From IMG/VR virus record IMGVR_UViG_3300025679_000005: 64,000 bases of DNA; one strand, given 5' to 3'. The notes beneath the pieces were generated by a model. That model worked only from the letters and a program-made list of their open reading frames with translations. It did no database searches and had not been told where the DNA came from. A program made the translations under genes and the position numbers. Shown piece after piece: positions 1 through 64,000 of this stretch. The stretch's first letter is position 1; each line of letters opens with the position of its first letter. The DNA comes from a virus. Its lineage: Duplodnaviria > Caudoviricetes.

Positions 1-544
1 TGATTCGGTCTGCTGTGAAGTCTGTCTGGACGTTCATTGCCGCCGGCTGGGACAACGTGTTGGCAAAAGACGCCACCCAGAGCTTGATGTGATCCTTCGA
101 GGCGTCATCCCAGGAGCCTTTGAGGCCGGTCGAGTTCAAGAGGAACAGCTTCTTCTGTTCGTCCGCAGAATCGACCTCATTGTCTCCGATGAAGAAACGG
201 TAGTTACCTCGGCCGGTCGCCTTGAATGACGCCCCAGAGGCTTCCAGGGCCGGCTGAAGGGGTGCCAGCAGTGTCGGCTCTCTGGAGACGATTCCTGCCA
301 ATAGGTTCGAGGTGAGGAACAGACCCCCTTCGCACCATTGAATGAGTCCGCAAGAAACAATGCAACGGTCGTAGGCGTTAACGGCGTCCATATGGGCCGA
401 TTCTGTTTGCGTCGTCACCGCCAAAATCTTCTGGTTCTCTGTGGGATTGGCAGGGAGTTGGAATGGTGCGGTGCCCCAACAATACGGGCCTTCAAACGAT
501 TGGTACGAACCCCAGCCTATGGTACTACTTGTTGCGGTCAGCAT
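1..544 (-). CDS. Partial (runs off window) lysozyme-like muramidase / candidate endolysin
   Basis: Not in ORF track; my translation from ATG at 544: MLTATSSTIGWGSYQSFEGPY...TTQTESAHMDAVNAYDRCIVSCGLIQWCEGG..., open to position 1. The E-x(6)-N-x-YD-x(4)-S-x-G-x-x-QW pattern resembles lysozyme-fold enzymes. Confidence 0.55.
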   Translation of the reverse strand, partial: MLTATSSTIGWGSYQSFEGPYCWGTAPFQLPANPTENQKILAVTTQTESAHMDAVNAYDRCIVSCGLIQWCEGGLFLTSNLLAGIVSREPTLLAPLQPALEASGASFKATGRGNYRFFIGDNEVDSADEQKKLFLLNSTGLKGSWDDASKDHIKLWVASFANTLSQPAAMNVQTDFTADRI

Positions 545-567
545 ACCCTGCCGCGTTTATGGGTAGA

Positions 568-762
568 TTAGGCTTTCCGCTTACGCTGCTGGTGTTCGAC
601 CATGAGGCAGCCGCAGGATTTCACCTGCCCCGTCAGCAAGGCGTTGCTGGTCACGGGTTTTGTGTTTCCGCAGATACACTTACATTGCCACAGAGCCCGG
701 CGGTTCTTGTCAGTGCCTAAGTACTCGCCTACGGTGAGTCGGGTAAATACTCGACCTTCCAT
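568..762 (-). CDS. Small Zn-binding protein resembling the N-terminal module of phage AP2/HNH endonucleases
   Basis: GRVFTRLTV...RALWQCKCICGNTKPV...LLTGQVKSCGC; start placed at MEGRVF (762); no nuclease domain follows. Confidence 0.65.
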   Translation of the reverse strand: MEGRVFTRLTVGEYLGTDKNRRALWQCKCICGNTKPVTSNALLTGQVKSCGCLMVEHQQRKRKA

Positions 763-829
763 GGGTATGCGTTTACCCTTAGGGCTACGTATGCGGCGTA
801 GTGAGTCCCAGTCGGCGTCAAAATTGAGT

Positions 830-1161
830 AGGCTGTTCACTAGCGGCACCATTACTATATAGGTTTTGTACAACTACAGCTGAATCTAGCCATGCAAGCC
901 GCAAGAGGTGGGTTATTGCAGACCCACTCAGGCTGTTCACATAGTAACTTTCATACTTGAGTAGGATAGCACGTTTGATGGCGTTTCTGCGCAGGAAAGT
1001 GATGTTCAGGCTAGGGTGTTCACATGAGCGACCAGTATATAATTTATACGTAATATCCTATGAGCCAGTTTCCGGCGTAAATCATGCTGGATAGTAGTTT
1101 ATAGGTTGGTATAACTCATAGGTTCCAGGCCGTGATCTGGCGTCGAAAACGGGCTGTTCAC
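830..1161 (+). repeat. Four dispersed 11-bp direct repeats RGGSTGTTCAC
   Basis: AGGCTGTTCAC 830-840 and 930-940, AGGGTGTTCAC 1013-1023, GGGCTGTTCAC 1151-1161; AT-rich stretch about 1035-1120. Confidence 0.75.
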
Positions 1162-1172
1162 ACGCACTTAAC

Positions 1173-1199
1173 CGTTATTCAGTCTGTGAACTGATAACG
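1173..1199 (-). terminator. Hairpin directly after the transglycosylase stop codon
   Basis: CGTTA(T)TCAG-tctgtgaa-CTGATAACG imperfect inverted repeat adjacent to stop at 1200. Confidence 0.5.
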
Positions 1200-2867
1200 T
1201 TACTCTGCTTCCCAGCCCGTCGAATCGACTTGACTGTCCTGAATCGGAATGATTTGGTCGGAGATGTACCCGCGTTCGGCAAGAACGGTCATGAGCTTCC
1301 TCACGCCAGCCATAACGCCAGGAGTAGGGGGGAGTGCGGTCCGGGGGTGGGGCATAAGGCTAGCGAGGTAGAAGGCTTCGTCAGGCTCAAGGGCCGCCGC
1401 TGGCTTATGGAAGTAGTGTTGGGCGGCGGGACCTATGCCATAGAGGTTTGGTCCGAACTCGACTGCATTGAGATACAGCTCCAAGATCTCCGCCTTGGTG
1501 AGGCAGGACTCAAGAGCGATCGTCAGTAGGGCCTCTTCAGCTTTGCGTCCTAGGGTCTTGGAACGTTGAAGCCAGATGTTCTTGGCGAGCTGCATGGAGA
1601 TGGTGCTTCCGCCTCGGAAGAATCGTCCTAGCTTGAGGTCTGCCTTGAGGGAATTTTCCAGCGCCTGGGGAATGATCCCGTTGTGGCTCTCGAAGCCCGG
1701 GTCCTCCAAGGTGACGAACGCCTTGGGGATGGTCGGGGGCAAAGACGAGATGGGGATCCAATCTTTGTTGAACTGGCCCAGGATTCGAGGGAATAGCGTA
1801 TTGTCCATTCGATAGGCCATGTATTCGAAATGGCCTCCATTCAAGGAAGCGATCAGCTCTGACCCGCACTCGAATTTACAGCTGTTTTTGATGCTAAGGG
1901 AGGGGACGGGTACTGTTCGGACTTCGAACGACAACCGTCCGTGGAAGTATCCAGCGGCGGACTTTAGGGCATCGGGAATTGGCTTGGGCAGGGCTTGGAC
2001 CCACGTGTTGCACTCTTCGTCTCCTTCAATGTGGTAGGTCGACGGATCGATTCGGACAGTGGCCGGTCCGATGGTAGCTAGAATGGTCCCTGCCTTAGTC
2101 TTGAACACGGACCTGGGGATTACCAAACCTACAGTCGGGAAGGTCACTAGATCCAAAGATATCCAAGGATGGTCGACTGAAGTGGCTGCCAAGTCCACCA
2201 GCACGTCTTCATCTGTGAGCTTGACGGTTGATCGGCCTTTGACACTGACGAACGTGCCCAGCTTAGCCTCTTCGAATGTTAGGATCTTGGCCTCAGGATC
2301 TGCTCCCAGACCTCTGAGGGCGATCTCTTGCGTGGCATCCAGCTTGGGGATGTTGAAGGGTAGGGGGACAACGACGGAGACACTATCAACTGTGACCCTC
2401 TTCGTGAGGCGATCGAGGCGGAAGCCGTCGAGGTCGACCGGCGTCCCGTGAACATAGACCGTACCCATGAGGAAGGAGACCTCTTTGGAGTCGAAGCTCA
2501 GGCTAGGCGTTTCGACTACGATGTCCCCTTTGCGAACCACGGCCCTGAGGTGTTCTCCGGAGATGTCAGAGGCCTCGGATCCCTTCTCATGAACGGTGTT
2601 CTCGTTGAGGATGACCGCGAGGCTGCCCCCATCCACGTGGACCCTCTTCGAGAGGTCGACGGTGACAGTGTTCAGCGTGCCACTGATGCCGGGGCGGTCC
2701 ACGGACACATCCGTGAGCGTGATCGCGTGCAGACCTACGCGGACAGAGCCTCGTACGATAACGCCAGGATAGTGACTAGCAATGTAAGCTCGAACTAGGG
2801 GTGCTTTGATAGTGACCAGGCCTACAATCATCAGCAGGGCGATGAGCGCCCATCCTAACTTCTTCAT
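1200..2867 (-). CDS. Membrane-anchored peptidoglycan transglycosylase (GT51, MtgA-like C-terminal domain, no transpeptidase)
   Basis: N-terminal TM helix; GT51 motifs EDPGFESHNG, RGGSTISMQLAKN, RKAEE, ILELYLNAVEFG, YGIGPAAQHYF. Confidence 0.9.
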   Translation of the reverse strand: MKKLGWALIALLMIVGLVTIKAPLVRAYIASHYPGVIVRGSVRVGLHAITLTDVSVDRPGISGTLNTVTVDLSKRVHVDGGSLAVILNENTVHEKGSEASDISGEHLRAVVRKGDIVVETPSLSFDSKEVSFLMGTVYVHGTPVDLDGFRLDRLTKRVTVDSVSVVVPLPFNIPKLDATQEIALRGLGADPEAKILTFEEAKLGTFVSVKGRSTVKLTDEDVLVDLAATSVDHPWISLDLVTFPTVGLVIPRSVFKTKAGTILATIGPATVRIDPSTYHIEGDEECNTWVQALPKPIPDALKSAAGYFHGRLSFEVRTVPVPSLSIKNSCKFECGSELIASLNGGHFEYMAYRMDNTLFPRILGQFNKDWIPISSLPPTIPKAFVTLEDPGFESHNGIIPQALENSLKADLKLGRFFRGGSTISMQLAKNIWLQRSKTLGRKAEEALLTIALESCLTKAEILELYLNAVEFGPNLYGIGPAAQHYFHKPAAALEPDEAFYLASLMPHPRTALPPTPGVMAGVRKLMTVLAERGYISDQIIPIQDSQVDSTGWEAE

Positions 2868-2876
2868 GACGACACC

Positions 2877-3230
2877 TTACACCACGAGGTCGTCATCCCT
2901 CAAGCGCTCAAGACGACCCTTTATAATCGGTCTAGGGGCCGGAGCCTCTTCTTCATACAGACGGAACATAGGGTCTGGTGGTAAGTCGTCCTTCAAAAAC
3001 ACTGCAAAGTTCAGAAGGAACGTAATCACCGAGATCATGCCCGCCCAAAAATCGGGGGCTATATGAAGAAGAGTCCTGTCCAAAAATATAGTTAGGATCA
3101 CAGCGAAGGCCAGCCAGGCCAAGCAAGCGATCTGTTGCTTCAGCTTGTTCGTGACCCACAGGGAAACCCCAATTGAGACTGCGAGCCCTACAGAGATCAC
3201 TATCCAGACAGTGTGAGTAATCCCAGGCAC
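2877..3230 (-). CDS. Small three-TM membrane protein
   Basis: Hydrophobic segments; start reassigned to GTG 3230, 9 nt after a TGGTGTA element; ends RLERLRDDDLVV. Confidence 0.7.
   Translation of the reverse strand: MPGITHTVWIVISVGLAVSIGVSLWVTNKLKQQIACLAWLAFAVILTIFLDRTLLHIAPDFWAGMISVITFLLNFAVFLKDDLPPDPMFRLYEEEAPAPRPIIKGRLERLRDDDLVV
2878..2884 (-). promoter_or_regulatory. YGGTGTA element
   Basis: 10 nt upstream of ATG 2867. Confidence 0.7.
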
Positions 3231-3239
3231 GCAAAGTAC

Positions 3240-3255
3240 TACACCATTCGGTGTA
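3240..3255. promoter_or_regulatory. Back-to-back YGGTGTA pair
   Basis: TACACC-attc-GGTGTA; 9 nt to GTG 3230 (-), 10 nt to ATG 3266 (+). Confidence 0.75.
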
Positions 3256-3265
3256 AAAGGAAACG

Positions 3266-3577
3266 ATGCCGCCTCGAAACCCATTGCGTATACCAACGAA
3301 GATACAGACATTTGGAGAAGCTTTGCGCTGGGCCAGGCATGAGCGGGGCCTGACTCAGAAGGAGGTCGCTGAAAAGGCGGGGATGATCGCTACCTTCTAC
3401 TGCGCCGTCGAGTGTGGTAAACGCCAGACCGACCAATTGAAGACCCTTGCCAGAGTTCTGGGCGTTCGTATAGCCGATCTCGAAGAGCGAGCTGGGGTCA
3501 CCAAAGATCTCATCAAGTGGCTCAAGACGAAACCGGCCGTGGTCAAAGCATTGTGGCGCACTAGGAGGCAAGGCTGA
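3266..3577 (+). CDS. XRE-family helix-turn-helix regulator
   Basis: FGEALRWARHERGLTQKEVAEKAGM...YCAVECGKR. Confidence 0.85.
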   Translation: MPPRNPLRIPTKIQTFGEALRWARHERGLTQKEVAEKAGMIATFYCAVECGKRQTDQLKTLARVLGVRIADLEERAGVTKDLIKWLKTKPAVVKALWRTRRQG

Positions 3578-3978
3578 TGTCGGCATTATCCGGAAAGGCG
3601 ATGCTGGAAAAGCTCCTGAAGGTCGGAACGCTGACGGCCAAGGACAGAGAGACCTTCGAGGGCATGTGGGACGCTGTTCATCGTTACGGGGGGCTATCTA
3701 AAAAGCAAGTGGCTTGGGTCGAGGACGCATTTTACAAGCAGAAGTTTGAAGAGCCTGGACACACTCCGCAAAAGCGCTCGAAGAAGATCGGGTTCGTCAT
3801 TGACCCTAAGGTCACAACCGTCAAGCGGGCCATCAACATCGACCACTTTCAGCTTACCTTCAAGGAATATCCCAAGGGAACTCCCGTTTACAAGGTAGCG
3901 GAGAAATTCTTCAGGGCTGGGGGAGAGATCTTTGAGATACGCCCATCCAATGCTCCCCCAGCATCCTCCAAAGCCTAG
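3577..3978 (+). CDS. Hypothetical protein
   Basis: 133-aa ORF coupled (TGATG) to the XRE gene. Confidence 0.7.
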   Translation: MSALSGKAMLEKLLKVGTLTAKDRETFEGMWDAVHRYGGLSKKQVAWVEDAFYKQKFEEPGHTPQKRSKKIGFVIDPKVTTVKRAINIDHFQLTFKEYPKGTPVYKVAEKFFRAGGEIFEIRPSNAPPASSKA

Positions 3979-4687
3979 GAGCGGTGTGGTGGGCGATGTA
4001 CACGTGGTCTGGCCGGTCATCGCCTGAGTACTCTAGGCGGTAGAGGTTGCCAACGTTCTCCCAGTGCGCGAGGCTGTCCTTCGTCCAGATCTTGGTCTGA
4101 GCAGGCATGATGATAGTTCCGTTGGCGTCCCTTATGGCCTGCACGGTGACCTTAACTCCATCCGCTGGGATTACGGGGTTAAGGAGGTACTCTGGAAGCT
4201 GCTTGTACAGCATGCCTTCACCCGACGCCTCCCTGAAGATGTAACTGTTGGTCTCCTTTGCGGATATGTAGGGCGGCTTGATCTGGGTGTGAGCCATCAC
4301 CATCCAGGCGTCTCCTGAGGCCGCCCGCTTGGCGAACTGAACCCAAGGATCTAGTTCTTTAGTGTGGAGCCCGTCCTCCAGGATGTAGGCATCAACCCTT
4401 GATTCCTCCTGAAGTAGAATCTGGTTGGCTAGCTGCCAACCACCACTGAGAGTCACTAGGCCCCTCCGGCGGATTTCGACATCTTTGAATTTAGGGGCCA
4501 GCTCCTGAAGAGCTGCTCGGAAGGCATCTCCTGAGGAGGCCCATTGGCGTCCTTTGCGGAAAAAGTTGCCATCAGACCCCGGGACTACCAGGACAATCGG
4601 CTCTTCCATGAAAAATTGCTTCGCCCAGGTCGCACAAGGCGCCTGAGAGGAGCTGGCGTAAGCCGTGATGATGACATCTCTTTTCAT
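3911..4687 (-). CDS. Hypothetical protein
   Basis: About 258-aa ORF from MKRDVIIT; no motif recognised with confidence. Confidence 0.65.
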   Translation of the reverse strand: MKRDVIITAYASSSQAPCATWAKQFFMEEPIVLVVPGSDGNFFRKGRQWASSGDAFRAALQELAPKFKDVEIRRRGLVTLSGGWQLANQILLQEESRVDAYILEDGLHTKELDPWVQFAKRAASGDAWMVMAHTQIKPPYISAKETNSYIFREASGEGMLYKQLPEYLLNPVIPADGVKVTVQAIRDANGTIIMPAQTKIWTKDSLAHWENVGNLYRLEYSGDDRPDHVYIAHHTAPRLWRMLGEHWMGVSQRSLPQP

Positions 4688-4746
4688 GGAACTACCCAAG
4701 GTGTCCCTATGCCTAATCTACTAAATGAAACCCTATTTCGAACCAG

Positions 4747-6084
4747 ATGACCGAACATTGGGCTGAAGATCTCCAGGCAACGCAGAACGCTCCCGACAAG
4801 CCGGCTCTAACCGATGAGTACAAGGCTGTCGACAAGAACCTGTGGGACATAGTGATGCAGGTTGCCAAGGGGGAACGCCACGACTTTACAAGAGGCGGGC
4901 CAAACGGGGATCGAACCATCAACGCTCCAAATGAAGGTCAGGGGTTCCGTAAGTGGCCCAGTCAGAAGGCAGTGGCATGGGCCATAAAGCAGTACAAGGG
5001 GTTCGGTGGGCAGTGGAAGGGTGACGACGAGAAGAATGCTTCGGAAGACAATGAGTCCTTCGTACAAGCTGTAGCTCTGAGGTATGCGAGCGCAGATGTG
5101 TCACACACTGAGGCAATGCGCCACTACCAACGCAGCGTCCTCGACTTCATGCGGACGGGGTCGTTGATCACAACTGCAACAGGCACAGACGATCACTACT
5201 GGATGCTAGACCTCAGAGACCAAGCCCTGGTCAATCAGGTCCACGCAGCTGAAGGCAGTCACGTCTGGGACATCACTGCCAAGGGTGTTCGTGTGTTCGT
5301 CGCCGGTCTTGAACAGGACCTCGTGCACAAGATGGAACACCTGATCAACACCGAGCCCTACGATGGCAATGAAGCCAAGAAGATCGGTGAGTGGTTTGAA
5401 GCCAACTTCCGTTTCAAGTCTCCGAAGACTCCCAAAGGCCAGAAGGAACTCAAGACAAATTGTGAGCATCTCCATTGGGCTCTAGCGTACGGCAGCACGA
5501 TGTACGCGGGCAGACCGGACGCTTACAAGAGCAATGTCGAGAACCATTGGACATATGTCAAGCTCCACATTGGAGACCTAGTCAAGTACTTCTCTGATGA
5601 GGGCGGGAGGGTAGTCCCCAACGAGCTGAAGATTGGTGCCAATACCTATCTCAACAAGGCAGGACTCGACGAGAAGACGTTGGAGAAATACGCCCATCGA
5701 CTCAACACCGTGATTGAATCCCTTCGAGGATGGCGAGCCAAAGCCCTCAAGGGTGGTGTAAAAGTTATGCTTGTCAGCCCCAGAGACTTGGCGACTGGTG
5801 GCAAGTACAAGACTTCAGAGGACACCTTGATGGTTCGAGCTACGCCGGTCATTTTGAAGCGGGACGCGGGAACGTACGCCAGCTTTGATTATATCGTAGT
5901 CCACGAGCTAGGCCATCGATACGAACATAAGAATTCAGTGCCACAAGACTTCGATAAACCAGAATGGTGGACCTCGAAATACAGCTCCAAGGAGGGCGAA
6001 TCCTTTGCTGAGCTTTTCGCTATTGGTGCCTATAATTTGTCCGGACCTTGGGATCAGCTATTTTGGACCGTTTCGAAAAGATAA
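4747..6084 (+). CDS. Multidomain protein with C-terminal zincin (HExxH) metallopeptidase-like domain; 3' end probably cut by tnpB insertion
   Basis: VVHELGHRYEH...SKYS...ESFAELF motif; N-terminal KWPS..AVAWAIKQYKGFGGQWK module; last 8 codons run into the tnpB upstream region. Confidence 0.7.
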   Translation: MTEHWAEDLQATQNAPDKPALTDEYKAVDKNLWDIVMQVAKGERHDFTRGGPNGDRTINAPNEGQGFRKWPSQKAVAWAIKQYKGFGGQWKGDDEKNASEDNESFVQAVALRYASADVSHTEAMRHYQRSVLDFMRTGSLITTATGTDDHYWMLDLRDQALVNQVHAAEGSHVWDITAKGVRVFVAGLEQDLVHKMEHLINTEPYDGNEAKKIGEWFEANFRFKSPKTPKGQKELKTNCEHLHWALAYGSTMYAGRPDAYKSNVENHWTYVKLHIGDLVKYFSDEGGRVVPNELKIGANTYLNKAGLDEKTLEKYAHRLNTVIESLRGWRAKALKGGVKVMLVSPRDLATGGKYKTSEDTLMVRATPVILKRDAGTYASFDYIVVHELGHRYEHKNSVPQDFDKPEWWTSKYSSKEGESFAELFAIGAYNLSGPWDQLFWTVSKR

Positions 6085-6088
6085 TGGC

Positions 6089-7144
6089 ATGATCCGCTCT
6101 TACCGCTATCCACTGCACCCGCTGAAGGACCAGGAAGTGATCCTGGTCTCCTGGATTGAGAGCTGCCGCCAGCTTTTCAATGGGGCATTGGAAGAGCGGA
6201 AGAGCCACTACTGGAAGTTCAATCGTGGGCTAACTCATTATGAGCAACAGAAGTCGCTGACTATTCTTAGATCTCAGGATTTGGAGTGGAAAGCGATTCC
6301 GGTCATGATTCTTAGATCTGCCCTTAAGCGCTTGGATCATGCCTACAATATGTTTTTCAGGCGAGTGAAGTCTGGAGAAGCCCCAGGCTTTCCACGCTTC
6401 CGGGGTCGTCATCGGTACGACTCTTTCTCGCTGGCGGCATACTTCAAAGTGAGTGAGAAAACCAAAGGGCATTCAGCTACAGTCTCAATCCCGAAGCTTG
6501 GTCCGGTCAAATTCAATCAGTACCGTCCTCACAAGGGTGTGATCAAAGACATCATCGTCAAGCGAGAGGCTGACAGATGGTTTGTGATCTTCCAGTGCGA
6601 TTTGGGAGTAGCCCCTGAGGTCGTGATCGACCCCACGAAGTCCGTCGGCATTGACCTAGGACTCACCCACTTCGGTACCCTTGATGACGGAACAACGATC
6701 GAGAACCCTCGATACTTCCGAGCTGGCCAAGACCTCCTTGCCAAGCGCCAACGCGCCCTGCAACGCAAGCGCCGTGGCAGCCGCTCTCGTCAACGAGCCA
6801 AGATCTTGGTTCAGCGGGCTCACACCCACATCAAGAATCAACGCCTAGATCATGCCAGAAAGCTGGCTAAGTCACTCTTTGAATCGAATGACATTGTCTG
6901 CTACGAGGACCTCTCGATTGCGACAATGATCGAGGGCTCCTACCTAGCGAAATCAATCTCGGACGCTTCCTGGTCAATCACCATTCACTGCCTAAAATGC
7001 AAAGCGGAAGAAGCTGGCAAACTCGCAGTGGCTGTAGACCCAAGAGGGACCACACAGAGGTGTAGTGGGTGCGGAACCGTCGTCCCAAAGGGACTCCGGG
7101 ACCGCGTTCATGACTGCCCAGAGTGTGGCCTCGTCATGGGCTAA
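6089..7144 (+). mobile_element. tnpB: Solo IS200/IS605-family TnpB, truncated before RuvC-III
   Basis: MIRSYRYPLHP, GIDLG (RuvC-I), CYEDL (RuvC-II), DPRGTTQRCSGCG...HDCPECG, then stop at GLVMG*, lacking the DRDxNA motif present in the 55985 paralogue. Confidence 0.9.
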
Positions 7145-7184
7145 ACCCTATTGGGCACTACGTAGCAAAGGTAATGGCGTAAAT

Positions 7185-7781
7185 ATGTCAATGATCGGGC
7201 TCAAAATACCTCAAGAGACTGCTGGGATCTTGAGTGAGATCAAGCTGCCAGGTGAGCCTGCGACCGATCTGCACATTACGATCCTTCACCTGGGAGACGC
7301 ACTCCCTATTGGTACTGTCTCCAAGGCTGTCGAAGTTGCCTATGACGTGGTTCAGAAAATACGCCCGTTCACAGTGCTGACCACCAAGGTTATCTGTTTC
7401 CCAGAGGGTAGTAACGGCGTTCCCGTGGTTTGTGAAATAGAGTCGGAGGCCCTTCACGAGCTGTGGGCCAAACTATGCGAGGCCTTTGATGATGCCGGCC
7501 TGGAATACAGCAAAAAGTTCCCGGTATTTCGCCCGCATGTGACCCTAAGTTGGGCTGAAGCCCCGATCAAGCCTATCAAGTTCTCGCCTATCGAATGGGG
7601 CGCTCACGAGCTAACTATCTGGGGTGGGGACTCCGGAGAACGCAAGGTGATGGTGTCGATCCCCATTGCCCCTTTTGGGCGGGCGGCCTCCTCCAAGAGG
7701 GTGGCTTTCGGCTTGAAACTGACCTCGCCCGAGCGAGTGGCCTTGAAGTTCCAGTTGACCCAGGCAGGGATCTGGGAATGA
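7185..7781 (+). CDS. 2H phosphoesterase (2'-5' RNA ligase/LigT-like)
   Basis: Two HxT motifs: DLHITILHL and RPHVTLS. Confidence 0.85.
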   Translation: MSMIGLKIPQETAGILSEIKLPGEPATDLHITILHLGDALPIGTVSKAVEVAYDVVQKIRPFTVLTTKVICFPEGSNGVPVVCEIESEALHELWAKLCEAFDDAGLEYSKKFPVFRPHVTLSWAEAPIKPIKFSPIEWGAHELTIWGGDSGERKVMVSIPIAPFGRAASSKRVAFGLKLTSPERVALKFQLTQAGIWE

Positions 7782-7867
7782 CCCAGTATCTACGCACATA
7801 CTGGCTGGAGTTCACTTTTCTAGGCTTGTTTTTGGCCATGGGGACGCTCCTGAACTACCTGTTCTAG
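7778..7867 (+). CDS. 29-aa single-TM peptide
   Basis: MTQYLRTYWLEFTFLGLFLAMGTLLNYLF; ATGA overlap with the upstream stop. Confidence 0.5.
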   Translation: MTQYLRTYWLEFTFLGLFLAMGTLLNYLF

Positions 7868-7894
7868 CTAATCCTTCGATAAATTCGGCCTTAT

Positions 7895-8524
7895 ATGCCA
7901 ACCCAGCTAGAACAAGAGCTGCTGGTGATGCTCGATCAGCACCGCCGAGCGACTGTCACTGAGGTGTCCACGCTCCCAGACCTGATTCCAGAGGCCTTGC
8001 TGTCCCCTAGTGCTCAGGCTGACATGCGGGCAATGGCCTCTATCCAGACTCAGCGAGCTGGCGAAGCTTCGAGATTCACGGCCCGCCCTTACGAGGCGAC
8101 CGTTTCTGCTGAGGCCCTGGCTCCAGCTCCAACAATGGCCCTCGATGAGATCCTGGCGTCCTTGTTCATGGAACAGGCTCAGCGTGAAATCGAGGCGACT
8201 GGCCTACAAACTCCTGCTGAGGGTGTTTTCGACATCGAATTCGAAAACGGGGATTCAGTATGGGCTTCGGTTCAGATCGAATCTCCCCGGGTCGCACGCG
8301 GTTTCGAGTATTCCTCGGCAGGAGAGGATACTAGGGTAGTAGCTCGTAGGTACGGGGGCCGATTTGTACAGGCCCCGCCCCCAATCGTGTCCGTATCTGA
8401 GCGCCGTGAGCAGAGGGTCCAGCAGGCTGCGACAGCGGCCCCACAAAGCAGTAAGGCCCAAGACACCCTCGTACGAAAAAGCTCGTATGAGAGGCTCCTG
8501 GGCCCCAGCGTTCTGGACGAATGA
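7895..8524 (+). CDS. Hypothetical protein with C-terminal SYERLL motif
   Basis: 209-aa ORF ending KSSYERLLGPSVLDE. Confidence 0.7.
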   Translation: MPTQLEQELLVMLDQHRRATVTEVSTLPDLIPEALLSPSAQADMRAMASIQTQRAGEASRFTARPYEATVSAEALAPAPTMALDEILASLFMEQAQREIEATGLQTPAEGVFDIEFENGDSVWASVQIESPRVARGFEYSSAGEDTRVVARRYGGRFVQAPPPIVSVSERREQRVQQAATAAPQSSKAQDTLVRKSSYERLLGPSVLDE

Positions 8525-8525
8525 C

Positions 8526-8978
8526 CTAGTTGGCGTTCTTGTTGGGAGCCTCACCGATGGCGGCTTCAACTGTCATCTCGTGGACTTCGAGATAGCCCTC
8601 GATGACGTTGAGAGCTAGACGGGCTAGCTTCAGGCTGGCTTCGTCGTACTTGTTTCTGGCTTGCTGAAAGTCCTCGTAGTACTTGTGGTACCCCTCATTC
8701 AGCGCGAAGTCTGTGAAGTCGTGCTCGTGAAGAGCGACCTCGGCGATTTCATTGGCAATGCCAGCCTTGTCGAACGGGTCGTCAGTCTCCTTGTACTGTT
8801 GGAAGAGTTTCAGCATACGGTTCGAGACACTTTGGGAGTGCTTTCCACCACAATCAGGGCACGACTCATCTTGATTGGCCATCAACATGGGGATCTTACC
8901 AAAAGAAGCGGGCTGTAGTGTGGTGGGTTGTAGTTCACAGTAGGCTTTCTGCTCAGGGAGCACATTAACGTCACACAC
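8526..8978 (-). CDS. Hypothetical protein with CxxC motif
   Basis: 150-aa ORF, CPDCGG plus a helical C-terminus. Confidence 0.6.
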   Translation of the reverse strand: MCDVNVLPEQKAYCELQPTTLQPASFGKIPMLMANQDESCPDCGGKHSQSVSNRMLKLFQQYKETDDPFDKAGIANEIAEVALHEHDFTDFALNEGYHKYYEDFQQARNKYDEASLKLARLALNVIEGYLEVHEMTVEAAIGEAPNKNAN

Positions 8979-9062
8979 CCTAACACCAGTATTTTCAACG
9001 TTTTCGCCACAATGAGAGACTTTTCTTTTTGAGCTTTCGCTTTTAGTAGGAGATTTCCCACC

Positions 9063-9734
9063 ATGAGTAAGTTCATCTCGCTACACGACGCCCAGGGACA
9101 GTTCGATTCGGCCCTGCTGCATCGTGTCATCATCGAAAACGCCAAATTCGCCGTCAATGGGGACTTGGGAAGAGTCGAGACGGATCCGGTTTTCAAGCAA
9201 ATAACTGAGAACCGACAGACTTTCAACGGTTACTCCAGCTGCGGAGACCTCATTCACTGGTCGCTCCGACGGGCGGGCCTCCGAGATGAAAAAATAGAGA
9301 ACCGCAGCGACGATGACGGCAAAATACCTTGGCAGGTGTCCGTGAACGTCTCGCGGCTTGTCTACAGCACGGGTTCGAATTTCACACATTGGAAGACTGG
9401 CACCCCATTTGATGGGCAGCCTGGGGACATGGGGATGATCGGCGATGGTGGAGAAGCCCACGTTTTCATCATCGTAGGTGTTTCTGGGAACCAGGTCACC
9501 TCTTACGATTACGGTCAGTTTTTCCAGGGAAAGCATGGCGGCAAGAAGGTCGTACGAACGATCTTTCCACAGGGGGGTCGCCTCGAATTGATTGCCGGCG
9601 GCATTAGCCGTCCCTGGATCGGACGCCTAGACATAGGGTCCTTGCTGAAGCCCTACTTCGACGCCAACACTATCGTCCCCGCTGAGGTAGAGGACGATTT
9701 CGAGATTGATCCCAGCCTGGTCAATCCTTACTGA
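9063..9734 (+). CDS. Putative CHAP/NlpC-P60-like Cys-His hydrolase (candidate endolysin)
   Basis: YSSCGDLIHW (Cys) and PGDMGMIG..EAHVFII (His); lies upstream of holin/spanin-like genes. Confidence 0.5.
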   Translation: MSKFISLHDAQGQFDSALLHRVIIENAKFAVNGDLGRVETDPVFKQITENRQTFNGYSSCGDLIHWSLRRAGLRDEKIENRSDDDGKIPWQVSVNVSRLVYSTGSNFTHWKTGTPFDGQPGDMGMIGDGGEAHVFIIVGVSGNQVTSYDYGQFFQGKHGGKKVVRTIFPQGGRLELIAGGISRPWIGRLDIGSLLKPYFDANTIVPAEVEDDFEIDPSLVNPY

Positions 9735-10030
9735 TCGTCATCGAAGATACTGTGAACCAGCCGCTCAACCCAGGTAGGGGGCTCTATGGGTGGCTTTGGC
9801 GGATTCGGGTTGGCGTAGACCTGGTCCAAGTGGTGGAGATCAGGGTTCTCTGGTTGAGTATGCTCTAGACGGAATCGTATCTCCATGGAGACGATATCCG
9901 TTCCGTCTAGATCGTAGAGCACAGTTTCCACGTGGGGGTCCTCAGACAGGGATTGGGCTAGATGGCGTAGCTTCAGCTCGCCCTCGTCGTCCGAAACCCT
10001 CAAAATGAGGTACCAGGTGTGCATTTCCAC
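9728..10030 (-). CDS. Hypothetical protein with TWVERL motif
   Basis: Start GTG 10030 (or ATG 10024) follows CGGTGTA at 10039-10044; ends PPTWVERLVHSIFDDDQ. Confidence 0.6.
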   Translation of the reverse strand: MEMHTWYLILRVSDDEGELKLRHLAQSLSEDPHVETVLYDLDGTDIVSMEIRFRLEHTQPENPDLHHLDQVYANPNPPKPPIEPPTWVERLVHSIFDDDQ

Positions 10031-10075
10031 TAAGACCATACACCGTACGAATCCACTTAACAACCGGCATAGGCG

Positions 10076-10489
10076 ATGCTTCTAGCAGTCGTCGGTCAGA
10101 GCCAAGCCACCCAGGCGTTGGATACAATCGCAGGTCAAGGCATCCTGGGGTCGTTGTGTGTCCTCTTGATCATTGCCCTCTTCCTTACCTTGAAGGCACT
10201 GCTGAAGGCCAAGGACGATCGCCACAGTGACCAGAAGGCCATGGCGGATACCCTCCAGAAGCTCAACGAGGCCTTCAACGTGCTAGTGGTGGAGGCCGCC
10301 AAGAGTTCAGCCAATCTCGTCCTGGAGGCCTCTCGAAGCCAGGATGCTATGAAGTCAGCCTTGCAAACTCAAGAGAAGGCGATGGACAACTTCGCGGACA
10401 CTCTCAATGAGCTGAAGAGCGAAGTCACCGATCTCAGGGTAAATGTGGGCTTCATATCACTGACTGTGTCCAAGGGAGACCCCAAATGA
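10076..10489 (+). CDS. Holin-like TM plus coiled-coil protein
   Basis: QGILGSLCVLLIIALFLTLKALLKAKDDR resembles BhlA-type holins; coiled-coil tail. Confidence 0.5.
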   Translation: MLLAVVGQSQATQALDTIAGQGILGSLCVLLIIALFLTLKALLKAKDDRHSDQKAMADTLQKLNEAFNVLVVEAAKSSANLVLEASRSQDAMKSALQTQEKAMDNFADTLNELKSEVTDLRVNVGFISLTVSKGDPK

Positions 10490-10698
10490 GCTGGCTGAAG
10501 TTCTTGTGGCCGTGGGCTCATCGTGAGCGGGTAGAGGCCGAAGCTAGGACTGACCTGGAGTTCCGCAATCAACTCCGAGAGGCGATGCTTGTTCAGGACG
10601 ACCTCCTTGAAGCAGCTGCCAATATGAAAAAGGCCAGGGAAGAACGCTCGGCCGAAACAACCCCTACTTTCCGAAAAGCATTGAGCAGCAGCTCATGA
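10486..10698 (+). CDS. Small hypothetical protein in putative lysis block
   Basis: 70 aa, ATGA-coupled on both sides. Confidence 0.6.
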   Translation: MSWLKFLWPWAHRERVEAEARTDLEFRNQLREAMLVQDDLLEAAANMKKAREERSAETTPTFRKALSSSS

Positions 10699-11267
10699 GG
10701 AACCAAATGTCCGACGAACTAACCAAAATCCTTGAATCCCTACCCCCTGCTCAACTGGATGTGATGCGTAAGCGCTTCCAAGATGAAATCGAGTTGAGCG
10801 GAGCTGCGCATGTTGCAGCTGCCACGAAGTTCCAGGCGGGATTGGATAAAGTCGTGGACGTTCTTCTGATCCTCGTTCTGAAGTTCGCCCGAGCCACGTC
10901 TGCCCTCATTGCAATCGGCTTCGTGCTCATCGTCTGCTTGGTAGTTCTGATTGTCGCCACCGTGAAGGTGCTAGAAGTCTCCAATCAGGTCGCTGAGATC
11001 CAGCAGCATCAGGACGAATTCTCGATGTCTCAGAAGCGCATCGAGGAGTCGACAACAGCTACTCAGAAGCAGGTGGATTCGACTAGCCAGAAGATTGATG
11101 CCACCCAAGCCAAGGTTGACACAGTCGTGGATTCGGCCCCCAAGGTCGAAGTCGATGCCCGAACAGGCAGGGCCAAGATCGTCATCCCAGCGAAGGCAAA
11201 GAAGCCGGCCACAGCTACGGCCCCGGCAGTCGCTAGCTCAAAACCTCTGGAAATCGACCTAAGGTAA
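10695..11267 (+). CDS. TM plus coiled-coil protein (spanin-like architecture)
   Basis: Long hydrophobic stretch followed by Q/S/T-rich coiled coil and a P/A-rich tail. Confidence 0.5.
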   Translation: MRNQMSDELTKILESLPPAQLDVMRKRFQDEIELSGAAHVAAATKFQAGLDKVVDVLLILVLKFARATSALIAIGFVLIVCLVVLIVATVKVLEVSNQVAEIQQHQDEFSMSQKRIEESTTATQKQVDSTSQKIDATQAKVDTVVDSAPKVEVDARTGRAKIVIPAKAKKPATATAPAVASSKPLEIDLR

Positions 11268-11804
11268 GTTCTTCATCAACGCTTCAAGTTCGGCTTCTGG
11301 GTCCGGGGGCTGTTCCAAAAAGTCTTCGTCCAACCGATCCCATACGGTTCTCACCTGAGTCCCGTGCTCATGGATCGTTCGTATAGGTACTAGGATCATG
11401 AGCTTCGAGTCTTCAATTGAACAGGACGTATAGTCCCTTTGGATAGTCCTAATCTTCAGGGTAGAGCCGAAGATGTTAGTGAGGACGATGTTCTCGGTAA
11501 CTGGCCGTTTGCTGACATCGGCGGCATCCTTTGTGAGGATAGCTTGCCTGATGTTGCCTCTGAATTTGTCCCCGATATAGAAGCGTACGCCTGGGACGAT
11601 CCAAGCTCGGGGTGGGATCAGGAAGTCCAGCTCCCACCATTTCACAGCCTGCTTTTTGAAAACGTCGATGGGGATACGTGTGGGATTGGCATCGCCCCCG
11701 TACCAAACCACCACGTTGTTGTCGGAAACGCCTACGACCTCGAAGCGTGGCTGCTTCGAGGATTCGTTGGAAAGTCTTCCCAGGTCTCCGGCTTTCCAGG
11801 TCAT
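11259..11804 (-). CDS. Hypothetical protein (SH3/KOW-like start) with TVWDRL motif
   Basis: Start MTWKAGDLGRL at 11804; QVRTVWDRLDEDF near the C-terminus. Confidence 0.65.
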   Translation of the reverse strand: MTWKAGDLGRLSNESSKQPRFEVVGVSDNNVVVWYGGDANPTRIPIDVFKKQAVKWWELDFLIPPRAWIVPGVRFYIGDKFRGNIRQAILTKDAADVSKRPVTENIVLTNIFGSTLKIRTIQRDYTSCSIEDSKLMILVPIRTIHEHGTQVRTVWDRLDEDFLEQPPDPEAELEALMKNLP

Positions 11805-12042
11805 GGCTTGAAGTTGATATCCCTCAGAGTCTTGCGAACGGCCATGTAGACACGGCCCCGAAGTCCGTATAGGGGCTACCAGGCGCTTTGAGGTTGGGTA
11901 TGCCAGAACAGCCGTCAGAGAGGATGGCGTATTGGAATGCACCCATCTCAGCATCTATCTTGTATTCCCTGGACCCGGCAATGGCATAGTCTTGGCAAAT
12001 GGTGTGGGTTTTGCCCATGCGGAAGAAGTAATCAGCGCTCAT
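11801..12042 (-). pseudogene. Truncated, frameshifted PP2C-like phosphatase fragment
   Basis: HTICQDYAI...AILSDGCSG...TDFGA are N-terminal PP2C-like motifs. A -1 shift near 11856 gives ...RVYMAVRKTLRDINFKP* whose TGA overlaps the next ATG; only about 80 codons in total. Confidence 0.65.
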
Positions 12043-12094
12043 ATTTCAACTCAGAAAGGGTCCTAAAGAAGATCCTCAGGACCCTTTCAATTTT

Positions 12095-12841
12095 TCAGAA
12101 CGTGATGGGTGCGCTGGGGCCGCCCGAGCCAACAGACTGGGAGACGCTCGACACAGACTTCGAGATGAAGCCTGCGATGCGGGCGAACGTCTTCGGGGTC
12201 GCGTCCTTGGCTTCTACGTATTGATCGAAGCCGGCCTCGTCCTTGAAAGCAGTCAGGTAACGGCTCACCTCGGAGTCCGTAACGTTGATGCCTACAAGGA
12301 TCGTCATGATCGATTCCAGGGATTCTCCCTTACGAGCACGAGCGACGGCTTCCTTCACGTGGTGGGCTTTCAGCGTCGAGCCTACGTCCATGCCGTCGGT
12401 CAGGATCACAACGACCGCGTTGGTCGTGTACTCTTGATCCTGCAAGGCTTTGCCGTAGGTTGCTGCGGAGTCGACAGCGTTGACACTGGCGTCGTACAGA
12501 CTCGTTGAGCCACTAGGGTGAATGGACCCAGTGTACTTGTCGAGATGGCAATCCGACAGCGGACGGAAGCCGTGTTGCTCTACGACCTTGTGATTGAAGG
12601 TCAGAAAGCGTGTGAGGAGGTTGTCCACTCGTGGAGACTTCTGGCAGGCCTCCAGGCTGGACTTGAGGCAGCCTTCGATCTCTTGAGCGAAGGACGTAAC
12701 GCTGCTGCTCACGTCGGCGGCGATCACCACCAATGTGTACTCGGAAGCGTTTTGAAGGGTGTTTACGTTGGTGCCAGAGAACTGGAACCCGGACCCAGTG
12801 GTCTTGAAACCACTGGCATCGTCATCATCGAAAATCGGCAT
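12095..12841 (-). CDS. vWA-domain protein (TerY-like)
   Basis: MIDAS DVSSS, GSTSLYDA, VILTDGMD. Confidence 0.85.
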   Translation of the reverse strand: MPIFDDDDASGFKTTGSGFQFSGTNVNTLQNASEYTLVVIAADVSSSVTSFAQEIEGCLKSSLEACQKSPRVDNLLTRFLTFNHKVVEQHGFRPLSDCHLDKYTGSIHPSGSTSLYDASVNAVDSAATYGKALQDQEYTTNAVVVILTDGMDVGSTLKAHHVKEAVARARKGESLESIMTILVGINVTDSEVSRYLTAFKDEAGFDQYVEAKDATPKTFARIAGFISKSVSSVSQSVGSGGPSAPITF

Positions 12842-12869
12842 TTTTGGTATTTTCTTTCGTCGTTTGGAA

Positions 12870-13679
12870 TCAGGCGAGGATGTCGGTGGTCGTGCTGGTC
12901 TTCACGCCCTTGGCCTTCATGTCTTTGAGGAAGGTGTCGGCGTATTGGTGGAAGATCGGGAAGTCCACGGGCGAGGTCGCGTCCGTGAGGATGACCATTT
13001 TGCCGTAAAAGGACGGGTCCGGGAAGTTGTCCACAGTGTCGCGGAAGGTATTGGCGAGGCAGTGGCTGAGAGCTTCGCCACCCCACAACATGATGTCGCA
13101 ATCCATTGCCGCTTGGATGAAGTTTTGGTTGATCTGAGTGCTAGGATCATTCGGATCGGGCACTTCCGCTTTGACCGCCGAGAAATGCTCCGTCCAGGGG
13201 TTGGAACCCTTGGTGAGGACCTCGGACATGGCGTAGCGCTTTTCTTCCCAACCATGAACCGCTGCGGAGATGACGGGGGCGATGTTGTGGCCTTCGTCAC
13301 CGATGATACAATGCTCCGGCCAAATCGTGTGCGGATAGCGACCGGTAGCACGAAGGGCTTTGAGGTACTTTAGGGTACGCTCTTTGGCGCCGAGCTTGCG
13401 AGTCGTCCACTTGCCAGTCTCCAGGTCTTCCGGAGAGATGACGGTGTACGGCGGTGGCGGATTGCCATTGGAGTCCATGAACCACATGGGGTGACTGATG
13501 TCGACCTTGTGGTGGGAGTCCATCGTCAGCGTGATGTCGGACAGCTTGTCCTGAAGACGCTCGACCATGCGGGCAATCCGCTTGATGTTCTCGTCTGCGC
13601 CCTTGACGAAGAGGGCGCCGTTGGGGTTGGTGAAGTCGTTCTGATCGTCGATGCAAACTAGATGTACTTTGAGAGCCAT
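12870..13679 (-). CDS. Nicotinamidase / isochorismatase-family cysteine hydrolase
   Basis: IDDQNDF, TMDSHH, WPEHCIIG, KGSNPWTEHFSA, GEALSHC. Confidence 0.9.
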   Translation of the reverse strand: MALKVHLVCIDDQNDFTNPNGALFVKGADENIKRIARMVERLQDKLSDITLTMDSHHKVDISHPMWFMDSNGNPPPPYTVISPEDLETGKWTTRKLGAKERTLKYLKALRATGRYPHTIWPEHCIIGDEGHNIAPVISAAVHGWEEKRYAMSEVLTKGSNPWTEHFSAVKAEVPDPNDPSTQINQNFIQAAMDCDIMLWGGEALSHCLANTFRDTVDNFPDPSFYGKMVILTDATSPVDFPIFHQYADTFLKDMKAKGVKTSTTTDILA

Positions 13680-13759
13680 GCGTCATTTCCTTAGGGTTGT
13701 CGATTCCCCAAGGCTTTACACCGGATCCCTCAGATTCAGGTCAGCGAGACTTAAAATTG

Positions 13760-14032
13760 TTATACTCGTCCGGATAACACCATACTGGAAATGAAAGACT
13801 TGGCTATATCCGGGCACTTAGCGATGATCGCCGGCACTGTAAAAAGATGCTTGCCGTCATCCTCGACGCCCTTATACCGCGGGGCTATCACAAAGGCATC
13901 AGGTAGCCCTTGACTCATGGCCGATCGGACAATACTAGCTGAGGCATGCGCCTCCTCTTCGGACGGGCCTACCACCTCTACGTATGCGGTCAACATATTG
14001 TGGCGGTACGAGACTGCTCGGATTACTTTCAT
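13760..14032 (-). CDS. Hypothetical protein
   Basis: 90-aa ORF. Confidence 0.55.
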   Translation of the reverse strand: MKVIRAVSYRHNMLTAYVEVVGPSEEEAHASASIVRSAMSQGLPDAFVIAPRYKGVEDDGKHLFTVPAIIAKCPDIAKSFISSMVLSGRV

Positions 14033-14062
14033 GCCAGGTAGAACGGATCCCGACAGTGAAAG

Positions 14063-14243
14063 TTAACCCGTCCTAGGCTTACGATGAAGACGCTTCCACA
14101 GACGGTGTCGTTGCTCGTTCAAGTCGTTCACAGCGTTGCGGGCCGCCTCTTGCTCGTCTTTTCGAATATTTGAACTGAGGAGCCTAGCCAACTTCGATCA
14201 TTTCTTTATTCAATTCTGCTTTAGTTTCGCGTACTTTGGACAT
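14063..14243 (-). pseudogene. Small coiled-coil ORF split by a 1-nt frameshift
   Basis: MSKVRETKAELNKEMI + (extra G in ATC-G-AAG) + KLARLLSSNIRKDEQEAARNAVNDLNEQRHRLWKRLHRKPRTG*; span is 60 codons plus 1 nt. Confidence 0.45.
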
Positions 14244-14304
14244 CCGCAGAACCTAAGTTTTGGTGGGGTATAATGTCAAGGCCGTCTTGGCCGTTTGGAG
14301 GCAC

Positions 14305-14604
14305 ATGAGCGAAAAAACCGACACTATTACGCTGGGCCCGCAGATTGCAGCAGATGGCACGAGACTGGGCCTTCGCCAGCGGGAAAATAGCCTCGAAGAG
14401 GTGCACGTGGTGCCTCTAGTGAATGGGCGCCCTCTGGAAGCAGATAGCACGATCCTGGCCCTCTCGCATCGTCAAGGAGAGGTCTACGACGTGATCGACT
14501 CCTACAAGCCTGCCCGATCGGGGCCTGCTCAAGTGGCGACGAAGGCGTACCGCACTGGCTATGATCGCATCTTCGGAGGAAGTGCCGCAGTCGGTCAAGC
14601 CTAA
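14305..14604 (+). CDS. Hypothetical protein ending GPAQVATKAYRTGYDRIFGG
   Basis: GGAGG SD before ATG 14305. Confidence 0.7.
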   Translation: MSEKTDTITLGPQIAADGTRLGLRQRENSLEEVHVVPLVNGRPLEADSTILALSHRQGEVYDVIDSYKPARSGPAQVATKAYRTGYDRIFGGSAAVGQA

Positions 14605-14605
14605 T

Positions 14606-14612
14606 CGGTGTA
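14606..14612 (+). promoter_or_regulatory. YGGTGTA element
   Basis: 10 nt upstream of ATG 14623. Confidence 0.7.
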
Positions 14613-14622
14613 GTACGGGTGC

Positions 14623-15855
14623 ATGTCCATAGACTGGAAGAAGCTCCGGAAGAAAATTCTCACCTTTTCTACCGAAATACTCCCCAAAATACCTCAGCGG
14701 GGAGACAGCGCTCTAACTGTCTTCATCAAGTTCATGTCGATTGCGGATTCGCTAGACAAGAATTTGGCCAAAGATTCGGCGCTCTCCTCCTTCTTTTCGC
14801 AGGTGACTGCGGAAAACAAGGAGAATGCTCAGTTCGTCGACCTCTTCTATTCGACGGCCCTGAGGAACACCTTCAAAATCAAAAAGCTGTCGATTTCCGA
14901 GTACTGCGACATCGTGATCGCAGAAGACAGCGAAATAGGCACCCTCTACTTCATCGAGTATCGCTGGAGTGGAAAACCGGAGCCCAGCTCGGACTTCTGG
15001 TACAGCCCCGACTTCAAGTTTGAGAAGGCCCTGGAGCGTATGTGGGCCATCTACCAGGGTGGCATCGACATCACCTTGAGGATTGAACGGGAGCGCATAA
15101 AGACCGCCTATGAGGGTTTGGAGTTCACCACCGACCCTTTGCTGGGGGATGCCCAAAAACGCTTTGACAAGGCGCTGGCGCTTCATAAGAGCTACGTAGA
15201 CCGGGGGTTCCCACGGACCTATCTGTACATTGGCAAACAGGGAGGCGGCAAGTCCACTTTTGCTACCCGGCTGTCCCAAGCCTGTGGCAACCGAACGTTG
15301 CGTATTGACACCAAAGGGATGACGGTGGCGGGGGCTACAGACATCGGTTTCATCATCAGTGGAATGCGACCGACTTTCCTGATCCTGGATGACATCGACC
15401 GCGTCTCCGATACCTCGACGATTCCGATGCTGCTAGCGGTCATGGCTAAGCTCAAGGACAAGCACCGCTCGGTGACCTGCGTGCTCACTGCCAACAGCCT
15501 GGAGCCTTTTGATCCGGCGTTCCTTCGCCCGGGGCGTGTCGACAAGATCATCGAGTTTGAGGACCCAGGTCCTGACGAGCGCGAAAAGATACTCCGAGGC
15601 TATCTCAACGAATTCGGGGCCCAGCCAGGAGTGGATCTCAAGAAGCTCGCTAAGGCCACGAAGGGACTTACCCCAGCCTACCTCAGGGAGCTAGCCGTCC
15701 AGCTTCAATGCGAATCCGTGGCTGAGGTCTTGGCCACCATCAAACAGATGCACAGGCTATCCAAGAAAAACGAGGTTCCGCCGCCTCCAGGAGGCCCAGA
15801 ACCGGCCGCCCCTCCAGGGACACCTCCCGGGAATCTCACAAAAGCTGCGTCATGA
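14623..15855 (+). CDS. AAA+ ATPase (BCS1/FtsH-like single AAA module)
   Basis: Walker A GKQGGGKST, Walker B LILDDID, TAN...DPAFLRPGRVD (SRH). Confidence 0.9.
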   Translation: MSIDWKKLRKKILTFSTEILPKIPQRGDSALTVFIKFMSIADSLDKNLAKDSALSSFFSQVTAENKENAQFVDLFYSTALRNTFKIKKLSISEYCDIVIAEDSEIGTLYFIEYRWSGKPEPSSDFWYSPDFKFEKALERMWAIYQGGIDITLRIERERIKTAYEGLEFTTDPLLGDAQKRFDKALALHKSYVDRGFPRTYLYIGKQGGGKSTFATRLSQACGNRTLRIDTKGMTVAGATDIGFIISGMRPTFLILDDIDRVSDTSTIPMLLAVMAKLKDKHRSVTCVLTANSLEPFDPAFLRPGRVDKIIEFEDPGPDEREKILRGYLNEFGAQPGVDLKKLAKATKGLTPAYLRELAVQLQCESVAEVLATIKQMHRLSKKNEVPPPPGGPEPAAPPGTPPGNLTKAAS

Positions 15856-16279
15856 GGCGCTCCCAGACCGTGGGCCGGTAGGGTTCTGGCTCCGGTACTG
15901 GGGATGCTAGAGAGGGAAGTCCTACGATCGGAGGGGCTGGCATTGGGCCGAACCAAGAAGCTGGTGGCATCCAATTGGCCAAAGGCCGTGGGAGGGCCAA
16001 TTGAAGGTATCTACGCACATTCGGCCAAGTGGCGTAGGGTGCCAAGTTATCGTCTTGTCTGACAAGGGCTTCGACAACGTGGAACAGCATCTCCTGCTGT
16101 TCTCTAGTGGTTGCGTAGTGGTCCACAAGGGGAACTGATCTGCCGGGAGTTCGGCAAGCGGCCCGGATGATGCCTATTGCAAAAGCTGTTGTTCGACCCC
16201 CTCTACGGTTTTCGTCCCCCGTATCCAGAAGCCAGTCAAGTACGGGAATTGCTTCTATTTGACGCAGGTTCAACGGCAT
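15836..16279 (-). CDS. Hypothetical protein with degenerate P-loop-like start and C-terminal TVWERL
   Basis: ENRRGGRTTAFAIG; ends RPTVWERLMTQLL. Confidence 0.65.
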   Translation of the reverse strand: MPLNLRQIEAIPVLDWLLDTGDENRRGGRTTAFAIGIIRAACRTPGRSVPLVDHYATTREQQEMLFHVVEALVRQDDNLAPYATWPNVRRYLQLALPRPLANWMPPASWFGPMPAPPIVGLPSLASPVPEPEPYRPTVWERLMTQLL

Positions 16280-16288
16280 CCTCGTTCA

Positions 16289-16305
16289 TACACCTCTCTG
16301 GTGTA
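16289..16305. promoter_or_regulatory. Back-to-back GGTGTA pair
   Basis: TACACC-tctct-GGTGTA; 9 nt to ATG 16279 (-), 10 nt to ATG 16316 (+). Confidence 0.75.
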
Positions 16306-16315
16306 GATCCAAGGC

Positions 16316-16636
16316 ATGAGCACACTCTGGGAACGCCTTCACGAGATTCAAGCGCAAGGTCCGGACGCCGAGGATACAGATGAGGCCGAAGATCTTCGAT
16401 TTCTCCGCGAACAGGAACGTCGTGGAGAAATCCCGTACCCCATGTGTTGCATAGACGCTGCTGGTTCCCCAGTAGTCTACCCTTCTCTAAAGGGTAACCT
16501 CAATGGCCCACCCATTTGGATGGCTACGCACCATGACCACGGATATCCTCGATCGGTGCAAGTCTTGCGTCGAGTCGCCAAGCCGTTGGGCCTGGAAGTC
16601 TTTCAGTCGGGCCCGCTAGAAAGAGAGTCTTGGTGA
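16316..16636 (+). CDS. Hypothetical protein with N-terminal STLWERL motif
   Basis: ATG 10 nt after TGGTGTA; 3' third overlaps an antisense pseudogene. Confidence 0.55.
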   Translation: MSTLWERLHEIQAQGPDAEDTDEAEDLRFLREQERRGEIPYPMCCIDAAGSPVVYPSLKGNLNGPPIWMATHHDHGYPRSVQVLRRVAKPLGLEVFQSGPLERESW

Positions 16637-16676
16637 CGCTAGTAGGAAAAGGACTTTGAGCGTAGATGACTTTCAT
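16524..16676 (-). pseudogene. Remnant of nucleoside 2-deoxyribosyltransferase-like gene
   Basis: MKVIYAQSPFPTSVTKTLFLAGPTERLPGPTAWRLDA* matches the FLAGPT...WR.[ED]A start of that family; ATG is 10 nt after CGGTGTA; premature stop at 50 aa. Confidence 0.55.
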
Positions 16677-16686
16677 ACCTGGGAAT

Positions 16687-16712
16687 TACACCGCGGCACG
16701 CCAGATGGTGTA
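16687..16712. promoter_or_regulatory. Divergent YGGTGTA pair
   Basis: 10 nt to ATG 16676 (-), 11 nt to ATG 16724 (+); 14-nt spacer. Confidence 0.7.
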
Positions 16713-16723
16713 CTATCTGGCGG

Positions 16724-17212
16724 ATGATCCATCTCAAAATAACCGGCCGCGGAGCTTTGATGGGTGAGTTCCAGGATCGCCACGGAAGAGAGTGTAGTAT
16801 TCAAGAAGCGTCATCGCCCTCAGAGCCGGCGATTTGGCTTGGGGTTGACTCGGACGAACCAGGCAAGAGCTATCGCATGTTGCTCACTCAGGAATTAGCT
16901 CAAGACCTGCTCCCAGTTCTACGTTATTTCGCTAGGACCGGCTTCCTTGGCCAGGACACTTTGGAAGAAACCTTTGCGGTAGGGACCTGGGTCATTGGTG
17001 TTGGCGAAGGTAACCGCGGTATCGAGGGCAGAGTCATCGAGATCGTGACCGGTGTGTCGATGGCAGTGCAGGACAATGCCAAGCAAGGCCCCGAAGGTGT
17101 GGTGTCCTGCGCTTGGAGTAGAGCCGAGCTGATTTGGGAAGTGATTCCTCCCCTACCCTACGCAGAGATCCCCAATCGCTATGATCGTCTTATGATCGAG
17201 GATAACCTGTGA
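16724..17212 (+). CDS. Two-part hypothetical protein ending RYDRLMIEDNL
   Basis: N-terminal EFQDRHGRECSIQEASS...IWLG module plus an SH3-like C-terminal half. Confidence 0.7.
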   Translation: MIHLKITGRGALMGEFQDRHGRECSIQEASSPSEPAIWLGVDSDEPGKSYRMLLTQELAQDLLPVLRYFARTGFLGQDTLEETFAVGTWVIGVGEGNRGIEGRVIEIVTGVSMAVQDNAKQGPEGVVSCAWSRAELIWEVIPPLPYAEIPNRYDRLMIEDNL

Positions 17213-17553
17213 ACGAACCTACCCCCATCCCCATGCTCATTTGGTGCCCACTGTGCCACCACCGTCATATCGACGAAGGCGAATTCAAGACCAAAATTCA
17301 TCATACCCACAGTTGTCAAAAGTGTGGGTTGACCTTCAGGCTAGCGATCGTCCCCACCGTGGGCGTTTTGTTTCTGCCAGGTTTCAAGACTGAGACCAAG
17401 GCCGAACGCAAGGAAGCATTCCTGAAGATGGCCAGAGAAGCGGGGGAACTCCTTAATGACCCAGACTGCCCTTCGCTGCTGGCAGGGCATCCAGACGAAG
17501 GGCGTGCGGGCCTCGAAGAGCTGAGTGATGACGACATCCACGGGGTAAATTAG
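17209..17553 (+). CDS. Zn-finger hypothetical protein
   Basis: CPLCHHRH...HHTHSCQKCG. Confidence 0.65.
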   Translation: MNEPTPIPMLIWCPLCHHRHIDEGEFKTKIHHTHSCQKCGLTFRLAIVPTVGVLFLPGFKTETKAERKEAFLKMAREAGELLNDPDCPSLLAGHPDEGRAGLEELSDDDIHGVN

Positions 17554-17558
17554 CGAAC

Positions 17559-18023
17559 ATGCCATCTTCCCTGGTCTTAGTACAGCTGAAGAACCGTCTC
17601 ACGCCAGACCTGGTTGACGAGCTATTGGAACAGATTGTCCGTCAATTCTGGGGCACAGCCGTCAAAGTAACCTGGCACAATCTTTCTAGTTGGCTGGTGT
17701 CCGTCCCTGATTCGAAGCGATTGGGGGTCGAAGCAACAAATCGTCGTCTAGACTCCGGCGAAGACTACGGTTTCGAGATCTCTTATCAGGGTCGTGTGAT
17801 CCGCTTCTCAGAGCCTGAAAACGCTTGGGGAAGCTGGGCCATGCGGAAGGTCCGCCAAGAGGTTGTAAAGACCTTGAACGCGATCATGACCGAAGTCAGC
17901 CCTGAAGAGTACGTCCTCGATTTCAAGAGCACCTTCAAAGAGTTCGTTGTCGCCACTGTGGGCAAAGAGAACGACTGGACTGAGCACATGCTCTGGACGG
18001 CACCCGAAGCTTTCAAGGACTGA
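17559..18023 (+). CDS. Hypothetical protein
   Basis: 154-aa ORF. Confidence 0.65.
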   Translation: MPSSLVLVQLKNRLTPDLVDELLEQIVRQFWGTAVKVTWHNLSSWLVSVPDSKRLGVEATNRRLDSGEDYGFEISYQGRVIRFSEPENAWGSWAMRKVRQEVVKTLNAIMTEVSPEEYVLDFKSTFKEFVVATVGKENDWTEHMLWTAPEAFKD

Positions 18024-18927
18024 GCACAGCTTCACAGAGCATGCGGAATATATCTTCGCCAAATTCATTCAAAGCGAAATTTACGGCAGCACAGACCAGG
18101 CGTACGTTGGCAGGCTCGTAGCCAAGATTAGAGTCAATTCTGTCCAATGAGGGCCTGAGGGGGTTCACTTGTCCGAACCCTGTTTGAAAATCGAAGCTGT
18201 TGCCAGACAGGGTGCAGGTGGTGCGCTTGAGCAACAACTCGTGGATGAATTCCTTCGTCAGTAGAAATGGGACGGCTCGGGCTTTAGCATGAATTCTAGC
18301 GCTTCGGTGCAGACAGTTGACAGTCCCTGTGAAAGTGCTGTGATAGTTCACATTCTGCTGTTGTTTCGGAGTCAAGTCGCCTCTTAGGGTACCGTGCCAT
18401 TTTGGTCTAGCAGACGTACGCCCTAAGACATTCTCGGCCAGTCCTCGAAAGAAAACTTCTCCAAAGTCATGCAAGCAACAGTTCATTCCAAAGCAAATTA
18501 TGCGTACGTTGCCTAAGTCGTAGCCTTGCTTACAATCGATGCGATCAATGGAGGGTGCTGCATAGTGTGTTTTAGCTTTCTCCTGTGGTAATCTTAAAGG
18601 TATACCCGTAAGGGCACAGAGTCCTTTTTGGGACTCCCACATCCCCCAGACATCTGCTGTAGACAAGGTGTGCGAGATGCCCCCATTTGCTGCTCTATTC
18701 TTTGCAGCGGCGCACATTTTTACGCATCTACCAAAAGGTGTCCGGTCATAGGCATCGTTACTAGCCCGCACATGTTCCTTGTTCTCTCGCTTCCACTCCC
18801 GATGCATTTCCAATATGTACGACTTATTCAGGGCTCTGTAATTCTTGTCATAAGCTGTACGACAGGGAAGACACATCCTCCCTCCAGGTGCCGGGGCGGC
18901 CAATTTACAAGTGCTGCATGGCGTCAT
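18013..18927 (-). CDS. HNH/His-Me-finger endonuclease-like protein with duplicated domain
   Basis: Two copies of C-x-L[ST]G...PS[IL]DRID...GY...NVR..C...N..L..FGE..FR.L.E.VL. Confidence 0.75.
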   Translation of the reverse strand: MTPCSTCKLAAPAPGGRMCLPCRTAYDKNYRALNKSYILEMHREWKRENKEHVRASNDAYDRTPFGRCVKMCAAAKNRAANGGISHTLSTADVWGMWESQKGLCALTGIPLRLPQEKAKTHYAAPSIDRIDCKQGYDLGNVRIICFGMNCCLHDFGEVFFRGLAENVLGRTSARPKWHGTLRGDLTPKQQQNVNYHSTFTGTVNCLHRSARIHAKARAVPFLLTKEFIHELLLKRTTCTLSGNSFDFQTGFGQVNPLRPSLDRIDSNLGYEPANVRLVCAAVNFALNEFGEDIFRMLCEAVLSP

Positions 18928-18990
18928 ATCTGGTGTGTTTGATTAACATTCTAGCGATCCGTGTTTGGTGTATAGGAGAGTAGTGGATCG

Positions 18991-19569
18991 ATGCATCTTC
19001 GTTGGAATCGACGACAACTCCTGTCTAACCGCCAAACGGGGGAATCTCTGTGCACCCACCACGAAGTGGCGAGACCTTGGACATTAGCGCCTGCACTGAT
19101 TCATCAAAATCGCTCGATTTGGTACTTGGGCCCATCCATTCGTGAGTGCTGCCTCGAAGACGAGTCCGAGCTGGCCATAGCCGCTTGGTGGTGGGAGGTT
19201 CGCAACCGATTCGAAGACTTGAGCAAGATCGGTCTAGCCGACCATGAGGTCACCCGGGCTCTGCTTCAACAGTTAGACCTCATTGAGGAGCTGTTGGAAG
19301 AACGGGTGCCTAAGCCTACGAAGGGGGCTTGGAAGCGCTATGAGGCACACCGCCAGATGTCAGGCACTAAAGGTCGTCGTCAGAAGCTCCGTGTTGCCCC
19401 TGAGATAGCCCTCCTTGGTCTGACCTGGCCTTGTACCCCCCAGGACATCAAGAGCCGCTGGAGGGCAATTGCGTTGGAGCACCACCCCGATCGAGGGGGG
19501 AACGTCCAGACCTTCATTGAACTGAAGGCAGCTTACGACAAAGTCGCTGCTATGGTAATACAGCCATGA
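18991..19569 (+). CDS. Protein with C-terminal J-domain
   Basis: LGLTWPCTPQDIKSRWRAIALEHHPDRGG...KAAYD (HPD motif). Confidence 0.85.
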   Translation: MHLRWNRRQLLSNRQTGESLCTHHEVARPWTLAPALIHQNRSIWYLGPSIRECCLEDESELAIAAWWWEVRNRFEDLSKIGLADHEVTRALLQQLDLIEELLEERVPKPTKGAWKRYEAHRQMSGTKGRRQKLRVAPEIALLGLTWPCTPQDIKSRWRAIALEHHPDRGGNVQTFIELKAAYDKVAAMVIQP

Positions 19570-19793
19570 TCGTCCTCAAAGACCTCGACCAAAAGCTCCA
19601 GGATGTTCTGAAAGAGCTGACTACTCACCCAAAAGTGATCACAATCGGTGTAGGGGCTAAGACAGTCATTGTGTACGTTTCGGGGAAACAGACCCAAAAG
19701 ACTGTTGAAGGTCGAATCCCCGAAGAGTATCGTCCGCAAGTCCAGGTGGTTTTGACCGGCCGCCCTAAACCGTTGAATAAGCGAGCAAAATGA
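19566..19793 (+). CDS. Hypothetical protein
   Basis: 75 aa, coupled ORF. Confidence 0.6.
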   Translation: MIVLKDLDQKLQDVLKELTTHPKVITIGVGAKTVIVYVSGKQTQKTVEGRIPEEYRPQVQVVLTGRPKPLNKRAK

Positions 19794-20377
19794 GCCAACT
19801 ACGGAAAATACAGCGTAACGCCGAAAAAGAAGAGGACTCTCTGATCCCCGACAACCATCACAAGCTACCTGTCGGCAAGATCCTGACAGAGCCGGTCAAG
19901 GGTGAGTTCATGGCTTTGCCATTGATCGCTTGGGTCAGCCTCCGCCAAAAGACTAAGGTGCCGCTGGTGATGATACGGGCGCTGCTCTTCAAGTCGGTAG
20001 AAGAGCCCGCACCTGTCGGTATGATTCAGATCGAGTTACCTGTCTTGGAGGACACCGAGCTGGGGGTCCTCAACGCCCTGGAAAGATTCGGCTGGGACGG
20101 CCGCATTTGGCCTCTAGAGCCCGGATGGCCAGACGGAGATGACAACGAAGTCACCAACCTGTCGCAAATCCTCAAGCAGGCAGCCCTCAAGAACACTCTG
20201 ATCTTCCCGCCAGGAGACTCAGGTGTAGCGGCTCAGCCCGTTACTGTTGAGCGAGCAAAGGGACCCTTCCTCATGGCTCCTTTGCCTACGCCTGAGAAAG
20301 AACCTGATGCCTTCAGGCTGGCAGCTCTCAGGGAACTGTGCAGAAATCCCCAGAAGATTCTGTCGGAGCGAGAGTAA
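19790..20377 (+). CDS. Hypothetical protein
   Basis: 195 aa, coupled ORF. Confidence 0.65.
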   Translation: MSQLRKIQRNAEKEEDSLIPDNHHKLPVGKILTEPVKGEFMALPLIAWVSLRQKTKVPLVMIRALLFKSVEEPAPVGMIQIELPVLEDTELGVLNALERFGWDGRIWPLEPGWPDGDDNEVTNLSQILKQAALKNTLIFPPGDSGVAAQPVTVERAKGPFLMAPLPTPEKEPDAFRLAALRELCRNPQKILSERE

Positions 20378-20378
20378 A

Positions 20379-21221
20379 ATGCAACTCCTCGAAGCCTTAA
20401 CGTCTTCTGTGGAGGATGTGAAAAAGCTTGTCTTCAAGGACACGTCAGTGCATGAAGTCACCTACCTTCGGAAGGGTGATGGGAAGGACATCTTGGTAGT
20501 CCCCACTCAGACGAGCTGCAACATGGGGTGCACTTTCTGTCATTTGACTGGCCTGGGCATTTCAGCTACCAATCTGGCTAGCACCAAGATCCTAGAACTC
20601 ATTCAGGAATCCTTGAAATTCCAGCCCCCATCAAACAAGACGCTACTAGTTTCATTTATGGGAGCAGGGGAACCGCTCTTGAACGTGGACCAAGTAATTG
20701 GGACGGCTCTGGCCTTGAAAACCTGGCCGGGATACGAGACGGTACGGTTCGCCGTAGCCACAATCCTCCCCAGTCGGAAACGATTCGACCAGTTCAAGCA
20801 GGCCGTGACGTTCCATAGCCTGCCCTTCAAGTTACATCTTTCACTACACTCCCTCGACGCCCAATCTCGCCGTAGTTTGATGCCCTCGGCCTCTCCTATT
20901 GCTGAATCCTGGGGGATGCTGGCAGAGTATGCGGAGGAGACGGGTCAGCCAACGGAAGTCCACTACACCCTGATTCATGGTGTGAACGACCGTGAAGAAG
21001 ACCTCATCAAGTTCGGAGCACTCCCAGGAAGAGCCGCCACGATCAAATTGCTGCGATTCGCTGAGAAAAAGCAAGAACCGACAATGCAAGGGTCCCAACG
21101 AACCCCCTGGTTCAAAACCGGCCTTGAATCCCTAGGGTTCAAAGTAGAGGTCTACTCCCCACCGGGCCGAGACATCGGCTCTAGCTGTGGACAATTCATC
21201 GTTGATCAATACGTCAGTTGA
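20379..21221 (+). CDS. RlmN/Cfr-like radical SAM protein (short form)
   Basis: CNMGCTFC (CxxxCxxC), SFMGAGEPLLN, LHLSLHS, YTLIHGVND, GRDIGSSCGQ; start MQLLE at 20379. Confidence 0.85.
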   Translation: MQLLEALTSSVEDVKKLVFKDTSVHEVTYLRKGDGKDILVVPTQTSCNMGCTFCHLTGLGISATNLASTKILELIQESLKFQPPSNKTLLVSFMGAGEPLLNVDQVIGTALALKTWPGYETVRFAVATILPSRKRFDQFKQAVTFHSLPFKLHLSLHSLDAQSRRSLMPSASPIAESWGMLAEYAEETGQPTEVHYTLIHGVNDREEDLIKFGALPGRAATIKLLRFAEKKQEPTMQGSQRTPWFKTGLESLGFKVEVYSPPGRDIGSSCGQFIVDQYVS

Positions 21222-21227
21222 GTGTAG

Positions 21228-21647
21228 ATGTCAGATCCGGCTAAAAGGTTACGTGTAGTCGCCCGCAAATGCTTCGAGCGCATGGGCATCTTAGAGCAAA
21301 AGCTCTATGTAGGTAACCCCAAAGTTATCGAGGAAAAACGGTACCTTATCCAGGATACTGTTGAACGTGGGCACTACACGGCAGGATACCTACAGGCCCT
21401 CAAAGACATTCGTAGCCTCGTATCCGAGGGGACGTTTCCGGACAATGGGATTGAGGGGGTTGGCCGCTTGCTTAATCCTTTATCGAACAGCACCGAAGTG
21501 GGCCCTGTATTGATGTGTCTCTCATGTAGTGTCAAAGCTGCTGCTGCAACTAGCAGCAATACAGTACCTCTCTGCCCCGACTGCCTCAATCTTCTCGATA
21601 ACCCCCGTGGCGTGACGTATTCGCAGCCTGATACCGATATGGCATGA
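21228..21647 (+). CDS. Hypothetical protein with CxxC...CxxC
   Basis: CLSC...CPDC. Confidence 0.6.
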   Translation: MSDPAKRLRVVARKCFERMGILEQKLYVGNPKVIEEKRYLIQDTVERGHYTAGYLQALKDIRSLVSEGTFPDNGIEGVGRLLNPLSNSTEVGPVLMCLSCSVKAAAATSSNTVPLCPDCLNLLDNPRGVTYSQPDTDMA

Positions 21648-22240
21648 ACATGAAGCCTCATACCCTGGAGACTCAGATTCTGGATTACCTCAATGCGAGA
21701 CAGCTTGAGGAGGTACCAGAAGATGACCAGGTGCGTAAGGCTAAGAGTATCGAACGAGTTTTCACATTAGGGGTCGACTTTCTTCGGTCTGAGTTTCCGA
21801 ACCCTGCTATCAACCGCCTCATGGGGATTGTTTCGGATGTAGTGCAACAGCGGGTAGCTCCTGTTTGCTCAGGTCTGAAAGTACCTACGTTGTCCTTCAT
21901 CATAGCCGGTGTGAAAACCGCCCCTCAAGCGATGATCGCGACCCCCGCCGATTGGGTGGAGATGGTCAGGCAAGACCCGTTGACGCAACTGGGGTCCTTG
22001 GTATCTGTCGGAAGCCAAGCAGTGGACTACGCCAATGATCGGTTCCTGGGAGAGCGCTCAAGTGTTTTGCCCCGGGCCAGGGCCTATGAGGCGGAGTACT
22101 TGAATACGGTACGAGGCCTGACGCCTGCATGGGAGCCGATCATCGGCCAAGCCAACACCCTCACTGAGTTCCCCGATGGGATACTGTCCCCAAAGGCTCA
22201 CAAGGTTCTGTACTCGCTTCGTCCGCTCATTTCTGCATGA
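21644..22240 (+). CDS. Hypothetical protein
   Basis: 198 aa, coupled ORF. Confidence 0.65.
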   Translation: MNMKPHTLETQILDYLNARQLEEVPEDDQVRKAKSIERVFTLGVDFLRSEFPNPAINRLMGIVSDVVQQRVAPVCSGLKVPTLSFIIAGVKTAPQAMIATPADWVEMVRQDPLTQLGSLVSVGSQAVDYANDRFLGERSSVLPRARAYEAEYLNTVRGLTPAWEPIIGQANTLTEFPDGILSPKAHKVLYSLRPLISA

Positions 22241-22536
22241 TCTTCGACGACGACAAACTCTGGCCGTGGTGGGTCCTATACCGCCTCAATTCAACTGTAG
22301 CCCCTCAATCCCGATATGGGATCCTTAGGGAGATCCTACAGGCCAAAGAACCTGAGCCAGAGCCTTGTTCAGGTTCTGGACGATGCCACGGCTGTCTTTC
22401 ATGGTGTGCTTGGTGTGGATCCGTGAATGAAACATGCGACGTGGAGTGGCCTGACCGTTGCGATACGCACAAACGCTACCCTGCGAAGCCGGAACCTTTG
22501 AAGCCTGATCCGAATCAGCTTTCGTTCCCTTGGTAG
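22237..22536 (+). CDS. Cys-rich small protein ending QLSFPW
   Basis: CSGSGRCHGCLSWCAWCG...CD...RCDTH. Confidence 0.65.
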   Translation: MIFDDDKLWPWWVLYRLNSTVAPQSRYGILREILQAKEPEPEPCSGSGRCHGCLSWCAWCGSVNETCDVEWPDRCDTHKRYPAKPEPLKPDPNQLSFPW

Positions 22537-22579
22537 CCCGTCCCGAAAAAGGGTCCCGAAAAAGTTAGCCGTCGGGCTA
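22534..22579. repeat. Inverted repeat enclosing a tandem 11-mer between convergent stop codons
   Basis: TAGCCCG(22534-40)...CGGGCTA(22573-79) enclosing TCCCGAAAAAG x2 (22541-51, 22554-64). Confidence 0.7.
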
Positions 22580-24007
22580 AGCCTGACCCATTGCTGGGTC
22601 TTCGGCGTTTAAGGCTGTGCCAGCATTCCCTGGGGAATTAACTCTGGTAGTAAGCCTACGGCTAGAAGCTGCTAGCACGGTAGCCGACCTTCCTGAGGAA
22701 CTGACCCCGGCCCGAAGGTCTAGGTATCGCTCTCTCAGGATGGTTTTCACTTCGGACGGGGAGTCATCGAGAAGAATGAGGTTGTCCTCAGAACGTCTGA
22801 GCAAATTCTTCCCTCCTACCACATCCGCATGAGAAATCTTACCGCATCCGCGGCATTTGAATTTAGTGCCTGATCGATTACCTCTGTGAACGTAACCACA
22901 AGAAGGACATTCTTGAGAAGAGTAGGCCGGGTTGACAACAATGATCGGTGCCTTGGTCTTCAAGGAGTTGTGAAGAGCCCTGTAAGCGAACCGCTTTTGT
23001 CCACGGCATCCACTGAGATCTAGGTCCTCAATGACGAATGCGTGCCCTGGGTAATCCCGGACAAGTGAGTTGGCAACGAATCCAGTACTGGATTTGATCA
23101 ATCCGCTGAGGCGCTCTTCCAACCGATCCAGACGAGGGGAGTTGAGGCGAAGTCCTTGGCGCTGCCTATTTCCTCGAAGGGTTTTGACCTTGGCATAAAG
23201 GGTATCGAACTTGGGCTTCAGATCAGCTCCGTAAAGCTTGCCGGTCGACGTGGCAGCTATCACGTTGAGACCCACATCCACACCTACCCTTGGGGATGTC
23301 AGGTCAAGCTTAGGGTCCTCGATCAGCTTCCGCTCAAGGACTTCGACACGCCATCGCCCACGTCGATCCTTCCGGATCATACATCCATTGACGATTTCGG
23401 ACGGATCCTTGATGTGAGGGTTGGCTACGATTGGAACCCATAGGCGATGACTCTTCCGTAGATGGGAGATGCCTAGCCACCAAGTAGTCAAGTCCACTTC
23501 AGGAACCACGCGGATGTCACTTGTGTGGATTGACATCCGCATCCCCACTCGATTGGAGATCGTTGGGGTCCTGCCCACTAGGCTCTCGTCAAGAAGGAAC
23601 GACCAGTACTGATCAATGGCTTCTTGGGGAATGGTTTCGCTTGGGCGGTCGACTCCGTACTTGCCGACGGTGAAGAGGGCGATCTGGGTAGCTTCAGTGA
23701 TCTCGCCTTCTTTAGCCAAGTTCTTGATGTGACGTTTGAGCTTCCTGGTGTAAAGGCTAGTAGTCCAACCTGAAACGATTTCAGCGGCGTGCTGCTGACA
23801 AGCCATTACAATGTTGGTGGAAAGTACCTTTTCCTTGGGGAAGAACCGGAGAAGTTCTTTCCTCGAAACGCTCATCCTCATGGATGAGATCATGACCTCG
23901 ACGCAGGCCTGTAGGTACCGAAGGTACTCTACATGAAGGGCTTCGAGAGCACGGATCTTCCCCTCATTGACTTTAGGGTGGAAGTAGAGGGCCCGTGAGC
24001 GTTTCAC
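22577..24007 (-). mobile_element. tnpB: Solo TnpB/Cas12f-like RNA-guided nuclease (second, divergent clade)
   Basis: VGVDVGLN, VIEDLDL, VNPAYSSQECPSCG...FKCRGCG...HADVVGGKNL; all three RuvC acidic residues present; no tnpA; start taken at GTG 24007. Confidence 0.85.
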
Positions 24008-24034
24008 ACTTAGTGTGGTCGATAAAGGGATTAT

Positions 24035-24080
24035 CGGTGTATAAGCCCACCATGACAGCGCTGCCTTCTTTTTCGGCAGC
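24035..24080 (+). promoter_or_regulatory. CGGTGTA element plus leader hairpin upstream of the ABC operon
   Basis: GGTGTA 24036-41; GCTGCC-ttctttttc-GGCAGC hairpin; AAGGA SD before 24092. Confidence 0.55.
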
Positions 24081-24091
24081 AAAAGGAACCA

Positions 24092-24817
24092 ATGTTCGAT
24101 AATCTCAAAGAGACTTTGGGACGGGCTGCAACCAAGATCGGTCTAGCAGACGAAGTCCCGTCCGACAATACAACCAAATCCGCAGCGACTCCGCAATATG
24201 CGAGCCCTGCTCCTGTCCCACAATCCTCGTTGCCTGCCCCATACGGCGGAGCAAATTTCCCCTCGGCCCCGGCTCCTTCGGCGGATGCTGAACGGGTCGC
24301 CAAGTATGACGCCTCTGTGAAGACCACTCTCTTGGAGGCTGTTCAGAAGGTCGATGTGAGACTGATCCCTGAGTTGCAGACGCTTCTGTCAACGCTGGAA
24401 TCAGCTATCCCCGTAGAGCCGCTACGTTTCCAAACTGCCTTGAAGATCTTCACGGCAAAAGGTACGCCGATTTCGGCAATCGTCAGCGAGTACGACCTGT
24501 ACGAGGGCGCCTTGCAGGAGAAGAGCCAGGTCTTTGGCAAGGAAGCCAGGGATCAGTACGATGCTCGTGTTGGGACCAAGATCAAGGCAGTCGCTGATTA
24601 CGACTCCCTGATCGCGGCCAAGCAAGCACAGATCGCAGCTCTTCAACAAGAGCTGGTGGACTTAGCCACCAAACGGGCCGCAGAGCAAGGCGGCATCTCC
24701 GAGGCCGACAGCAAGCTCAAGCTTCTCCAGGCACGGTTCACTCTCGCCTACAACGATACGCTAGCTAGCGTTCAAGCACAAAAAACCAAAGTCGTCGAAT
24801 ACGGAAAAGGACTCTGA
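24092..24817 (+). CDS. Coiled-coil protein, first gene of transporter-like operon
   Basis: P/A/S-rich N-terminus, long amphipathic heptad C-terminus; AAGGA SD. Confidence 0.75.
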   Translation: MFDNLKETLGRAATKIGLADEVPSDNTTKSAATPQYASPAPVPQSSLPAPYGGANFPSAPAPSADAERVAKYDASVKTTLLEAVQKVDVRLIPELQTLLSTLESAIPVEPLRFQTALKIFTAKGTPISAIVSEYDLYEGALQEKSQVFGKEARDQYDARVGTKIKAVADYDSLIAAKQAQIAALQQELVDLATKRAAEQGGISEADSKLKLLQARFTLAYNDTLASVQAQKTKVVEYGKGL

Positions 24818-24820
24818 GTC

Positions 24821-25849
24821 ATGGAAGAATCTCAAAAGAAAGCTTGGCAGCGTCCGGAGAACCTGGTCGCTTGGGGTGGACTCGCCGTCATTGGTTACAT
24901 CATCTTCAGGAGCCTGGATGTCATTCTTCCGTTGATCGAACGGGTCCTGGAGAACATGATCTACACGGCAGCTCTTGCCGGGGTGGTCGCAGTCCTCGGC
25001 TGGTTCATTGTCAGCAAGGACTTCCACCGCCTCGCCTGGTACGGCTACAAGACGGTCATGCGGTACATCACTCAGATGGTCATCGACATCGATCCCATTT
25101 CGATTCTCCAAAGCTACGTCACCAAGCTCCACCAGAAGTACGACGAAATCACCAAAGCCCTGTCGACTTTGCGGGCACAGTCTCGTGAGCTGACTCAGCT
25201 CATTCAGACGAAGGGAGCTGCCTACGATCAAAGTATGAAGATGGCGGCTCAGGCTCGTTCGAAGAGCGGGCAACAAGGCATGAAGACCGAAGTCTTGATT
25301 CAAACTCGGAAGGCGGGTCGTCTCGAAAAGACTGCTCTGACCTATCAGGGTCTACTCAACAAGATCAAGGCTCACATTGCGCTGATGGAGAAAATCCAAG
25401 AGGCCAGCAAGTACATGATCGCGGACATCGAGGACACCGTCGAGGAAGAGACTCAGAAGCGGAAGACCATCCGTGCCAGCTACAGGGCCATGGCTGCTTC
25501 CAAGGCCATCCTCCAGGCGGACAAGGATCGCGAGATGTACGACCAGGCACTGGGCAGTGTCCAGGCGGACTACTTCGCCAAACTCGGTGAGATCGACCAG
25601 TTCATGGAAGACAGCAAGGACTTCGTCAATTCGATGGATCTTGCGAACGGCGTGGCCGATGTCGATGCCATGGCCAAGCTGGACGAATGGGACAAGCGTG
25701 CCGATGGTCTCCTCGAAGGCGGCAGCGGCAAGACTAAATTCCGCATCGGGGGCGATTCCGCCCTTAACCAGGATGAGGACGCGGCCGTAGAAGAGCCAGG
25801 CGAGAAGAAACAGCAGTCCTTTGCGGATGTATTCTCCAAGCTCGATTGA
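24821..25849 (+). CDS. Two-TM plus long coiled-coil protein (PspA/IM30-like architecture)
   Basis: Two N-terminal hydrophobic helices, then about 250 aa of helical coiled coil. Confidence 0.7.
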   Translation: MEESQKKAWQRPENLVAWGGLAVIGYIIFRSLDVILPLIERVLENMIYTAALAGVVAVLGWFIVSKDFHRLAWYGYKTVMRYITQMVIDIDPISILQSYVTKLHQKYDEITKALSTLRAQSRELTQLIQTKGAAYDQSMKMAAQARSKSGQQGMKTEVLIQTRKAGRLEKTALTYQGLLNKIKAHIALMEKIQEASKYMIADIEDTVEEETQKRKTIRASYRAMAASKAILQADKDREMYDQALGSVQADYFAKLGEIDQFMEDSKDFVNSMDLANGVADVDAMAKLDEWDKRADGLLEGGSGKTKFRIGGDSALNQDEDAAVEEPGEKKQQSFADVFSKLD

Positions 25850-25888
25850 AAAAGACAGAACCCCTACCTTTACCAAAAAAAGAGAAAA

Positions 25889-27736
25889 ATGGCTGAATTC
25901 AAAGTGAAAAAGGGAGCACTCTCCGTAGTGCTTCTCGCCGTCGTCGGAATCTTCGGCGGTCGTTACGCATACACACATGGCTACTTGGGCCCAGCTACGG
26001 CGGCATCGGCCTCCATCCCCCAGGTGGCAACACTCCCGGAACTGCCCACAGCGCCGGAAACCGTCAACACCGCAGCCCTGAACGTGGCGCCTCTCCCGCA
26101 ACCCGGCGAGGCCATCGCGGTCGTCAATGCTCCGCTGCTTCGGGTGGCTTTCATGGCCTGGAACGCCCAGTTCGCCGGCCCCTACGCCAATGGTGGCCCC
26201 CTCACCACTCAGGGGAGCCTCATGGAGAAGCACGGGGTCAACCTGAAGCTCTTCCGTGAAGACGATGACGGGAAGATGCAGACGGCCCTGGTGGACTTTG
26301 CTGCTGCTCTCGCAAAGGGAGATCCACAGCCGACTGCCGGCTACCCGTTCATGTCCGACATGGGCGATGGCGGGGCAGTGATCGTGGCCAACATCAACAG
26401 CTTGGTCGACAAGCTGGGCCTAGGTCCACAATATCACGCGGAAATCATCGACGCACTTGGTTTCTCCCGTGGTGAGGACAAGCTCATGGGGCCGGCTGAG
26501 TGGTTGACGAATCCGAAAGCAGCTCGTGGCTCGCTCATCTCGGTAGCGCTTCGTAGCGGCGACTGGAACATTGTCATGAAGTGGGCCAGCGACAACCAGA
26601 TCAAGGTCAATCCGAACGAGAAGGTGTACGATCCGTCGGCCATCAACTTCTTCGCGGCTGACGACTTCATAAAGGCTGGCGAAGCCTGGATCAATGGCGG
26701 CGCGTTTCCACTACCAGGCGTCTGCGTAGATCTCCCAGTGGTTATCGACGGGAAACGAAACGGCGAGACCAAGCATGCTTGCGTGAACGCCGTATCGTCT
26801 TGGACCCCGGTCGATGTGAACGTGGCCAAGCAGAAGGGTGGTCTAGTCAAGATCGTCTCGACCAAGGAGTACCGCAGTCAAATGCCGGCCGTAATCATCG
26901 GCATCAAGAAGTACGACTTGGACAATCGCAAAGAGATCGACGGATTCGTAGCGGCCTGCTTCGAGGGGGCCGACCAGATCAAGGCATTCCCCGAGGCTCA
27001 GCAACGTGCTGCCATTGCTTCCTGGGAGGTCTACAACAAGGAAGAAAGCCCGGCATACTGGCTGAAGTACTACAAGGGTGCGACTGAGCCGGACAAGACT
27101 GGTGTCATGGTGGAATTGGGTGGTTCAGCCATCAACAACCTCCAGGATACAATGCAGCTCTTCGGCATGGTCCCTGGGTCGGCCAACGTGATGGCGGCAG
27201 TGTACACGACTTTCGGCGACATCGTGCACATCCAGTATCCGAAGCTCGTTCCTAGCTACCCCCCAATCAGCGATGTCCTCAATACGTCCTTCATTCAAGA
27301 TGTGGCGAAGACTTCGGAGTCGAAGACGGTTGCTGACCTGCCGGTATACCAAGCAACGGCAACAACCGGTATCAAGAACGTGGTTTCGGCCCGCTCTTGG
27401 CACATCAACTTCGCCACGGGCAAAGCGGACTTCTCACCCGATTCGATGAAGCAGCTTCGCGAGTTGCGTGACGGCCTCCTCATCGCTGATGAGTTGTCCA
27501 TCAATATCGGCGGACACACCGACAATACTGGGGATCCCGCGAACAATCTCGTGCTGTCCAAGGCCCGCGCTGAAGCCGTCAAGGCCTGGCTCATGGGGCA
27601 ATCGACGGCACACTTCCCAGCCCGCCGCTTCGTCAACATCGACGGATTCGGCGACACCAAGCCCCTGCCCGGTTCCGACAACGACGAGGCGAGCCGTGCG
27701 CTCAACCGTCGTGTCGAGATCACGCTGGGTACCTGA
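25889..27736 (+). CDS. ABC substrate-binding protein (NMT1/SsuA-like) fused to C-terminal OmpA-like peptidoglycan-binding domain
   Basis: N-terminal anchor; SBP-like core; INFATGKA...IGGHTDNTGDPANNLVLSKARAEAVK...GFGDTKP...NRRVEI. Confidence 0.9.
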   Translation: MAEFKVKKGALSVVLLAVVGIFGGRYAYTHGYLGPATAASASIPQVATLPELPTAPETVNTAALNVAPLPQPGEAIAVVNAPLLRVAFMAWNAQFAGPYANGGPLTTQGSLMEKHGVNLKLFREDDDGKMQTALVDFAAALAKGDPQPTAGYPFMSDMGDGGAVIVANINSLVDKLGLGPQYHAEIIDALGFSRGEDKLMGPAEWLTNPKAARGSLISVALRSGDWNIVMKWASDNQIKVNPNEKVYDPSAINFFAADDFIKAGEAWINGGAFPLPGVCVDLPVVIDGKRNGETKHACVNAVSSWTPVDVNVAKQKGGLVKIVSTKEYRSQMPAVIIGIKKYDLDNRKEIDGFVAACFEGADQIKAFPEAQQRAAIASWEVYNKEESPAYWLKYYKGATEPDKTGVMVELGGSAINNLQDTMQLFGMVPGSANVMAAVYTTFGDIVHIQYPKLVPSYPPISDVLNTSFIQDVAKTSESKTVADLPVYQATATTGIKNVVSARSWHINFATGKADFSPDSMKQLRELRDGLLIADELSINIGGHTDNTGDPANNLVLSKARAEAVKAWLMGQSTAHFPARRFVNIDGFGDTKPLPGSDNDEASRALNRRVEITLGT

Positions 27737-27742
27737 GGACCT

Positions 27743-27772
27743 AGCCCGGAGTTGGACAGCCGACTCCGGGCT
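27743..27772 (+). terminator. Strong hairpin between binding-protein and permease genes
   Basis: AGCCCGGAGTTGG-acag-CCGACTCCGGGCT followed by CCTCTTTT. Confidence 0.7.
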
Positions 27773-27865
27773 CCTCTTTTCCGTGGGGATCATTTGGCGT
27801 CCCCTCGACTACACGCCAACAACACCCGCTCAGGGGTTCCAATACTGTGACCTCCTAGGGACTAA

Positions 27866-28645
27866 ATGATTGACGCCTTACGACCCAACCGCTCGATAAC
27901 CGGGAAAGCCTGGCTGATCGTGGCTTTGACCTGGACTGCTTTGCTGCTGATTGCCTGGTCTCTAGGCGCCGCTTATCTTATCCCATCCCCGCTACAGATT
28001 CTGTACGCTTTGGGGCGTCTCATCCAAGAGGACGGGCTGCTCTTTGAGCTGTGGGCCAGCTTCAAGGTGAATGCTGCTGCCCTCTGTATAGCGACAGCTA
28101 TTTCCTTCTCTCTTTCGTACTTGATGGTCGTTCCAGCTTTACGACCCGCCGCCCTTATCTTGGGAAAGGCACGGTTCTTCGGGTTGGCCGGCTTCGTCGT
28201 AGTCTTTACCCTCGCATTCGGCGAAGGCACGGGCTTGAAGATCGCCCTGCTCACCTTCGGAAGCGCCGTTTTCCAGGTAACATCAATGTGCGCAGTCGTT
28301 GCTTCGATCCCTGGCTCGGAGTTCGATCACGCCCGGTCTCTCCGCATGGGCGAATGGCGTATTGTCTGGGAGATTGACATCTTGAGTAGAGCCCATGAGG
28401 GTTTCGAGGTGATCCGTCAGAATGCCGCCATGGGATGGGTCATGTTGACGGTCGTCGAGGGACTAGTCCGCTCTGGAGGTGGGGCCGGCGTCTTGATGAT
28501 CGACTACGGCAAGCATTTCATGCTGGACAAGGTCTTCGCCATCCAGCTCTCTATCTTTGCCATTGGCACAGCCCAGGACGCATTCATCTCCTGGCTAAAG
28601 AACGTCTTCTGCCCCTACTCTCTTCTGACCACGGAGCGTCGGTGA
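27866..28645 (+). CDS. ABC transporter permease (NitT/TauT-like)
   Basis: Multiple TM helices, LIPSP, EAA-like loop FDHARSLRMGEWR, VVEGLVRSGGGAG. Confidence 0.85.
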   Translation: MIDALRPNRSITGKAWLIVALTWTALLLIAWSLGAAYLIPSPLQILYALGRLIQEDGLLFELWASFKVNAAALCIATAISFSLSYLMVVPALRPAALILGKARFFGLAGFVVVFTLAFGEGTGLKIALLTFGSAVFQVTSMCAVVASIPGSEFDHARSLRMGEWRIVWEIDILSRAHEGFEVIRQNAAMGWVMLTVVEGLVRSGGGAGVLMIDYGKHFMLDKVFAIQLSIFAIGTAQDAFISWLKNVFCPYSLLTTERR

Positions 28646-28950
28646 TGAACCCTTACATGGCAATTGCTCTATTGATCTTCGTTGTGTTGGTAGCCTGGCC
28701 GACCAACATGACTCGAGGCGACTCGGTGGTTGGCTCCCTCTTTCTGGCCGTAATCTGGCCCACCCTCTTGATCGTATCAGGCTACCTTTTCATCAAGAAG
28801 TACGTGTTCAAGCGATCCGGACTCAGCGGATCTGAAGTCGGCTCTGAGCTTGAGATTCTAGGGGCTCTGGTAATGACCGGCGGATTACTGTCTCTGAGCT
28901 TAGTCTACCCGCACAACCCCGTCGTAGCTTTCCTAACGAGGCCCTTCTGA
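28645..28950 (+). CDS. Small membrane protein within ABC operon
   Basis: 101 aa, three hydrophobic segments, TGATG-coupled on both sides. Confidence 0.6.
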   Translation: MNPYMAIALLIFVVLVAWPTNMTRGDSVVGSLFLAVIWPTLLIVSGYLFIKKYVFKRSGLSGSEVGSELEILGALVMTGGLLSLSLVYPHNPVVAFLTRPF

Positions 28951-30806
28951 TGGCCCCTTTTGCTTACGATCTCAAGAACGTCCTAGTCTCGATCGACAAC
29001 ATCTCGCTCAAATTCGACGACAAGGTCATCCTCAAGCCGATCACGATGCAGGTCAGGGACATCGTCAGAACAGGGGTCTGCCAGGGACAGGTCATCGGAA
29101 TCCTGGGCCCAAGCGGGATTGGCAAGTGCTTAGCCAAGGGCACCTCGGTACTCATGTTCGACGGCACTCTAAAAAAAGTCGAAGATGTTCGCATTGGGGA
29201 CGCTCTAATGGGACCTGACTCAAAGCCTAGGAACGTGCTAGACTTAGGCCATGGTTACGACCACAACATGTATAGGATTCAACCCACAAAGGGGGAATCC
29301 TTCACTGTCAACTCTCCACACATTCTCGCGCTACACTTGGGTAAAAGCAAGAGAAGCAAAGCCAAGTATGTAGAAGTGTCGGTGGCCGACTACCTGGGAA
29401 AGAGCCGTACCTTCAAGGCCAGGACCCGCCTGTATCGCGTGGGTATAGACTTCCCAGAACAAGAAGTCCCTGTTGATCCTTATTTTTTTGGCCTGTGGCT
29501 AGGAGATGGAAGTTCTGACAGCACTGCCATTACTAATCAGGACCCAGAAGTCTTTGAAGCCGTTGAAGCGTTCGCGCTAGCCGTAGGGGCTGAGTCTCAC
29601 AGGGTTGACCCGAAAAACAGGTGCTCACGGATCTCGGTTCACAACAATTACAGTAAGAAGCCTGGGACTGTACTCAAAGCATTAAGACTGACAGGTGCCT
29701 TGAACAACAAGCATGTCCCTTTGAAGTACAAGGCTAACAGTCGTGATGTGCGCCTTCAACTGTTAGCTGGAATCATCGATAGCGATGGGGGTATCGCTGG
29801 TGCCAATTGTTACGAGGTGTCTTCCAAGCACAAGCATCTGGCAGACGACTACTGCTATATAGCTAGGTCCTTAGGCCTTGCCGCTTACTGCAAGTCAGCC
29901 TTCAAGAAATGCCAAACTGGCAAGGGTGGTATCTACCATCGCGTTACTATTTCCGGACATGTGGACGAGATCCCTGTAAGGATTGCCCGTAAAATCGCGA
30001 AGCCTCGTAAGCAGATCAAGGATGTATTGCGAACAGGCTTTACTGTCCACAACGAGTGGTATGGGGAGTATTTTGGATTTGAACTGGACGGTGATGGATT
30101 GTTTCTATTGAGCGACTTCACTGTAACTCACAATACACAATTCAGCAGGATCCTCGCAGGTCTTCAAAAACCGACCACAGGCGCGGTCACTGTCGAAGTG
30201 GACCTTCCAGGTGGCGGGGTCGCCCAAAAGACCGTAGGAGCCGGCCTCGTGGGCATGGTGGCCCAAGACTACCCTCTGTTCAAACACAGGACAATCGAGG
30301 GCAACCTCCTAGTAGCCCTCGAGCATACCAAAGCCTCGAAGAAGGACCGCCTGCTCAAAGTCTACGAGTACCTGAACAGGTTTGGCCTAGCCGACAAGGC
30401 TCGTCTCTACCCTGCTCAGCTCTCAGGTGGCCAAAAGCAGCGGGTGAGCATCATCCAAGAGCTTCTTTCCTCCGAGCACTTCCTGATCATGGACGAGCCT
30501 TTCACTGGGCTTGACCCGATCAACAAGGACTTGGCTTGTGAACTCATCCTTCAGGTCTCGCACCTGGACGAAAAGAACACCCTGTTCATCGTCGCCCACG
30601 ACATTGCATCCCTCGTGACCGTATCCGACCAGCTCTGGCTCTTTGGCCGAGACAGGGACGCAGCGGGTAACCCCGTCCCAGGCGCTTACATCAAAAAGCA
30701 GTACAACCTGGTGGACCTGGGGTTTGCCTGGCATGAGGGGATCAGCGCTACCCGCGAGTTCTCCGAGTTCTGCAACGCCGTCAAAGAAGAATTCCGATTC
30801 CTGTGA
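28950..30806 (+). CDS. ABC transporter ATP-binding subunit containing an intein
   Basis: Spliced Walker A GPSGIGK|T, Q-loop VAQD, LSGGQ signature, LIMDEPF, AHD. Confidence 0.92.
   Translation: MAPFAYDLKNVLVSIDNISLKFDDKVILKPITMQVRDIVRTGVCQGQVIGILGPSGIGKCLAKGTSVLMFDGTLKKVEDVRIGDALMGPDSKPRNVLDLGHGYDHNMYRIQPTKGESFTVNSPHILALHLGKSKRSKAKYVEVSVADYLGKSRTFKARTRLYRVGIDFPEQEVPVDPYFFGLWLGDGSSDSTAITNQDPEVFEAVEAFALAVGAESHRVDPKNRCSRISVHNNYSKKPGTVLKALRLTGALNNKHVPLKYKANSRDVRLQLLAGIIDSDGGIAGANCYEVSSKHKHLADDYCYIARSLGLAAYCKSAFKKCQTGKGGIYHRVTISGHVDEIPVRIARKIAKPRKQIKDVLRTGFTVHNEWYGEYFGFELDGDGLFLLSDFTVTHNTQFSRILAGLQKPTTGAVTVEVDLPGGGVAQKTVGAGLVGMVAQDYPLFKHRTIEGNLLVALEHTKASKKDRLLKVYEYLNRFGLADKARLYPAQLSGGQKQRVSIIQELLSSEHFLIMDEPFTGLDPINKDLACELILQVSHLDEKNTLFIVAHDIASLVTVSDQLWLFGRDRDAAGNPVPGAYIKKQYNLVDLGFAWHEGISATREFSEFCNAVKEEFRFL
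29127..30134 (+). mobile_element. Intein (336 aa) with LAGLIDADG homing endonuclease in Walker A motif
   Basis: Begins CLAKGT, ends VTHN, +1 residue T; internal LGLWLGDGS and LLAGIIDSDGG. Confidence 0.92.
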
Positions 30807-30816
30807 AAGTACGACC

Positions 30817-31047
30817 ATGACTCAATTCAAAATCCCACTGAGCCCCGAAGCCTGGTGTATGTGCTGTAGTGGCACAGGTGAACTCGAAGAGGTCCAGTAT
30901 GTCGGGTACTTTACCCTACCGCATCTGACCACCGTCAAAACAGGAGCGGTGAGGCCCTGTGGTGGCTGCAACGGAACCAAAGTCAGTGTCCGAGCCCAGA
31001 AGTGGCGTGTCGAAAGCAATTACGATGCACAACAACCCAACACCTGA
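30817..31047 (+). CDS. Small DnaJ-type Zn-finger (CxxCxGxG) protein
   Basis: CMCCSGTG...CGGCNGTK. Confidence 0.6.
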   Translation: MTQFKIPLSPEAWCMCCSGTGELEEVQYVGYFTLPHLTTVKTGAVRPCGGCNGTKVSVRAQKWRVESNYDAQQPNT

Positions 31048-31408
31048 GCTTGACTACTCTGTAGAAGAGCGGGCGGAGATGATCACGCGGATGAAGCTCG
31101 CGTCCAACATCTTCTATTCGAACGCCGTCAAGATCGGGAATCATCCATGGATCGAGTTCACCGGCCTTCTAAACGAGTACATCAAGATGTGCGAGCAGGC
31201 TCAGGCCCAAGGCATCGACTTCCCGAACGCCAACGCCCACAGCGGCATTGCCCTTCCCATGCGCACCTTCGAAGCCGCTTACATCGGTGAGAAGCTAGGC
31301 TGCATCTTCGGCCCGTCTCTCCAGAAGCCGGAGAATGGACGAGCCTTCCTCGAAAAGGTCGGACTGCCGATCCCAGAACTTTTCCGTATACCCTCTCCTG
31401 AAAGATGA
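31025..31408 (+). CDS. Hypothetical protein
   Basis: 127 aa from MHNNPT. Confidence 0.65.
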   Translation: MHNNPTPELDYSVEERAEMITRMKLASNIFYSNAVKIGNHPWIEFTGLLNEYIKMCEQAQAQGIDFPNANAHSGIALPMRTFEAAYIGEKLGCIFGPSLQKPENGRAFLEKVGLPIPELFRIPSPER

Positions 31409-31456
31409 GGGTAATCCAAAAGGAAAGGGACCCCGTCCTCATTGGGGCAGTTCAAA

Positions 31457-31864
31457 ATGAGGCGCCAACTACCCTTGGTGGTCATTGCAAGCGGTACCTT
31501 GGCACGTGAGAGACCGATGAAGCAACTCCCCCTTCCTGGTGTAAACCTTGGTCCAAAGGTCGTGCGTTTACCCGCTGAGATATATTGGGGTGGGCTATCC
31601 CCGGGTGATTGGAGCCTAAATAATGGCAAGGGCTCCACTTTCTGCACTAACCACCCTGAGACCTCCGAGCAGCTCCTTCAGCGTAGCCCCTACCAGGTAT
31701 GGGACTTCTACGGGAGGGACATCATCGCCAAAGTTCAAGTGGTATACACCCCAGAGGGGCACGTCTGGCAGCTGACTCTACGAGAGCCACACAATGACGA
31801 CATCTACGATTACTGGCGCTTTATACGATCCCCCTCCCATCCCGACCAAGTGCGAGCGCTGTGA
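31457..31864 (+). CDS. Hypothetical protein
   Basis: 135 aa ORF. Confidence 0.55.
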   Translation: MRRQLPLVVIASGTLARERPMKQLPLPGVNLGPKVVRLPAEIYWGGLSPGDWSLNNGKGSTFCTNHPETSEQLLQRSPYQVWDFYGRDIIAKVQVVYTPEGHVWQLTLREPHNDDIYDYWRFIRSPSHPDQVRAL

Positions 31865-32066
31865 CTCGACCGAAGATGTACAGTGTGAGGACTCTCGAAC
31901 TATGTATGCGGTCACACCCCTGAGTCAATGGGAACGCTTGGCATTGGACAATCCACTGGATCCCCCCGACCCAAACGCTCCCAGCTACTTGTGTAGGGAG
32001 TGTGCCAAAGAGCACCACGAGTATTGGGATGAGATGTGGTCCCATGTCAACGGTAGTTACCTATGA
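31794..32066 (+). CDS. Zn-finger protein with internal SQWERL insertion
   Basis: CERC...(LSQWERLALDNPLDPPDPN)...CREC. Confidence 0.65.
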   Translation: MTTSTITGALYDPPPIPTKCERCDSTEDVQCEDSRTMYAVTPLSQWERLALDNPLDPPDPNAPSYLCRECAKEHHEYWDEMWSHVNGSYL

Positions 32067-32614
32067 GTTACGTCTACTTTATTGCAGGCATTGGCAAGAA
32101 CGACAAGATCGTTGCTATCAGCCTGGGGGTCGCCCGAAATCCGGAGGTAGTAATCGCTGCTTGGAAGGACACCATGCCTTTCGGCCTAAAGATTATGGCC
32201 TTGCAGGAAGGGACTGCTGAAAAGCTCGAAGAACTCGAAAAGGAGTTCCGACCAGATCTCATTAACGGCTCCTGGTATAAGCCATCCGAGTCTTTGCTAG
32301 AGTACATCAAGGGATTGGCGCCGCTGACCCCTAATGTGCACACAACCAGAGTGTCCTTGGACCTGAATCCAGAGGAACTGGCCTCAGTGGAACGTCTGGC
32401 AGAGACTCAAAAGATCCCAAGCAAGGCCGCATTCATCCGCCAGGCCCTCCGCTTCTATGGTCTACTTGTAGACCATAAGGATAGGGGGTTCCTCATTCAG
32501 GCAGTACGAGGGGGCACTCTCCTCCAATTCCCCGAACTCAACGTTCCCTATCCCCAAGTCATACGGGAACACAAGACTGTCAAACGAAAGAAACTACGTA
32601 GAAAGCATGGATAG
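32063..32614 (+). CDS. GIY-YIG/T5orf172-like N-terminus fused to ribbon-helix-helix domain
   Basis: MSYVYFI...SLGVARNPE...GSWY; C-terminal RVSLDLNPEELASVERLA...SKAAFIRQAL. Confidence 0.6.
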   Translation: MSYVYFIAGIGKNDKIVAISLGVARNPEVVIAAWKDTMPFGLKIMALQEGTAEKLEELEKEFRPDLINGSWYKPSESLLEYIKGLAPLTPNVHTTRVSLDLNPEELASVERLAETQKIPSKAAFIRQALRFYGLLVDHKDRGFLIQAVRGGTLLQFPELNVPYPQVIREHKTVKRKKLRRKHG

Positions 32615-32831
32615 GCGCATTATTTGTACGGGCTGTAGCTCCCCCTTCAACTTCAATGAAGCGGACCAGAAATACTACGAAGCTCAAGGATTCCAACCCC
32701 CAAAGCGTTGCCGGCAGTGCCGTGTAGAACGTAAGTCAAAGCCAAAGAGGCAGAAGCCGATCCCAATCAAGCCGGTGAAACGACGCGAACCGGAGATCAT
32801 CAGGCTTCGGCCTATGCTATCCTCGGGTTGA
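32607..32831 (+). CDS. Zinc-ribbon domain protein
   Basis: CTGCSSPFNF..ADQKYY..QGFQPPKRCRQCR. Confidence 0.8.
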   Translation: MDRRIICTGCSSPFNFNEADQKYYEAQGFQPPKRCRQCRVERKSKPKRQKPIPIKPVKRREPEIIRLRPMLSSG

Positions 32832-32834
32832 TCA

Positions 32835-33176
32835 ATGTCTGAGCTTGAATTCTTGGAGACCCTGTATGAGATGAACGGTGAAGGCGAGTCTAAAATAGAC
32901 GCGACCCTTGACCACATCTTTCAGTGGACTAACACGCAGTTCAGCTCGGGCAAATTCGCCGTCGTTGATTCGATGTTGGCCATGATCGACCCGCAGTACT
33001 TCGGGGAAGACCTGATTGTTGGACTGATCCTTTCTACTTACCCTGGCCGGGACGAACTCCAGCAGTGGGAGGAGTTCGTCTCTCGTTGCAGGTACCAACT
33101 AGATGGCCTCCTAGGACCCGTGGTGGCAAGCGTGATTTTCAGCCAGCTGGACCTGAAGCTGTCGGGATCGGTGTAG
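32835..33176 (+). CDS. Hypothetical protein
   Basis: 113 aa, acidic and helical. Confidence 0.6.
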   Translation: MSELEFLETLYEMNGEGESKIDATLDHIFQWTNTQFSSGKFAVVDSMLAMIDPQYFGEDLIVGLILSTYPGRDELQQWEEFVSRCRYQLDGLLGPVVASVIFSQLDLKLSGSV

Positions 33177-33184
33177 TTAATGGC

Positions 33185-33733
33185 ATGGAGCCATACGCCA
33201 ATCGCGGTAAAATAGACTTGAAAGGGGTCCTCAAGCGGGATGCCAAAGCCCTTGATGACCTCATGTTCTGGGTCGCCAATCATGTGCACACCTTTGGGAG
33301 GGTCCTAATAGAGGGCCCTGACAACACACCCTACTTGCTACGGGTCTACTTGACCCCCAAGCGTAGCGGGGATAGTTGGTGGCCAGGAGTGTTCTTACAT
33401 CGGTTCTTCCGCTCGGACGCTGATAGGTGGCCTCATAATCACCCATGGTGTGATTCCATGAGTCTGATCCTCACCAATGGTTACCTGGAGAATCGTTGGG
33501 ACTTCAAGCTCAAGGCCTTCCGCAAGATCATGCGGAAACCGTTCCGGCTCAACTTCATCAAGGCCAACGACTTTCACAGGGTCGATTTGGTTGACACCGA
33601 GAATGGCTGCTGGACCCTGTTCATTGCCTTCCAGCGGTCCCAGAACTGGGGCTTCCTCAACTTGGAGACCGGAGAGGTCATCCCCCATCAAGACTATCTA
33701 CCGGCCGGCGCAGACGGCCTAGCTAACGACTAG
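33185..33733 (+). CDS. Cupin-fold protein
   Basis: LHRFFRSDADRWPHNHPW...GYLE...DFHRV; start 33185 is 9 nt after CGGTGTA. Confidence 0.75.
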   Translation: MEPYANRGKIDLKGVLKRDAKALDDLMFWVANHVHTFGRVLIEGPDNTPYLLRVYLTPKRSGDSWWPGVFLHRFFRSDADRWPHNHPWCDSMSLILTNGYLENRWDFKLKAFRKIMRKPFRLNFIKANDFHRVDLVDTENGCWTLFIAFQRSQNWGFLNLETGEVIPHQDYLPAGADGLAND

Positions 33734-33971
33734 ACTTGAACTTCACGGCTGTGAACGTTCCAACGCCGTAACCTAGGACGAAGCAGGCAGCTACTCGCCA
33801 ATCTCGGATGGACTCACCGATCCCAAGGACTTGGGCACAGCCAATGGCCATCGAGCACAAGGCAGTGGGAAGGGCTTTGTTGCGTTCCGAGAAGTGGACC
33901 CAGAAGACGCAGGCGGTCTCAATGACGAAGCCGCTAGCGAAGGCCAGGGGAGTGGCAACCCAAAGGTTCAT
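33723..33971 (-). CDS. Small membrane protein
   Basis: 82 aa from MNLWVAT, three hydrophobic helices; ATGA-coupled to the upstream gene. Confidence 0.65.
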   Translation of the reverse strand: MNLWVATPLAFASGFVIETACVFWVHFSERNKALPTALCSMAIGCAQVLGIGESIRDWRVAACFVLGYGVGTFTAVKFKSSR

Positions 33972-34516
33972 GTGGTCAGGTAGTCGAACGGGCCACGTAT
34001 TGCCGAGCACCCATCCGCCGCAATCTGAGCTGCCTTACGCAAAGCCTTCTCCGGCCTATTGATGGGTCTTTGAGCGGAAAGGGCTGCTGTCCCCGCTGCT
34101 ATGGCCACCGTGTGTCCAGCACCGTCCATGCCATCGGCTGACCGCCAAACCGAGAACTCCGAGTCTACGAAGTACAGCTTTCCACGTAAACCCGCTAGGA
34201 GCTGCCATTCTGTTTCTCCAGCCTCAGCAGCTTCTTTCGCATACCCTTCAGAGGTAAACAACGAACGTATGCTGTCGACCAGTTCTACGTTTACAGCACG
34301 GTCTACGTCATCCGCTGCCGATATTTTAGGGGCCCTCAGTTTGAACTTGAGTAGGGACATAGCCCGCCAGCAACCCGCCACCCCTAGCAGCCATTCCCCA
34401 GACCTGAACACCTTGGCATCTCGGACAACACGGGCTGCGTCACTGGAGTCCACGGAGATACGATCGCCGATCATATGGACTTTGCCACGATGTTCTAGGG
34501 CTAGAATGAGGGTCAT
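33968..34516 (-). CDS. HslV/proteasome-beta-like Ntn-hydrolase fold protein
   Basis: M-T2 start, MTLILAL...GDRISV...KVF...LLGVAG. Confidence 0.7.
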   Translation of the reverse strand: MTLILALEHRGKVHMIGDRISVDSSDAARVVRDAKVFRSGEWLLGVAGCWRAMSLLKFKLRAPKISAADDVDRAVNVELVDSIRSLFTSEGYAKEAAEAGETEWQLLAGLRGKLYFVDSEFSVWRSADGMDGAGHTVAIAAGTAALSAQRPINRPEKALRKAAQIAADGCSAIRGPFDYLTT

Positions 34517-34584
34517 TTAGGTTGATCCTGACGTGTTTGAGGGGTTCTGTCCAAGGCCTGAACGAAACCCCTCAATTCACAGGG

Positions 34585-37500
34585 TCATTTCCGCTTTAAC
34601 GGGCTCGCTTCATCAACCCAAAGCGGCGTATTCATGCATTTGCCGCGCTTGGAATCTAGGATGTACATGGCCTGTTGTGGAGGCTCATAGTCCGCACCGA
34701 TGGACATGGCGTATTCGCTGTAACCAATGAGGGAGTTGTGGACACCTACTCCATTTGCAATGAAGGTGTGCTCTCCTGATACTTGAAGGTCGTAGACTTT
34801 GATGTCACCGGGTACCATTCGACGATGGCAAATTCTTACGAATTTTTCACCAGCCACCCACTTCACGTCTTGTCCTTGGTTGAACAATACCGAGTAGGCA
34901 GTATTCTTTCGCCTACCACCTGGCCGCAAACTCTTTACCGTGGGTTCATAATGAGTGCCGTTGGCCAACATGAACATGCCCCAAGCTAATTGCTGGGATA
35001 TGCTGGTGGCTGTCAGGTATAGGTTTCCATCTTTTGTAATGCGCTGATGACCGTCCCCATCAATCCATCCTTTAACGAGGGCCACCCTCTCTTCTACTGG
35101 CAGAGAGTATGCCCAGTTGGGGAGCTTTTTGCCGATGGACTTGTGCCCAAAACTGTTTCGCCAATCCAATGCGACTTCTCGTCCACATGAGAAAGTCACA
35201 CAACTAGTATTCCGGGACTCTCGTACACTCAAGACTCCTGGGTTATTCATAATTGGATCCAAGATTGTCTTAACGCGCTCCAGGATTGGCAGTTCTCTTA
35301 TATGCATTGTCCAAGTCAAACGGTGATGTTTTCTATCAAAGCCGCCGTCAATCGTTGTATGGCCTTCGGCTAAGAACAGCCCATAGACCCAAGCTAAATC
35401 TGTTCCTATGGATTTAGTCGACTCACCTGTCAAATGTGGGATATGTACCCAATCCCCTGCCGACAGGAATTCAGCAGCAATCCATTTAGGGGCTTCAACA
35501 ACTGGGTCTTTATGGTAACCGTGGGTTGTACAGACACACGTTATGTCAGACCCTTTCATAGCCCATATTTGATGGTTTGGTGTACATTGCAACGATTTGT
35601 AGAAGCCTTTGATCCCCAAGTCGATTAAGCTCTCAGCGTCGCGCTCTAGGTGGGCTTCTACAGTCTGATGCGTACCGTCTCTAGATATTACTGGGGTACC
35701 TACTTGGACATCTTCGATTGGGAGGACCCCCCCAGGAATAGTCACAAGAGTTCCTGCTGGAAAACAACCATTGACAACAGTTCGACCCAAGTCCGTTAGT
35801 TGGTGGAAGTGTCCAATGTGGTGGTAGTCCGCTCGTTTGACGCCATCCCACTTGAAGACGCGCTTATTGAGTGGTACGGACAGGCCGCCGATGCCGCCGC
35901 CGAACTTGACCTCGTCCCCGTGGTGGAAGTGAAGATCGAACTCGTAGGCCTCCACGTACTGGTGAGCACTCTTATCGACAACGAAGCGTACGCGCTTCTC
36001 GTCAGCGAAGTCCTGCTGAAGGACGTTGTAGAGGAGCCACTCATAGGAGTTCTTGGCACCGGTCTTGATCCGGCGCTTGGCCGTTGTGTTGCCGCTTACT
36101 AGAGGTACTCCATTTCTTCTAGTAATCAGGGTGCCGTTCTTGACAGTCCCACACCAGATCACTCCAGAATAGGGTACTGTTTTAAGGGCTTTCTTAGGAA
36201 AGCCTTGCCTAGAGGCAGGTAGAGACAAGATGTGATTGCCCCGGTTATCCTGCCTTACTCGGGCGGCAATTCCATTTGTCACGGCCAAGGTTTGAATTGA
36301 GCCAAGCACATCGGAGTCTCCGTAGATCACTCTTTCTTCGTCCCTAACATTTCTGGGTGGCCTGACAGAGCCGTCCCCACCTAGCAAGCCCTCTAGGAAG
36401 CAGCCAAACTGCCTTTCTGAAAGTTGGTACATCCAACCAGACACCGCACGTTTATTGGGCAGCAATTCAATAAATTTACGACCGCTGTCTACTTCGATGT
36501 GAAATGTAGTGTCTGGAAGTATCCTTTTGACGGTCTTCCCTAAAATGACTGCTTTTTTCCGTGTCCTTGTATGGGCGCTGTACTTGACGCCCAGCCTGTT
36601 CAATAGTGCAGTCAGAACCGCAATCCCATTTTTCTTGCTTTGATATATGCGAAGACTACGTTTACCGTTAGGCAAAGTGGCGTAAGACCCGTCAGTCATA
36701 ATCCACCCAAGCAACCGAAGCTCATCGTCTGAGACTTTCGTGTACTCCTTTGTATGCCCTAAAGAGCACTTGGGGAAACCGTTTGCACCGAACGTGCCCC
36801 TCTTAGCGAGTTCTTGAATCTCAAGAAACCGATCCCGACCAGCGGACCCGCTTCTTACGACCATCCTATGGTGGGGTGTCACCATAAAGTCGGCAGTTGT
36901 TGTCTTGACCTTAACCATAGGCCCTTGATACTCAGCTACATAGACATCCTCAAGAGGCTGCCATTCAGTCTGAGAGGTGTCCATGTTATAGGTTGCCACT
37001 ATGTCCCCAACTGCGATCTGGGTGTACTTCTTCCAGCCGTCGACAGTTAGAAGCTCTGTCTGGTCATCGTGACAACGACCATGATTACCAAATGAGCAGG
37101 GGATAGTGATCGTCTCTATTTTTGGGTCAAGGAGCAGAGTCTTGATGCCCTTCGTGATGAGCCTCTTGGCAAAGAGGACGGCCTCAATGGGGGACAGGTC
37201 GTTGTCCTCCTCTAGTTCGTCGTGGATGTAGCCTGTGATGAGGTCACCACCAAGCCATAGGATCACATCACGAAGCGAGAACTCGTTCCGGCCAAAGTCG
37301 AGCAGCCATTCTATTCCAGTGAAGAAGCGCTCAGCTCTAGCCTCAGCTATTTTCGGATTGTAGGAGTTCCTACCCGCAACCGCCTCCGCGTAAACGTTTT
37401 CCTCTACGTGCCAGTCAGATGCCATGATGACGGCTGTGCCCTCACGAATACCGGACTTCGTCTCCCGACGCTTGATCTTCGGGATGTTGATGGGGCGGTC

Positions 37501-37875
37501 TATTTCCGTGATAAAGCGGTGACGCGCCTCAGACTCACGAAGACGGTCTACGAGGTCCGCATGCTCAGATCGTAGCCTTTTATCCCGATCTTTGGCTTCG
37601 AAGCGCTCCACCGGATCGGTGTACTCTTCTTCGTCCTCCTCCTCTTCTTCAGGAGAGCGCAAGTATTCCGAGGGCGGCTTCAAGTTGAAGCGCTCGAACG
37701 ACTTGAGCAGAGAAGATCGGGAAATGTCCTCTTGAAGGACCCGGCCTATTTCTACGAGGGCTTCTTGAACGGTGTCGTATTTACCGCTCTCCAAAATCCT
37801 CTGGGCAGTCTTTACTCGCTTGTCGTTCCATTCCATGGATGAGGCACCTTCCGTCTCAGCGTACTGAGCAATCAA
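34585..37875 (-). CDS. Calcineurin-like metallophosphoesterase with N-terminal HTH/coiled coil and two inteins
   Basis: SDWH, GGDLITG, GNHGR, HHGD, GHFH, NG|S motifs; about 423 aa after removing inteins; TTG start is 10 nt after TGGTGTA. Confidence 0.9.
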   Translation of the reverse strand: MIAQYAETEGASSMEWNDKRVKTAQRILESGKYDTVQEALVEIGRVLQEDISRSSLLKSFERFNLKPPSEYLRSPEEEEEDEEEYTDPVERFEAKDRDKRLRSEHADLVDRLRESEARHRFITEIDRPINIPKIKRRETKSGIREGTAVIMASDWHVEENVYAEAVAGRNSYNPKIAEARAERFFTGIEWLLDFGRNEFSLRDVILWLGGDLITGYIHDELEEDNDLSPIEAVLFAKRLITKGIKTLLLDPKIETITIPCSFGNHGRCHDDQTELLTVDGWKKYTQIAVGDIVATYNMDTSQTEWQPLEDVYVAEYQGPMVKVKTTTADFMVTPHHRMVVRSGSAGRDRFLEIQELAKRGTFGANGFPKCSLGHTKEYTKVSDDELRLLGWIMTDGSYATLPNGKRSLRIYQSKKNGIAVLTALLNRLGVKYSAHTRTRKKAVILGKTVKRILPDTTFHIEVDSGRKFIELLPNKRAVSGWMYQLSERQFGCFLEGLLGGDGSVRPPRNVRDEERVIYGDSDVLGSIQTLAVTNGIAARVRQDNRGNHILSLPASRQGFPKKALKTVPYSGVIWCGTVKNGTLITRRNGVPLVSGNTTAKRRIKTGAKNSYEWLLYNVLQQDFADEKRVRFVVDKSAHQYVEAYEFDLHFHHGDEVKFGGGIGGLSVPLNKRVFKWDGVKRADYHHIGHFHQLTDLGRTVVNGCFPAGTLVTIPGGVLPIEDVQVGTPVISRDGTHQTVEAHLERDAESLIDLGIKGFYKSLQCTPNHQIWAMKGSDITCVCTTHGYHKDPVVEAPKWIAAEFLSAGDWVHIPHLTGESTKSIGTDLAWVYGLFLAEGHTTIDGGFDRKHHRLTWTMHIRELPILERVKTILDPIMNNPGVLSVRESRNTSCVTFSCGREVALDWRNSFGHKSIGKKLPNWAYSLPVEERVALVKGWIDGDGHQRITKDGNLYLTATSISQQLAWGMFMLANGTHYEPTVKSLRPGGRRKNTAYSVLFNQGQDVKWVAGEKFVRICHRRMVPGDIKVYDLQVSGEHTFIANGVGVHNSLIGYSEYAMSIGADYEPPQQAMYILDSKRGKCMNTPLWVDEASPLKRK
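34735..35766 (-). mobile_element. Intein 2 (344 aa) inside the NG|S motif
   Basis: Begins CFPAGT, ends GVHN, +1 residue S; YGLFLAEG and VKGWIDGDG. Confidence 0.9.
36088..37074 (-). mobile_element. Intein 1 (329 aa) just after GNHGR
   Basis: Begins CHDDQTELL, ends LVSGN, +1 residue T; LAGLIDADG-like LLGWIMTDGS and FLEGLLGGDG. Confidence 0.88.
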
Positions 37876-37983
37876 GTAGGACTACTACACCAGGGTTGGA
37901 GCATAAGTTGACTAATAAATCAGCCCAAAATGCGATAGATCTTTGATACCTCTGCTCGACCGCCCATCGGAGATCAGGTATTT

Positions 37984-38241
37984 TCAGCAGAACTCCTCGC
38001 CTAGCAAGCGCTCCCACTGAGTGGGACGATGCTCAGAAGCAGGGGATTTGTACTGTTCACTAAATGACTCGATGGCGATTGAGGTAGTTGAACGTGGGTG
38101 CTCACTCACTACCTCTAGGGTTATGAAACGCATGCGCATTGCTTCGATAAGTTCGGTTCCTTGGACTTGCCAGCGCACCCCTGGCGCATCAACATGAACC
38201 CATACAGACCCGATTGCGGGTATCTCGAAGGAGTCAGACAT
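37984..38241 (-). CDS. Small SH3-like protein with C-terminal TQWERL
   Basis: Ends RPTQWERLLGEEFC. Confidence 0.65.
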   Translation of the reverse strand: MSDSFEIPAIGSVWVHVDAPGVRWQVQGTELIEAMRMRFITLEVVSEHPRSTTSIAIESFSEQYKSPASEHRPTQWERLLGEEFC

Positions 38242-38515
38242 GGCAGACCATCCTCATTGCGACCAGAATATTCTTCATTCGCCGAAATCCTGTGACTTTT
38301 GTGATCAATTTTCCGCCCGTCAGGAGCAACGCATATCCGACGGCGTCAACTTCACGGGTGATAAAGACCCTAACAAGGCACCCTGCCCATCCGAGGCTCT
38401 TCGTCCTACCTACGTTGCTCATCGCTGGGTGGGAAACCAGCCGACGAATATCCCGTTCCAGACTGAAGCAGAGTCTTTCTCAGAACGCCTAGAAGAGATG
38501 AAGAAGCTTCCCTAA
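38240..38515 (+). CDS. Small Cys/His-rich hypothetical protein
   Basis: HCDQNILHSPKSCDFCD...CPSE. Confidence 0.65.
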   Translation: MADHPHCDQNILHSPKSCDFCDQFSARQEQRISDGVNFTGDKDPNKAPCPSEALRPTYVAHRWVGNQPTNIPFQTEAESFSERLEEMKKLP

Positions 38516-38537
38516 GCTGGTGTAAGAACAGCCACCA

Positions 38538-39839
38538 ATGCCTCTATACGAGAAAATACGAGACGACCAAGCACACATCGTGGTCATGGGCCTAGGCTAT
38601 GTTGGCCTGCCTTTGGCTATGGAATTCACCAGAGCGGGGTTCACAGTCACTGGCTTAGACCCCGACAAGTCCAAGATCGAGAGTCTGATCAACGGCGAAT
38701 CCTACGTTGACCGGCCTACCTCGGAAACACTCCAGATGCTTACGGATAGGGGCCGTTTCACAGCCACCTGGGACGCTAGTGTCCTAGACCTAGCGGACAT
38801 CGTCATCGTCTGTGTCCCCACCCCATTGAGTAAGACTCGAGACCCGGACCTCTCGATCGTCAACCAAGCCATTGACCAGATTGTCCAGCACCAACACAAG
38901 GATATGCTGGTGATACTGGAGTCGACTTCTTACCCAGGCACGACCCGTGAGCTACTGGTGCCTCACCTAACCCAAGGATACAAGCTGGGGGAAGATGTCT
39001 TCGTAGGGTATTCCCCCGAACGTATCGACCCAGGTAATCCCGTATACCACCTTACGAATACCCCAAAGATCGTCTCTGGGATCACGAAGCTCTGTGCTCA
39101 GTTGACTCAGAGGCTCTACATGAAGATCAATGAGGCCTTGATCCCGGTGTCGAGCCCTGAGGTGGCGGAGATGGCCAAAGTCCTGGAGAATACCTTCCGG
39201 GCAGTAAACATCGGTCTGGCCAACGAAGTCGCCCTCATCAGCAAGAAGCTGGGCATTGATCCCTTCGAGGTCATCGAAGCCGCTGCCTCCAAGCCCTTCG
39301 GCTTTATGCCCTTCTACCCCGGGCCCGGCCTGGGTGGACACTGCATTCCCGTCGACCCCTTGTATCTGTCGTGGAAGCTCCGAACTTTGAACGGCCAAGC
39401 TCGCTTCATTGAATTGGCAGACACCATCAATAGCGGGATGCCAGACTACGTTGTCGGGATCTGCACTGAGGCCCTGAATTCACAGTCGCTGGCGGTTCGA
39501 GGCTCTAGGATTCTACTGCTTGGGGTGGCCTACAAGCCGAACGTGGCGGACATGCGTGAGAGCCCGGTCATCCCCATCATCCAAAAGCTCAAGGCCTTGG
39601 GTGCTAGCGTGTCCTACGAAGACCCCCACGTTCCGGAGTTCTCCGAGCACGGCCTGACTCTGGGCTCTCTCAAACCTATGGACTATGGGGACTTCGACCT
39701 TGTGGTCGTGACCACGCCCCACAAGGAATTTGACCTCAAGCGCCTCATCCAAGAGGCGACATTGATCGTCGATACCCGCGGTGTACTGAGGGACGAGCAC
39801 AACCGTTCCCTGAACAGCCCCAGAATCTTCCGTATCTGA
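38538..39839 (+). CDS. Nucleotide-sugar dehydrogenase (UDP-GlcNAc/ManNAc dehydrogenase family)
   Basis: GLGYVGLP, CVPTP, ESTSYPGTT, SPERIDPG, KVLENTFR, GGHCIPVDP, AYKPNVADMRESP. Confidence 0.92.
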   Translation: MPLYEKIRDDQAHIVVMGLGYVGLPLAMEFTRAGFTVTGLDPDKSKIESLINGESYVDRPTSETLQMLTDRGRFTATWDASVLDLADIVIVCVPTPLSKTRDPDLSIVNQAIDQIVQHQHKDMLVILESTSYPGTTRELLVPHLTQGYKLGEDVFVGYSPERIDPGNPVYHLTNTPKIVSGITKLCAQLTQRLYMKINEALIPVSSPEVAEMAKVLENTFRAVNIGLANEVALISKKLGIDPFEVIEAAASKPFGFMPFYPGPGLGGHCIPVDPLYLSWKLRTLNGQARFIELADTINSGMPDYVVGICTEALNSQSLAVRGSRILLLGVAYKPNVADMRESPVIPIIQKLKALGASVSYEDPHVPEFSEHGLTLGSLKPMDYGDFDLVVVTTPHKEFDLKRLIQEATLIVDTRGVLRDEHNRSLNSPRIFRI

Positions 39840-40072
39840 TGCTTCGTTGGAAAGTCACAATCCTGTACAGCCTGGGCTTCTACTCAGGCTGTATGTTCAG
39901 CTTGTTCCGTCGCCACGGAACGTTTCACGGCATGACCCTAGTCTACGGGCTGCTGCTGGGAATCGTGGTCCACCTGGGGGAGCGCCTTCTCAAGGCCCGT
40001 CAACGAGAGCGGGCTCTGACCATCCGTCGGTTCAAACGACGGGTTCGTCTAGGCGATTCCAAGCGGACTTAG
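39839..40072 (+). CDS. Small membrane protein
   Basis: Two hydrophobic helices, basic tail. Confidence 0.55.
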   Translation: MLRWKVTILYSLGFYSGCMFSLFRRHGTFHGMTLVYGLLLGIVVHLGERLLKARQRERALTIRRFKRRVRLGDSKRT

Positions 40073-40286
40073 GCTTGTAGGGGTCTTCCTTGTGAACCCG
40101 TCCACATTCAGGGCACTTCTCGCCGACTTCCATCGGATTGACGTAGCCGCCCACTCTGAAACAGCGGACAGTGCAGGGGATCTCCATCGACAACTGGAAG
40201 CGTTCGGCCTTCGAGAGCTTGTTAGGGTCGATCCCGTTATCCACGCAGTATTTCGCAAGCCATTCCTCGCCCGTGATGTATGCCAT
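40032..40286 (-). CDS. Small Zn-finger protein ending SAWNRLDEPVV
   Basis: CTVRC...CPECG; ATG 9 nt after CGGTGTA. Confidence 0.7.
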   Translation of the reverse strand: MAYITGEEWLAKYCVDNGIDPNKLSKAERFQLSMEIPCTVRCFRVGGYVNPMEVGEKCPECGRVHKEDPYKPKSAWNRLDEPVV

Positions 40287-40289
40287 GGA

Positions 40290-40318
40290 CGTGTTTACAC
40301 CGAGCTGGTGTAAACACG
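40290..40318. promoter_or_regulatory. Back-to-back YGGTGTA pair within a 12-bp inverted repeat
   Basis: CGTGTTTACACC-gagct-GGTGTAAACACG; 9 nt to ATG 40286 (-) and 9 nt to ATG 40322 (+). Confidence 0.8.
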
Positions 40319-40321
40319 GGG

Positions 40322-40843
40322 ATGTCCCTAGGTGTGTACGCCGGCAGTTTCGATCCTTTCACGTTTGGTCACTTGAGCATCCTCAATGGAGCCCTCAAGG
40401 TATTCGATCGCGTCATCGTCGCCGTTGGCGTGAATTCCGCCAAGAAGGGCCTCTTCGAGAATGACGAACGTATGGCCATCATCGTGGAATATCTTAAGGA
40501 ATTCCAGTGTGCTGGCGCGACCGTGGACAGCTTCGAGGGTCTCCTGATCGATTATTGTGATCGGATGCGTACTCCTGGGGTCTACCCCACTATCATCCGC
40601 GGACTTCGAGCTGTATCCGACTTCGAGCAGGAGATGGCCATCGCCGACATCAATCACAAGATGGACCCGACCATCCAGACTATATTCATCCCCGCTGAGG
40701 CGCCCCACGTCTACGTGAGTTCAAGCACGGCCAAGGAGCTGGTCAAGCATGCTAAAGACTCCGATACTGCGGCCCGTTTGGAGCACTACGTTCTTCCCAG
40801 TGTCGCACTGAAGATGCACTCCAAGATCAGGCGTGGCCATTGA
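40322..40843 (+). CDS. coaD: Phosphopantetheine adenylyltransferase
   Basis: YAGSFDPFTFGH, RGLRAVSDFEQE, YVSSSTAKE. Confidence 0.92.
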   Translation: MSLGVYAGSFDPFTFGHLSILNGALKVFDRVIVAVGVNSAKKGLFENDERMAIIVEYLKEFQCAGATVDSFEGLLIDYCDRMRTPGVYPTIIRGLRAVSDFEQEMAIADINHKMDPTIQTIFIPAEAPHVYVSSSTAKELVKHAKDSDTAARLEHYVLPSVALKMHSKIRRGH

Positions 40844-41580
40844 AGTCCGTCATTCTAGCCCCACTGCATCGACCTGAGGACGCGGTTAATCTAGCGGCCA
40901 ACATCGAGCGCCAAAGTATTCGGGCGGATGTCATCGTCGTCGAGAATGGCCCAGGAATCGATTCCTATAAGGGGCGGGGCAAGGTCCTCAGGATCGACTC
41001 AAAAGGTGTAGGAGCGGCTAGGAACGCCTGCATTGAGGCAGCTCGTGAAGACGGTCAGAAATGCTTCTTCTTCTTCTTCTTCGATGCCGACGACTACTAT
41101 GGCCCTGATTACGTCAGAGGGTGCCTGAACTTCTTGATCCGTAATCCGGTGTCCGCCGCCGGGCGTTCCCAAGGCTGGACGATTCTTTCCGACGGCCTCT
41201 ACCGATTCGACCACGTCGAGACGATATTGCCCAGTGGGGGGACCCTCATGGGGGTCCTAGCCGACGCCTTGCCGTTCCCTGAGGATGTCGTGATTGGAGA
41301 GGATCACGCTTGGTGGCAGGCCATGATCGCCGCTGGCAAGTCTGTGGCCTTGACGGGTGACCAAAGGGATTACTGCTATATCCGACACTCCCACAACACC
41401 TACGTGATGGACGAAACCTTGTTTCGGCTAGGGCGAGGCCCCGTTCATTACTACGGAAAGTTGCCACCAGAGGCAATATCAGGTACTCTCGAAGCCATCG
41501 AGACTAGGCCACACCCCTCCAATGCCGAGGTCATGGCCGCCTTGAAGAGGGTGGGCTCCAGGCCTTCTTTGGTGTACTAG
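40840..41580 (+). CDS. GT2-family glycosyltransferase
   Basis: VIVVENG, GAARNACI, FFDADDYY, GEDHAW. Confidence 0.8.
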   Translation: MKSVILAPLHRPEDAVNLAANIERQSIRADVIVVENGPGIDSYKGRGKVLRIDSKGVGAARNACIEAAREDGQKCFFFFFFDADDYYGPDYVRGCLNFLIRNPVSAAGRSQGWTILSDGLYRFDHVETILPSGGTLMGVLADALPFPEDVVIGEDHAWWQAMIAAGKSVALTGDQRDYCYIRHSHNTYVMDETLFRLGRGPVHYYGKLPPEAISGTLEAIETRPHPSNAEVMAALKRVGSRPSLVY

Positions 41581-41585
41581 CAAAG

Positions 41586-42149
41586 ATGTTCCGCCTTGTT
41601 ACGCTGTACACCCCAGACTACAAGCCAGCCTCCAGCTGTGTCCCCACGGTGAGGGCTTACGCCGAGAAGCAGGGGTACGCCTTCACAGAACACACGGAGG
41701 CCATCTACAAGGAGATGGCTCCGGCCTGGAGCAAGATCCCCGCTGTGTCTATGGCTCTGATCGGTACCGAAAACGATTGGGTCGTCTGGGTGGATGCTGA
41801 CATCAAGATCACCGATCCCAGCGTCCGTTTGGAGGACATCTGGCCAAAGGACCCCAAGCTGGAGATCGTATTCTCCCAAGACAAGGACGGGCTGTGTTCG
41901 GGGTTCTTTGGGGTCAGGAGGACCTATAGAACCTTGGGGATCTTCCTTGAGGCATTGAACCGACACTCCTTCACTGAGGACGCTTGGCCTTGGGAGCAGA
42001 AAGCCCTCAAAGACCTGTTCGCATTCTACGGTTGCTACGAAGACATCATAGGCTACATCCCAGAGTCCGTGGTCAGCAACCCATTTTCCGGCCCTCAAGG
42101 GACTTTTGCCCACCACTACTGGGGAAATGGAATGCATGTCCCTACGTAA
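41586..42149 (+). CDS. GT34 / galactosyltransferase-like glycosyltransferase
   Basis: AWSKIPAV, WVVWVDADI, GLCSGFF, WEQKAL. Confidence 0.8.
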   Translation: MFRLVTLYTPDYKPASSCVPTVRAYAEKQGYAFTEHTEAIYKEMAPAWSKIPAVSMALIGTENDWVVWVDADIKITDPSVRLEDIWPKDPKLEIVFSQDKDGLCSGFFGVRRTYRTLGIFLEALNRHSFTEDAWPWEQKALKDLFAFYGCYEDIIGYIPESVVSNPFSGPQGTFAHHYWGNGMHVPT

Positions 42150-42855
42150 GGTCTACATCCGCCACAAGGAGAGCTACCCGGCCAACGTCAATACCTTCAC
42201 AGCTTACGAAGGCTTCTGGGACCTGGCTGTGGAGATCGCCCCGTTCTACGGCTTCGGGGACATCGAGACGCTGACTGACCTTAGTCCTGAGGTGGGCTTG
42301 GTCGGATTCATTGGAGACATCTGGGCGGCTCTCAAGGTGTTGGGCAAGCCCCTACCAGCAGCCCTGGACTATCCAGAAGAACTGACACCCTGGATTGGCC
42401 GCAAGATCTGGAAGGGCACCCTCAAAGAGGTCCGGGAGTCCACAGCCAAGGTCTTCATCAAGCCAGTGTTCCACAAGCTGTTCACGGGGTACGTTTGGGA
42501 CGGTTCCCGTGAAAGCCGCTGGCGCACGCTTACTTGCAGCTCAGACACGGAGCTGTGGATCTCCGAGGTAGTTGATTTCGAGTCGGAATATCGCTGTTTT
42601 CTTCAAGACAGGGAGATCGTCGGCGTTCGTCACTACAAAGGGGATTGGTCTAAAGTCCCCTATCGCCCAGTTGTCGAAGCCGCAGTCGCAGCATACAACG
42701 GACCTAGGGGATGCTCCCTAGATTTTGGAGTGACTTCTACGGGAGAGACCAAGCTCGTGGAAGCCAATGACGGATTCTCTTTGGGGTCCTACGGCTTGCC
42801 GGCAGTGACATACGCCAAACTCATTGAAGCTCGCTGGGAGGAATTGACTACATGA
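42136..42855 (+). CDS. ATP-grasp protein (DUF4343/R2K-like)
   Basis: VFIKPV..KLFTG, EYRCF, LDFGV..GETKLVEANDGFSLGSYG. Confidence 0.85.
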   Translation: MSLRKVYIRHKESYPANVNTFTAYEGFWDLAVEIAPFYGFGDIETLTDLSPEVGLVGFIGDIWAALKVLGKPLPAALDYPEELTPWIGRKIWKGTLKEVRESTAKVFIKPVFHKLFTGYVWDGSRESRWRTLTCSSDTELWISEVVDFESEYRCFLQDREIVGVRHYKGDWSKVPYRPVVEAAVAAYNGPRGCSLDFGVTSTGETKLVEANDGFSLGSYGLPAVTYAKLIEARWEELTT

Positions 42856-43100
42856 ACGGACTCGCCATTGCCCAAGAAGAGGCAGCTAAGCTCGAAGTTG
42901 TCCTCGATGACACCTCTTTGGATTACATCCTCTGGGAGGAGACAGGGTGGCCCTCGTTCTTCGAGGGAGATCCCGAGGTCACTCTGAGGAAGCAGCTTCA
43001 GACAGCCCTAGCTCCTGTTGCAGAGCGTCAGAGGATACGCCGTAGGGCTGAGCTTCACGAGACTCTCCCAACCAGCTGGGAGCGCTTGGGAGAGGATTAA
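42852..43100 (+). CDS. Small protein ending TSWERLGED
   Basis: 82 aa. Confidence 0.7.
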   Translation: MNGLAIAQEEAAKLEVVLDDTSLDYILWEETGWPSFFEGDPEVTLRKQLQTALAPVAERQRIRRRAELHETLPTSWERLGED

Positions 43101-43363
43101 TACCCTCGCATGTTCCGATACATGTTGACCAGGTCTCCTGTGCCAAAGGCCTTCAGGAGGTCCAGTTCAATCTCTCTGAACTGTTCGACGGCAGCCCAGG
43201 CCAATTCGGCTGCTGACACTGCCTGACCCTGTCGCCACTTGTCCTCAGTGCCCTGTTGGATGATGTAAAGTGGGACGCCGCATGGCTTGAAGAGCGGAGC
43301 CACCTCCGCTGCGAACACTGCTGCGTAGATGGCCTGCTCTCCTGGGGTCAATCTCTCGGTCAT
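43097..43363 (-). CDS. Hypothetical protein
   Basis: 88 aa from MTERLTP. Confidence 0.55.
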   Translation of the reverse strand: MTERLTPGEQAIYAAVFAAEVAPLFKPCGVPLYIIQQGTEDKWRQGQAVSAAELAWAAVEQFREIELDLLKAFGTGDLVNMYRNMRGY

Positions 43364-43370
43364 GGTCCGG

Positions 43371-43661
43371 TCACTCGTTGTACTTGAATTCACTCTTGGG
43401 GATCCCGAATACCTCACCGACACGACCGCTCAAGTAGGCGGACACCCACCAAGTATGGGTGTAGTGCTGATCTGGTTTCTCTGGATTCTCCTTGGCATCC
43501 CCATTGGCTTCACGCATGGCTGACCTAAGAGCGAAGGACTCCTCTGGGGTCAATCCCAGGTCCTTCACCAGGTCAATGTCAGTGCAACCTCGCTGGCCAA
43601 GCACTGAGGAGCATTGGCTGAGGAAGTACTTGGCGAGGCGAGCTTCAATAGATGTGAGCAT
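43371..43661 (-). CDS. Hypothetical protein
   Basis: Start 43661 is 9 nt after CGGTGTA embedded in the coaE 3' end. Confidence 0.6.
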   Translation of the reverse strand: MLTSIEARLAKYFLSQCSSVLGQRGCTDIDLVKDLGLTPEESFALRSAMREANGDAKENPEKPDQHYTHTWWVSAYLSGRVGEVFGIPKSEFKYNE

Positions 43662-44265
43662 CCCCTGATCTACACCGGTCGAGGAACTCCCGTGCTTCGA
43701 GGAAATCCAACGCTTGTCCACGGAGATGCTCCACATCGCTGTCATTGCGGATGAGGTAGTCGGCGTGGGCAACCGCTCGTCCAGGGCTCTGTGAAGCCAG
43801 ACGAACCCGGGCATACTCCTCAGTGAAGCCGCTCCTGGCCATCAGGCGTTGAAGCTGAAGCTCTGGATCAATCTCCACGACCACCAGCGGGCGGAATTGG
43901 GCCCACTGCCCAGACTCGACAATCTGAGAGGCTTCATAACAGATGAGCCCATCCAATGCCAGGGACTTGTCCACGAAGCGTTGCTGGATGTGTTTCCACT
44001 GGATCTGCTCCAAGGTTCTCAGCAAGGGGTTCTTACCCTTGAACACGAATTCTCCCAGCTTTTTGCGATCGATGTGCCCGTCCCCGGTGAGGAAGTTGAC
44101 CCCGAAGATGTTGCTGATCTCGTAGTAGCAGGCCTCTCCAGGCTCCATGACCTCACGGGAAAGCTGGTCCGCATCAAGGACGTGGACGCCTTGCTCAGCG
44201 AAGAACTTGCCGACGGTGCTCTTGCCCGAGGCGATGCCGCCAGTCAGTCCGAATACGGTTCTCAT
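43645..44265 (-). CDS. coaE: Dephospho-CoA kinase
   Basis: FGLTGGIASGKSTV, DADQLSR, IDRKKLGEFVF, QLQRLMARSG, ADYLIRND. Confidence 0.9.
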   Translation of the reverse strand: MRTVFGLTGGIASGKSTVGKFFAEQGVHVLDADQLSREVMEPGEACYYEISNIFGVNFLTGDGHIDRKKLGEFVFKGKNPLLRTLEQIQWKHIQQRFVDKSLALDGLICYEASQIVESGQWAQFRPLVVVEIDPELQLQRLMARSGFTEEYARVRLASQSPGRAVAHADYLIRNDSDVEHLRGQALDFLEAREFLDRCRSGDAHIY

Positions 44266-44747
44266 TAGTACGTCCAGGGAAGTTGTTCGGGGTCGTGGTT
44301 GGGGTCTGGTGGAAGGACGATTTGCTGAGGAAGCAAGGGTCTGAAGAGCGCCTCCTCTTCAGACGTCAGTTCTACATCAAAGAACCCCAGGGCTCCTTTG
44401 AGAGGTCGGAAGGGTAGGGGGATGACCTGCTCCAACTTATAGCCATGTTGTTCGCGCATATGCCAGATTCCGCCCTCGGTCGACCCAGGCGGGTAGATAT
44501 GGGTGATAACCGCCGCTCCGATGATCCCGCCCTTGAGGTACACCTTGGAGTGACGGTCGGGTAGAGGGGTTCCGCACCATATCTGGGCGAAAGAGTGGTC
44601 TGCTACGGTCATTGTCGAAGCGGCGTGGATCAGGAAGGGGAGCGGGAGGCTCAGCTTCGTCTTCCACTTTCTGTTCTCGATCCGCTTCTCCCCATCAACC
44701 ACAATTCTTCCCCAGGGCTGTCTTAACGATAGGGCCTTCACGATCAT
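44265..44747 (-). CDS. ASCH-domain protein
   Basis: ALSLRQPWG.IVVDGEKRIENRKW, GGIIG, KGALGFF. Confidence 0.9.
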   Translation of the reverse strand: MIVKALSLRQPWGRIVVDGEKRIENRKWKTKLSLPLPFLIHAASTMTVADHSFAQIWCGTPLPDRHSKVYLKGGIIGAAVITHIYPPGSTEGGIWHMREQHGYKLEQVIPLPFRPLKGALGFFDVELTSEEEALFRPLLPQQIVLPPDPNHDPEQLPWTY

Positions 44748-44757
44748 GTACAGCTAG

Positions 44758-44774
44758 TACACCGGTCCGGTGTA
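44758..44774. promoter_or_regulatory. Back-to-back YGGTGTA pair
   Basis: TACACC-ggtcc-GGTGTA; 10 nt to 44747 (-), 12 nt to 44787 (+). Confidence 0.75.
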
Positions 44775-44786
44775 TAGACAGCGACC

Positions 44787-45458
44787 ATGGCATCCTCTGC
44801 AAAAATCCGCGAAGCGCACCAAGGAACCGCCCACACGCTCAGCGAGCGAGCTTACCTCACGCTGTTGATGATCTGGACGATGCTCGGCTTTGCCAGCACT
44901 ACCTGGGGAGCCTTGATCACCTACCATTCCAAGTTCTCCGGCTGGGGTACTGCGGGGTTGGTCGTTCTAGTATTCATTGGAGTCCTCGTAGCCACCTCTG
45001 AAATATTACCACTGGCCCTGATCGGTTACGCCCTCATCACTTTCCCATTTGGGCTGATGTTGGGTCCGGTAGTTGCCACCTACACGAAGGCCAGCGTCAC
45101 CCACGTCCTAGGGATCACCAGTATCCTCAGCGTCGGTCTCAGCGGCATCGGCATTATCTACCCGAAATCCCTGCGTTCCTGGGGAATTGTCCTGTTCGCC
45201 GGCCTGATTCTCCTGATCTTGAGCCAGTTTGGCCTCCTGTTCCTATCGGCCTTTGGCGTTCCCGTAGGATCGGCCCTGTCCTTCTTCGACTGGGTGGGCA
45301 TCATCCTTTTCAGCGGATTCGTCATATACGACATGAATCAGGCCATTCGCAGCGAGCGGACCCTAGTCAGCAGCCTTGCGTTCGCCATCGCCTTGTACCT
45401 GGATATCCTCAACCTGTTTATTCGGTTATTGAGTGTCTTTGGTAGTAAGGACGACTAA
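44787..45458 (+). CDS. Bax inhibitor-1/YccA family membrane protein
   Basis: Seven TM helices; FVIYDMNQ and AIALYLDILNLFIRLL. Confidence 0.9.
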   Translation: MASSAKIREAHQGTAHTLSERAYLTLLMIWTMLGFASTTWGALITYHSKFSGWGTAGLVVLVFIGVLVATSEILPLALIGYALITFPFGLMLGPVVATYTKASVTHVLGITSILSVGLSGIGIIYPKSLRSWGIVLFAGLILLILSQFGLLFLSAFGVPVGSALSFFDWVGIILFSGFVIYDMNQAIRSERTLVSSLAFAIALYLDILNLFIRLLSVFGSKDD

Positions 45459-45622
45459 TGCTGACCCTGAGTATCAAGCACTACGAATACGCCTCCACTG
45501 AGATACAGAACCCCGGCATGGTGCAACCACCTGACGGCGATGACTGGTTCTTCGTCGCCATGAGCGGCAACCCACACTCCCACACGGTAATCCTTTGGGC
45601 ACGAGAGAAGAAGAAACGCTAG
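45458..45622 (+). CDS. 54-aa hypothetical protein
   Basis: TAATG coupling; MLTLSIKHY...WAREKKKR (below ORF-track cut-off). Confidence 0.45.
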   Translation: MLTLSIKHYEYASTEIQNPGMVQPPDGDDWFFVAMSGNPHSHTVILWAREKKKR

Positions 45623-46401
45623 ACGATTCCTTTGGGAAGTGGTCTCATCCGACGCTGATCCTGCCCCCTAGCTACAGCTCCGATTCGAACAACCTCCGAA
45701 AGGTGGCTGAAGCTCGGGGTTGGAACGTTCATCGGGCGATTCGGTACCAGGCGCCGTTCACTGCCGGACCCCTAGCCGTTCACGGCCCCTTAGCTTTCTG
45801 CGACATTATCGCTCAGCAAGTAGGCTTGAGACTTCTGGACCCTCCGGATGCTTGGCTCGCCAACCTACCCAGGGAGTATCTCCTACGCGATGTCTGGGCG
45901 GGTACCGTTGCCGACCTCCACAAGGTCAAGTCAAAGGCGTTCATCAAACCGGCCAATGACAAGGTCTTCCAGTATGGGACCTACGAGCAAGGTCGGGATG
46001 TTCCAACAAGGCATATTGCTAGCACTTGTCCAATCCTTGTCTCCGAGGTTGTAGCCTGGGATATAGAAGTGCGCCTCTGGATCCTTGACCGCAAAGTCGT
46101 GGCCTCCGAATTCTACCGCATTGTTGGGGATCACGAGCCAAAGGTGGTTCTTGCCAGAGCCGAAGCGTTTGGCCAAGGCATCCTCGATGAGCCTGACTAC
46201 GATTTGCCCTCAGCAGTGGTCATAGACGTGGGACACATTGAAGAACGCGGCTGGGCGGCAGTGGAGGCCAACCAAGCCTATGCCTGCGGCATCTATGGGG
46301 AAGAGAACCACTCAGAGATCCTCGATGTAATCCGACGGTCTAGTGACGGCTTCGAGGTGTTGCAGCCGGAAGACGCTAAATATGTTAGGACGTACGAATG
46401 A
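45595..46401 (+). CDS. Second ATP-grasp protein (DUF4343/R2K-like); start uncertain
   Basis: AFIKPANDKVF, EVRLWI, VIDVGHIEERGWAAVEANQAYACGIYG. Confidence 0.8.
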   Translation: MGTREEETLDDSFGKWSHPTLILPPSYSSDSNNLRKVAEARGWNVHRAIRYQAPFTAGPLAVHGPLAFCDIIAQQVGLRLLDPPDAWLANLPREYLLRDVWAGTVADLHKVKSKAFIKPANDKVFQYGTYEQGRDVPTRHIASTCPILVSEVVAWDIEVRLWILDRKVVASEFYRIVGDHEPKVVLARAEAFGQGILDEPDYDLPSAVVIDVGHIEERGWAAVEANQAYACGIYGEENHSEILDVIRRSSDGFEVLQPEDAKYVRTYE

Positions 46402-46826
46402 CCTCTGCGCTCAAGCCCTCCCCAAAGCCCGGGCAATACTGGGCCAGAGAAGCCGACACCTGCTTGTGCTACGTGACGGAATTCTGGCCTGGAGACAATT
46501 ACAGCACCGTCAGTATAAAGACCTGGACAGGATATGACTTTAACCCAGACACCTTCGTACTACCTGCTACGGGTCTCCTATGGCTTTGGCACGAAACCCA
46601 CATAGACCGTGCCCTCATTCCTTGGGACATGTTACCAGGAGACGTAGGCATCCACATGCCGACACGGCAACTGTTCTTCATCGGGCCAGGGACTGACAGG
46701 CACCTAGTGCATATCCTCAGTGACTGGTACTTCGAGAAAGATCATATCCGCTTGTTCTATGCGATCAGGCGTGATGAGACTGAGGGTGTCGCCCTCGTAA
46801 AGCGACTATCCGATCCAATTGTCTAG
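46398..46826 (+). CDS. Hypothetical protein
   Basis: 142 aa. Confidence 0.6.
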   Translation: MTSALKPSPKPGQYWAREADTCLCYVTEFWPGDNYSTVSIKTWTGYDFNPDTFVLPATGLLWLWHETHIDRALIPWDMLPGDVGIHMPTRQLFFIGPGTDRHLVHILSDWYFEKDHIRLFYAIRRDETEGVALVKRLSDPIV

Positions 46827-47395
46827 CCCAGGCGAGAGTAGATGTTGACGACCCTGGCTTCTCCCAGCTCAGCTACAAGGAATGGGCGGCAGCGAGATAC
46901 TAAGTCAGCTCGGGCCTGACCCAAGTCCTCCTTGGCAACAACTGTCGCTGACAGCCAACCAACTAGGATGTCAGCAGCCTCCTCTTCTACGAGTAGTTGG
47001 GCCAGCATCATCGCAACGTCCTCGAAGTTTCCTGCCATGAAAGCCCCACGGCACTTACGGTGAATCACTTGGAGTTCGACATCAATGGGATCCCGAATAG
47101 CCTTGGCTTTGGCGTAGGCTTCATCCAGAATTGCTGCGATGTGCTCGGCCATTGACTTGCGTTGCTCAACCGAGCCGTAGCGACAGCACCGTCTACAGCC
47201 GGCGCTCATGCCAGGGTGGGCGCATGTGCACTGACTATGACAGGGAGTGGTCAGGAGGCAGGGGCAGCCACGATCATCTTCCTTGCCCTCCAAGAGGGTG
47301 GTCTTGAGGATCTCATCCTGCTTGGCGTAAAAGCAGGTGTCACAGACGCACCCCTGTATATGGATCTGATTGGTTATGCCCGAATACTTGGTCAT
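46823..47395 (-). CDS. Cys-rich hypothetical protein
   Basis: CPCLLTTPCHSQCTC..CRRCCRYG; start MTKYSG with AAGGGAG SD. Confidence 0.65.
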   Translation of the reverse strand: MTKYSGITNQIHIQGCVCDTCFYAKQDEILKTTLLEGKEDDRGCPCLLTTPCHSQCTCAHPGMSAGCRRCCRYGSVEQRKSMAEHIAAILDEAYAKAKAIRDPIDVELQVIHRKCRGAFMAGNFEDVAMMLAQLLVEEEAADILVGWLSATVVAKEDLGQARADLVSRCRPFLVAELGEARVVNIYSRLG

Positions 47396-47715
47396 GCCCG
47401 ACTCCCTTGAGTGACCCGGGCTCGCTGCGTCAGGAACTCCTCGTGGAGGTTCCCTGTCCAATGCCTAGAGAACTCCCGATCAGTGGGGACGAAGTACCAC
47501 TTGGGTCGCACAACGTAGGCAAGGTAGGTAGTCCGTGTCGTGATGTACCCCGCCATCGCCAGCTCTTCCTTTGACGCACGCCGGCTAGCTTCCGCCCAGC
47601 CAGGGTTCGAAGTGAAGAAAAGCGCCTCACATTGGTCATCGGTAACGGTTAGGATGACCGCAGCGTGCCCCATTCCGTCGTCGTAAATGGCCACAAGACC
47701 GGGGTATAGGTCCAT
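47392..47715 (-). CDS. Hypothetical protein
   Basis: 107 aa; ATG 10 nt after TGGTGTA. Confidence 0.7.
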   Translation of the reverse strand: MDLYPGLVAIYDDGMGHAAVILTVTDDQCEALFFTSNPGWAEASRRASKEELAMAGYITTRTTYLAYVVRPKWYFVPTDREFSRHWTGNLHEEFLTQRARVTQGSRA

Positions 47716-47778
47716 CGTCTAAGTATACACCAGGCCCTAGGGCCGAACCATGAAATTCCTTTATTGAATCGCTAGGGT

Positions 47779-48264
47779 GTGCGAGAACCCGATCTCCGAG
47801 GGCCGGTGGGCCGAGCATGGCTTTTTAGGAAGCCTGCGAATGAGGTCGAGCCCGAATATGAGGCTTGCTTGGCGACCTGGCTGGTCAATCGGCCGGGCTT
47901 AAACGTAGATTGGGCGTGGTGGCTGGTAGCAGTGATCCATCTTCGAGACGTTCCAGGCGCGGAACCAGCGTTCCTGGCTTACCCACAGGCGGAGTACGAA
48001 TTCATGATCTATGCAATTGATCCCGAACAGTGCCCAAACCCTGAACCCGATGCTGAAATCGGCTACCCAATCCTCACGCCCTATGAAGTTGTCGAACAAT
48101 TTCATGAGGTCACCGATACCGACGCCTCACGCCTATGCGAACTAGGGGTTCGCACAATTCTTTCAGGGGGTCTTGACCCTGTGGAGGACCATCAGGCATA
48201 CTGGAACCAATTGATTGTCAAAAACGTCGCAGAATTCCGTGATGGCAAGAACCGAACGAACTGA
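47779..48264 (+). CDS. Hypothetical protein
   Basis: 161 aa. Confidence 0.65.
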   Translation: MREPDLRGPVGRAWLFRKPANEVEPEYEACLATWLVNRPGLNVDWAWWLVAVIHLRDVPGAEPAFLAYPQAEYEFMIYAIDPEQCPNPEPDAEIGYPILTPYEVVEQFHEVTDTDASRLCELGVRTILSGGLDPVEDHQAYWNQLIVKNVAEFRDGKNRTN

Positions 48265-48282
48265 TTCGGTGTAAAAGGGAAG

Positions 48283-48468
48283 ATGGCGGAATCAGCCCGA
48301 CCTCCTGACACGCTATTACTCCTAGAACCCGAAGAAGTCGATTGGGCCGAAGGCCATCGACTATTCCATCACCTTTGGGGGAAAGCCCACGACGGACCTG
48401 GCTATGTCAAGGACGAGTGGTATCAGCTACAGCGTTTACTAGAGGCAGCGGAGAGGAGGTCCCGCTGA
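48283..48468 (+). CDS. Small hypothetical protein
   Basis: 61 aa; ATG 9 nt after CGGTGTA. Confidence 0.6.
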   Translation: MAESARPPDTLLLLEPEEVDWAEGHRLFHHLWGKAHDGPGYVKDEWYQLQRLLEAAERRSR

Positions 48469-48474
48469 TACCCT

Positions 48475-49716
48475 ATGAAGAATCGTGACAGAGTACATAA
48501 GAAGCTCAATGCTGAGCATCAAAAGGCAATTCGCAAACAGAATGCGGACTCTAAAAAAGCCAGACAGAGAGCTATCGAGATCGCCACCATCGAAGCGGTC
48601 GAGAAACGGATTGTCGAGATCCGTAAGTGCACATATGTCAAGCCTATTATCGGCGAAGACTTCATCAGCCAAGTCAAGTTCAAAGCCCCCAAGCTCTTTG
48701 ACTACCCGTACAATGAAGCGGTGGCCAAAATACCCAGGACCGGTTGGATTCGGGACATCAGTACCTGGAAGCCCTTGGGCAAGTCCAGGTATACTCAGTT
48801 TATTTCCTTGGTCGAGCACCTACTGTCCAAGTACAAGACCCCTCAGTTTTTGTGGTCGGCCTTCTTCGATAGGGAGCACGCAGAGAAGACTGTCCCCCTC
48901 GCGGTCCACGTAGCTGGTGGAGGCAGCCTTTACGAGAAAGTCCAGGACGGTTCCTTCCCTGTACCCTTCACACGGAAGCTCTGCCACGAGTTCCTGAAGA
49001 CTCCGTCCGACTATGCCTTCATGTCGGCTGTTCGCAAAATCCAAGTGGAAGCCGCTGGAGGTGACCGTAGGCTATTTCAGATTTGGCATCAGACTAGGCA
49101 CGCTCTTCGTCTAGGGACTGTTGCCGAAGAAGCCTTCTCGGCCACGGTCCTGCACTTCTTCGCCAAAACCACGATGTTGGATCCAGCGCAAATCCTACCC
49201 ACTATCGATTACATCTACAACAGACACCGTGAAGACCCCACTTTCTCAATGAAGGGTCGTTCGATGTTGGCCTTAATGCGAGACCGGGACGAATGGCACA
49301 CTCATTTGTCTCGGGTCAAGGTCCTCAAGAAGCAGACGTACGCTCCCTCTGGCTTCAAGCCTAGGGAGTACACGAAGACCTACCCTGACAGCAGAAAGGG
49401 CGGGCACTACCAAATCGTCTGGCGTATCTTCGAAATCCTCAAATCCAATGACTTGGCGGATGAGGGGCGGGCCATGCGGCACTGCGTTTACTCCTATGCT
49501 CCTCGTATCGAAGAGGGCAAGGTGTCCATCTGGTCGCTCTGTGGCGAATCCAGGGGCCAAGACCTTCGGTACCTCACTATTGAGGTCAACAACATATCGA
49601 AGCAAATCGTCCAGCTCCGAGGGATCTGCAACTCCAAGGGCGGAGCACAAGACTTGCAGATCGTGGCTCAATGGGCCGCAGACAATGGGCTTACGATCAA
49701 CACAGGACGGTGGTGA
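48475..49716 (+). CDS. PcfJ-like domain protein
   Basis: C-terminal LADEGRAMRHCVYSY...SIWSL...LTIEV...IVQLRGICN. Confidence 0.85.
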   Translation: MKNRDRVHKKLNAEHQKAIRKQNADSKKARQRAIEIATIEAVEKRIVEIRKCTYVKPIIGEDFISQVKFKAPKLFDYPYNEAVAKIPRTGWIRDISTWKPLGKSRYTQFISLVEHLLSKYKTPQFLWSAFFDREHAEKTVPLAVHVAGGGSLYEKVQDGSFPVPFTRKLCHEFLKTPSDYAFMSAVRKIQVEAAGGDRRLFQIWHQTRHALRLGTVAEEAFSATVLHFFAKTTMLDPAQILPTIDYIYNRHREDPTFSMKGRSMLALMRDRDEWHTHLSRVKVLKKQTYAPSGFKPREYTKTYPDSRKGGHYQIVWRIFEILKSNDLADEGRAMRHCVYSYAPRIEEGKVSIWSLCGESRGQDLRYLTIEVNNISKQIVQLRGICNSKGGAQDLQIVAQWAADNGLTINTGRW

Positions 49717-49717
49717 C

Positions 49718-50077
49718 ATGGGCCTAGAAGTCTGGAGTGCCAGGATCTCGACAAGGGATAAAGATGCGTTCGACATCACGAGAAAGAGCGGGACCACCGC
49801 TTTTGCCCCGTCCTGGGGGACCCTGCGTCCCATCATCGAGTTGAATCAGGCCAAACTCGAAGTCTCCGAGCGTGACTGGCGCATCTACGCCAAGGCGTAT
49901 TTGGACGAAATGTCGAGGTCTTACAAGCTCAATAGAGGTGAGTGGGACAGGCTATTGGCCAGGGAACGAGTTGTCCTGGTATGTTTCTGCGTTACCCCAA
50001 AGCGTTGCCATCGCACCATCCTCGGTAAGATCCTGAATCGTTTGGGAGCTACGTACTACGGTGAGCTTGAGGCCTAG
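49718..50077 (+). CDS. DUF488-like protein
   Basis: DITRKSG...FAPSW...YLDEM..SY...VVLVCFC..PKRCHRTILG. Confidence 0.7.
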   Translation: MGLEVWSARISTRDKDAFDITRKSGTTAFAPSWGTLRPIIELNQAKLEVSERDWRIYAKAYLDEMSRSYKLNRGEWDRLLARERVVLVCFCVTPKRCHRTILGKILNRLGATYYGELEA

Positions 50078-50547
50078 AGTTCGTCGATGTCGTCATCATC
50101 ATCTTGAGGGATGACTACCATGTCCTCATCGTAAGCATCGAGGGATAAGCCGGCCGTTCCAACCATGATCGAATTGCTCACGAAGGTGGCCTCGGCCCTG
50201 ATTCGATGGATCTGGCACTTTAGGACTTGCTCCAGGACATCATGAGTACAGGAGCATCCTTTGGGTAAGGGTGCTCGGAAACGAGTGACCCCACGGATAG
50301 CATCCCAATCGTCTTCCATGTTGACGGGGGCATTGGGAAGTCGGTACTCTGGGAGCTGAATCCGACGAAGGATCTTGCAGTAGGTCGAACGCTTCGTGAT
50401 GAGCCCGTCTAATCTTGAATCTTTGTTGCCGATGAACGCCAGGGTTCCGTTGGGTAGGGCGAGGAAGCGGTTACCATCCCCATGTTCGATGACATCCCCG
50501 GGTACGCTGTCCAGTTCTGTAAGTGGTTTGTCGTCAGATTCGGTCAC
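50074..50547 (-). CDS. Hypothetical protein
   Basis: GTG start 10 nt after TGGTGTA; acidic tail. Confidence 0.65.
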   Translation of the reverse strand: MTESDDKPLTELDSVPGDVIEHGDGNRFLALPNGTLAFIGNKDSRLDGLITKRSTYCKILRRIQLPEYRLPNAPVNMEDDWDAIRGVTRFRAPLPKGCSCTHDVLEQVLKCQIHRIRAEATFVSNSIMVGTAGLSLDAYDEDMVVIPQDDDDDIDEL

Positions 50548-50557
50548 CTAGACTCCA

Positions 50558-50573
50558 TACACCAGGCGGTGTA
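50558..50573. promoter_or_regulatory. Back-to-back YGGTGTA pair
   Basis: TACACC-aggc-GGTGTA; 10 nt to GTG 50547 (-), 9 nt to ATG 50583 (+). Confidence 0.75.
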
Positions 50574-50582
50574 GAAGGGGCC

Positions 50583-50909
50583 ATGCACCCCATTCACGTT
50601 GACGGCCTAACCCCCAAAGAGCTGGCCAAGGCCGTAGGGAATCTGCGCTACGATGCCCTGAGAGACTTCGTCGAGGCTCTGTCCGTCGAATTGCAAGAAC
50701 AATCTCACAACGACGTGCTCAAAGACAGGCGCAAGTTGGCAGGGGAACTTGATCAAGCTGGGCATCGGCTGGCCATGGCTTGCTTCAGCATCGACGATGC
50801 CTGGCTAATCTGCAAGCCGTTCATGAATGAATCGGAACCGCCTGCCATTTCCGATGACGAGGCCGAGGGCATGCTCAAGCGGCTGACTGCCCATGGGCAC
50901 CTGAAGTAA
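50583..50909 (+). CDS. Hypothetical protein
   Basis: From MHPIHV, 9 nt after CGGTGTA. Confidence 0.65.
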   Translation: MHPIHVDGLTPKELAKAVGNLRYDALRDFVEALSVELQEQSHNDVLKDRRKLAGELDQAGHRLAMACFSIDDAWLICKPFMNESEPPAISDDEAEGMLKRLTAHGHLK

Positions 50910-50961
50910 GGGGGGTCCGCTATACCGGGTTTTGCAGTTTTACTTATGCAACACCCAGGGT

Positions 50962-51618
50962 ATGGAAACAGAGAAGTGCATACGGTGTGACAGGGTGCCA
51001 GAACCGGGGCTGGTCACTTGCCGGCCCTGCTTAGATAAAGCCAACCAGGCAGCTCTGGCAAAAGCCGCCAAGGCTATTCCAGGGAAGGTCTGTCGTTGTG
51101 GGAAGGCTATCGATCGCGAAGATCGTAAGACTTGCTCCTCTTGCCGTGGCCACGGAAGAAGAACTTACCGCAGGGCTCTAGCCACTACAGCCAATCTTGG
51201 GGTGTGCAGATCGTGCGATAACGAGACCATGCCTGACTACACCCAGTGCAGGGACTGCTGGTGGAAGAAGAAATCTCTAGCGCACTTCAAGACGGTCACT
51301 TTGGCCAAGGCCTTACAGCAATTGTGGGAGAGTCAGAACCGTAACTGTGCTCTCAGCGGCTTACCCATTGATGTGCCTTACATGGAATTAGACCACATCC
51401 TGCCCCTGGCTCGTAGCGGAGAAAACACAATGGATAACGTCCAATGGACCCTATCCATTGTCAATCGCATGAAGGGAAGTCTGACTCCTAAGGAATTCTT
51501 GGAACTATGCCAAACGGTGGCGTCCGCTAAGCCAAACCTTGTAAGTGATGCAGCCCTTCTAGAGGGGGCCTCTCAGCACCAGAACAGAGTTTGGAAGCGT
51601 AAGCAGAAGGGAACTTGA
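50962..51618 (+). CDS. HNH endonuclease with Cys-rich N-terminal repeats
   Basis: Multiple CxxC; CALSG...ELDHILPLARSGENTMDNVQW...NRMKG. Confidence 0.85.
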   Translation: METEKCIRCDRVPEPGLVTCRPCLDKANQAALAKAAKAIPGKVCRCGKAIDREDRKTCSSCRGHGRRTYRRALATTANLGVCRSCDNETMPDYTQCRDCWWKKKSLAHFKTVTLAKALQQLWESQNRNCALSGLPIDVPYMELDHILPLARSGENTMDNVQWTLSIVNRMKGSLTPKEFLELCQTVASAKPNLVSDAALLEGASQHQNRVWKRKQKGT

Positions 51619-52262
51619 AGATGCCGACATACAATAGTAAAGCACGCTACGCTGCCTGCCGAACGGCGGGAGTATGTCTGTGTGGAGTTCCTGTTATGGC
51701 GCCTCACGTCAAATGTGACGAGTGTCGAGCTGACGACAGAAAAAGGGCCGAAGCCAGAGAAGCTAAACGAGACTCCAAAGTCTGTCGTTGTGGTAGGAAA
51801 ATAGAGCGAACAGACCGCCTTGTGTGTAACCTGTGCTTAGAAAGGGGCAGTGAAGCAGGGAGAACCAAATACAAGAAAGCCAAAGAGCTTTGGTTGACTG
51901 AACCCGAAAAGGCTCCTTGCCTGAGATGCCTGAAAGCAGACCCTATGCCAGGTAGATCAGAATGTGTGCCATGCTGGTGGACTCAAGTAGCCAACTCCAA
52001 CTTCAGGTCAGTGAAAGTGGTGTCAGCCTTACAGAAGATGTGGTCGGCTCAAGGCCATCGTTGCGCAATCACTGGCTTGTTCATTGAACCAGGAGCCATG
52101 GAACTAGACCACAAGGTACCCTTGAGCAGAGGTGGGGCCCGTACTGTCGACAACGTTCAATGGGTGCTCCCCATTGTCAACAGAATGAAATACAGCCTCC
52201 GAACAGAGGAATTTGTATCTCTCTGCGCGAGAATCGTCGAGCACAACGATCACCACGACTGA
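51615..52262 (+). CDS. HNH endonuclease with Cys-rich repeats (tandem paralogue)
   Basis: CAITG...ELDHKVPLSRGGARTVDNVQW...NRMKY. Confidence 0.85.
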   Translation: MKMPTYNSKARYAACRTAGVCLCGVPVMAPHVKCDECRADDRKRAEAREAKRDSKVCRCGRKIERTDRLVCNLCLERGSEAGRTKYKKAKELWLTEPEKAPCLRCLKADPMPGRSECVPCWWTQVANSNFRSVKVVSALQKMWSAQGHRCAITGLFIEPGAMELDHKVPLSRGGARTVDNVQWVLPIVNRMKYSLRTEEFVSLCARIVEHNDHHD

Positions 52263-52954
52263 TTGACAGCGTAGGACCCGTTCTTGGTGTCTAGGCTCAA
52301 GAAGCTGAACTCTCCCTCGGAGCAGGATCCGCTGTTGAGGTACAGCCGCTGACCGTGCTCATGCTTAGCCGCTACATGGGTATGGCCTGTCACCACCACG
52401 TCGACCTCACGCATGGACGCTTCGCCAATGGCCCAACGCTGGAAGGCACACCGGGCTCCGTCGAGGGATAGCCCAGAGCGGCCTTCGTCCAGCCTTGCAC
52501 AGAAATCGTAGAAGGCCTTGAGTCCTATCCGTCGAATCCAACCACCTAGCCAGACGCCTAGGTCTGTAAGCCAGGGTCTAGTTTGAATTAGGTCGTCGTT
52601 TTGATGGCCGTGAGTGAATAGGAAGCGGGTGCCGTCCACGGATAGGGTCAGCTCCTCGGGAACGCCCAAGGACCCCGCAACAACATCGTGGTTGCCGTGA
52701 ACGTAGTGATAGCGAGGCAGCAAAAACCTCTTGGCTATCTCCGGATGAGCTATCTTGGCCAACTCCAATTCGAACTTTGGATTGCCGGGAATGCGGGGTT
52801 GAAGGGTTTCCCAGATGTCCCCTAAGAGCACGACCCTCTCAAAGTTAGCCTCCAAAAAGCTCAGGAACCGAAGGAATTCGGTATCACTGTGCCCGAAGCT
52901 ATCTGCCCGATCCCCAGCTCCCAGATGCAAATCCGAAATCACGGCAATGTGCAT
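52250..52954 (-). CDS. Metallophosphoesterase (LpxH/YbbF-like)
   Basis: ISDLHLG, LLGDIWE, GNHD, THGHQND, GHTH, NSGS. Confidence 0.88.
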   Translation of the reverse strand: MHIAVISDLHLGAGDRADSFGHSDTEFLRFLSFLEANFERVVLLGDIWETLQPRIPGNPKFELELAKIAHPEIAKRFLLPRYHYVHGNHDVVAGSLGVPEELTLSVDGTRFLFTHGHQNDDLIQTRPWLTDLGVWLGGWIRRIGLKAFYDFCARLDEGRSGLSLDGARCAFQRWAIGEASMREVDVVVTGHTHVAAKHEHGQRLYLNSGSCSEGEFSFLSLDTKNGSYAVNQSW

Positions 52955-53020
52955 GATCGCTCCTTGGCCTACTATAGCTTACGCATGAGAGGTAACGCCT
53001 AGGTGCCGGTTCTGAAACCT

Positions 53021-53027
53021 CGGTGTA
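53021..53027 (+). promoter_or_regulatory. YGGTGTA element
   Basis: 10 nt upstream of ATG 53038. Confidence 0.7.
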
Positions 53028-53037
53028 ATAACCGCCT

Positions 53038-53619
53038 ATGCCTGACCTAGAACCACCCATTGCCCTCATCGACATGGATGGGACCGTTGCGAACATGTCC
53101 TCAGCCTTGGTCACTGCCTTGAACTCGATGCGAAGTCCCGGAGAGCCGCTTCTCACAGAGGCCACTATTGAAGATCCTCCTGAGTGGCTCGATACGAGGA
53201 TGGACTACATCAAGCAGCGACCCGGCTTCTGGCAGGACCTCCCGGAGATCCCCGAGGGGATGCGAGTCGTCCAGATGATGCGTGACGCTGGCTTTACCTT
53301 GAACATCCTCAGTAAGGGCCCCAGGAAAGCCACCAATGCCTGGACGGAAAAACTTTTATGGATCCAGAGCCACATCCCTGACGCGGATGTCTCGATAGTC
53401 CATGTCAAAGGCCGTCATTACGGTCGGGTCTTGTTCGATGACTGGCCCAAGTACATCGAACCTTGGCTGAAGTATCGCCCTAGGGGTCAAGTGCTGATGC
53501 TCGACCAACCCTGGAACCAGGGCTACAGTCATCCTCAGGTCATGAGGATTCCCAAGGGCGAGAGGTTCGAATCTTCCTTGGTTGCCCTGGCTTTGAAGGA
53601 GGCCGCTGATAGACCCTGA
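53038..53619 (+). CDS. 5'(3')-deoxyribonucleotidase (HAD, NT5C-like)
   Basis: LIDMDGTVA, GFWQDLPEIP, LFDDWP, PWNQ. Confidence 0.88.
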   Translation: MPDLEPPIALIDMDGTVANMSSALVTALNSMRSPGEPLLTEATIEDPPEWLDTRMDYIKQRPGFWQDLPEIPEGMRVVQMMRDAGFTLNILSKGPRKATNAWTEKLLWIQSHIPDADVSIVHVKGRHYGRVLFDDWPKYIEPWLKYRPRGQVLMLDQPWNQGYSHPQVMRIPKGERFESSLVALALKEAADRP

Positions 53620-53729
53620 TAATTCCGCCCACAACGGAAGTTGCCTGAGCCCCGCAGCCTCTCTTGGGGTCTGAATCGGCAGAAACCATTTATCTCGATT
53701 TCCTTAGAGAGACCACCGAGGAAACCTAG

Positions 53730-54983
53730 ATGCCCTATTTTACCGCGCCACTCATTGCACCCAACGGTAGCCAGGTTAACGGTTACATCTCACCGCGCGT
53801 GTACGGCGCCAAGGGTGACGAGAACACTGACGACACTGTCGCGATTCAAAACGCTATCAACGCAGCCAAAGCTTTCAACGGCGGCATAAATGGCGGTACT
53901 GTGGTGCTGGATGGCGCTTTCCGCATAACGAACACGCTGTCCGTGGACGCAAGCGTCTCGTTCTCAGGGGTTGGCGCTGGGGTTGGCGGTGGCGGAGACG
54001 GTTCCGCTATCTTCATGGACCATCCCACACGTGGGATATTCTCGTGGACTACGACACAGGGTAGCTACAAGACCAAGTCGCGGATATCGAACCTGCTATT
54101 GGCCGGAATTCAACCAAACTCGGGCAACGTGCTCGACTTCACTGGCGGCCTTCTGATGAACTTGCTGCTCGACAACGTGACGTTGAACCAGAATGTCTCT
54201 GGGAATCTGAATGGTCGTCTCTTTGGCTTCAACAGCACTGCTGGCAGGCTGGCGCTACGTAACTGCAGGTTGCATGCAACTGGCGCGGCTGCCCACCTGA
54301 TCACTGAAGACAGCACTGGCGCGGACCTGAGCTTGGACCATTGCGAGGTCATCACAGCTACCAACAGAACCGCCACCGTGTTCAACCTGTCGTCAGGGCA
54401 GTTCGCTATCACGGACACTGAGTTCTTGTCGGGTCTGAATCCAGGAGCGTCTTGGATTGACCTGGGGGCTTCTGCAACAGGGAAGTCGTGCCGAAACACG
54501 TTCTACAACCTAGACACTACGGCCATTGTCGCACACACCTACGCCAACGGCGCCGGGTTGATCGCCAAAGACAACTTCTACGACCAAGACACGTACCCAA
54601 CCCTGCTTAGTACCGGAGGTCATGTACTTAGCAATGGGTCCAAGATCGAACTGCTGCCTTACGGTAGCTTCCCGAACAGCTCTTCTTCTACCTCTTTGAA
54701 ATCAATATATGACGTATTGACGTTTGTTGAGTCCTCGACAACCGCTCCAAGCTACATCCTGCCTTCCATACAATTCCAAGGCCAACGGTTCACTTTCAAC
54801 CTCACTAACATCAGCTTGACGACATGGGCGCCGACCTTCGTTGGCGTTGGCGCGGGCGCGTACTTGGCGACAATTGTCTCACTTGCTGGCGGTGGTGACC
54901 ACGGCATTTACCACTTTGAGGCCAATGATGTATACACGCCGGGCGTGACCGAATGGGCCCTGGTGGCTGTCGCTCACACCTAA
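53730..54983 (+). CDS. Pectate-lyase-fold (beta-helix) protein, tailspike/depolymerase-like
   Basis: YGAKGDENTDDTVAIQNAINAAK...GGTVVL.G.FRIT; G/N/T-rich composition. Confidence 0.75.
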   Translation: MPYFTAPLIAPNGSQVNGYISPRVYGAKGDENTDDTVAIQNAINAAKAFNGGINGGTVVLDGAFRITNTLSVDASVSFSGVGAGVGGGGDGSAIFMDHPTRGIFSWTTTQGSYKTKSRISNLLLAGIQPNSGNVLDFTGGLLMNLLLDNVTLNQNVSGNLNGRLFGFNSTAGRLALRNCRLHATGAAAHLITEDSTGADLSLDHCEVITATNRTATVFNLSSGQFAITDTEFLSGLNPGASWIDLGASATGKSCRNTFYNLDTTAIVAHTYANGAGLIAKDNFYDQDTYPTLLSTGGHVLSNGSKIELLPYGSFPNSSSSTSLKSIYDVLTFVESSTTAPSYILPSIQFQGQRFTFNLTNISLTTWAPTFVGVGAGAYLATIVSLAGGGDHGIYHFEANDVYTPGVTEWALVAVAHT

Positions 54984-55012
54984 ACCAGCCGGTTGGTGTA
55001 TAGTCTGGATAG

Positions 55013-55435
55013 GTGGCCGAGCTTTCACCCTATCAAATTCAGGACCTTCGGGACACACGAGACGACGTGGACCAGAGCGGCACGCTCATCTGTCCTGACT
55101 GTTTCGGGTCGGTTCGGCTCTCCGAGAGCAAATTCGGCAGGTTCTACCGTTGTAGGAGGGGCTACCGGGTCTGTCCGGGAGCGATTTCGGCTTTTGATGA
55201 TGGCTCCCCAAAGGGAGTGCCCGCGAACAAAGCCACCAGGACTCACCGTCGGATGGTCTTCTTTCTGATGGAACAACGGTCAGTTAACCTAGACTACATA
55301 GAGGCCATCGTCGGCCATGAGCTGGCTATGGGCATCGGCTCCTTGACCAAAGAAGAGTGTGAGCTAATCCTCAGGCGGCATGAAGAGTACGTCCCGAAGA
55401 CTTTTGGAGAACGCCTCGACGACCCTCTGGTGTAA
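55013..55435 (+). CDS. Zn-finger protein (DUF3268-like) ending TFGERLDDPLV
   Basis: CPDC...FYRC...VCPG...GSPKGVPANKATR. Confidence 0.7.
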   Translation: MAELSPYQIQDLRDTRDDVDQSGTLICPDCFGSVRLSESKFGRFYRCRRGYRVCPGAISAFDDGSPKGVPANKATRTHRRMVFFLMEQRSVNLDYIEAIVGHELAMGIGSLTKEECELILRRHEEYVPKTFGERLDDPLV

Positions 55436-55444
55436 GCAACCAAA

Positions 55445-55630
55445 ATGCTTCAGAAGATTGTTTCCAGGAAGACCCGTAGCATTGAAAGCATTAGCCTGTC
55501 GGCCAAGCATTTCAACTACAATCAGAAGTTCAGAGTCCTCTGTACTCTAGCGTGCGGTCATACGAAGGACTTCTCTGAGATGGCGGTTCCTAAACACAAG
55601 ACAACTTGCAAACAATGCTCAAAGACTTGA
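55445..55630 (+). CDS. Small Zn-finger protein
   Basis: LACGH...CKQC; ATG 10 nt after TGGTGTA. Confidence 0.6.
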   Translation: MLQKIVSRKTRSIESISLSAKHFNYNQKFRVLCTLACGHTKDFSEMAVPKHKTTCKQCSKT

Positions 55631-55938
55631 AGACCATTTTCCTAGTCACAGCCGTTTGCTCTAATCGTGAGGGAGGCAACCGATGTTGGGGGTGGTACCC
55701 GTCCAAAGACGACGCCTGGACGGACCTAGAGGCCAACACAGACATGTTCTGTGAGAGCGGCACCTTCGACTATCTGGTCATTGAGGAGTGCGGCCCCGGG
55801 ATCATGGCCTTGGTCGATGCACCATCGGAACCCATCTGGGTCAGAGCTTTCTTCGAAGCGGATACCCACAAGTACAGCCTGCTCGCTGTGAAACGGCCAG
55901 AGTTTGCTGAAGGCGTCGTCTGCTGGGGAATGGGCTAG
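55606..55938 (+). CDS. Hypothetical protein
   Basis: RCWGWY...YLVIEEC motif. Confidence 0.65.
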   Translation: MQTMLKDLKTIFLVTAVCSNREGGNRCWGWYPSKDDAWTDLEANTDMFCESGTFDYLVIEECGPGIMALVDAPSEPIWVRAFFEADTHKYSLLAVKRPEFAEGVVCWGMG

Positions 55939-55984
55939 CGCATAGCTTTTGCTCAAAAAGCCATTTTGTGCTAAACTTAGCTCG

Positions 55985-57166
55985 ATGATCCGCTCTTACC
56001 GATACCCACTGCACCCCACGAAGAATCAGGAGGCGACTTTGACCTCCTGGCTCCTAGCATGCGGTAGTCTGTACAACGGAGCATTAGAAGAGAAGAAATC
56101 CTCGTGGGCAAAGCTCAAAAAAGGCGTTTCCTGTTACGAGCAGTATAGGTCTCTGACCATCATTCGTTCTCAGGACCCTGAATTCGGAGCGATACCCGCA
56201 ACTATCCTTCGATCTGCTCTCAAACGACTTGAACGATCCTTCGACGGATTCTTCCGTCGCGTGAAATCTGGAGAGGCCCCTGGTTATCCACGGTTTCGTA
56301 GTCAAAAGCGATATGACTCATTCTCATTGATGGGCTGTTTCTATTCTGGAGTCATTGTCGATAAAGCCAGAGGCTCCTCAGCTCAGGTCAAAATCCCCAA
56401 GCTTGGCCTCGTGAAGTTCAACCAGTACCGACCTCACAAGGGTGAGGTCAAAGACATCCTAGTCAAGCGAGAGGCTGATCGATGGTTCGTGATCTTCCAG
56501 TGCGACCTCGGAGCGGCACCCAAGGTCGCGGCCGACCTCACGAAGTCTGTCGGCATTGATCTAGGGCTTACCCACTTCGCAACCCTCGATTCCGGTGAGA
56601 CGATCGAGAACCCTAGGTTCTTCAAGGCCGGACAAGACCTATTGGCTAGGCGGCAGCGTGCTCTAGGGCGTAAGCGCCGGGGCAGTGCCTCTATGAGACG
56701 TGCTAAGATCCTAGTCCAGCGGGCTCACGCTCACATCAAGAACCAGCGCCTAGACCACGCTAGGAAGCTCGCCAAGAGTCTTTTCGATCGCTTCGACGTG
56801 GTCTGCTATGAGGATCTTTCGATCCAGGACATGATCTCCGGACCTCCCAGAGACGGAAAGCCTAAGCTCAATCTAGCCAAATCAATCTCAGACGCTTCCT
56901 GGTCAATTACAATCCACTGCCTAAAATGCAAAGCGGAAGAAGCTGGCAAGATCGCAGTGGGGGTTGATCCAAGAGGAACCACACAGAGGTGTAGTGGGTG
57001 CGGGGAGATCGTCCGTAAGGACCTTTCTATGCGCATTCATGATTGCCCCGCATGTGGTCTCATCATGGATCGTGACCAGAATGCAGGATGTAACATCAAA
57101 GCGCTCGGTTTGAGCGCGGTCTTGGGGATGAAGTCCCAGCCGAAGTTCATAGTCAGGGCAGCTTAA
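55985..57166 (+). mobile_element. tnpB: Solo IS200/IS605-family TnpB, intact
   Basis: GIDLG, CYEDL, CSGCG...CPACG, DRDQNAGCNI; 3' hairpins GCGCTC-ggttt-GAGCGC and CTTGGGGATGAAGTCCCAG consistent with an omegaRNA region. Confidence 0.92.
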
Positions 57167-57167
57167 A

Positions 57168-57680
57168 ATGAGCCGTCAAGACTTTTTGGGTAAAACCCGG
57201 CAACGTCCTCTTGATGCCAAGATGATCCCCGAAAAACAGCACGAATGGGCCTATTGCGAACACTGCCAAGTCTGGATGGTTCGCTGTGGGGCCTGTCGTA
57301 ACAACACCTGCAATGGCGGGTACGGGACAACTGCCTCGGGATCGCCCTGTCCCAGTTGCCCATCAGCCTATGAGCTGATGAAGATCTTCTACGAGACGAA
57401 GCACACCCTGGACTTCAAGGAACTGGATGGCTTATCCAAGGAGGAGTACAGGGCGAAGCTTCGATCCATCACTCCGATCCCGACGCCGATTAAGCTCGCT
57501 GAGTTGGATGCCAAGATCGAAGCCTACGAGGCGGGTCACGGCCTGAATTCGGACACGATGCTGTCCAGGCTGACCAATGGGGATATCGAAGAGACCCCAG
57601 AAATCTGCGACTGGCTGATGGATCTCGACCTGCGAAAACGCCTGCTCGGTGTAACTACGGGGCATGCCCAATGCCCCTGA
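57168..57680 (+). CDS. Cys-rich hypothetical protein
   Basis: CEHC...CGACRNNTCNGG...CPSCPSAY. Confidence 0.65.
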   Translation: MSRQDFLGKTRQRPLDAKMIPEKQHEWAYCEHCQVWMVRCGACRNNTCNGGYGTTASGSPCPSCPSAYELMKIFYETKHTLDFKELDGLSKEEYRAKLRSITPIPTPIKLAELDAKIEAYEAGHGLNSDTMLSRLTNGDIEETPEICDWLMDLDLRKRLLGVTTGHAQCP

Positions 57681-59001
57681 GCCCAACGTTTCGATCTACG
57701 CCAAGCTAGCTTTCCACGCCCTATTCGACGGTTTCGAGAAGCTCAATCTAGGCTCGGTCGGTACCTTCATGTTCTTTGGAGTGAGCGAGGTCCTGAATGA
57801 GTCTGTTATCAATGGGCGAGACATCCTCCGCTTCAAACGCCTCTCCAAAGATGTGATCTTAGAGGCGAACGAGGAGTTTCTCTTCACCCAAGGCGTCTCA
57901 CCCATACTCAGCAGCCTGACCAGCATCTTGGAGGCTGAGGACCCTCCGGCCCCGAAGTCTAAGGCCCCTAGCTGCCGCAGTGAGTGGTATCAGAATGTTC
58001 TGGGGAGTTTCTTCGATGTTTACGACCAGCGGTACTCCCAACGTGAGCCGGTAGCGAAATTCCTCGCCAATTGGCTCAAAGCATACTTGGCCTGTGTGAG
58101 TGATGAACCCGAGCGCAGTGTCTTCGTGTCTCGTTTCAAGGAAGCCTTTGACCCCATCAACAAGAGGTATCGAAGCCCTGTCCCTTTCAAGGCAGCCAAG
58201 ACGGCCCCGGCTCAACTGGCCTTGGCTCTACCGGAGCCGGTAGCGCTTCCAGTGCCGGACCCTCATCGGGAGCACTGGGAGCTGCTCGCTCAGCCAGTGT
58301 ACGAGGTAGAGGAGACGATCATTCAAGAGCAGCCTCCCGTAGTCGAATCCGACCTCTCCGTGGAGTCGATGGAAGCTGCGGTCCAGGATGTGATGGCAGG
58401 GTTCAGCAAAACTCCTGAGCCCCTTCCGCCTCCGCGTGTACATAGGGAGCGGACCGTAGAGGAGTTCCTGGAGCTTAGGATCCAAGATACACTGGTGATA
58501 GACCCCATCGTGCACATTGGCGAGGAGCGCAATTGGCGGGAATTTGCACCCACTTTTTGCAGATACCCCAGCGTAGGCCTCTATGAGGGTAGGTTCCTCA
58601 TGGCGGCCATCCACTACTACGATCCAAAGCGAGGCATGCGGGCGATCCAAACAAACGGCTTCATTCGCATCAACGGGGGAGGGCCCATCAACCAGTCCGG
58701 CATGGGGAAGTTGATGCATATCGAGGCGAGGATGGACCCGTTTCCCTCTTGCTTCATCAACTACGTCTCTTTTCAAGAGGGCGTCAGTGGAAAAACCTGG
58801 TGTCATGTCGATGGCGAGGGTGACAAGCCTGGGTCCCACCAGTGGTTCATTGTCCTGAAGCGTGGTGAGACCCCGCCCGGGATTGTCTTCGAAATCCTTG
58901 ACTCCAACAAGCATTTTGAGCTGAGGCGTGTGCCTGAGGCTACGTTTAACGTCTTCAACAACAGGCTGATTGCTGCTCAGGCGAATAGGTTCCGGCCCTG
59001 A
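57664..59001 (+). CDS. Large hypothetical protein (two domains joined by P/E-rich linker)
   Basis: 445 aa; ATG 10 nt after CGGTGTA. Confidence 0.7.
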   Translation: MPNAPEPNVSIYAKLAFHALFDGFEKLNLGSVGTFMFFGVSEVLNESVINGRDILRFKRLSKDVILEANEEFLFTQGVSPILSSLTSILEAEDPPAPKSKAPSCRSEWYQNVLGSFFDVYDQRYSQREPVAKFLANWLKAYLACVSDEPERSVFVSRFKEAFDPINKRYRSPVPFKAAKTAPAQLALALPEPVALPVPDPHREHWELLAQPVYEVEETIIQEQPPVVESDLSVESMEAAVQDVMAGFSKTPEPLPPPRVHRERTVEEFLELRIQDTLVIDPIVHIGEERNWREFAPTFCRYPSVGLYEGRFLMAAIHYYDPKRGMRAIQTNGFIRINGGGPINQSGMGKLMHIEARMDPFPSCFINYVSFQEGVSGKTWCHVDGEGDKPGSHQWFIVLKRGETPPGIVFEILDSNKHFELRRVPEATFNVFNNRLIAAQANRFRP

Positions 59002-59011
59002 GACCTAATTT

Positions 59012-59040
59012 CACCTAGGGGTTAAGTACGCCCCTAGGTG
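59012..59040. terminator. Perfect 10-bp-stem hairpin in intergenic region
   Basis: CACCTAGGGG-ttaagtacg-CCCCTAGGTG. Confidence 0.6.
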
Positions 59041-59059
59041 GCCGTTAGGGATAGTAACC

Positions 59060-60829
59060 ATGACGGATGAATCCCCCACTGAGCTTGAAAAAGAGCTGGC
59101 TACTCCCTACCCTACGGTAGAGTCCAGCTCCTTTTACCATAAGCTAGGGGAGCTACACACCCAGGCCAGCTCACGTGAGGAGGCACAGGTAGCTCTAGCT
59201 ATCTCAGCTTTGAAGCGCCTCAGCACCCCCTCCAATGAGGGCTGGGCTCGCAGTCTTCTGCTGGATCCAGGCAGCTATTCTAAGCCAAACGCCTACATCA
59301 AAAAGGAGCGTCTGGCAAAGGAATGGTTCCGTAGCTTCCTGGAAATGCTGGTCGATGCCGGCGCAATCGACACGCAAGTCCAGGACTCTGGCGTGCTCTA
59401 TCGAGCCACAACGACAGAGCAGAAGAATTTACTTCAAACGATCTCAAACAACGCGGTGTATCAAAATGGTTCGCAAGTGTTACGGCCAGAAACCTACAAA
59501 ATGACCCAACAAAATCCTTTCGAAATCGACGCCTTCGTGGCCTCCTCAGAGGATGTCCCGCAAGAAGCACGCACTTTGGAGGCCTTCGTCCGCATCCGTT
59601 ATGCATCAGCAGACGATAGGGCCAAGGCGCGTTTCATCATCGCGTTCACGGCCCTAGATCGCCTCCTGCAAAAAACTAGGGCGTATGACCGGAGGAACCT
59701 ACTGGCTACTCCCACCATTTTGGCCAAAGTCCACAGGCAGATCCAGAAGGAGGTTGCTTCCAAAGAGTGGTCCCGGGCCCTTTTGGACCGTTGGGTGGCG
59801 AGCGGGATGGTTTCCAGGCAAGGCTCTGGTGCCAGCACTTACTTCCGAACGACCACGGATGAGCAACGGAACACGATCAAGGACCTCATCATCAACTGTC
59901 TGTATGCCGATGGGGTAGAGCTGAAGAAGCTCATCTGGCCGGAGAACTACGCCTCGATCGATGCGTCGGAAGAGGAAGAAGAGACGGAAGAGATTCAACA
60001 AGAAGAAGAGGATGCTGCTCAAATGACTCAGGACGCAATGGAACAGTTCTTACAGGAGCGCCTGGCAGGAGCTACGGATCGAGATGAGGCACGTTATGTG
60101 CTTGCTTTCAACGCACTTCGAATTTTGGCTCTAGGAAAGGACAGCCCTGATAGGAAGACTCTCATGACCGTTCCTGCGGCCAAGAGTAAGATCGCGAAGG
60201 CCGTTCAGAAGGAAAACATGGGGAGTTGGTTCTCGACATTCCTCAATAGTTGCGTCAATCTTGGCCTATTCAGTCAAACGAAATCGGGCGTAGTCATCAT
60301 CTACCAGGTGTCCGAGAGCCAAAAAGCTGACCTTTTCGAAATCATCGAGGATGCGGTGCTATCTGAAGGCGTCAAGCTCAAGCGCATTCTGTGGCCCCAA
60401 GAATTCCCGACGGGTCAAGAATTGGCCAGTCTCGGCGAATCCGATGAATCAGAGCAGGCTGATGGCCAGGGCCTGGATTTGATTCAGGAGCTGACGACAC
60501 AGCTCAAGAGCGTGGCCGAACATCTGCAAACGATGACGGACAATCTCCAGTCGTTGAACACCAAATTCGACGATAAGATGAAGCTTCTAGACACCCGCCT
60601 CGAAGACATGGGGCTGCTCAAAGAAGCGGTGGCGGGGTCGTTCGGGCAATTGATGGAAGCCATCAAGAATGACGATCGGGCGAATCTACTCCAGCTCTCC
60701 GACAAGTTCACCGAGATGCAATCCCGGCGCAAGAGCCTGAGCAACCAGCTCGAACAGGAGTCTCTCAAGACCGAGAAGCTTGCTGATCAGCTGGCGGTGT
60801 ATGTGAAGAAGCTAGGACCAACGTCATGA
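59060..60829 (+). CDS. Protein with three tandem winged-helix-like repeats and C-terminal coiled coil
   Basis: Repeated A...A..AL..L...W...L...V..G......G..Y units starting near aa 35, 180 and 335; heptad C-terminus. Confidence 0.7.
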   Translation: MTDESPTELEKELATPYPTVESSSFYHKLGELHTQASSREEAQVALAISALKRLSTPSNEGWARSLLLDPGSYSKPNAYIKKERLAKEWFRSFLEMLVDAGAIDTQVQDSGVLYRATTTEQKNLLQTISNNAVYQNGSQVLRPETYKMTQQNPFEIDAFVASSEDVPQEARTLEAFVRIRYASADDRAKARFIIAFTALDRLLQKTRAYDRRNLLATPTILAKVHRQIQKEVASKEWSRALLDRWVASGMVSRQGSGASTYFRTTTDEQRNTIKDLIINCLYADGVELKKLIWPENYASIDASEEEEETEEIQQEEEDAAQMTQDAMEQFLQERLAGATDRDEARYVLAFNALRILALGKDSPDRKTLMTVPAAKSKIAKAVQKENMGSWFSTFLNSCVNLGLFSQTKSGVVIIYQVSESQKADLFEIIEDAVLSEGVKLKRILWPQEFPTGQELASLGESDESEQADGQGLDLIQELTTQLKSVAEHLQTMTDNLQSLNTKFDDKMKLLDTRLEDMGLLKEAVAGSFGQLMEAIKNDDRANLLQLSDKFTEMQSRRKSLSNQLEQESLKTEKLADQLAVYVKKLGPTS

Positions 60830-61932
60830 GCGCAAAAGACCGAATCCACCCCAACTGGCATCGGAAAGAGAAGGGGGGACTCGACTACGAACCCTACTAC
60901 CAGGCCATCCTGGATGCCAAACAGCTAACCCAGTCTGCCATCGACGAATACAGGCAAAACCCCCCTCAGACCCAAAAGGGGCTGGCAGAAGCTGAACAGA
61001 AACTGTGGGAGGCGGTTCCGAAGGATTTGGTGTACGCCATCCGCAACTCGCCGTTGGGGGATAAATGCTACGAAAGGTACGTGGCGATGGTGACCGCAGA
61101 CTTAGTGGGGAAGGGCGAGACGACCCTGACTCCCTTTCGAAATCGGGCCCGTATTCTAGTGGCCTCTAAGGGGTGCCCCACGGATCTGATCTTTGAGTAC
61201 CTCGATCAGCACCCGGATCTAGTCAGCAAATCCTCCACAATGGATGTGATCAACGCTGCAAAGCGGGATTACATCAAAAACGGGGACACCGCCCAATGCC
61301 TTCAGACATTCGTTAACGGGGTAGCGAAAGCACCACTAGCCAAGCAAATCCGCAATAAACGTCGGTCCCAACCTGGACCAAAGACCCCCAAATCCGTCAA
61401 GGAAGAGCCTCCGATCGTCCAGCCGCAGCCCGCTCCGAAGGCTATCCCTCCAAAGGAGAGCAAGCGCTCCTCTGCTACAGAGCTGGCCATGAAGGAGTCC
61501 AAGGATCTCTGGCTAAATATTCAGGATTCGGTGATGGGGCCCTTAACGAAATTGGTGCACGACCGTTTGGATGATCGAAGCATCAATGAGAACACCATCA
61601 CAGAATTGCTGGAGGATTTCCAGATCGGTGTACATGTCTGCTACCAGAACGTTCTGGTAAAGATCCGGGATATGCAAAGGCGCGGGCCCACTCAATTGAG
61701 CGGGGTCAGCCAAGAAAAGGTGCTCTGGGCGGGCGAAATGCTTTACCTGGACGGTATACCTCCACCCCACACCAAAGGTCGTGGAAGTTGGCGGCCTGAT
61801 CCAGACAAGGTGAAGAAAGCCTACTGGAAGCTCTCTGTCCGTTACCACCCCGACAAAGTTGGGGACGACCCTCAGTACAAAGAACGCTACTTGGCCATCC
61901 AAGAAGCCTACCAATATCTACAACAAATCTGA
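60826..61932 (+). CDS. Protein with C-terminal J-domain
   Basis: VKKAYWKLSVRYHPDKVGDD...IQEAYQYL. Confidence 0.85.
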   Translation: MSAKDRIHPNWHRKEKGGLDYEPYYQAILDAKQLTQSAIDEYRQNPPQTQKGLAEAEQKLWEAVPKDLVYAIRNSPLGDKCYERYVAMVTADLVGKGETTLTPFRNRARILVASKGCPTDLIFEYLDQHPDLVSKSSTMDVINAAKRDYIKNGDTAQCLQTFVNGVAKAPLAKQIRNKRRSQPGPKTPKSVKEEPPIVQPQPAPKAIPPKESKRSSATELAMKESKDLWLNIQDSVMGPLTKLVHDRLDDRSINENTITELLEDFQIGVHVCYQNVLVKIRDMQRRGPTQLSGVSQEKVLWAGEMLYLDGIPPPHTKGRGSWRPDPDKVKKAYWKLSVRYHPDKVGDDPQYKERYLAIQEAYQYLQQI

Positions 61933-61948
61933 AATCTAAGGAAACTAA

Positions 61949-62485
61949 ATGGCTACTCGAAAATCGGCTATCACTGCGGAGGTGTACTCGCTCGAACACA
62001 CCCCGGACATCAAGATGAATCGTGCGCAACGGATGGCGCAATTTTTGCTGCAAGCGGCCAAGGACCATCCCCAGATGTTCTTCAAAAAGGCGCATCTCCT
62101 ACGGATCGCGAACCTTGACCCGAGCCTCCCTCGTGGGGAAAAGCAGCTCAAGGAGTTCAATGGCATCAAGACGGCTGCCAAACTGATTCTCGAAAGGGAT
62201 CACAAATGCACCATCCACTCTGAGCGGGCGTCGGGTTATCGCGCCACGCATGGGGATGAGGACATGGCGAAGACCCAGCTCCGCATTCACAATGCCCGTT
62301 TGGTGGCACAGCACACGCGGACCACCAGGATAGCGACTGCAATCGAGCCTCGCAACATCCACAATGCGGCCATCCGAGAGGAAGTGGCGAACGCCAGGCG
62401 AGCCCTGACCAACATCGGAGGCCAGTTGGGCAGCTTGACTTTGCCCCAACTGAAGGCAAAGCTGCCGGAAGAGAATCGGACCTGA
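61949..62485 (+). CDS. Hypothetical (wHTH-like) protein
   Basis: FLLQAAKDHPQMFF...GYRAT; similar to the next ORF. Confidence 0.7.
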   Translation: MATRKSAITAEVYSLEHTPDIKMNRAQRMAQFLLQAAKDHPQMFFKKAHLLRIANLDPSLPRGEKQLKEFNGIKTAAKLILERDHKCTIHSERASGYRATHGDEDMAKTQLRIHNARLVAQHTRTTRIATAIEPRNIHNAAIREEVANARRALTNIGGQLGSLTLPQLKAKLPEENRT

Positions 62486-62763
62486 TGGCTGATCCCGTTT
62501 CAGATTGTGAAGCGGGAACGCCTCCCCACGTTCGTATCGCGTCCTTTCTAAGCCAGGCGGCCATTGTTTCGCCTGGCTCTTTCTTCAAAAGAGATGCCCT
62601 CATCAAGATGGCCTTTGGCTCTGAGCCAACGGAGGATGACTTCCGAGCGACTATCTGCAAGGCCTCTATTCTGATTGAAGAGGGGTCGGGGATCGCTGAA
62701 GACAAAAGGGGCCTCCGAGTCACAAAGACGCCCAAGTGGGTCCAACGTAAAAAGAAGGCCTGA
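62485..62763 (+). CDS. Short paralogue of preceding protein
   Basis: FLSQAAIVSPGSFF...GLRVT. Confidence 0.65.
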   Translation: MADPVSDCEAGTPPHVRIASFLSQAAIVSPGSFFKRDALIKMAFGSEPTEDDFRATICKASILIEEGSGIAEDKRGLRVTKTPKWVQRKKKA

Positions 62764-62766
62764 CCC

Positions 62767-63762
62767 TCAAAAGCACATATCGATCCCAGCAAGCCGTGCT
62801 TGCTCCAGAACGCCTTGGGCTTCCGTAGTCTCAAGGCGTTTTTGGATTTCAGCGGCTGACTCGGGATTGATTTCGATCCCCAGGTAGTCCCGCCTCAATC
62901 CCTGAGCCTCCATCAAGGTGGTTCCGGAGCCGGCGAAAGGATCCAGAACCAGGCAAGACTCGATGGGGCCTTCGGGGCATTTACAGGTTCGCTGCCAGCC
63001 CTTGGTCAAATACTCCGGAGGGGCGATTGAAGGCATCGAGTACCCCTTTGAAGATCCCGTCCCGACAGCAGCATAGCTACCGGGATGGCCTTCCCGTTTG
63101 GGGGATGGCGGCGACACTCGTTCGAGTATTCTCTCTAGAGGGGCCCCGCAGGCTTCGCAGGCGCCTTCCTGGGACGTTGATAGGCGGATGCACCTCCTGG
63201 GCAGTGCCGGAGGGAATACCGCCGGATGCGCCTCTCCGTAGCGTTCTGTTGGCAGGCGCCAGACACTCCTGAGGTTGGCACCTGACTCCTCGCGTACCGC
63301 TTCGGAGTCATAGTAGTACTTCCGGCCTTTGGTCAGAAGGAATAGCGGTTCGAAGGACCTGGTTGGCCGATCGTGGACGTTCTCTGGCATGCCAGAGCCC
63401 TTATCCCAGCAAATCTCTGATCGGAGGATGAACCCTATTTCTCGGAGTCTGCTTACGAACCTCGACGGCATCTGTAGCAGTTCCTTGTTGGCATAGGTGT
63501 CCCCCAGATTAAGCCAAAGGCTGCCATCACTCCTGAGTACTCGATGTACCTCGGAGAATATTTCCGTCAAATGATCGAGGTAGGCTTCGGGGGTGCTCTC
63601 TAGGCCCAGTTGAATCTGACTGCCGTCGCCCCAAGTAGCCGAAGGCTCTCCATAGTCCCGAAGTGCAAAATATGGGGGTGACGTAACCACACAATGGGCA
63701 TGTTCCGAGGGGACGAGTTTAAGCTGTTGGAGGGCAGACCCGATGAGGACCGTATTGCGCAT
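62767..63762 (-). CDS. DNA N4-cytosine/N6-adenine methyltransferase (beta class) with Cys-rich insert
   Basis: VTSPPYF, HPAVFP, VLDPFAGSGTT; CEACG...CKC insert. Confidence 0.9.
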   Translation of the reverse strand: MRNTVLIGSALQQLKLVPSEHAHCVVTSPPYFALRDYGEPSATWGDGSQIQLGLESTPEAYLDHLTEIFSEVHRVLRSDGSLWLNLGDTYANKELLQMPSRFVSRLREIGFILRSEICWDKGSGMPENVHDRPTRSFEPLFLLTKGRKYYYDSEAVREESGANLRSVWRLPTERYGEAHPAVFPPALPRRCIRLSTSQEGACEACGAPLERILERVSPPSPKREGHPGSYAAVGTGSSKGYSMPSIAPPEYLTKGWQRTCKCPEGPIESCLVLDPFAGSGTTLMEAQGLRRDYLGIEINPESAAEIQKRLETTEAQGVLEQARLAGIDMCF

Positions 63763-63774
63763 CTTCGATCACCT

Positions 63775-63781
63775 TACACCA
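63775..63781 (-). promoter_or_regulatory. YGGTGTA element
   Basis: 12 nt upstream of methyltransferase ATG 63762. Confidence 0.65.
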
Positions 63782-63849
63782 GATTCAAAGCGTATTTCTA
63801 AAGATAGTGAGGCGGTACTCCGGTAATTCGCTTGTGTCCGCACCATTGT

Positions 63850-64000
63850 ATGTGGACACAAGCGAAAAAAGAGGCTCGGGGAAAAAGGATCGCTCAATAC
63901 AAGGCTGAAGGGAAGTGTGCGTGTGGGGGTGTGCCTAAACCGACTTATGCTACCTGCGACAAGTGCCTAGCAAAAGCCAAAAGAGTTCGTGACAGATTAG
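63850..64000 (+). CDS. Partial Cys-rich protein, probably another HNH-family paralogue
   Basis: MWTQAKKEARGKRIAQYKAEGKCACGGVPKPTYATCDKCL..., similar to the N-termini at 50962 and 51615; runs off window. Confidence 0.55.
   Translation, partial: MWTQAKKEARGKRIAQYKAEGKCACGGVPKPTYATCDKCLAKAKRVRDRL

Follow-up and report, generated by a model that had tools for sequence, protein, structure and literature searches.

A short C-terminal peptide shared by unrelated proteins of a group of huge phages is a probable docking tag

The window analysed here is a stretch of 64,000 nucleotides from a virus of the Caudoviricetes (IMG/VR record IMGVR_UViG_3300025679_000005), in which a short peptide built around an aromatic-acidic-Arg-Leu core recurs near the C-termini of predicted proteins. 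All twelve peptides quoted in the original prediction are present in the open reading frames (ORFs) to which they were assigned, the position quoted for each being the lowest window coordinate of the ORF (start codon on the plus strand, stop codon on the minus strand) rather than the site of the motif. The multi-transmembrane ORF 2877-3311 (144 aa) ends in RLERLRDDDLVV (2877..2915, minus strand), a weak LERL form, and ORF 7895-8524 (209 aa) ends in SSYERLLGPSVLDE (8480..8524, plus strand), with RRSRYELLLDPNTAF closing the ORF of a relative (L005/G002) that is matched to it by position, past a 2',5'-RNA-ligase-like gene. The WVERL variant TWVERLVHSIFDDDQ (9728..9775, minus strand) at the end of ORF 9728-10063 (111 aa) is also weaker, and a positionally matched 101-aa ORF of locus L011 ends in the tag RRSWHERLFDETISD with identical W-x-E-R-L spacing. 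ORF 11259-11954, whose real start is probably at codon 51, carries TVWDRLDEDFLE (11313..11348, minus strand) 18 residues short of its C-terminus; its homologue at L007 177-707 (35% identity) carries VSRWDRLLSDRD, and its syntenic counterpart by position, L011 3538-4098, ends in RTCWDRLDEDFLA.

A further group of tags surrounds the gene for a classic AAA ATPase that resembles Cdc48/p97 and has a novel N-domain of 195 aa (14623..15855, plus strand). Immediately 5' of this gene lies the conserved small ORF 14260-14604, overlooked by the original prediction, with the tag-like end TGYDRIFGGSAAVGQA (finishing in YRTGYDRIFGGSAAVGQA; 14554..14604, plus strand); its counterparts adjoin the AAA gene in L005, L007 and L011 and lie about 6 kb away in G005, with endings TGWDQVFG, TGWDRVFG, SGWDQVFG and SGWDTIFG, so that this sequence may be a feature of the family rather than a tag. 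ORF 15836-16279 (147 aa) ends, past a Pro-rich linker, in TVWERLMTQLL (15836..15871, minus strand), and its orthologue L007 11248-11964, which shares 35% identity across the N-terminal 110 aa, carries a longer linker and closes with KSAWDRLLADED. ORF 16724-17212 (162 aa), a beta-barrel protein, ends in NRYDRLMIEDNL (17174..17212, plus strand). The N-terminal TLWERLHEIQAQ (16322..16357, plus strand) of ORF 16316-16636 had been counted as an occurrence, but MSTLWERL represents the N-terminus that is conserved in a Zn-ribbon/NUDIX fusion family, whose relatives begin with MTTLWRRL or MTTLWEQL and of which the window holds a copy cut to 106 aa; it is therefore not an independent tag.

The remaining instances comprise an internal tag-like stretch, SQWERLALDNPL (31923..31958, plus strand), within the Zn-ribbon ORF 31794-32066; TQWERLLGEEFC (37984..38022, minus strand) at the end of ORF 37984-38241 (85 aa); SAWNRLDEPVV (40032..40067, minus strand) at the end of the Zn-ribbon ORF 40032-40286 (84 aa); and TSWERLGED (43071..43100, plus strand) at the end of ORF 42852-43100 (82 aa), which has an R2K ATP-grasp gene directly upstream. 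G002 holds a matching pair of R2K ATP-grasp and tagged genes, the tagged member ending in KLPTKWELLLEDDQ. ORF 55013-55435 (140 aa) ends in TFGERLDDPLV (55400..55435, plus strand), a weak GERL form, whereas its homologue P0002 (82% identity) has RSVWERLEDMMWEPLEPA, of the real tag form RSVWERLEDMM.

The enrichment near C-termini that had been proposed is borne out at about 70-fold above shuffles. Of the 88 window proteins, 7 have the pattern [WY][EDN]RL within their last 30 residues, whereas composition-preserving shuffles predict 0.10-0.12, and at least seven such tails were obtained in 0 of 2000 shuffles; away from tails, only 2 matches were found per approximately 17,000 inner window residues. 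The core is encoded in the window by TGG GAG CGC CTC, TGG GAG CGC TTG, TGG AAT CGC CTA, TGG GAT CGG TTG, TAT GAG AGG CTC and TAT GAT CGT CTT, and synonymous variation is also present in L008, so that conservation acts at the protein level, as expected of a short linear motif and not of a DNA repeat. The carriers had been described as unrelated, and no pairwise BLASTP match was obtained among those of the window at E<=1e-3, nor did any have a Pfam match above the family cut-off.

Read from sequence, the tag appears to consist of two parts. Box A would be a short amphipathic helix with a capping box, of the form [P/K/R]-[S/T/N]-x-[W/F/Y]-[D/E]-R-[L/I/V]-[L/M] (core [ST]-x-aromatic-[DE]-R-[LIV]-L), in which S/T/N precedes the aromatic by two residues and D/E follows it directly. 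Box B is acidic and usually includes Pro and two hydrophobic residues at the C-terminus (for example DPLV, EPVV, EDVI, SPFD and DDEY), the endings DDSPFD, DDSDF and DDEY being found in G003 and G005. Examples of the last 12-15 residues are PPTRFEREDVI and RPTQWERLLGEEFC. The tag spans 9-12 residues (9-15 by another count), has an aliphatic end and follows a variable, often Pro-rich linker, with Pro making up 8.8% of the 20 residues upstream vs 5.3%. The distance from motif to stop ranges from 3 to 28 codons, and some tags have 18-28 further residues after them, so that the signal does not always include a free C-terminus.

The family of the beta-barrel carrier (ORF 16724-17212) allows this anatomy to be followed within one protein. 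All 11 members (40-58% identity) end in a recognisable [STN]-[RT]-[YFL]-[EDQ]-[RL]-[LI] followed by acidic residues, and among approximately 10 full-length representatives at 50% identity, 5 fit the tag pattern and another 2-4 have variants recognisable by eye. The tag was found in none of approximately 139 distant relatives outside the full-length family, which share its N-domain only, indicating that it is a lineage-specific add-on. An AlphaFold model of this protein, the one family for which a helical form of the tag is predicted, places a short helix at residues 152-159, immediately after N151, with low pLDDT, as expected of an unbound motif.

Relatives were retrieved through their common AAA ATPase gene, and the expectation that homologues keep the motif held: orthologues at 35-60% identity retain the tag while the length and sequence of the linker diverge. 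Tail counts exceed shuffle expectation at the related loci L005 (5 vs 0.10), L007 (4 vs 0.11), L008 (4 vs 0.10) and L011 (3 vs 0.08), each with 0 of 1000 shuffles reaching the observed count. In whole genomes, tail matches compared with the expectation from inner density were 36 vs 0.55 in G001, and 10 vs 0.3 in G002, 10 vs 0.2 in G003 and 5 vs 0.1 in G004, where the lineage patterns (G002-G005) were chosen post hoc with the data already in view. The core is W-E-R-L in the window phage and T-R-F-E-R, L-D-R-I-L or T-A-W-x-R-L-M in relatives, and these shifts are concerted within a lineage: W becomes F in G001, the aromatic becomes L in G003 and L010, and E/D becomes K/R/Q in G005. On the evidence of these sequences, the tag is clade-wide in this group of huge phages.

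In the complete 512-kb relative G001, the T-R-F-E-R pattern searched in DNA gave 50 matches vs 0 with the reversed control, and BLAST, run on sequences without their tags, sorted the 59 tagged ORFs, corresponding to approximately 9% of the genes, into 47 groups. These carriers are spread over 10-290 kb (about 280 kb), and the 180-kb block at 320-500 kb, which includes tail fibre and terminase, has no tags; every tag lies in the accessory half, outside the structural and replication block. The description of the motif as phage-wide is accordingly too broad.

Protein-level selection, restriction to C-termini, conservation in orthologues, concerted variation and confinement to the accessory half are best explained by a two-part C-terminal docking (addressing) tag for one co-evolving putative receptor, which we consider the probable function of the peptide. 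The tail would be exposed and flexible on small non-structural accessory proteins, the aromatic/Leu/Leu face together with the near-invariant Arg would plug into a groove on one common receptor, and a receptor co-evolving with the tag would gather heterogeneous proteins at one machine or place. Changes of the motif in concert across a whole lineage are the pattern that one co-evolving receptor would yield, and we infer that this receptor is single and phage-encoded; such variation could alternatively come from different hosts, if the receptor belonged to the host, or from the spread of tail modules within a genome. Recognition by one hub, as originally predicted, fits motif selection and the concerted variants, but the search yielded no hub. 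The first candidate, on circumstantial grounds and at low probability, is the N-domain of the clade-conserved AAA protein; on that reading, an unfoldase or segregase would have the tagged proteins as its substrates or adaptors.

This AAA protein is nearest to Cdc48/p97 D2 and Rpt6 (classic clade), and its N-domain is modelled as a helical hairpin with an alpha/beta domain, among whose structural matches no recognisable peptide-binding fold appeared (the best was a weak BCS1_N-like match, TM 0.28). It could also be served by a degron or unfolding tag, a reading we hold to be unlikely, in which box A would bind the N-domain while the pore would take up the hydrophobic C-terminus, in the manner of ssrA, SspB and ClpX, an arrangement that would time the removal or remodelling of tagged early proteins. 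The conserved private N-domain does occur in every tag-bearing genome examined (5 of 5 relatives), a circular association, given that the AAA gene was the means of finding the relatives; in the window, the gene has three tagged ORFs and one tag-like ORF as its neighbours; and the tag resembles ssrA (about 11 residues) in being short, C-terminal and two-part, with an adaptor-binding portion and an aliphatic end. However, ssrA is added by tmRNA and ends in LAA, whereas the present tag is gene-encoded and ends in DPLV, EDVI or SPFD, some tags lie 18-28 residues before the C-terminus, and the hydrophobic-Tyr-X docking motif is missing from the C-terminus of the AAA protein. With 4-7 AAA proteins per phage, the choice of this one is arbitrary. 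The proposed AAA+/HslV-like proteolysis loses ground further, since the HslV-like assignment of ORF 33968 found no support in Pfam or PDB sequence searches, and Proteasome/HslV (PF00227), ClpP (PF00574) and Lon_C (PF05362) were each found in 0 of 5 relatives (including two that are 94% complete or more), which weakens a phage-only AAA+/peptidase degron. The absence of ClpP, Lon and proteasome modules, and of PDZ_2 and TPR_8, from the complete and tag-rich G001 would suit a host hub instead (a chaperone, protease adaptor, replisome or transcription component, with the variants reflecting different hosts), as would the accessory-half location of the carriers, which are small accessory proteins of the host-takeover type. 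The tip of bacterial SSB, an acidic run with a hydrophobic end, is a protein-interaction handle that box B resembles, as in the DDSPFD, DDSDF and DDEY endings. We nevertheless regard a host hub as doubtful: to our knowledge box A matches no nameable bacterial hub motif, the clamp motif QL[SD]LF and SSB tips being different; a need for one host partner on the part of about 9% of a proteome is hard to explain; and a search of 185,579 species genomes yielded neither a relative of the AAA protein nor a host.

A somewhat less probable reading is that the tagged proteins form a large, fast-evolving adaptor library, with variable bodies binding different host or phage targets and the common tail docking on one phage effector machine, for which the AAA unfoldase, an E1/E2/Ubl system or the R2K ATP-grasp ligase would be candidates. 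We know of no precedent for such a library in phages. It would be a phage counterpart of the F-box, PRANC and SOCS-box families of eukaryotes and poxviruses, in which one conserved C-terminal docking element likewise serves many fast-evolving binders, although those elements are domains of 40-50 residues that bind known ligase subunits, whereas the phage tag is a motif of 9-15 residues with a putative partner. The bodies are diverse and small, with binder-like folds (Zn ribbons and SH3/Tudor/KOW-like barrels), and R2K ATP-grasp was found in 5 of 5 relatives vs 0 of 14 control genomes, with ThiF/E1 in 4 of 5. Protein modification during phage-host conflicts has been predicted for R2K ligases (PMC4431377), and the order of ATP-grasp gene then tagged gene is shared by the window and G002, but is not kept in G001, G003, G004 or G005. 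Packaging as virion cargo, in which the tail would direct its carriers into the capsid, to be ejected into the next host, had also been suggested and is now disfavoured as very unlikely. The carriers are small, fast-evolving and of unassigned function, and encapsulin cargo peptides are likewise short and C-terminal, are joined to unrelated proteins by a flexible Pro-rich linker, and have one partner (putative here) that their variants track. The hydrophobic-Gly-Ser-Leu core of encapsulin peptides is, however, absent here, the carriers are spread with no adjoining shell gene, tags are missing from the tail fibre and terminase block of G001, and transmembrane segments in 3 of 59 G001 carriers and one window carrier speak against packaging. 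The T4 capsid targeting sequence is also a phage-encoded short terminal tag on hypervariable, unrelated small proteins, but it is N-terminal and cut by the prohead protease (L/I-x-E), whereas the present tag stands at the C-terminus, shows no evident protease site and is located outside the head module, its sole N-terminal case being the family N-terminus described above. Least probable is that no binding motif is involved and that the peptide acts as a nascent-peptide or termination signal in the ribosome or as a membrane-targeting amphipathic helix; C-terminal position and amphipathic character agree with this, but the spacing of 3-28 codons to the stop and the presence of the motif at convergent gene ends, and once internally, do not, and the membrane-targeting helices of MinD and FtsA are basic while the tag is net acidic.

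Several other systems were compared with the docking tag. Import into the chimallivirus phage nucleus by PicA is alike in that a jumbo phage sorts a subset of its own proteins; it uses a recognition surface, with no conserved signal sequence found (PMC11087766), whereas the tagged phages have a clear linear signal but no known compartment or importer. As regards a phage-encoded type I exporter, ABC_membrane (PF00664) was found in 0 of 5 relatives, and the ABC ATPase of the window (28950-30806) consists of a nucleotide-binding domain and an intein only. The MIM1 motif of ESCRT-III, (D/E)xxLxxRLxxL(K/R), which binds the Vps4 MIT domain, was rejected because its register differs, the aromatic standing at -2 from Arg instead of Leu at -3, and the three-helix MIT domain was not found on the AAA protein by Pfam. 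The core [W/F/Y]-x-x-[L/I/V] of LIR/Atg8-interacting motifs fits the window tags, although the aromatic becomes Leu in G003 and L010 and Arg at x2 is atypical. The beta-clamp-binding motif (QL[SD]LF, QLxLxL) was also rejected, none of the approximately 100 listed tags having a Gln-Leu start. With one model per superfamily, PDZ (PF13180) was found only in G002, TPR (PF13181) gave no match above cut-off and neither was found in the complete, tag-rich G001, so that no PDZ or TPR carboxylate-clamp receptor was found alongside the ligands of that genome.

One peptide thus marks up to approximately 9% of the proteins of a phage, dozens of them unrelated to one another. If the rather improbable adaptor library were true, one enzymatic activity would be aimed at dozens of host proteins.

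The window carries a short peptide tag of the form [ST]-x-W-[ED]-R-L followed by acidic residues at the C-terminus of small proteins (carriers, named here by the lowest window coordinate of the ORF), RPTQWERLLGEEFC being one example. All 12 peptides quoted in the original prediction were recovered from the sequence, each in the ORF whose lowest coordinate had been given. The pattern [WY][EDN]RL occurs within the last 30 residues of 7 of 88 gene calls, compared with 0.10–0.12 expected when whole proteins or tails alone are shuffled, and none of 2000 shuffles reached 7; among the ~17,000 inner residues of window proteins, it appears only twice. The proposed enrichment near C-termini is thus borne out, as are the synonymous variation of the core codons and the unrelatedness of the carriers, which share no BLASTP similarity with one another and have no Pfam match above the cut-off, compared with 18 of the 40 other window proteins scanned. 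Two readings had to be revised. The N-terminal MSTLWERL, initially regarded as a tag, represents the N-terminal sequence conserved in a Zn-ribbon/NUDIX fusion family, and the ORF described as HslV-like (33968-34516) gave no match in Pfam and PDB sequence searches.

Several smaller observations accompany these checks. The ORF bearing MSTLWERL (16316-16636) is a 106-aa N-terminal fragment from which the NUDIX half is absent, its relatives measuring 250-279 aa. On the minus strand, SSWERLG (31972-31983) lies opposite the internal SQWERL of ORF 31794-32066, ~50 nt away, within an open frame of 42 codons; chance probably explains it. The strict DNA pattern W-[DE]-R-L-x-D-P-L-V-stop, an exact form that no window tag fits either, had no match in viral_contigs, and ESM-Atlas look-alikes of two carriers gave weak leads only (MotB-like at 0.85).

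The anatomy of the tag is regular. Two residues ahead of the aromatic stands S, T or N, in most cases with P, K or R before it, and the aromatic is followed by D or E. S, T or N before and D or E after the aromatic together constitute a helix capping box, and for the 16724 family AlphaFold models a helix at residues 152-159, directly after N151 and behind a coil linker, with low confidence. The 20 residues upstream of the tag are enriched in Pro and Glu, while beyond the helix an acidic run is usually followed by Pro and two hydrophobic residues at the extreme C-terminus. Transmembrane segments are present in window ORF 2877 and in 3 of the 59 carriers of the complete relative G001 (IMG/VR UViG_3300028654_000001).

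Relatives were found by using the Cdc48/p97-like AAA ATPase gene of the window (14623-15855) as a marker, which retrieved many huge-phage contigs whose flanks were then fetched (loci designated L005 to L013). As the original prediction anticipated, homologues conserve the tag, which is kept in pairs at 35-60% identity in which the length and sequence of the linker have changed: ORF 16724 with L005 and L007, and ORFs 11259 and 15836 with L007. Tags likewise close the L011 ORFs that correspond to 11259 and 9728 by syntenic position. A homologue 82% identical to ORF 55013 carries RSVWERLEDMM... in place of the window KTFGERLDDPLV, a more canonical tag than that of ORF 55013, with the rest of the tail diverging. 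In all 11 members of the 16724 family (40-58% identity), the end is a recognisable [STN]-[RT]-[YFL]-[EDQ]-[RL]-[LI] with acidic residues after it. When 1.84 billion representatives were searched with a profile, ~1,900 proteins matched this family in the N-terminal domain only (~78 residues), and none of the ~139 listed carries the tag; of the ~10 full-length representatives, 5 fit the tag pattern, and in a few others a variant can be recognised by eye. Because orthologues keep the tag while the listed relatives confined to the N-terminal domain are without it, these comparisons indicate that it is a lineage-specific add-on under selection.

The extent of the tag across the clade was assessed in loci and in whole records. 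Shuffle tests are significant one by one in L005, L007, L008 and L011, and the whole records of five related huge phages (G001-G005) were taken from IMG/VR. G001 is complete, with 512,571 bp and direct terminal repeats; its DNA contains 50 matches to T-R-F-E-R, versus 0 for the reversed control, and 59 ORFs end in P-T-R-F-E-R followed by [ED][DP]V[IL]-stop or by [IVL]-L-x-acidic, as in PPTRFEREDVI and RPTRFERILDDD. After removal of the tags, BLAST sorts these 59 ORFs into 47 groups, of which 40 contain a single ORF, and paralogy therefore accounts for only a minority. The codons of the P-T-R-F-E-R tag vary as well (L008). Each lineage uses its own form: [ST]-x-W/Y-[ED]-R-L in the window, L007 and L011; P-T-R-F-E-R in G001, L008 and L013; [ST]-x-[WY]-[EQ]-[LQ]-L in G002; [ST]-x-L-[DE]-R-[IV]-L, with a frequent SPFD end, in G003; S-R-L-A-R-[IV]-L in L010; [ST]-R-[FY]-[ED]-R-[FL]-stop in G004; and T-A-[WH]-x-R-L-M-x-D-D-E-Y-stop in G005. 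Over whole genomes, tail matches to these patterns, which were picked after inspection, are 30- to 65-fold above the expectation from inner density. The tags of G001 are spread over small genes in both orientations (10-290 kb), with a single further one at 502 kb. None occurs in the 320-500 kb block, which is almost wholly on one strand and encodes tail fibre, large terminase, helicase and ribonucleotide reductase.

Between 30 and 135 kb, G001 contains runs of tiny ORFs (63-120 aa; for example, 30529-30747, 64112-65116 and 73807-74007) with a Cys-x-[DR]-[FHY] element 8-12 residues upstream of a TRFERIL tag, including a tandem array of four within 1 kb. In addition, the core block of each of the five relatives encodes a highly conserved ~385-aa protein (53-65% identity) whose end, [DN]-[YF]-E-R-I-[GTR]-stop, shares the core of the tag. 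This protein is encoded at G001 368853-369995, G002 35615-36754, G003 105785-106957, G004 239374-240564 and G005 185497-186690, and has no Pfam or PHROG match.

The 64-kb window is contained in a 464,302-bp metagenomic contig (ENA ERZ27294387, k141_731965), its sequence is also carried by an 88.5-kb JGI contig, and it is not present in the GenBank phage collection. Its gene content is of the huge-phage type. Inteins interrupt an SbcD/Mre11-like exonuclease (34585-37875, minus strand; Hint and LAGLIDADG segments, apparently two inteins) and an ABC-type ATPase (28950-30806, plus strand; one intein with a homing endonuclease), and two TnpB/Cas12f-like genes with OrfB_IS605 and TNB domains are located at 22577-24082 (minus) and 55949-57166 (plus). 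Envelope-related genes unusual in phage encode a GT51 peptidoglycan transglycosylase domain protein (1200-2867, minus), a 615-aa protein with an OmpA-type C-terminal domain (25889-27736, plus) and a Bax1-inhibitor-like membrane protein (44787-45458, plus). UDP-glucose dehydrogenase, glycosyltransferases, two R2K ATP-grasp ligases, two J-domain proteins and one classic AAA ATPase are also encoded. A 2H phosphoesterase (7065-7781), which L005 and L011 retain in the equivalent place, matches the 2',5'-RNA-ligase and Acb1-like (anti-CBASS) Pfam families. PDB searches with two neighbouring ORFs, the VWA-like 12095-12841 and 12870-13679, gave nothing usable.

Among the machines that might read the tag, the AAA ATPase, acting through its N-domain, is an unlikely though conceivable partner. 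This N-domain is private and conserved, the ATPase is found in every tag-bearing genome examined, and its gene in the window is flanked by three tagged ORFs and one tag-like small ORF; the association is, however, circular, since the ATPase served as the search handle for relatives, and the N-domain has no recognisable peptide-binding fold. A fold search with the N-domain model returned no PDB match, and the best AlphaFold-cluster match, the BCS1 N-terminal domain, was too weak to use (TM 0.28). Co-folding of the N-domain (alignment A2) and the C-terminal 40 residues of ORF 37984-38241 scored 0.00 ("no answer") and weighs neither way. When genome_contigs was scanned with the AAA alignment, no relative emerged, and hence no host clue. 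The small ORF (104-114 aa) directly upstream of the AAA gene in the window (14260-14604), L005, L007 and L011, and ~6 kb from it in G005, has a tag-like end, [KR]-[ST]-G-[WY]-D-[RQT]-[IV]-F-G...VGQA-stop, and may regulate the ATPase or be its cognate ligand; co-variation of this end with the tag is inconsistent, L011 having Q there while its tags keep R.

That the tagged proteins form an adaptor library for a modifying machine is quite improbable but conceivable: R2K-clade ATP-grasp genes, predicted to encode protein-modifying peptide ligases (window 42106-42855 and 45595-46401), are present in all five relatives versus none of 14 control genomes, and ThiF/E1 in four of the five, but the pairing of an ATP-grasp gene with a tagged gene is conserved between the window and G002 only. 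Reading of the tag by a self-contained phage protease system is countered by the absence of Proteasome, ClpP and Lon_C families from all five relatives, and reading by a phage type I exporter by the failure to find an ABC_membrane domain in them; neither PDZ_2 nor TPR_8 was found in G001.

The most likely reading is that the tag serves as a docking motif for one co-evolving receptor, as suggested by its restriction to C-termini, its selection in orthologues and its concerted change throughout each lineage. Through such a motif, a large group of non-structural accessory proteins would share one partner. In anatomy, the tag resembles encapsulin cargo peptides, although not all of the defining features of that system are present, and also the T4 capsid-targeting sequence and the two-part ssrA tag, whose defining features are lacking; in logic, it resembles F-box/PRANC-type docking tails, again without their defining features. 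A literature search for a named motif of this kind retrieved no description. Work on nucleus-forming jumbo phages failed to identify a linear signal for sorting (PMC11087766). A clear signal of this linear type in a different clade of jumbo phages would be without precedent.

The tag is a real, strongly selected and clade-wide C-terminal system of the general kind of terminal addressing or docking peptides, on a scale unusual for a phage. Hundreds of small genes without an assigned function in huge phages otherwise offer no handle for grouping, and a conserved, lineage-tuned tag present on up to ~9% of a phage's proteins places such orphan genes in a single functional class and implies an unrecognised receptor or sorting step during the infection cycle. 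The peptide, of 10-15 residues, provides a direct experimental handle that does not require phage culture and might be usable as a portable tag.

Follow-up and report, generated by a model that had tools for sequence, protein, structure and literature searches.

What does the heptamer YGGTGTA do at the short and nearly constant distance at which it precedes roughly one gene in four of a 464-kb peat phage? Comparing the window (the whole 64,000-nt stretch of this phage analysed here) with related genomes, we consider it very likely that the heptamer would form the heart of a −10-type promoter made of one box and shared by a clade of huge phages, with transcription starting at the start codon itself.

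YGGTGTA occurs 42 times on the two strands of the window, compared with 8.34 ± 2.84 in dinucleotide shuffles, none of which reached 42 in 100 trials. Among 56 copies of GGTGTA, 19 have an ATG 9 or 10 nt further on, vs. 1.7 expected (offset 9 accounts for 8 and offset 10 for 11, with 0.83 expected at each), and any other offset has zero to two. The distance histogram called for in an earlier note on this DNA is thus peaked at 9–10 nt rather than flat, and the positional bias claimed there is real. All 27 motif/start pairs listed in that note were reproduced with their gaps (8 nt once, 9 nt 10 times, 10 nt 11 times, 11 nt once, 12 nt three times and 13 nt once); six of the 27 starts are not ATG, including GTG at 3230, 10030, 50547 and 55013 and TTG at 37875. 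The statement that C or T almost always precedes GGTGTA holds generally, with one AGGTGTA site (16289–16295) as the exception. In several cases, as had been described, the motif is made from the terminal codons of the upstream gene (GTG-GTG-TAA at 2878, TCG-GTG-TAG at 33169 and CTG-GTG-TAA at 55428). The close-spaced sites are as follows, the gap being that between motif and start codon.

2878–2884, minus strand: TGGTGTA, gap 10, before ATG 2867 of a 555-aa transglycosylase-domain protein; within the end of gene 3230–2877
3240–3255, back-to-back divergent pair TACACCA-NN-CGGTGTA: GTG 3230 (minus, gap 9) and ATG 3266 (plus, gap 10), starts 36 bp apart
10039–10045, minus strand: CGGTGTA, gap 8, before GTG 10030; an independently called ATG 10039 overlaps the motif; divergent from gene 10076
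14606–14612, plus strand: CGGTGTA, gap 10, before ATG 14623 of a 410-aa AAA ATPase
16289–16305, divergent pair TACACCT-NNN-TGGTGTA: ATG 16279 (minus, gap 9; this copy is AGGTGTA) and ATG 16316 (plus, gap 10)
16687–16712, divergent pair with a 14-nt hexamer-to-hexamer spacer: ATG 16676 (minus, doubtful 50-aa ORF) and ATG 16724 (plus, gap 11; independent start 16760)
33169–33175, plus strand: CGGTGTA, gap 9, before ATG 33185; overlaps the end of gene 32835–33176
37886–37892, minus strand: TGGTGTA, gap 10, before TTG 37875 of an intein-containing 1096-aa ORF; the independent ATG 37836 would give a leader of ~40 nt
38518–38524, plus strand: TGGTGTA, gap 13, before ATG 38538 of a UDP-glucose/GDP-mannose dehydrogenase
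40296–40312, divergent pair TACACCG-NNN-TGGTGTA: ATG 40286 (minus, gap 9) and ATG 40322 (plus, gap 9, cytidylyltransferase), starts 36 bp apart
41570–41576, plus strand: TGGTGTA in the last codons of gene 40840–41580, gap 9, before ATG 41586 of a glycosyltransferase
43671–43677, minus strand: CGGTGTA in the 3ʹ end of gene 44265–43645, gap 9, before ATG 43661
44758–44774, divergent pair: ATG 44747 (minus, gap 10) and ATG 44787 (plus, gap 12, Bax1-I family)
47726–47732, minus strand: TGGTGTA, gap 10, before ATG 47715; divergent from gene 47806
48267–48273, plus strand: CGGTGTA, gap 9, before ATG 48283 of a 61-aa ORF
50558–50573, divergent pair: GTG 50547 (minus, gap 10) and ATG 50583 (plus, gap 9), starts 36 bp apart
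53021–53027, plus strand: CGGTGTA, gap 10, before ATG 53038 of an NT5C nucleotidase; divergent from SD-bearing gene 52954
54994–55000, plus strand: TGGTGTA, gap 12, before GTG 55013
55428–55434, plus strand: TGGTGTA at the end of gene 55013–55435 (...ERLDDPLV*), gap 10, before ATG 55445
57647–57653, plus strand: CGGTGTA in the 3ʹ end of gene 57168–57680, gap 10, before ATG 57664 (445 aa)
63775–63781, minus strand: TGGTGTA, gap 12, before ATG 63762 of an N6/N4 DNA methyltransferase; divergent from gene 63850

The hexamer is invariant at all six bases, one-mismatch variants being at chance (6 vs. 3.4 expected), and it is the only conserved element in a logo of this phage's sites from −45 to +30, with no second conserved element within 45 nt upstream of the motif genes. 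This strictness, together with six palindromic sites and a TACACC-N4/5-GGTGTA arrangement that would suit a dimer, resembles the site of a sequence-specific DNA-binding protein, and the motif might be an operator half-site for a phage regulator beside an unrecognised promoter. We regard this as very unlikely, given that most sites are single and strand-specific relative to the gene (15 of 27 starts), that the spacer within pairs varies from 4 to 14 nt and that no other promoter-like element accompanies the motif. Moreover, a factor bound at −17 to −11 would effectively take part in recognising the promoter, and the operator explanation thus shades into the promoter one. At about 13 bits, the 7-nt box is poor in information. 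As the earlier note had said, GGTGTA also lies inside genes, at ~33 intragenic copies per 100 kb, which is near chance and not depleted; either sequence beyond the box contributes or the phage puts up with spurious starts inside genes.

Independent gene calls (ENA/JGI, covering about 100 kb of the same contig) choose other starts for three genes (10039 instead of 10030, 16760 instead of 16724 and 37836 instead of 37875) and leave out two small ORFs, one of 50 aa at 16676 and one of 61 aa at 48283. With these calls alone, GGTGTA ends 9–14 nt before the start in 28 of 126 genes. A Shine-Dalgarno (SD)-like 4-mer precedes 4 of these 28 genes, compared with 38 of the 98 others, which carry ordinary GGAG/AGGA sequences (Fisher p = 0.02; background rate 10%), bearing out the claim that most close-spaced genes lack an SD. 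The motif genes also lie at transcription-unit starts: 15 of 28 are at divergent junctions vs. 23 of the 98 others (odds ratio 3.8, p = 0.007). Six divergent junctions with start codons 36–40 bp apart carry the motif, which is the sole promoter candidate there because the logo is otherwise unconserved. Matches to the sigma70 consensus are depleted (13 vs. 28.8 expected).

A fixed distance to the start codon and the lack of an SD could equally describe a non-canonical ribosome-binding site or translation enhancer in a 5ʹ untranslated region, in which GGUG pairs with CACC in the 16S 3ʹ tail or a phage translation factor binds. GGTG does belong to the extended SD consensus, and 9 of the 28 sites immediately follow a gene on the same strand, a position in which an internal ribosome-binding site is expected and would explain these sites equally well. 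However, the conserved flanks (Y before, TA after) do not pair with the conserved 16S tail, for which the SD is (A/G)GGTGAT. The part of the anti-SD that pairs with GGTG requires short spacing for its register, and here GGTG ends 11–12 nt from the start. The other genes of the phage use ordinary SDs, and the 36-bp divergent junctions would be left with no other promoter candidate. We therefore think a ribosome-binding role very unlikely, and the computational tests that separate it from a promoter all favoured the latter.

Three copies that had been placed further upstream of their genes were confirmed. In such cases, a more distant box would yield a leader with an ordinary SD.

13717–13723, minus strand: CGGTGTA, gap 37, before ATG 13679 with its TAAGGA SD; taken to be the same promoter, it would give a leader of about 27 nt
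18966–18972, plus strand: TGGTGTA, 18 nt before ATG 18991; predicted leader of about 8 nt
24035–24041, plus strand: CGGTGTA, gap 10 to a 16-codon ORF (ATG 24052) and gap 50 to ATG 24092 with its AAGGA SD

The signal is conserved across the clade. Five IMG/VR phages of 372–529 kb each contain 42–76 instances of YGGTGTA-N9/10-ATG, compared with 0–4 in the reversed control, and the motif is 50–100 times denser in phage than in candidate host-lineage genomes. In one relative, G003 (81 sites vs. 5 for the control), it is extended to YGGTG-TAYRGT, which includes a TAnnnT −10 hexamer with T at position 6 in 42 of 47 sites; with the hexamer set at −12 to −7, a gap of 10 makes the A of ATG precisely +1. 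This hexamer is preceded at starts by GGTG in 29 of 38 cases and by AGTG in 3, and is read as never standing at starts without the motif, a fusion that also speaks against an operator beside a separate promoter. Sites are almost absent from the 300–437 kb long-operon block of G003 (about 94 genes, few strand switches), which counts against a ribosome-binding signal.

In the five relatives, the 70 nt upstream of tRNA or tmRNA genes contain nine same-strand copies (0.65–1.2 expected, P ≤ 6e-6), at 13–45 nt and five of them at 13–18 nt, and the tmRNA gene is preceded by the motif in three of the five; these are distant relatives rather than this genome, G003 having matches for only 9 of 85 window proteins. 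Near tRNAs, copies on the opposite strand are somewhat elevated in number as well (n = 5). Placement before these genes argues against a ribosome-binding role. It could be accounted for, as could the copies inside the 3ʹ ends of upstream genes, by an RNA-processing signal at which a phage or host endoribonuclease cuts ~10 nt past GGUGUA, giving leaderless mRNAs and tRNA/tmRNA precursors. Such processing seems extremely unlikely, since it would leave divergent pairs 36 bp apart in need of promoters, with no other candidate in sight, the TAnnnT of G003 with −10 geometry is the signature of a sigma acting on DNA, enrichment where the strand switches is typical of promoters, and a parallel motif class described below has the same distance and a clear promoter architecture.

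The proposal of the earlier note, a promoter for leaderless mRNAs, is accordingly supported by the missing SDs, the divergent junctions, the TAnnnT and the operon-block absence in G003, the tRNA/tmRNA placement in relatives, and the parallel class. In the promoter model, the TA of the motif would occupy −12/−11, and the YGGTG just upstream, presumably recognised as duplex DNA, would replace the −35 element as specificity determinant. The DNA would open downstream of TA, and a bacterial-type RNA polymerase would initiate 10 ± 1 nt past the motif, at the first base (A or G) of the start codon. We infer that the mRNA would then begin with AUG or GUG and be translated leaderless, without an SD. 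Back-to-back boxes would act as bidirectional promoters. The −10 geometry attributed to TA earlier holds in full for G003 but only in part for this phage, in which T at −7 is found in 6 of 27 sites, equal to background, so that the element does not qualify as a canonical sigma70 −10. Under this register its TG lies at −14/−13; classical extended −10 promoters have TG at −15/−14. Recognition may fall to the host core RNA polymerase, joined either by a clade-specific phage factor or by a host sigma; of the two, a phage factor seems the likelier, given that the hexamer does not vary and is seldom found in candidate host-lineage genomes.

Promoters with only a −10 element and leaderless mRNAs are already known kinds. 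T4 late promoters (TATAAATA), to which gp55/gp33 direct the host core RNA polymerase, resemble the proposed element in having a single highly conserved −10 box without −35, in being phage-specific and in defining a gene class, but their sequence differs and their mRNAs have leaders with SDs. Leaderless start codons of Deinococcus deserti have a −10 motif immediately before them and no conserved −35, and SDs are found on leadered mRNAs (PMC4007540). The adjoining −10-type element, the missing −35 and the restriction of SDs to leadered genes are shared with our phage, whereas the D. deserti promoters serve host housekeeping and have a degenerate TAnnnT, in contrast to an invariant YGGTGTA with unconserved −7 T. 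[quoted passage not shown] They too are −35-independent, place specificity in the −10 element and the bases just upstream, and use host RNA polymerase during phage development; unlike here, where TG abuts TA and GGTG is invariant, host sigmaA reads their element, an extended −10 of the TG type. P23-45 transcripts are reportedly leaderless. The jumbo phages phiKZ and AR9 also have their own short class-specific promoter motifs near transcription start sites, read by phage multisubunit RNA polymerases, but no leaderless transcript was seen for phiKZ and AR9 5ʹ untranslated regions measure 26–491 nt (PMC8244752, PMC5312081). A search for a phage RNA polymerase, suggested in the earlier note and run in the relatives, detected no beta, beta' or T7-type genes, a further difference from these two phages.

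Promoters of ECF sigma factors consist of a −35 GGAAC/TTAAC, a 16–17 bp spacer and a −10 CGT. A second motif in this phage (class A, YGGTGTA being class B), the bipartite TTAAS-N16/17-CGTW, has this architecture and likewise ends 8–13 nt before starts, as at two comparator sites.

14042–14066, minus strand: TTAAC-N16-CGTT, of ECF-sigma type, ending 9 nt before ATG 14032, a leaderless distance
59022–59046, plus strand: TTAAG-N16-CGTT, ending 13 nt before ATG 59060

Class B thus shares with ECF-type promoters the distance of the −10 part from the start codon, and its TGTA is one base apart from the CGTA of class A, but it has no −35 box. Class B is found in all five relatives, whereas class A is confined among them to G002 (48 vs. 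1 in the control), the only one with a strong ECF sigma match (95.5 bits), and the operon of that sigma gene is itself headed by a class A motif.

The heptamer YGGTGTA (core hexamer GGTGTA, hereafter the box) occurs 42 times in the window, compared with 8.3 ± 2.8 copies expected. Downstream of the 56 copies of GGTGTA, offsets 9 and 10 held an ATG 8 and 11 times, respectively, against 0.83 expected per offset, and every other offset held 0-2. The earlier note had placed this element shortly before many start codons and nearly always behind C or T. All 27 of its motif/start pairs were reproduced, Y was present in 26 of the 27 aligned sites, and the distances formed a sharp peak at offsets 9-10 rather than a flat distribution, confirming the observation itself by count, offsets and pairs. 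When the sites were aligned from -45 to +30, the heptamer alone was conserved, and the only other trend was a mild preference for A/T in the three positions following TA. The hexamer was essentially invariant, with one-mismatch versions at the same distance remaining at chance level (6 vs. 3.4 expected).

The window corresponds to positions 127,773-191,772 of the 464,302-bp ENA metagenome contig ERZ27294387 k141_731965, and the same sequence is also present in an 88.5-kb JGI peat contig. To avoid a circular choice of start codons, we relied on the gene calls of the ENA and JGI records, covering some 100 kb of the contig, from 8.8 kb before to 91.7 kb into and beyond the window (-8.8 kb to +91.7 kb). 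GGTGTA ended 9-14 nt before the called start in 28 of these 126 independently called genes, with gaps of 9 nt (nine genes), 10 nt (11), 12 nt (five), 13 nt (two) and 14 nt (one). Several motif genes had been given wrong starts by the gene callers, and the box, if validated, would fix the true start codons in the annotation of this clade.

Two further copies of GGTGTA, at 7059-7064 and 56988-56993, fall within some 40 nt of conserved sequence that two TnpB genes share at their 3ʹ ends, and are probably part of the guide-RNA/right-end region of the TnpB element rather than promoters. The three TnpB genes of the window are as follows:
6026-7144, TnpB gene with GGTGTA at 7059-7064
55985-57166, TnpB gene with GGTGTA at 56988-56993
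22577-24007, minus strand, third TnpB gene

An element this close to start codons might serve as a ribosome-binding site rather than as a promoter. An SD-like 4-mer was found before 4 of the 28 motif genes, which is the background rate (10%), compared with 38 of the 98 other genes (p = 0.02). The enrichment among the other genes indicates that the host ribosome reads ordinary SDs, and the background rate before motif genes indicates that the box replaces the SD rather than resembling one. The claim that close-spaced motif genes mostly lack an SD was thus borne out, and the missing SD between the putative promoter and the start is what leaderless mRNAs call for. GGTG alone could pair with the 16S tail, taken here as the general conserved sequence, which may not be that of the host; complementarity does not extend beyond these 4 nt, and the conserved flanks, Y and TA, could not pair with that tail. 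An SD extended by the conserved 16S 3ʹ tail reads (A/G)GGTGAT, and GGTG at 11-12 nt from the start is too distant for that part of the anti-SD. Moreover, the box is not confined to protein-coding starts, as there are copies before tRNA and tmRNA genes in related phages, and one copy on this contig immediately precedes a solitary CRISPR-type repeat, where there is no ORF (position 15003 of L005, a piece of the contig reaching beyond the window end; window ~86,229).

This solitary repeat of about 37 nt has two copies. One, at 27811-27851, stops 14 nt short of the ATG of gene 27866, with a strong hairpin of 13 bp (27743-27772) before it. The other, at window ~86,240-86,276 (L005 ~15014-15050), stands immediately behind the YGGTGTA box, and a short hairpin comes after it.

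The distribution of the box over gene junctions also argues for a promoter. Divergent junctions accounted for 15 of the 28 motif genes and 23 of the 98 others (odds ratio 3.8, p = 0.007), and six junctions of the window carry two back-to-back boxes with start codons 36-40 bp apart. The units at these six junctions need promoters and nothing else is conserved there, leaving the box as the candidate. Matches to the sigma70 consensus were depleted across the window (13 vs. 28.8 expected). Where the box lies further upstream, an SD is found in the intervening leader, as at genes 13679 and 24092. A 16-codon ORF, MTALPSFSAAKGTNVR (24052-24102), begins exactly 10 nt after a YGGTGTA box and overlaps both a GCTGCC/GGCAGC hairpin and the SD and start of gene 24092, to which it may be coupled as a leaderless upstream ORF.

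Megablast of 10 kb of the window against the GenBank phage collection gave no match, an exact 47-mer search of IMG/VR gave no match, and a single-protein search of IMG/VR with a 589-aa ORF as query gave no relatives. An IMG/VR pattern scan for the divergent box arrangement matched several contigs of 300-530 kb. In each of five of these (372-529 kb, hereafter the relatives), YGGTGTA-N9/10-ATG was present in 42-76 copies, compared with 0-4 for the reversed control. The kinship is distant: nine of 85 window proteins had tblastn hits in G003, a complete 437-kb relative, with 24-53% identity. Promoter positions at orthologues were not conserved between this phage and G003, leaving no phylogenetic footprint.

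Considering that the RNA gene scan found no tRNA and no Rfam family within the window, we examined non-coding genes in the relatives. Upstream of tRNA or tmRNA genes, nine same-strand copies of YGGTGTA were located at distances of up to 70 nt (expected 0.65-1.2; P 3e-8 to 6e-6), with gaps of 13, 13, 15, 16, 18, 25, 33, 43 and 45 nt. The tmRNA gene had the box in three of the five relatives and a one-mismatch copy at 17 nt in a fourth. An RNA starting 10 nt past the box would carry a 5ʹ leader of 3-8 nt before the tRNA or tmRNA, which RNase P would trim. A ribosome-binding site has no role before such genes, and this is the most telling result for the promoter reading. G003 itself carries 53 tRNA genes on one strand (257557-257714 and the 278193-303263 region), two of them neighbours that have the anticodon CTA, resemble amber suppressors and are labelled Pyl by ARAGORN; its tmRNA tag is ANDNAIADQAIAA.

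With the SD absence, the divergent junctions and the tRNA/tmRNA copies of the relatives, the proposal of a compact promoter for leaderless mRNAs is supported. Judged from these sequence patterns, YGGTGTA is very probably a -10-type, -35-independent promoter that would give leaderless or near-leaderless transcripts. Searches with 8-kb and 1.5-kb stretches listed no RNA runs containing window sequence.

We compared the box with the known forms of the -10 element. With regard to the TAnnnT hexamer, T at -12 and A at -11 were invariant in 27/27 window sites and 47/47 G003 sites. T at -7 (hexamer position 6) was present in 6 of 27 window sites, a background frequency, so the box lacks one defining feature of a sigma70 -10 element in this phage, whereas G003 has it: 42 of the 47 sites there carry this T, and the motif is YGGTG-TAYRGT. 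In G005, another relative, this T appears by eye to be partly conserved. The G003 motif contains the TAnnnT -10 hexamer, and the modal gap of 10 nt would place the A of ATG exactly at +1. The same geometry fits the window, where a transcription start 6-8 nt past the hexamer would bring the A of ATG to +1 at a 10-nt gap. In an extended -10 element, TG occupies -15/-14, one base off the hexamer; here TG abuts TA (GGTG-TA) and lies at -14/-13. The G003 hexamer before starts was fused to GGTG in 29 of 38 cases and to AGTG in 3 of 38; its almost sole occurrence with GGTG indicates that the composite is the unit. G003 has 81 sites, compared with five in the control, and its 300-437 kb block is nearly without sites. 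Genes in this block are long and change strand two to three times per 40 kb (18-34 times elsewhere), indicating that site density tracks the number of transcription units, not of genes.

A second motif, class A, has the bipartite form TTAAS-N16/17-CGTW, which is the architecture of ECF-sigma promoters. YGGTGTA shows no such combination of an AAC-type -35 located 16-17 bp upstream of a CGT -10. The class A elements on the contig are as follows:
14042-14066, minus strand, class A element before start 14032(-)
59022-59046, plus strand, class A element before start 59060(+)
window ~65.7k, 71.7k, 79.9k, 90.0k and 90.8k, other class A sites (L005 and L001, pieces of the contig reaching beyond the window end)

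Class A ends 9-13 nt before starts 14032(-), 59060(+), 71711(+, cas5d), 79926(+), 89988(-) and 90843(-), so that a promoter type of recognised architecture shares with YGGTGTA its 'leaderless' spacing to the start. It is also present in the type I-C CRISPR leader. Just past the window end, this very long CRISPR region (L001 2200-7810; window ~65.9k-71.5k) combines two variants of the repeat with numerous degenerate copies; a hairpin and the cas5d-csd1-cas7-helicase genes come next. A YGGTGTA copy upstream of cas5d (window 71664) was considered as a promoter with an SD leader and dropped, as class A ends 9 nt before the same ATG. Among the relatives, class A was found in G002 (48 vs. 1 in the control) and was absent from the other four. 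G002 alone had a strong ECF-sigma match (95.5 bits), and class A heads the operon of that gene, as expected for an autoregulated ECF sigma. The two motifs face each other at one G002 junction.

Leaderless promoters of Deinococcus and mycobacteria have the -10 directly before the start codon, no -35, and SDs only on leadered genes (PMC4007540, PMC4633059), an arrangement like that of the YGGTGTA genes. T4 late promoters and the middle/late promoters of P23-45 (PMC7403470) are likewise single-box or -35-independent phage promoters. The analogy to T4 late promoters drawn in the earlier note holds for the single box, as there is no -35 and no conserved position from -45 to -2. However, T4 late promoters have the consensus TATAAATA and gp55/gp33-type factors, whereas the box here is YGGTGTA; the sigma-like ORFs seen in the relatives were divergent ones only. 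YGGTGTA differs from all of these systems in its sequence, invariant hexamer, TG register and 36-bp bidirectional cassettes. phiKZ showed no leaderless transcripts and AR9 has 5ʹ UTRs of 26-491 nt (PMC8244752, PMC5312081); both combine leadered mRNAs with their own RNA polymerases, unlike the apparent usage of this clade. Our literature searches found no published description of the YGGTGTA motif.

We know of no cultivated member of this clade of huge phages and of no account of their transcription mode. No RNA polymerase beta, beta' or T7-type genes were detected in the five relatives, although highly divergent phiKZ-type subunits could escape the models. In this clade, much of the gene content seems to be expressed by the host polymerase as leaderless mRNAs. 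For the host, the UDP-glucose dehydrogenase (38538-39839, plus strand) had its nearest matches in Polyangiaceae/Myxococcales MAGs (59-60% identity; remaining hits 48-54%), a weak hint, from one gene, of a myxobacterial host lineage. The 19-mer of the type I-C repeat had a single stray match, in Devosia, a Csd1 search gave no relatives, and no 16S was found in the 'provirus'-labelled relatives. The Polyangiaceae/Myxococcales MAGs contained the pattern without strong enrichment, and the box was 50-100 times denser in the phages. Together with its invariance, this density leans towards a reader specified by the phage.

All five relatives have weak sigma-like ORFs, including a conserved protein of about 200-250 aa that is a candidate reader; its G003 version combines an acidic N-terminus with sequence resembling sigma region 4 and shows no recognisable region 2. 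A bolder proposal, which we regard as improbable, is that the box is read by no ordinary sigma but by a clade-specific phage protein. Such a protein would bind duplex DNA at -17 to -13, against the point where melting starts, and free the host core RNA polymerase from the need for a -35. Promoter recognition of this kind would be new, and it would be accompanied by 36-bp bidirectional cassettes and, across phages of 370-530 kb, by a proteome made largely from leaderless mRNAs.

As an expression part, the box would be unusually compact (7 bp unidirectional or 36 bp bidirectional) and would offer a handle for finding the reading factor. It would also mark the limits of transcription units and sort the genome into YGGTGTA genes (mostly accessory in the window), ECF-type genes and motif-free blocks. 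Being encodable as ...CTG GTG TAA, it may in addition partly shape ...PLV* tails at protein C-termini. The gene at 55013-55435 has the tail ...ERLDDPLV* (55409-55435), and its terminal CTG GTG TAA is the putative promoter box of the next gene, 55445.

The window has a GC content of 53-57% and contains small genes with frequent strand switches and mostly accessory functions, among them a transglycosylase-domain protein, an OmpA-domain protein, the UDP-glucose dehydrogenase, glycosyl- and cytidylyltransferases, a Bax1-I family protein and an Acb1/2'-5' ligase-like protein. Two genes bear inteins with Hint and LAGLIDADG domains, namely 34585-37875(-), a 1096-aa ORF whose host protein type is unassigned, and 28950-30806(+), which encodes an ABC-type ATPase.
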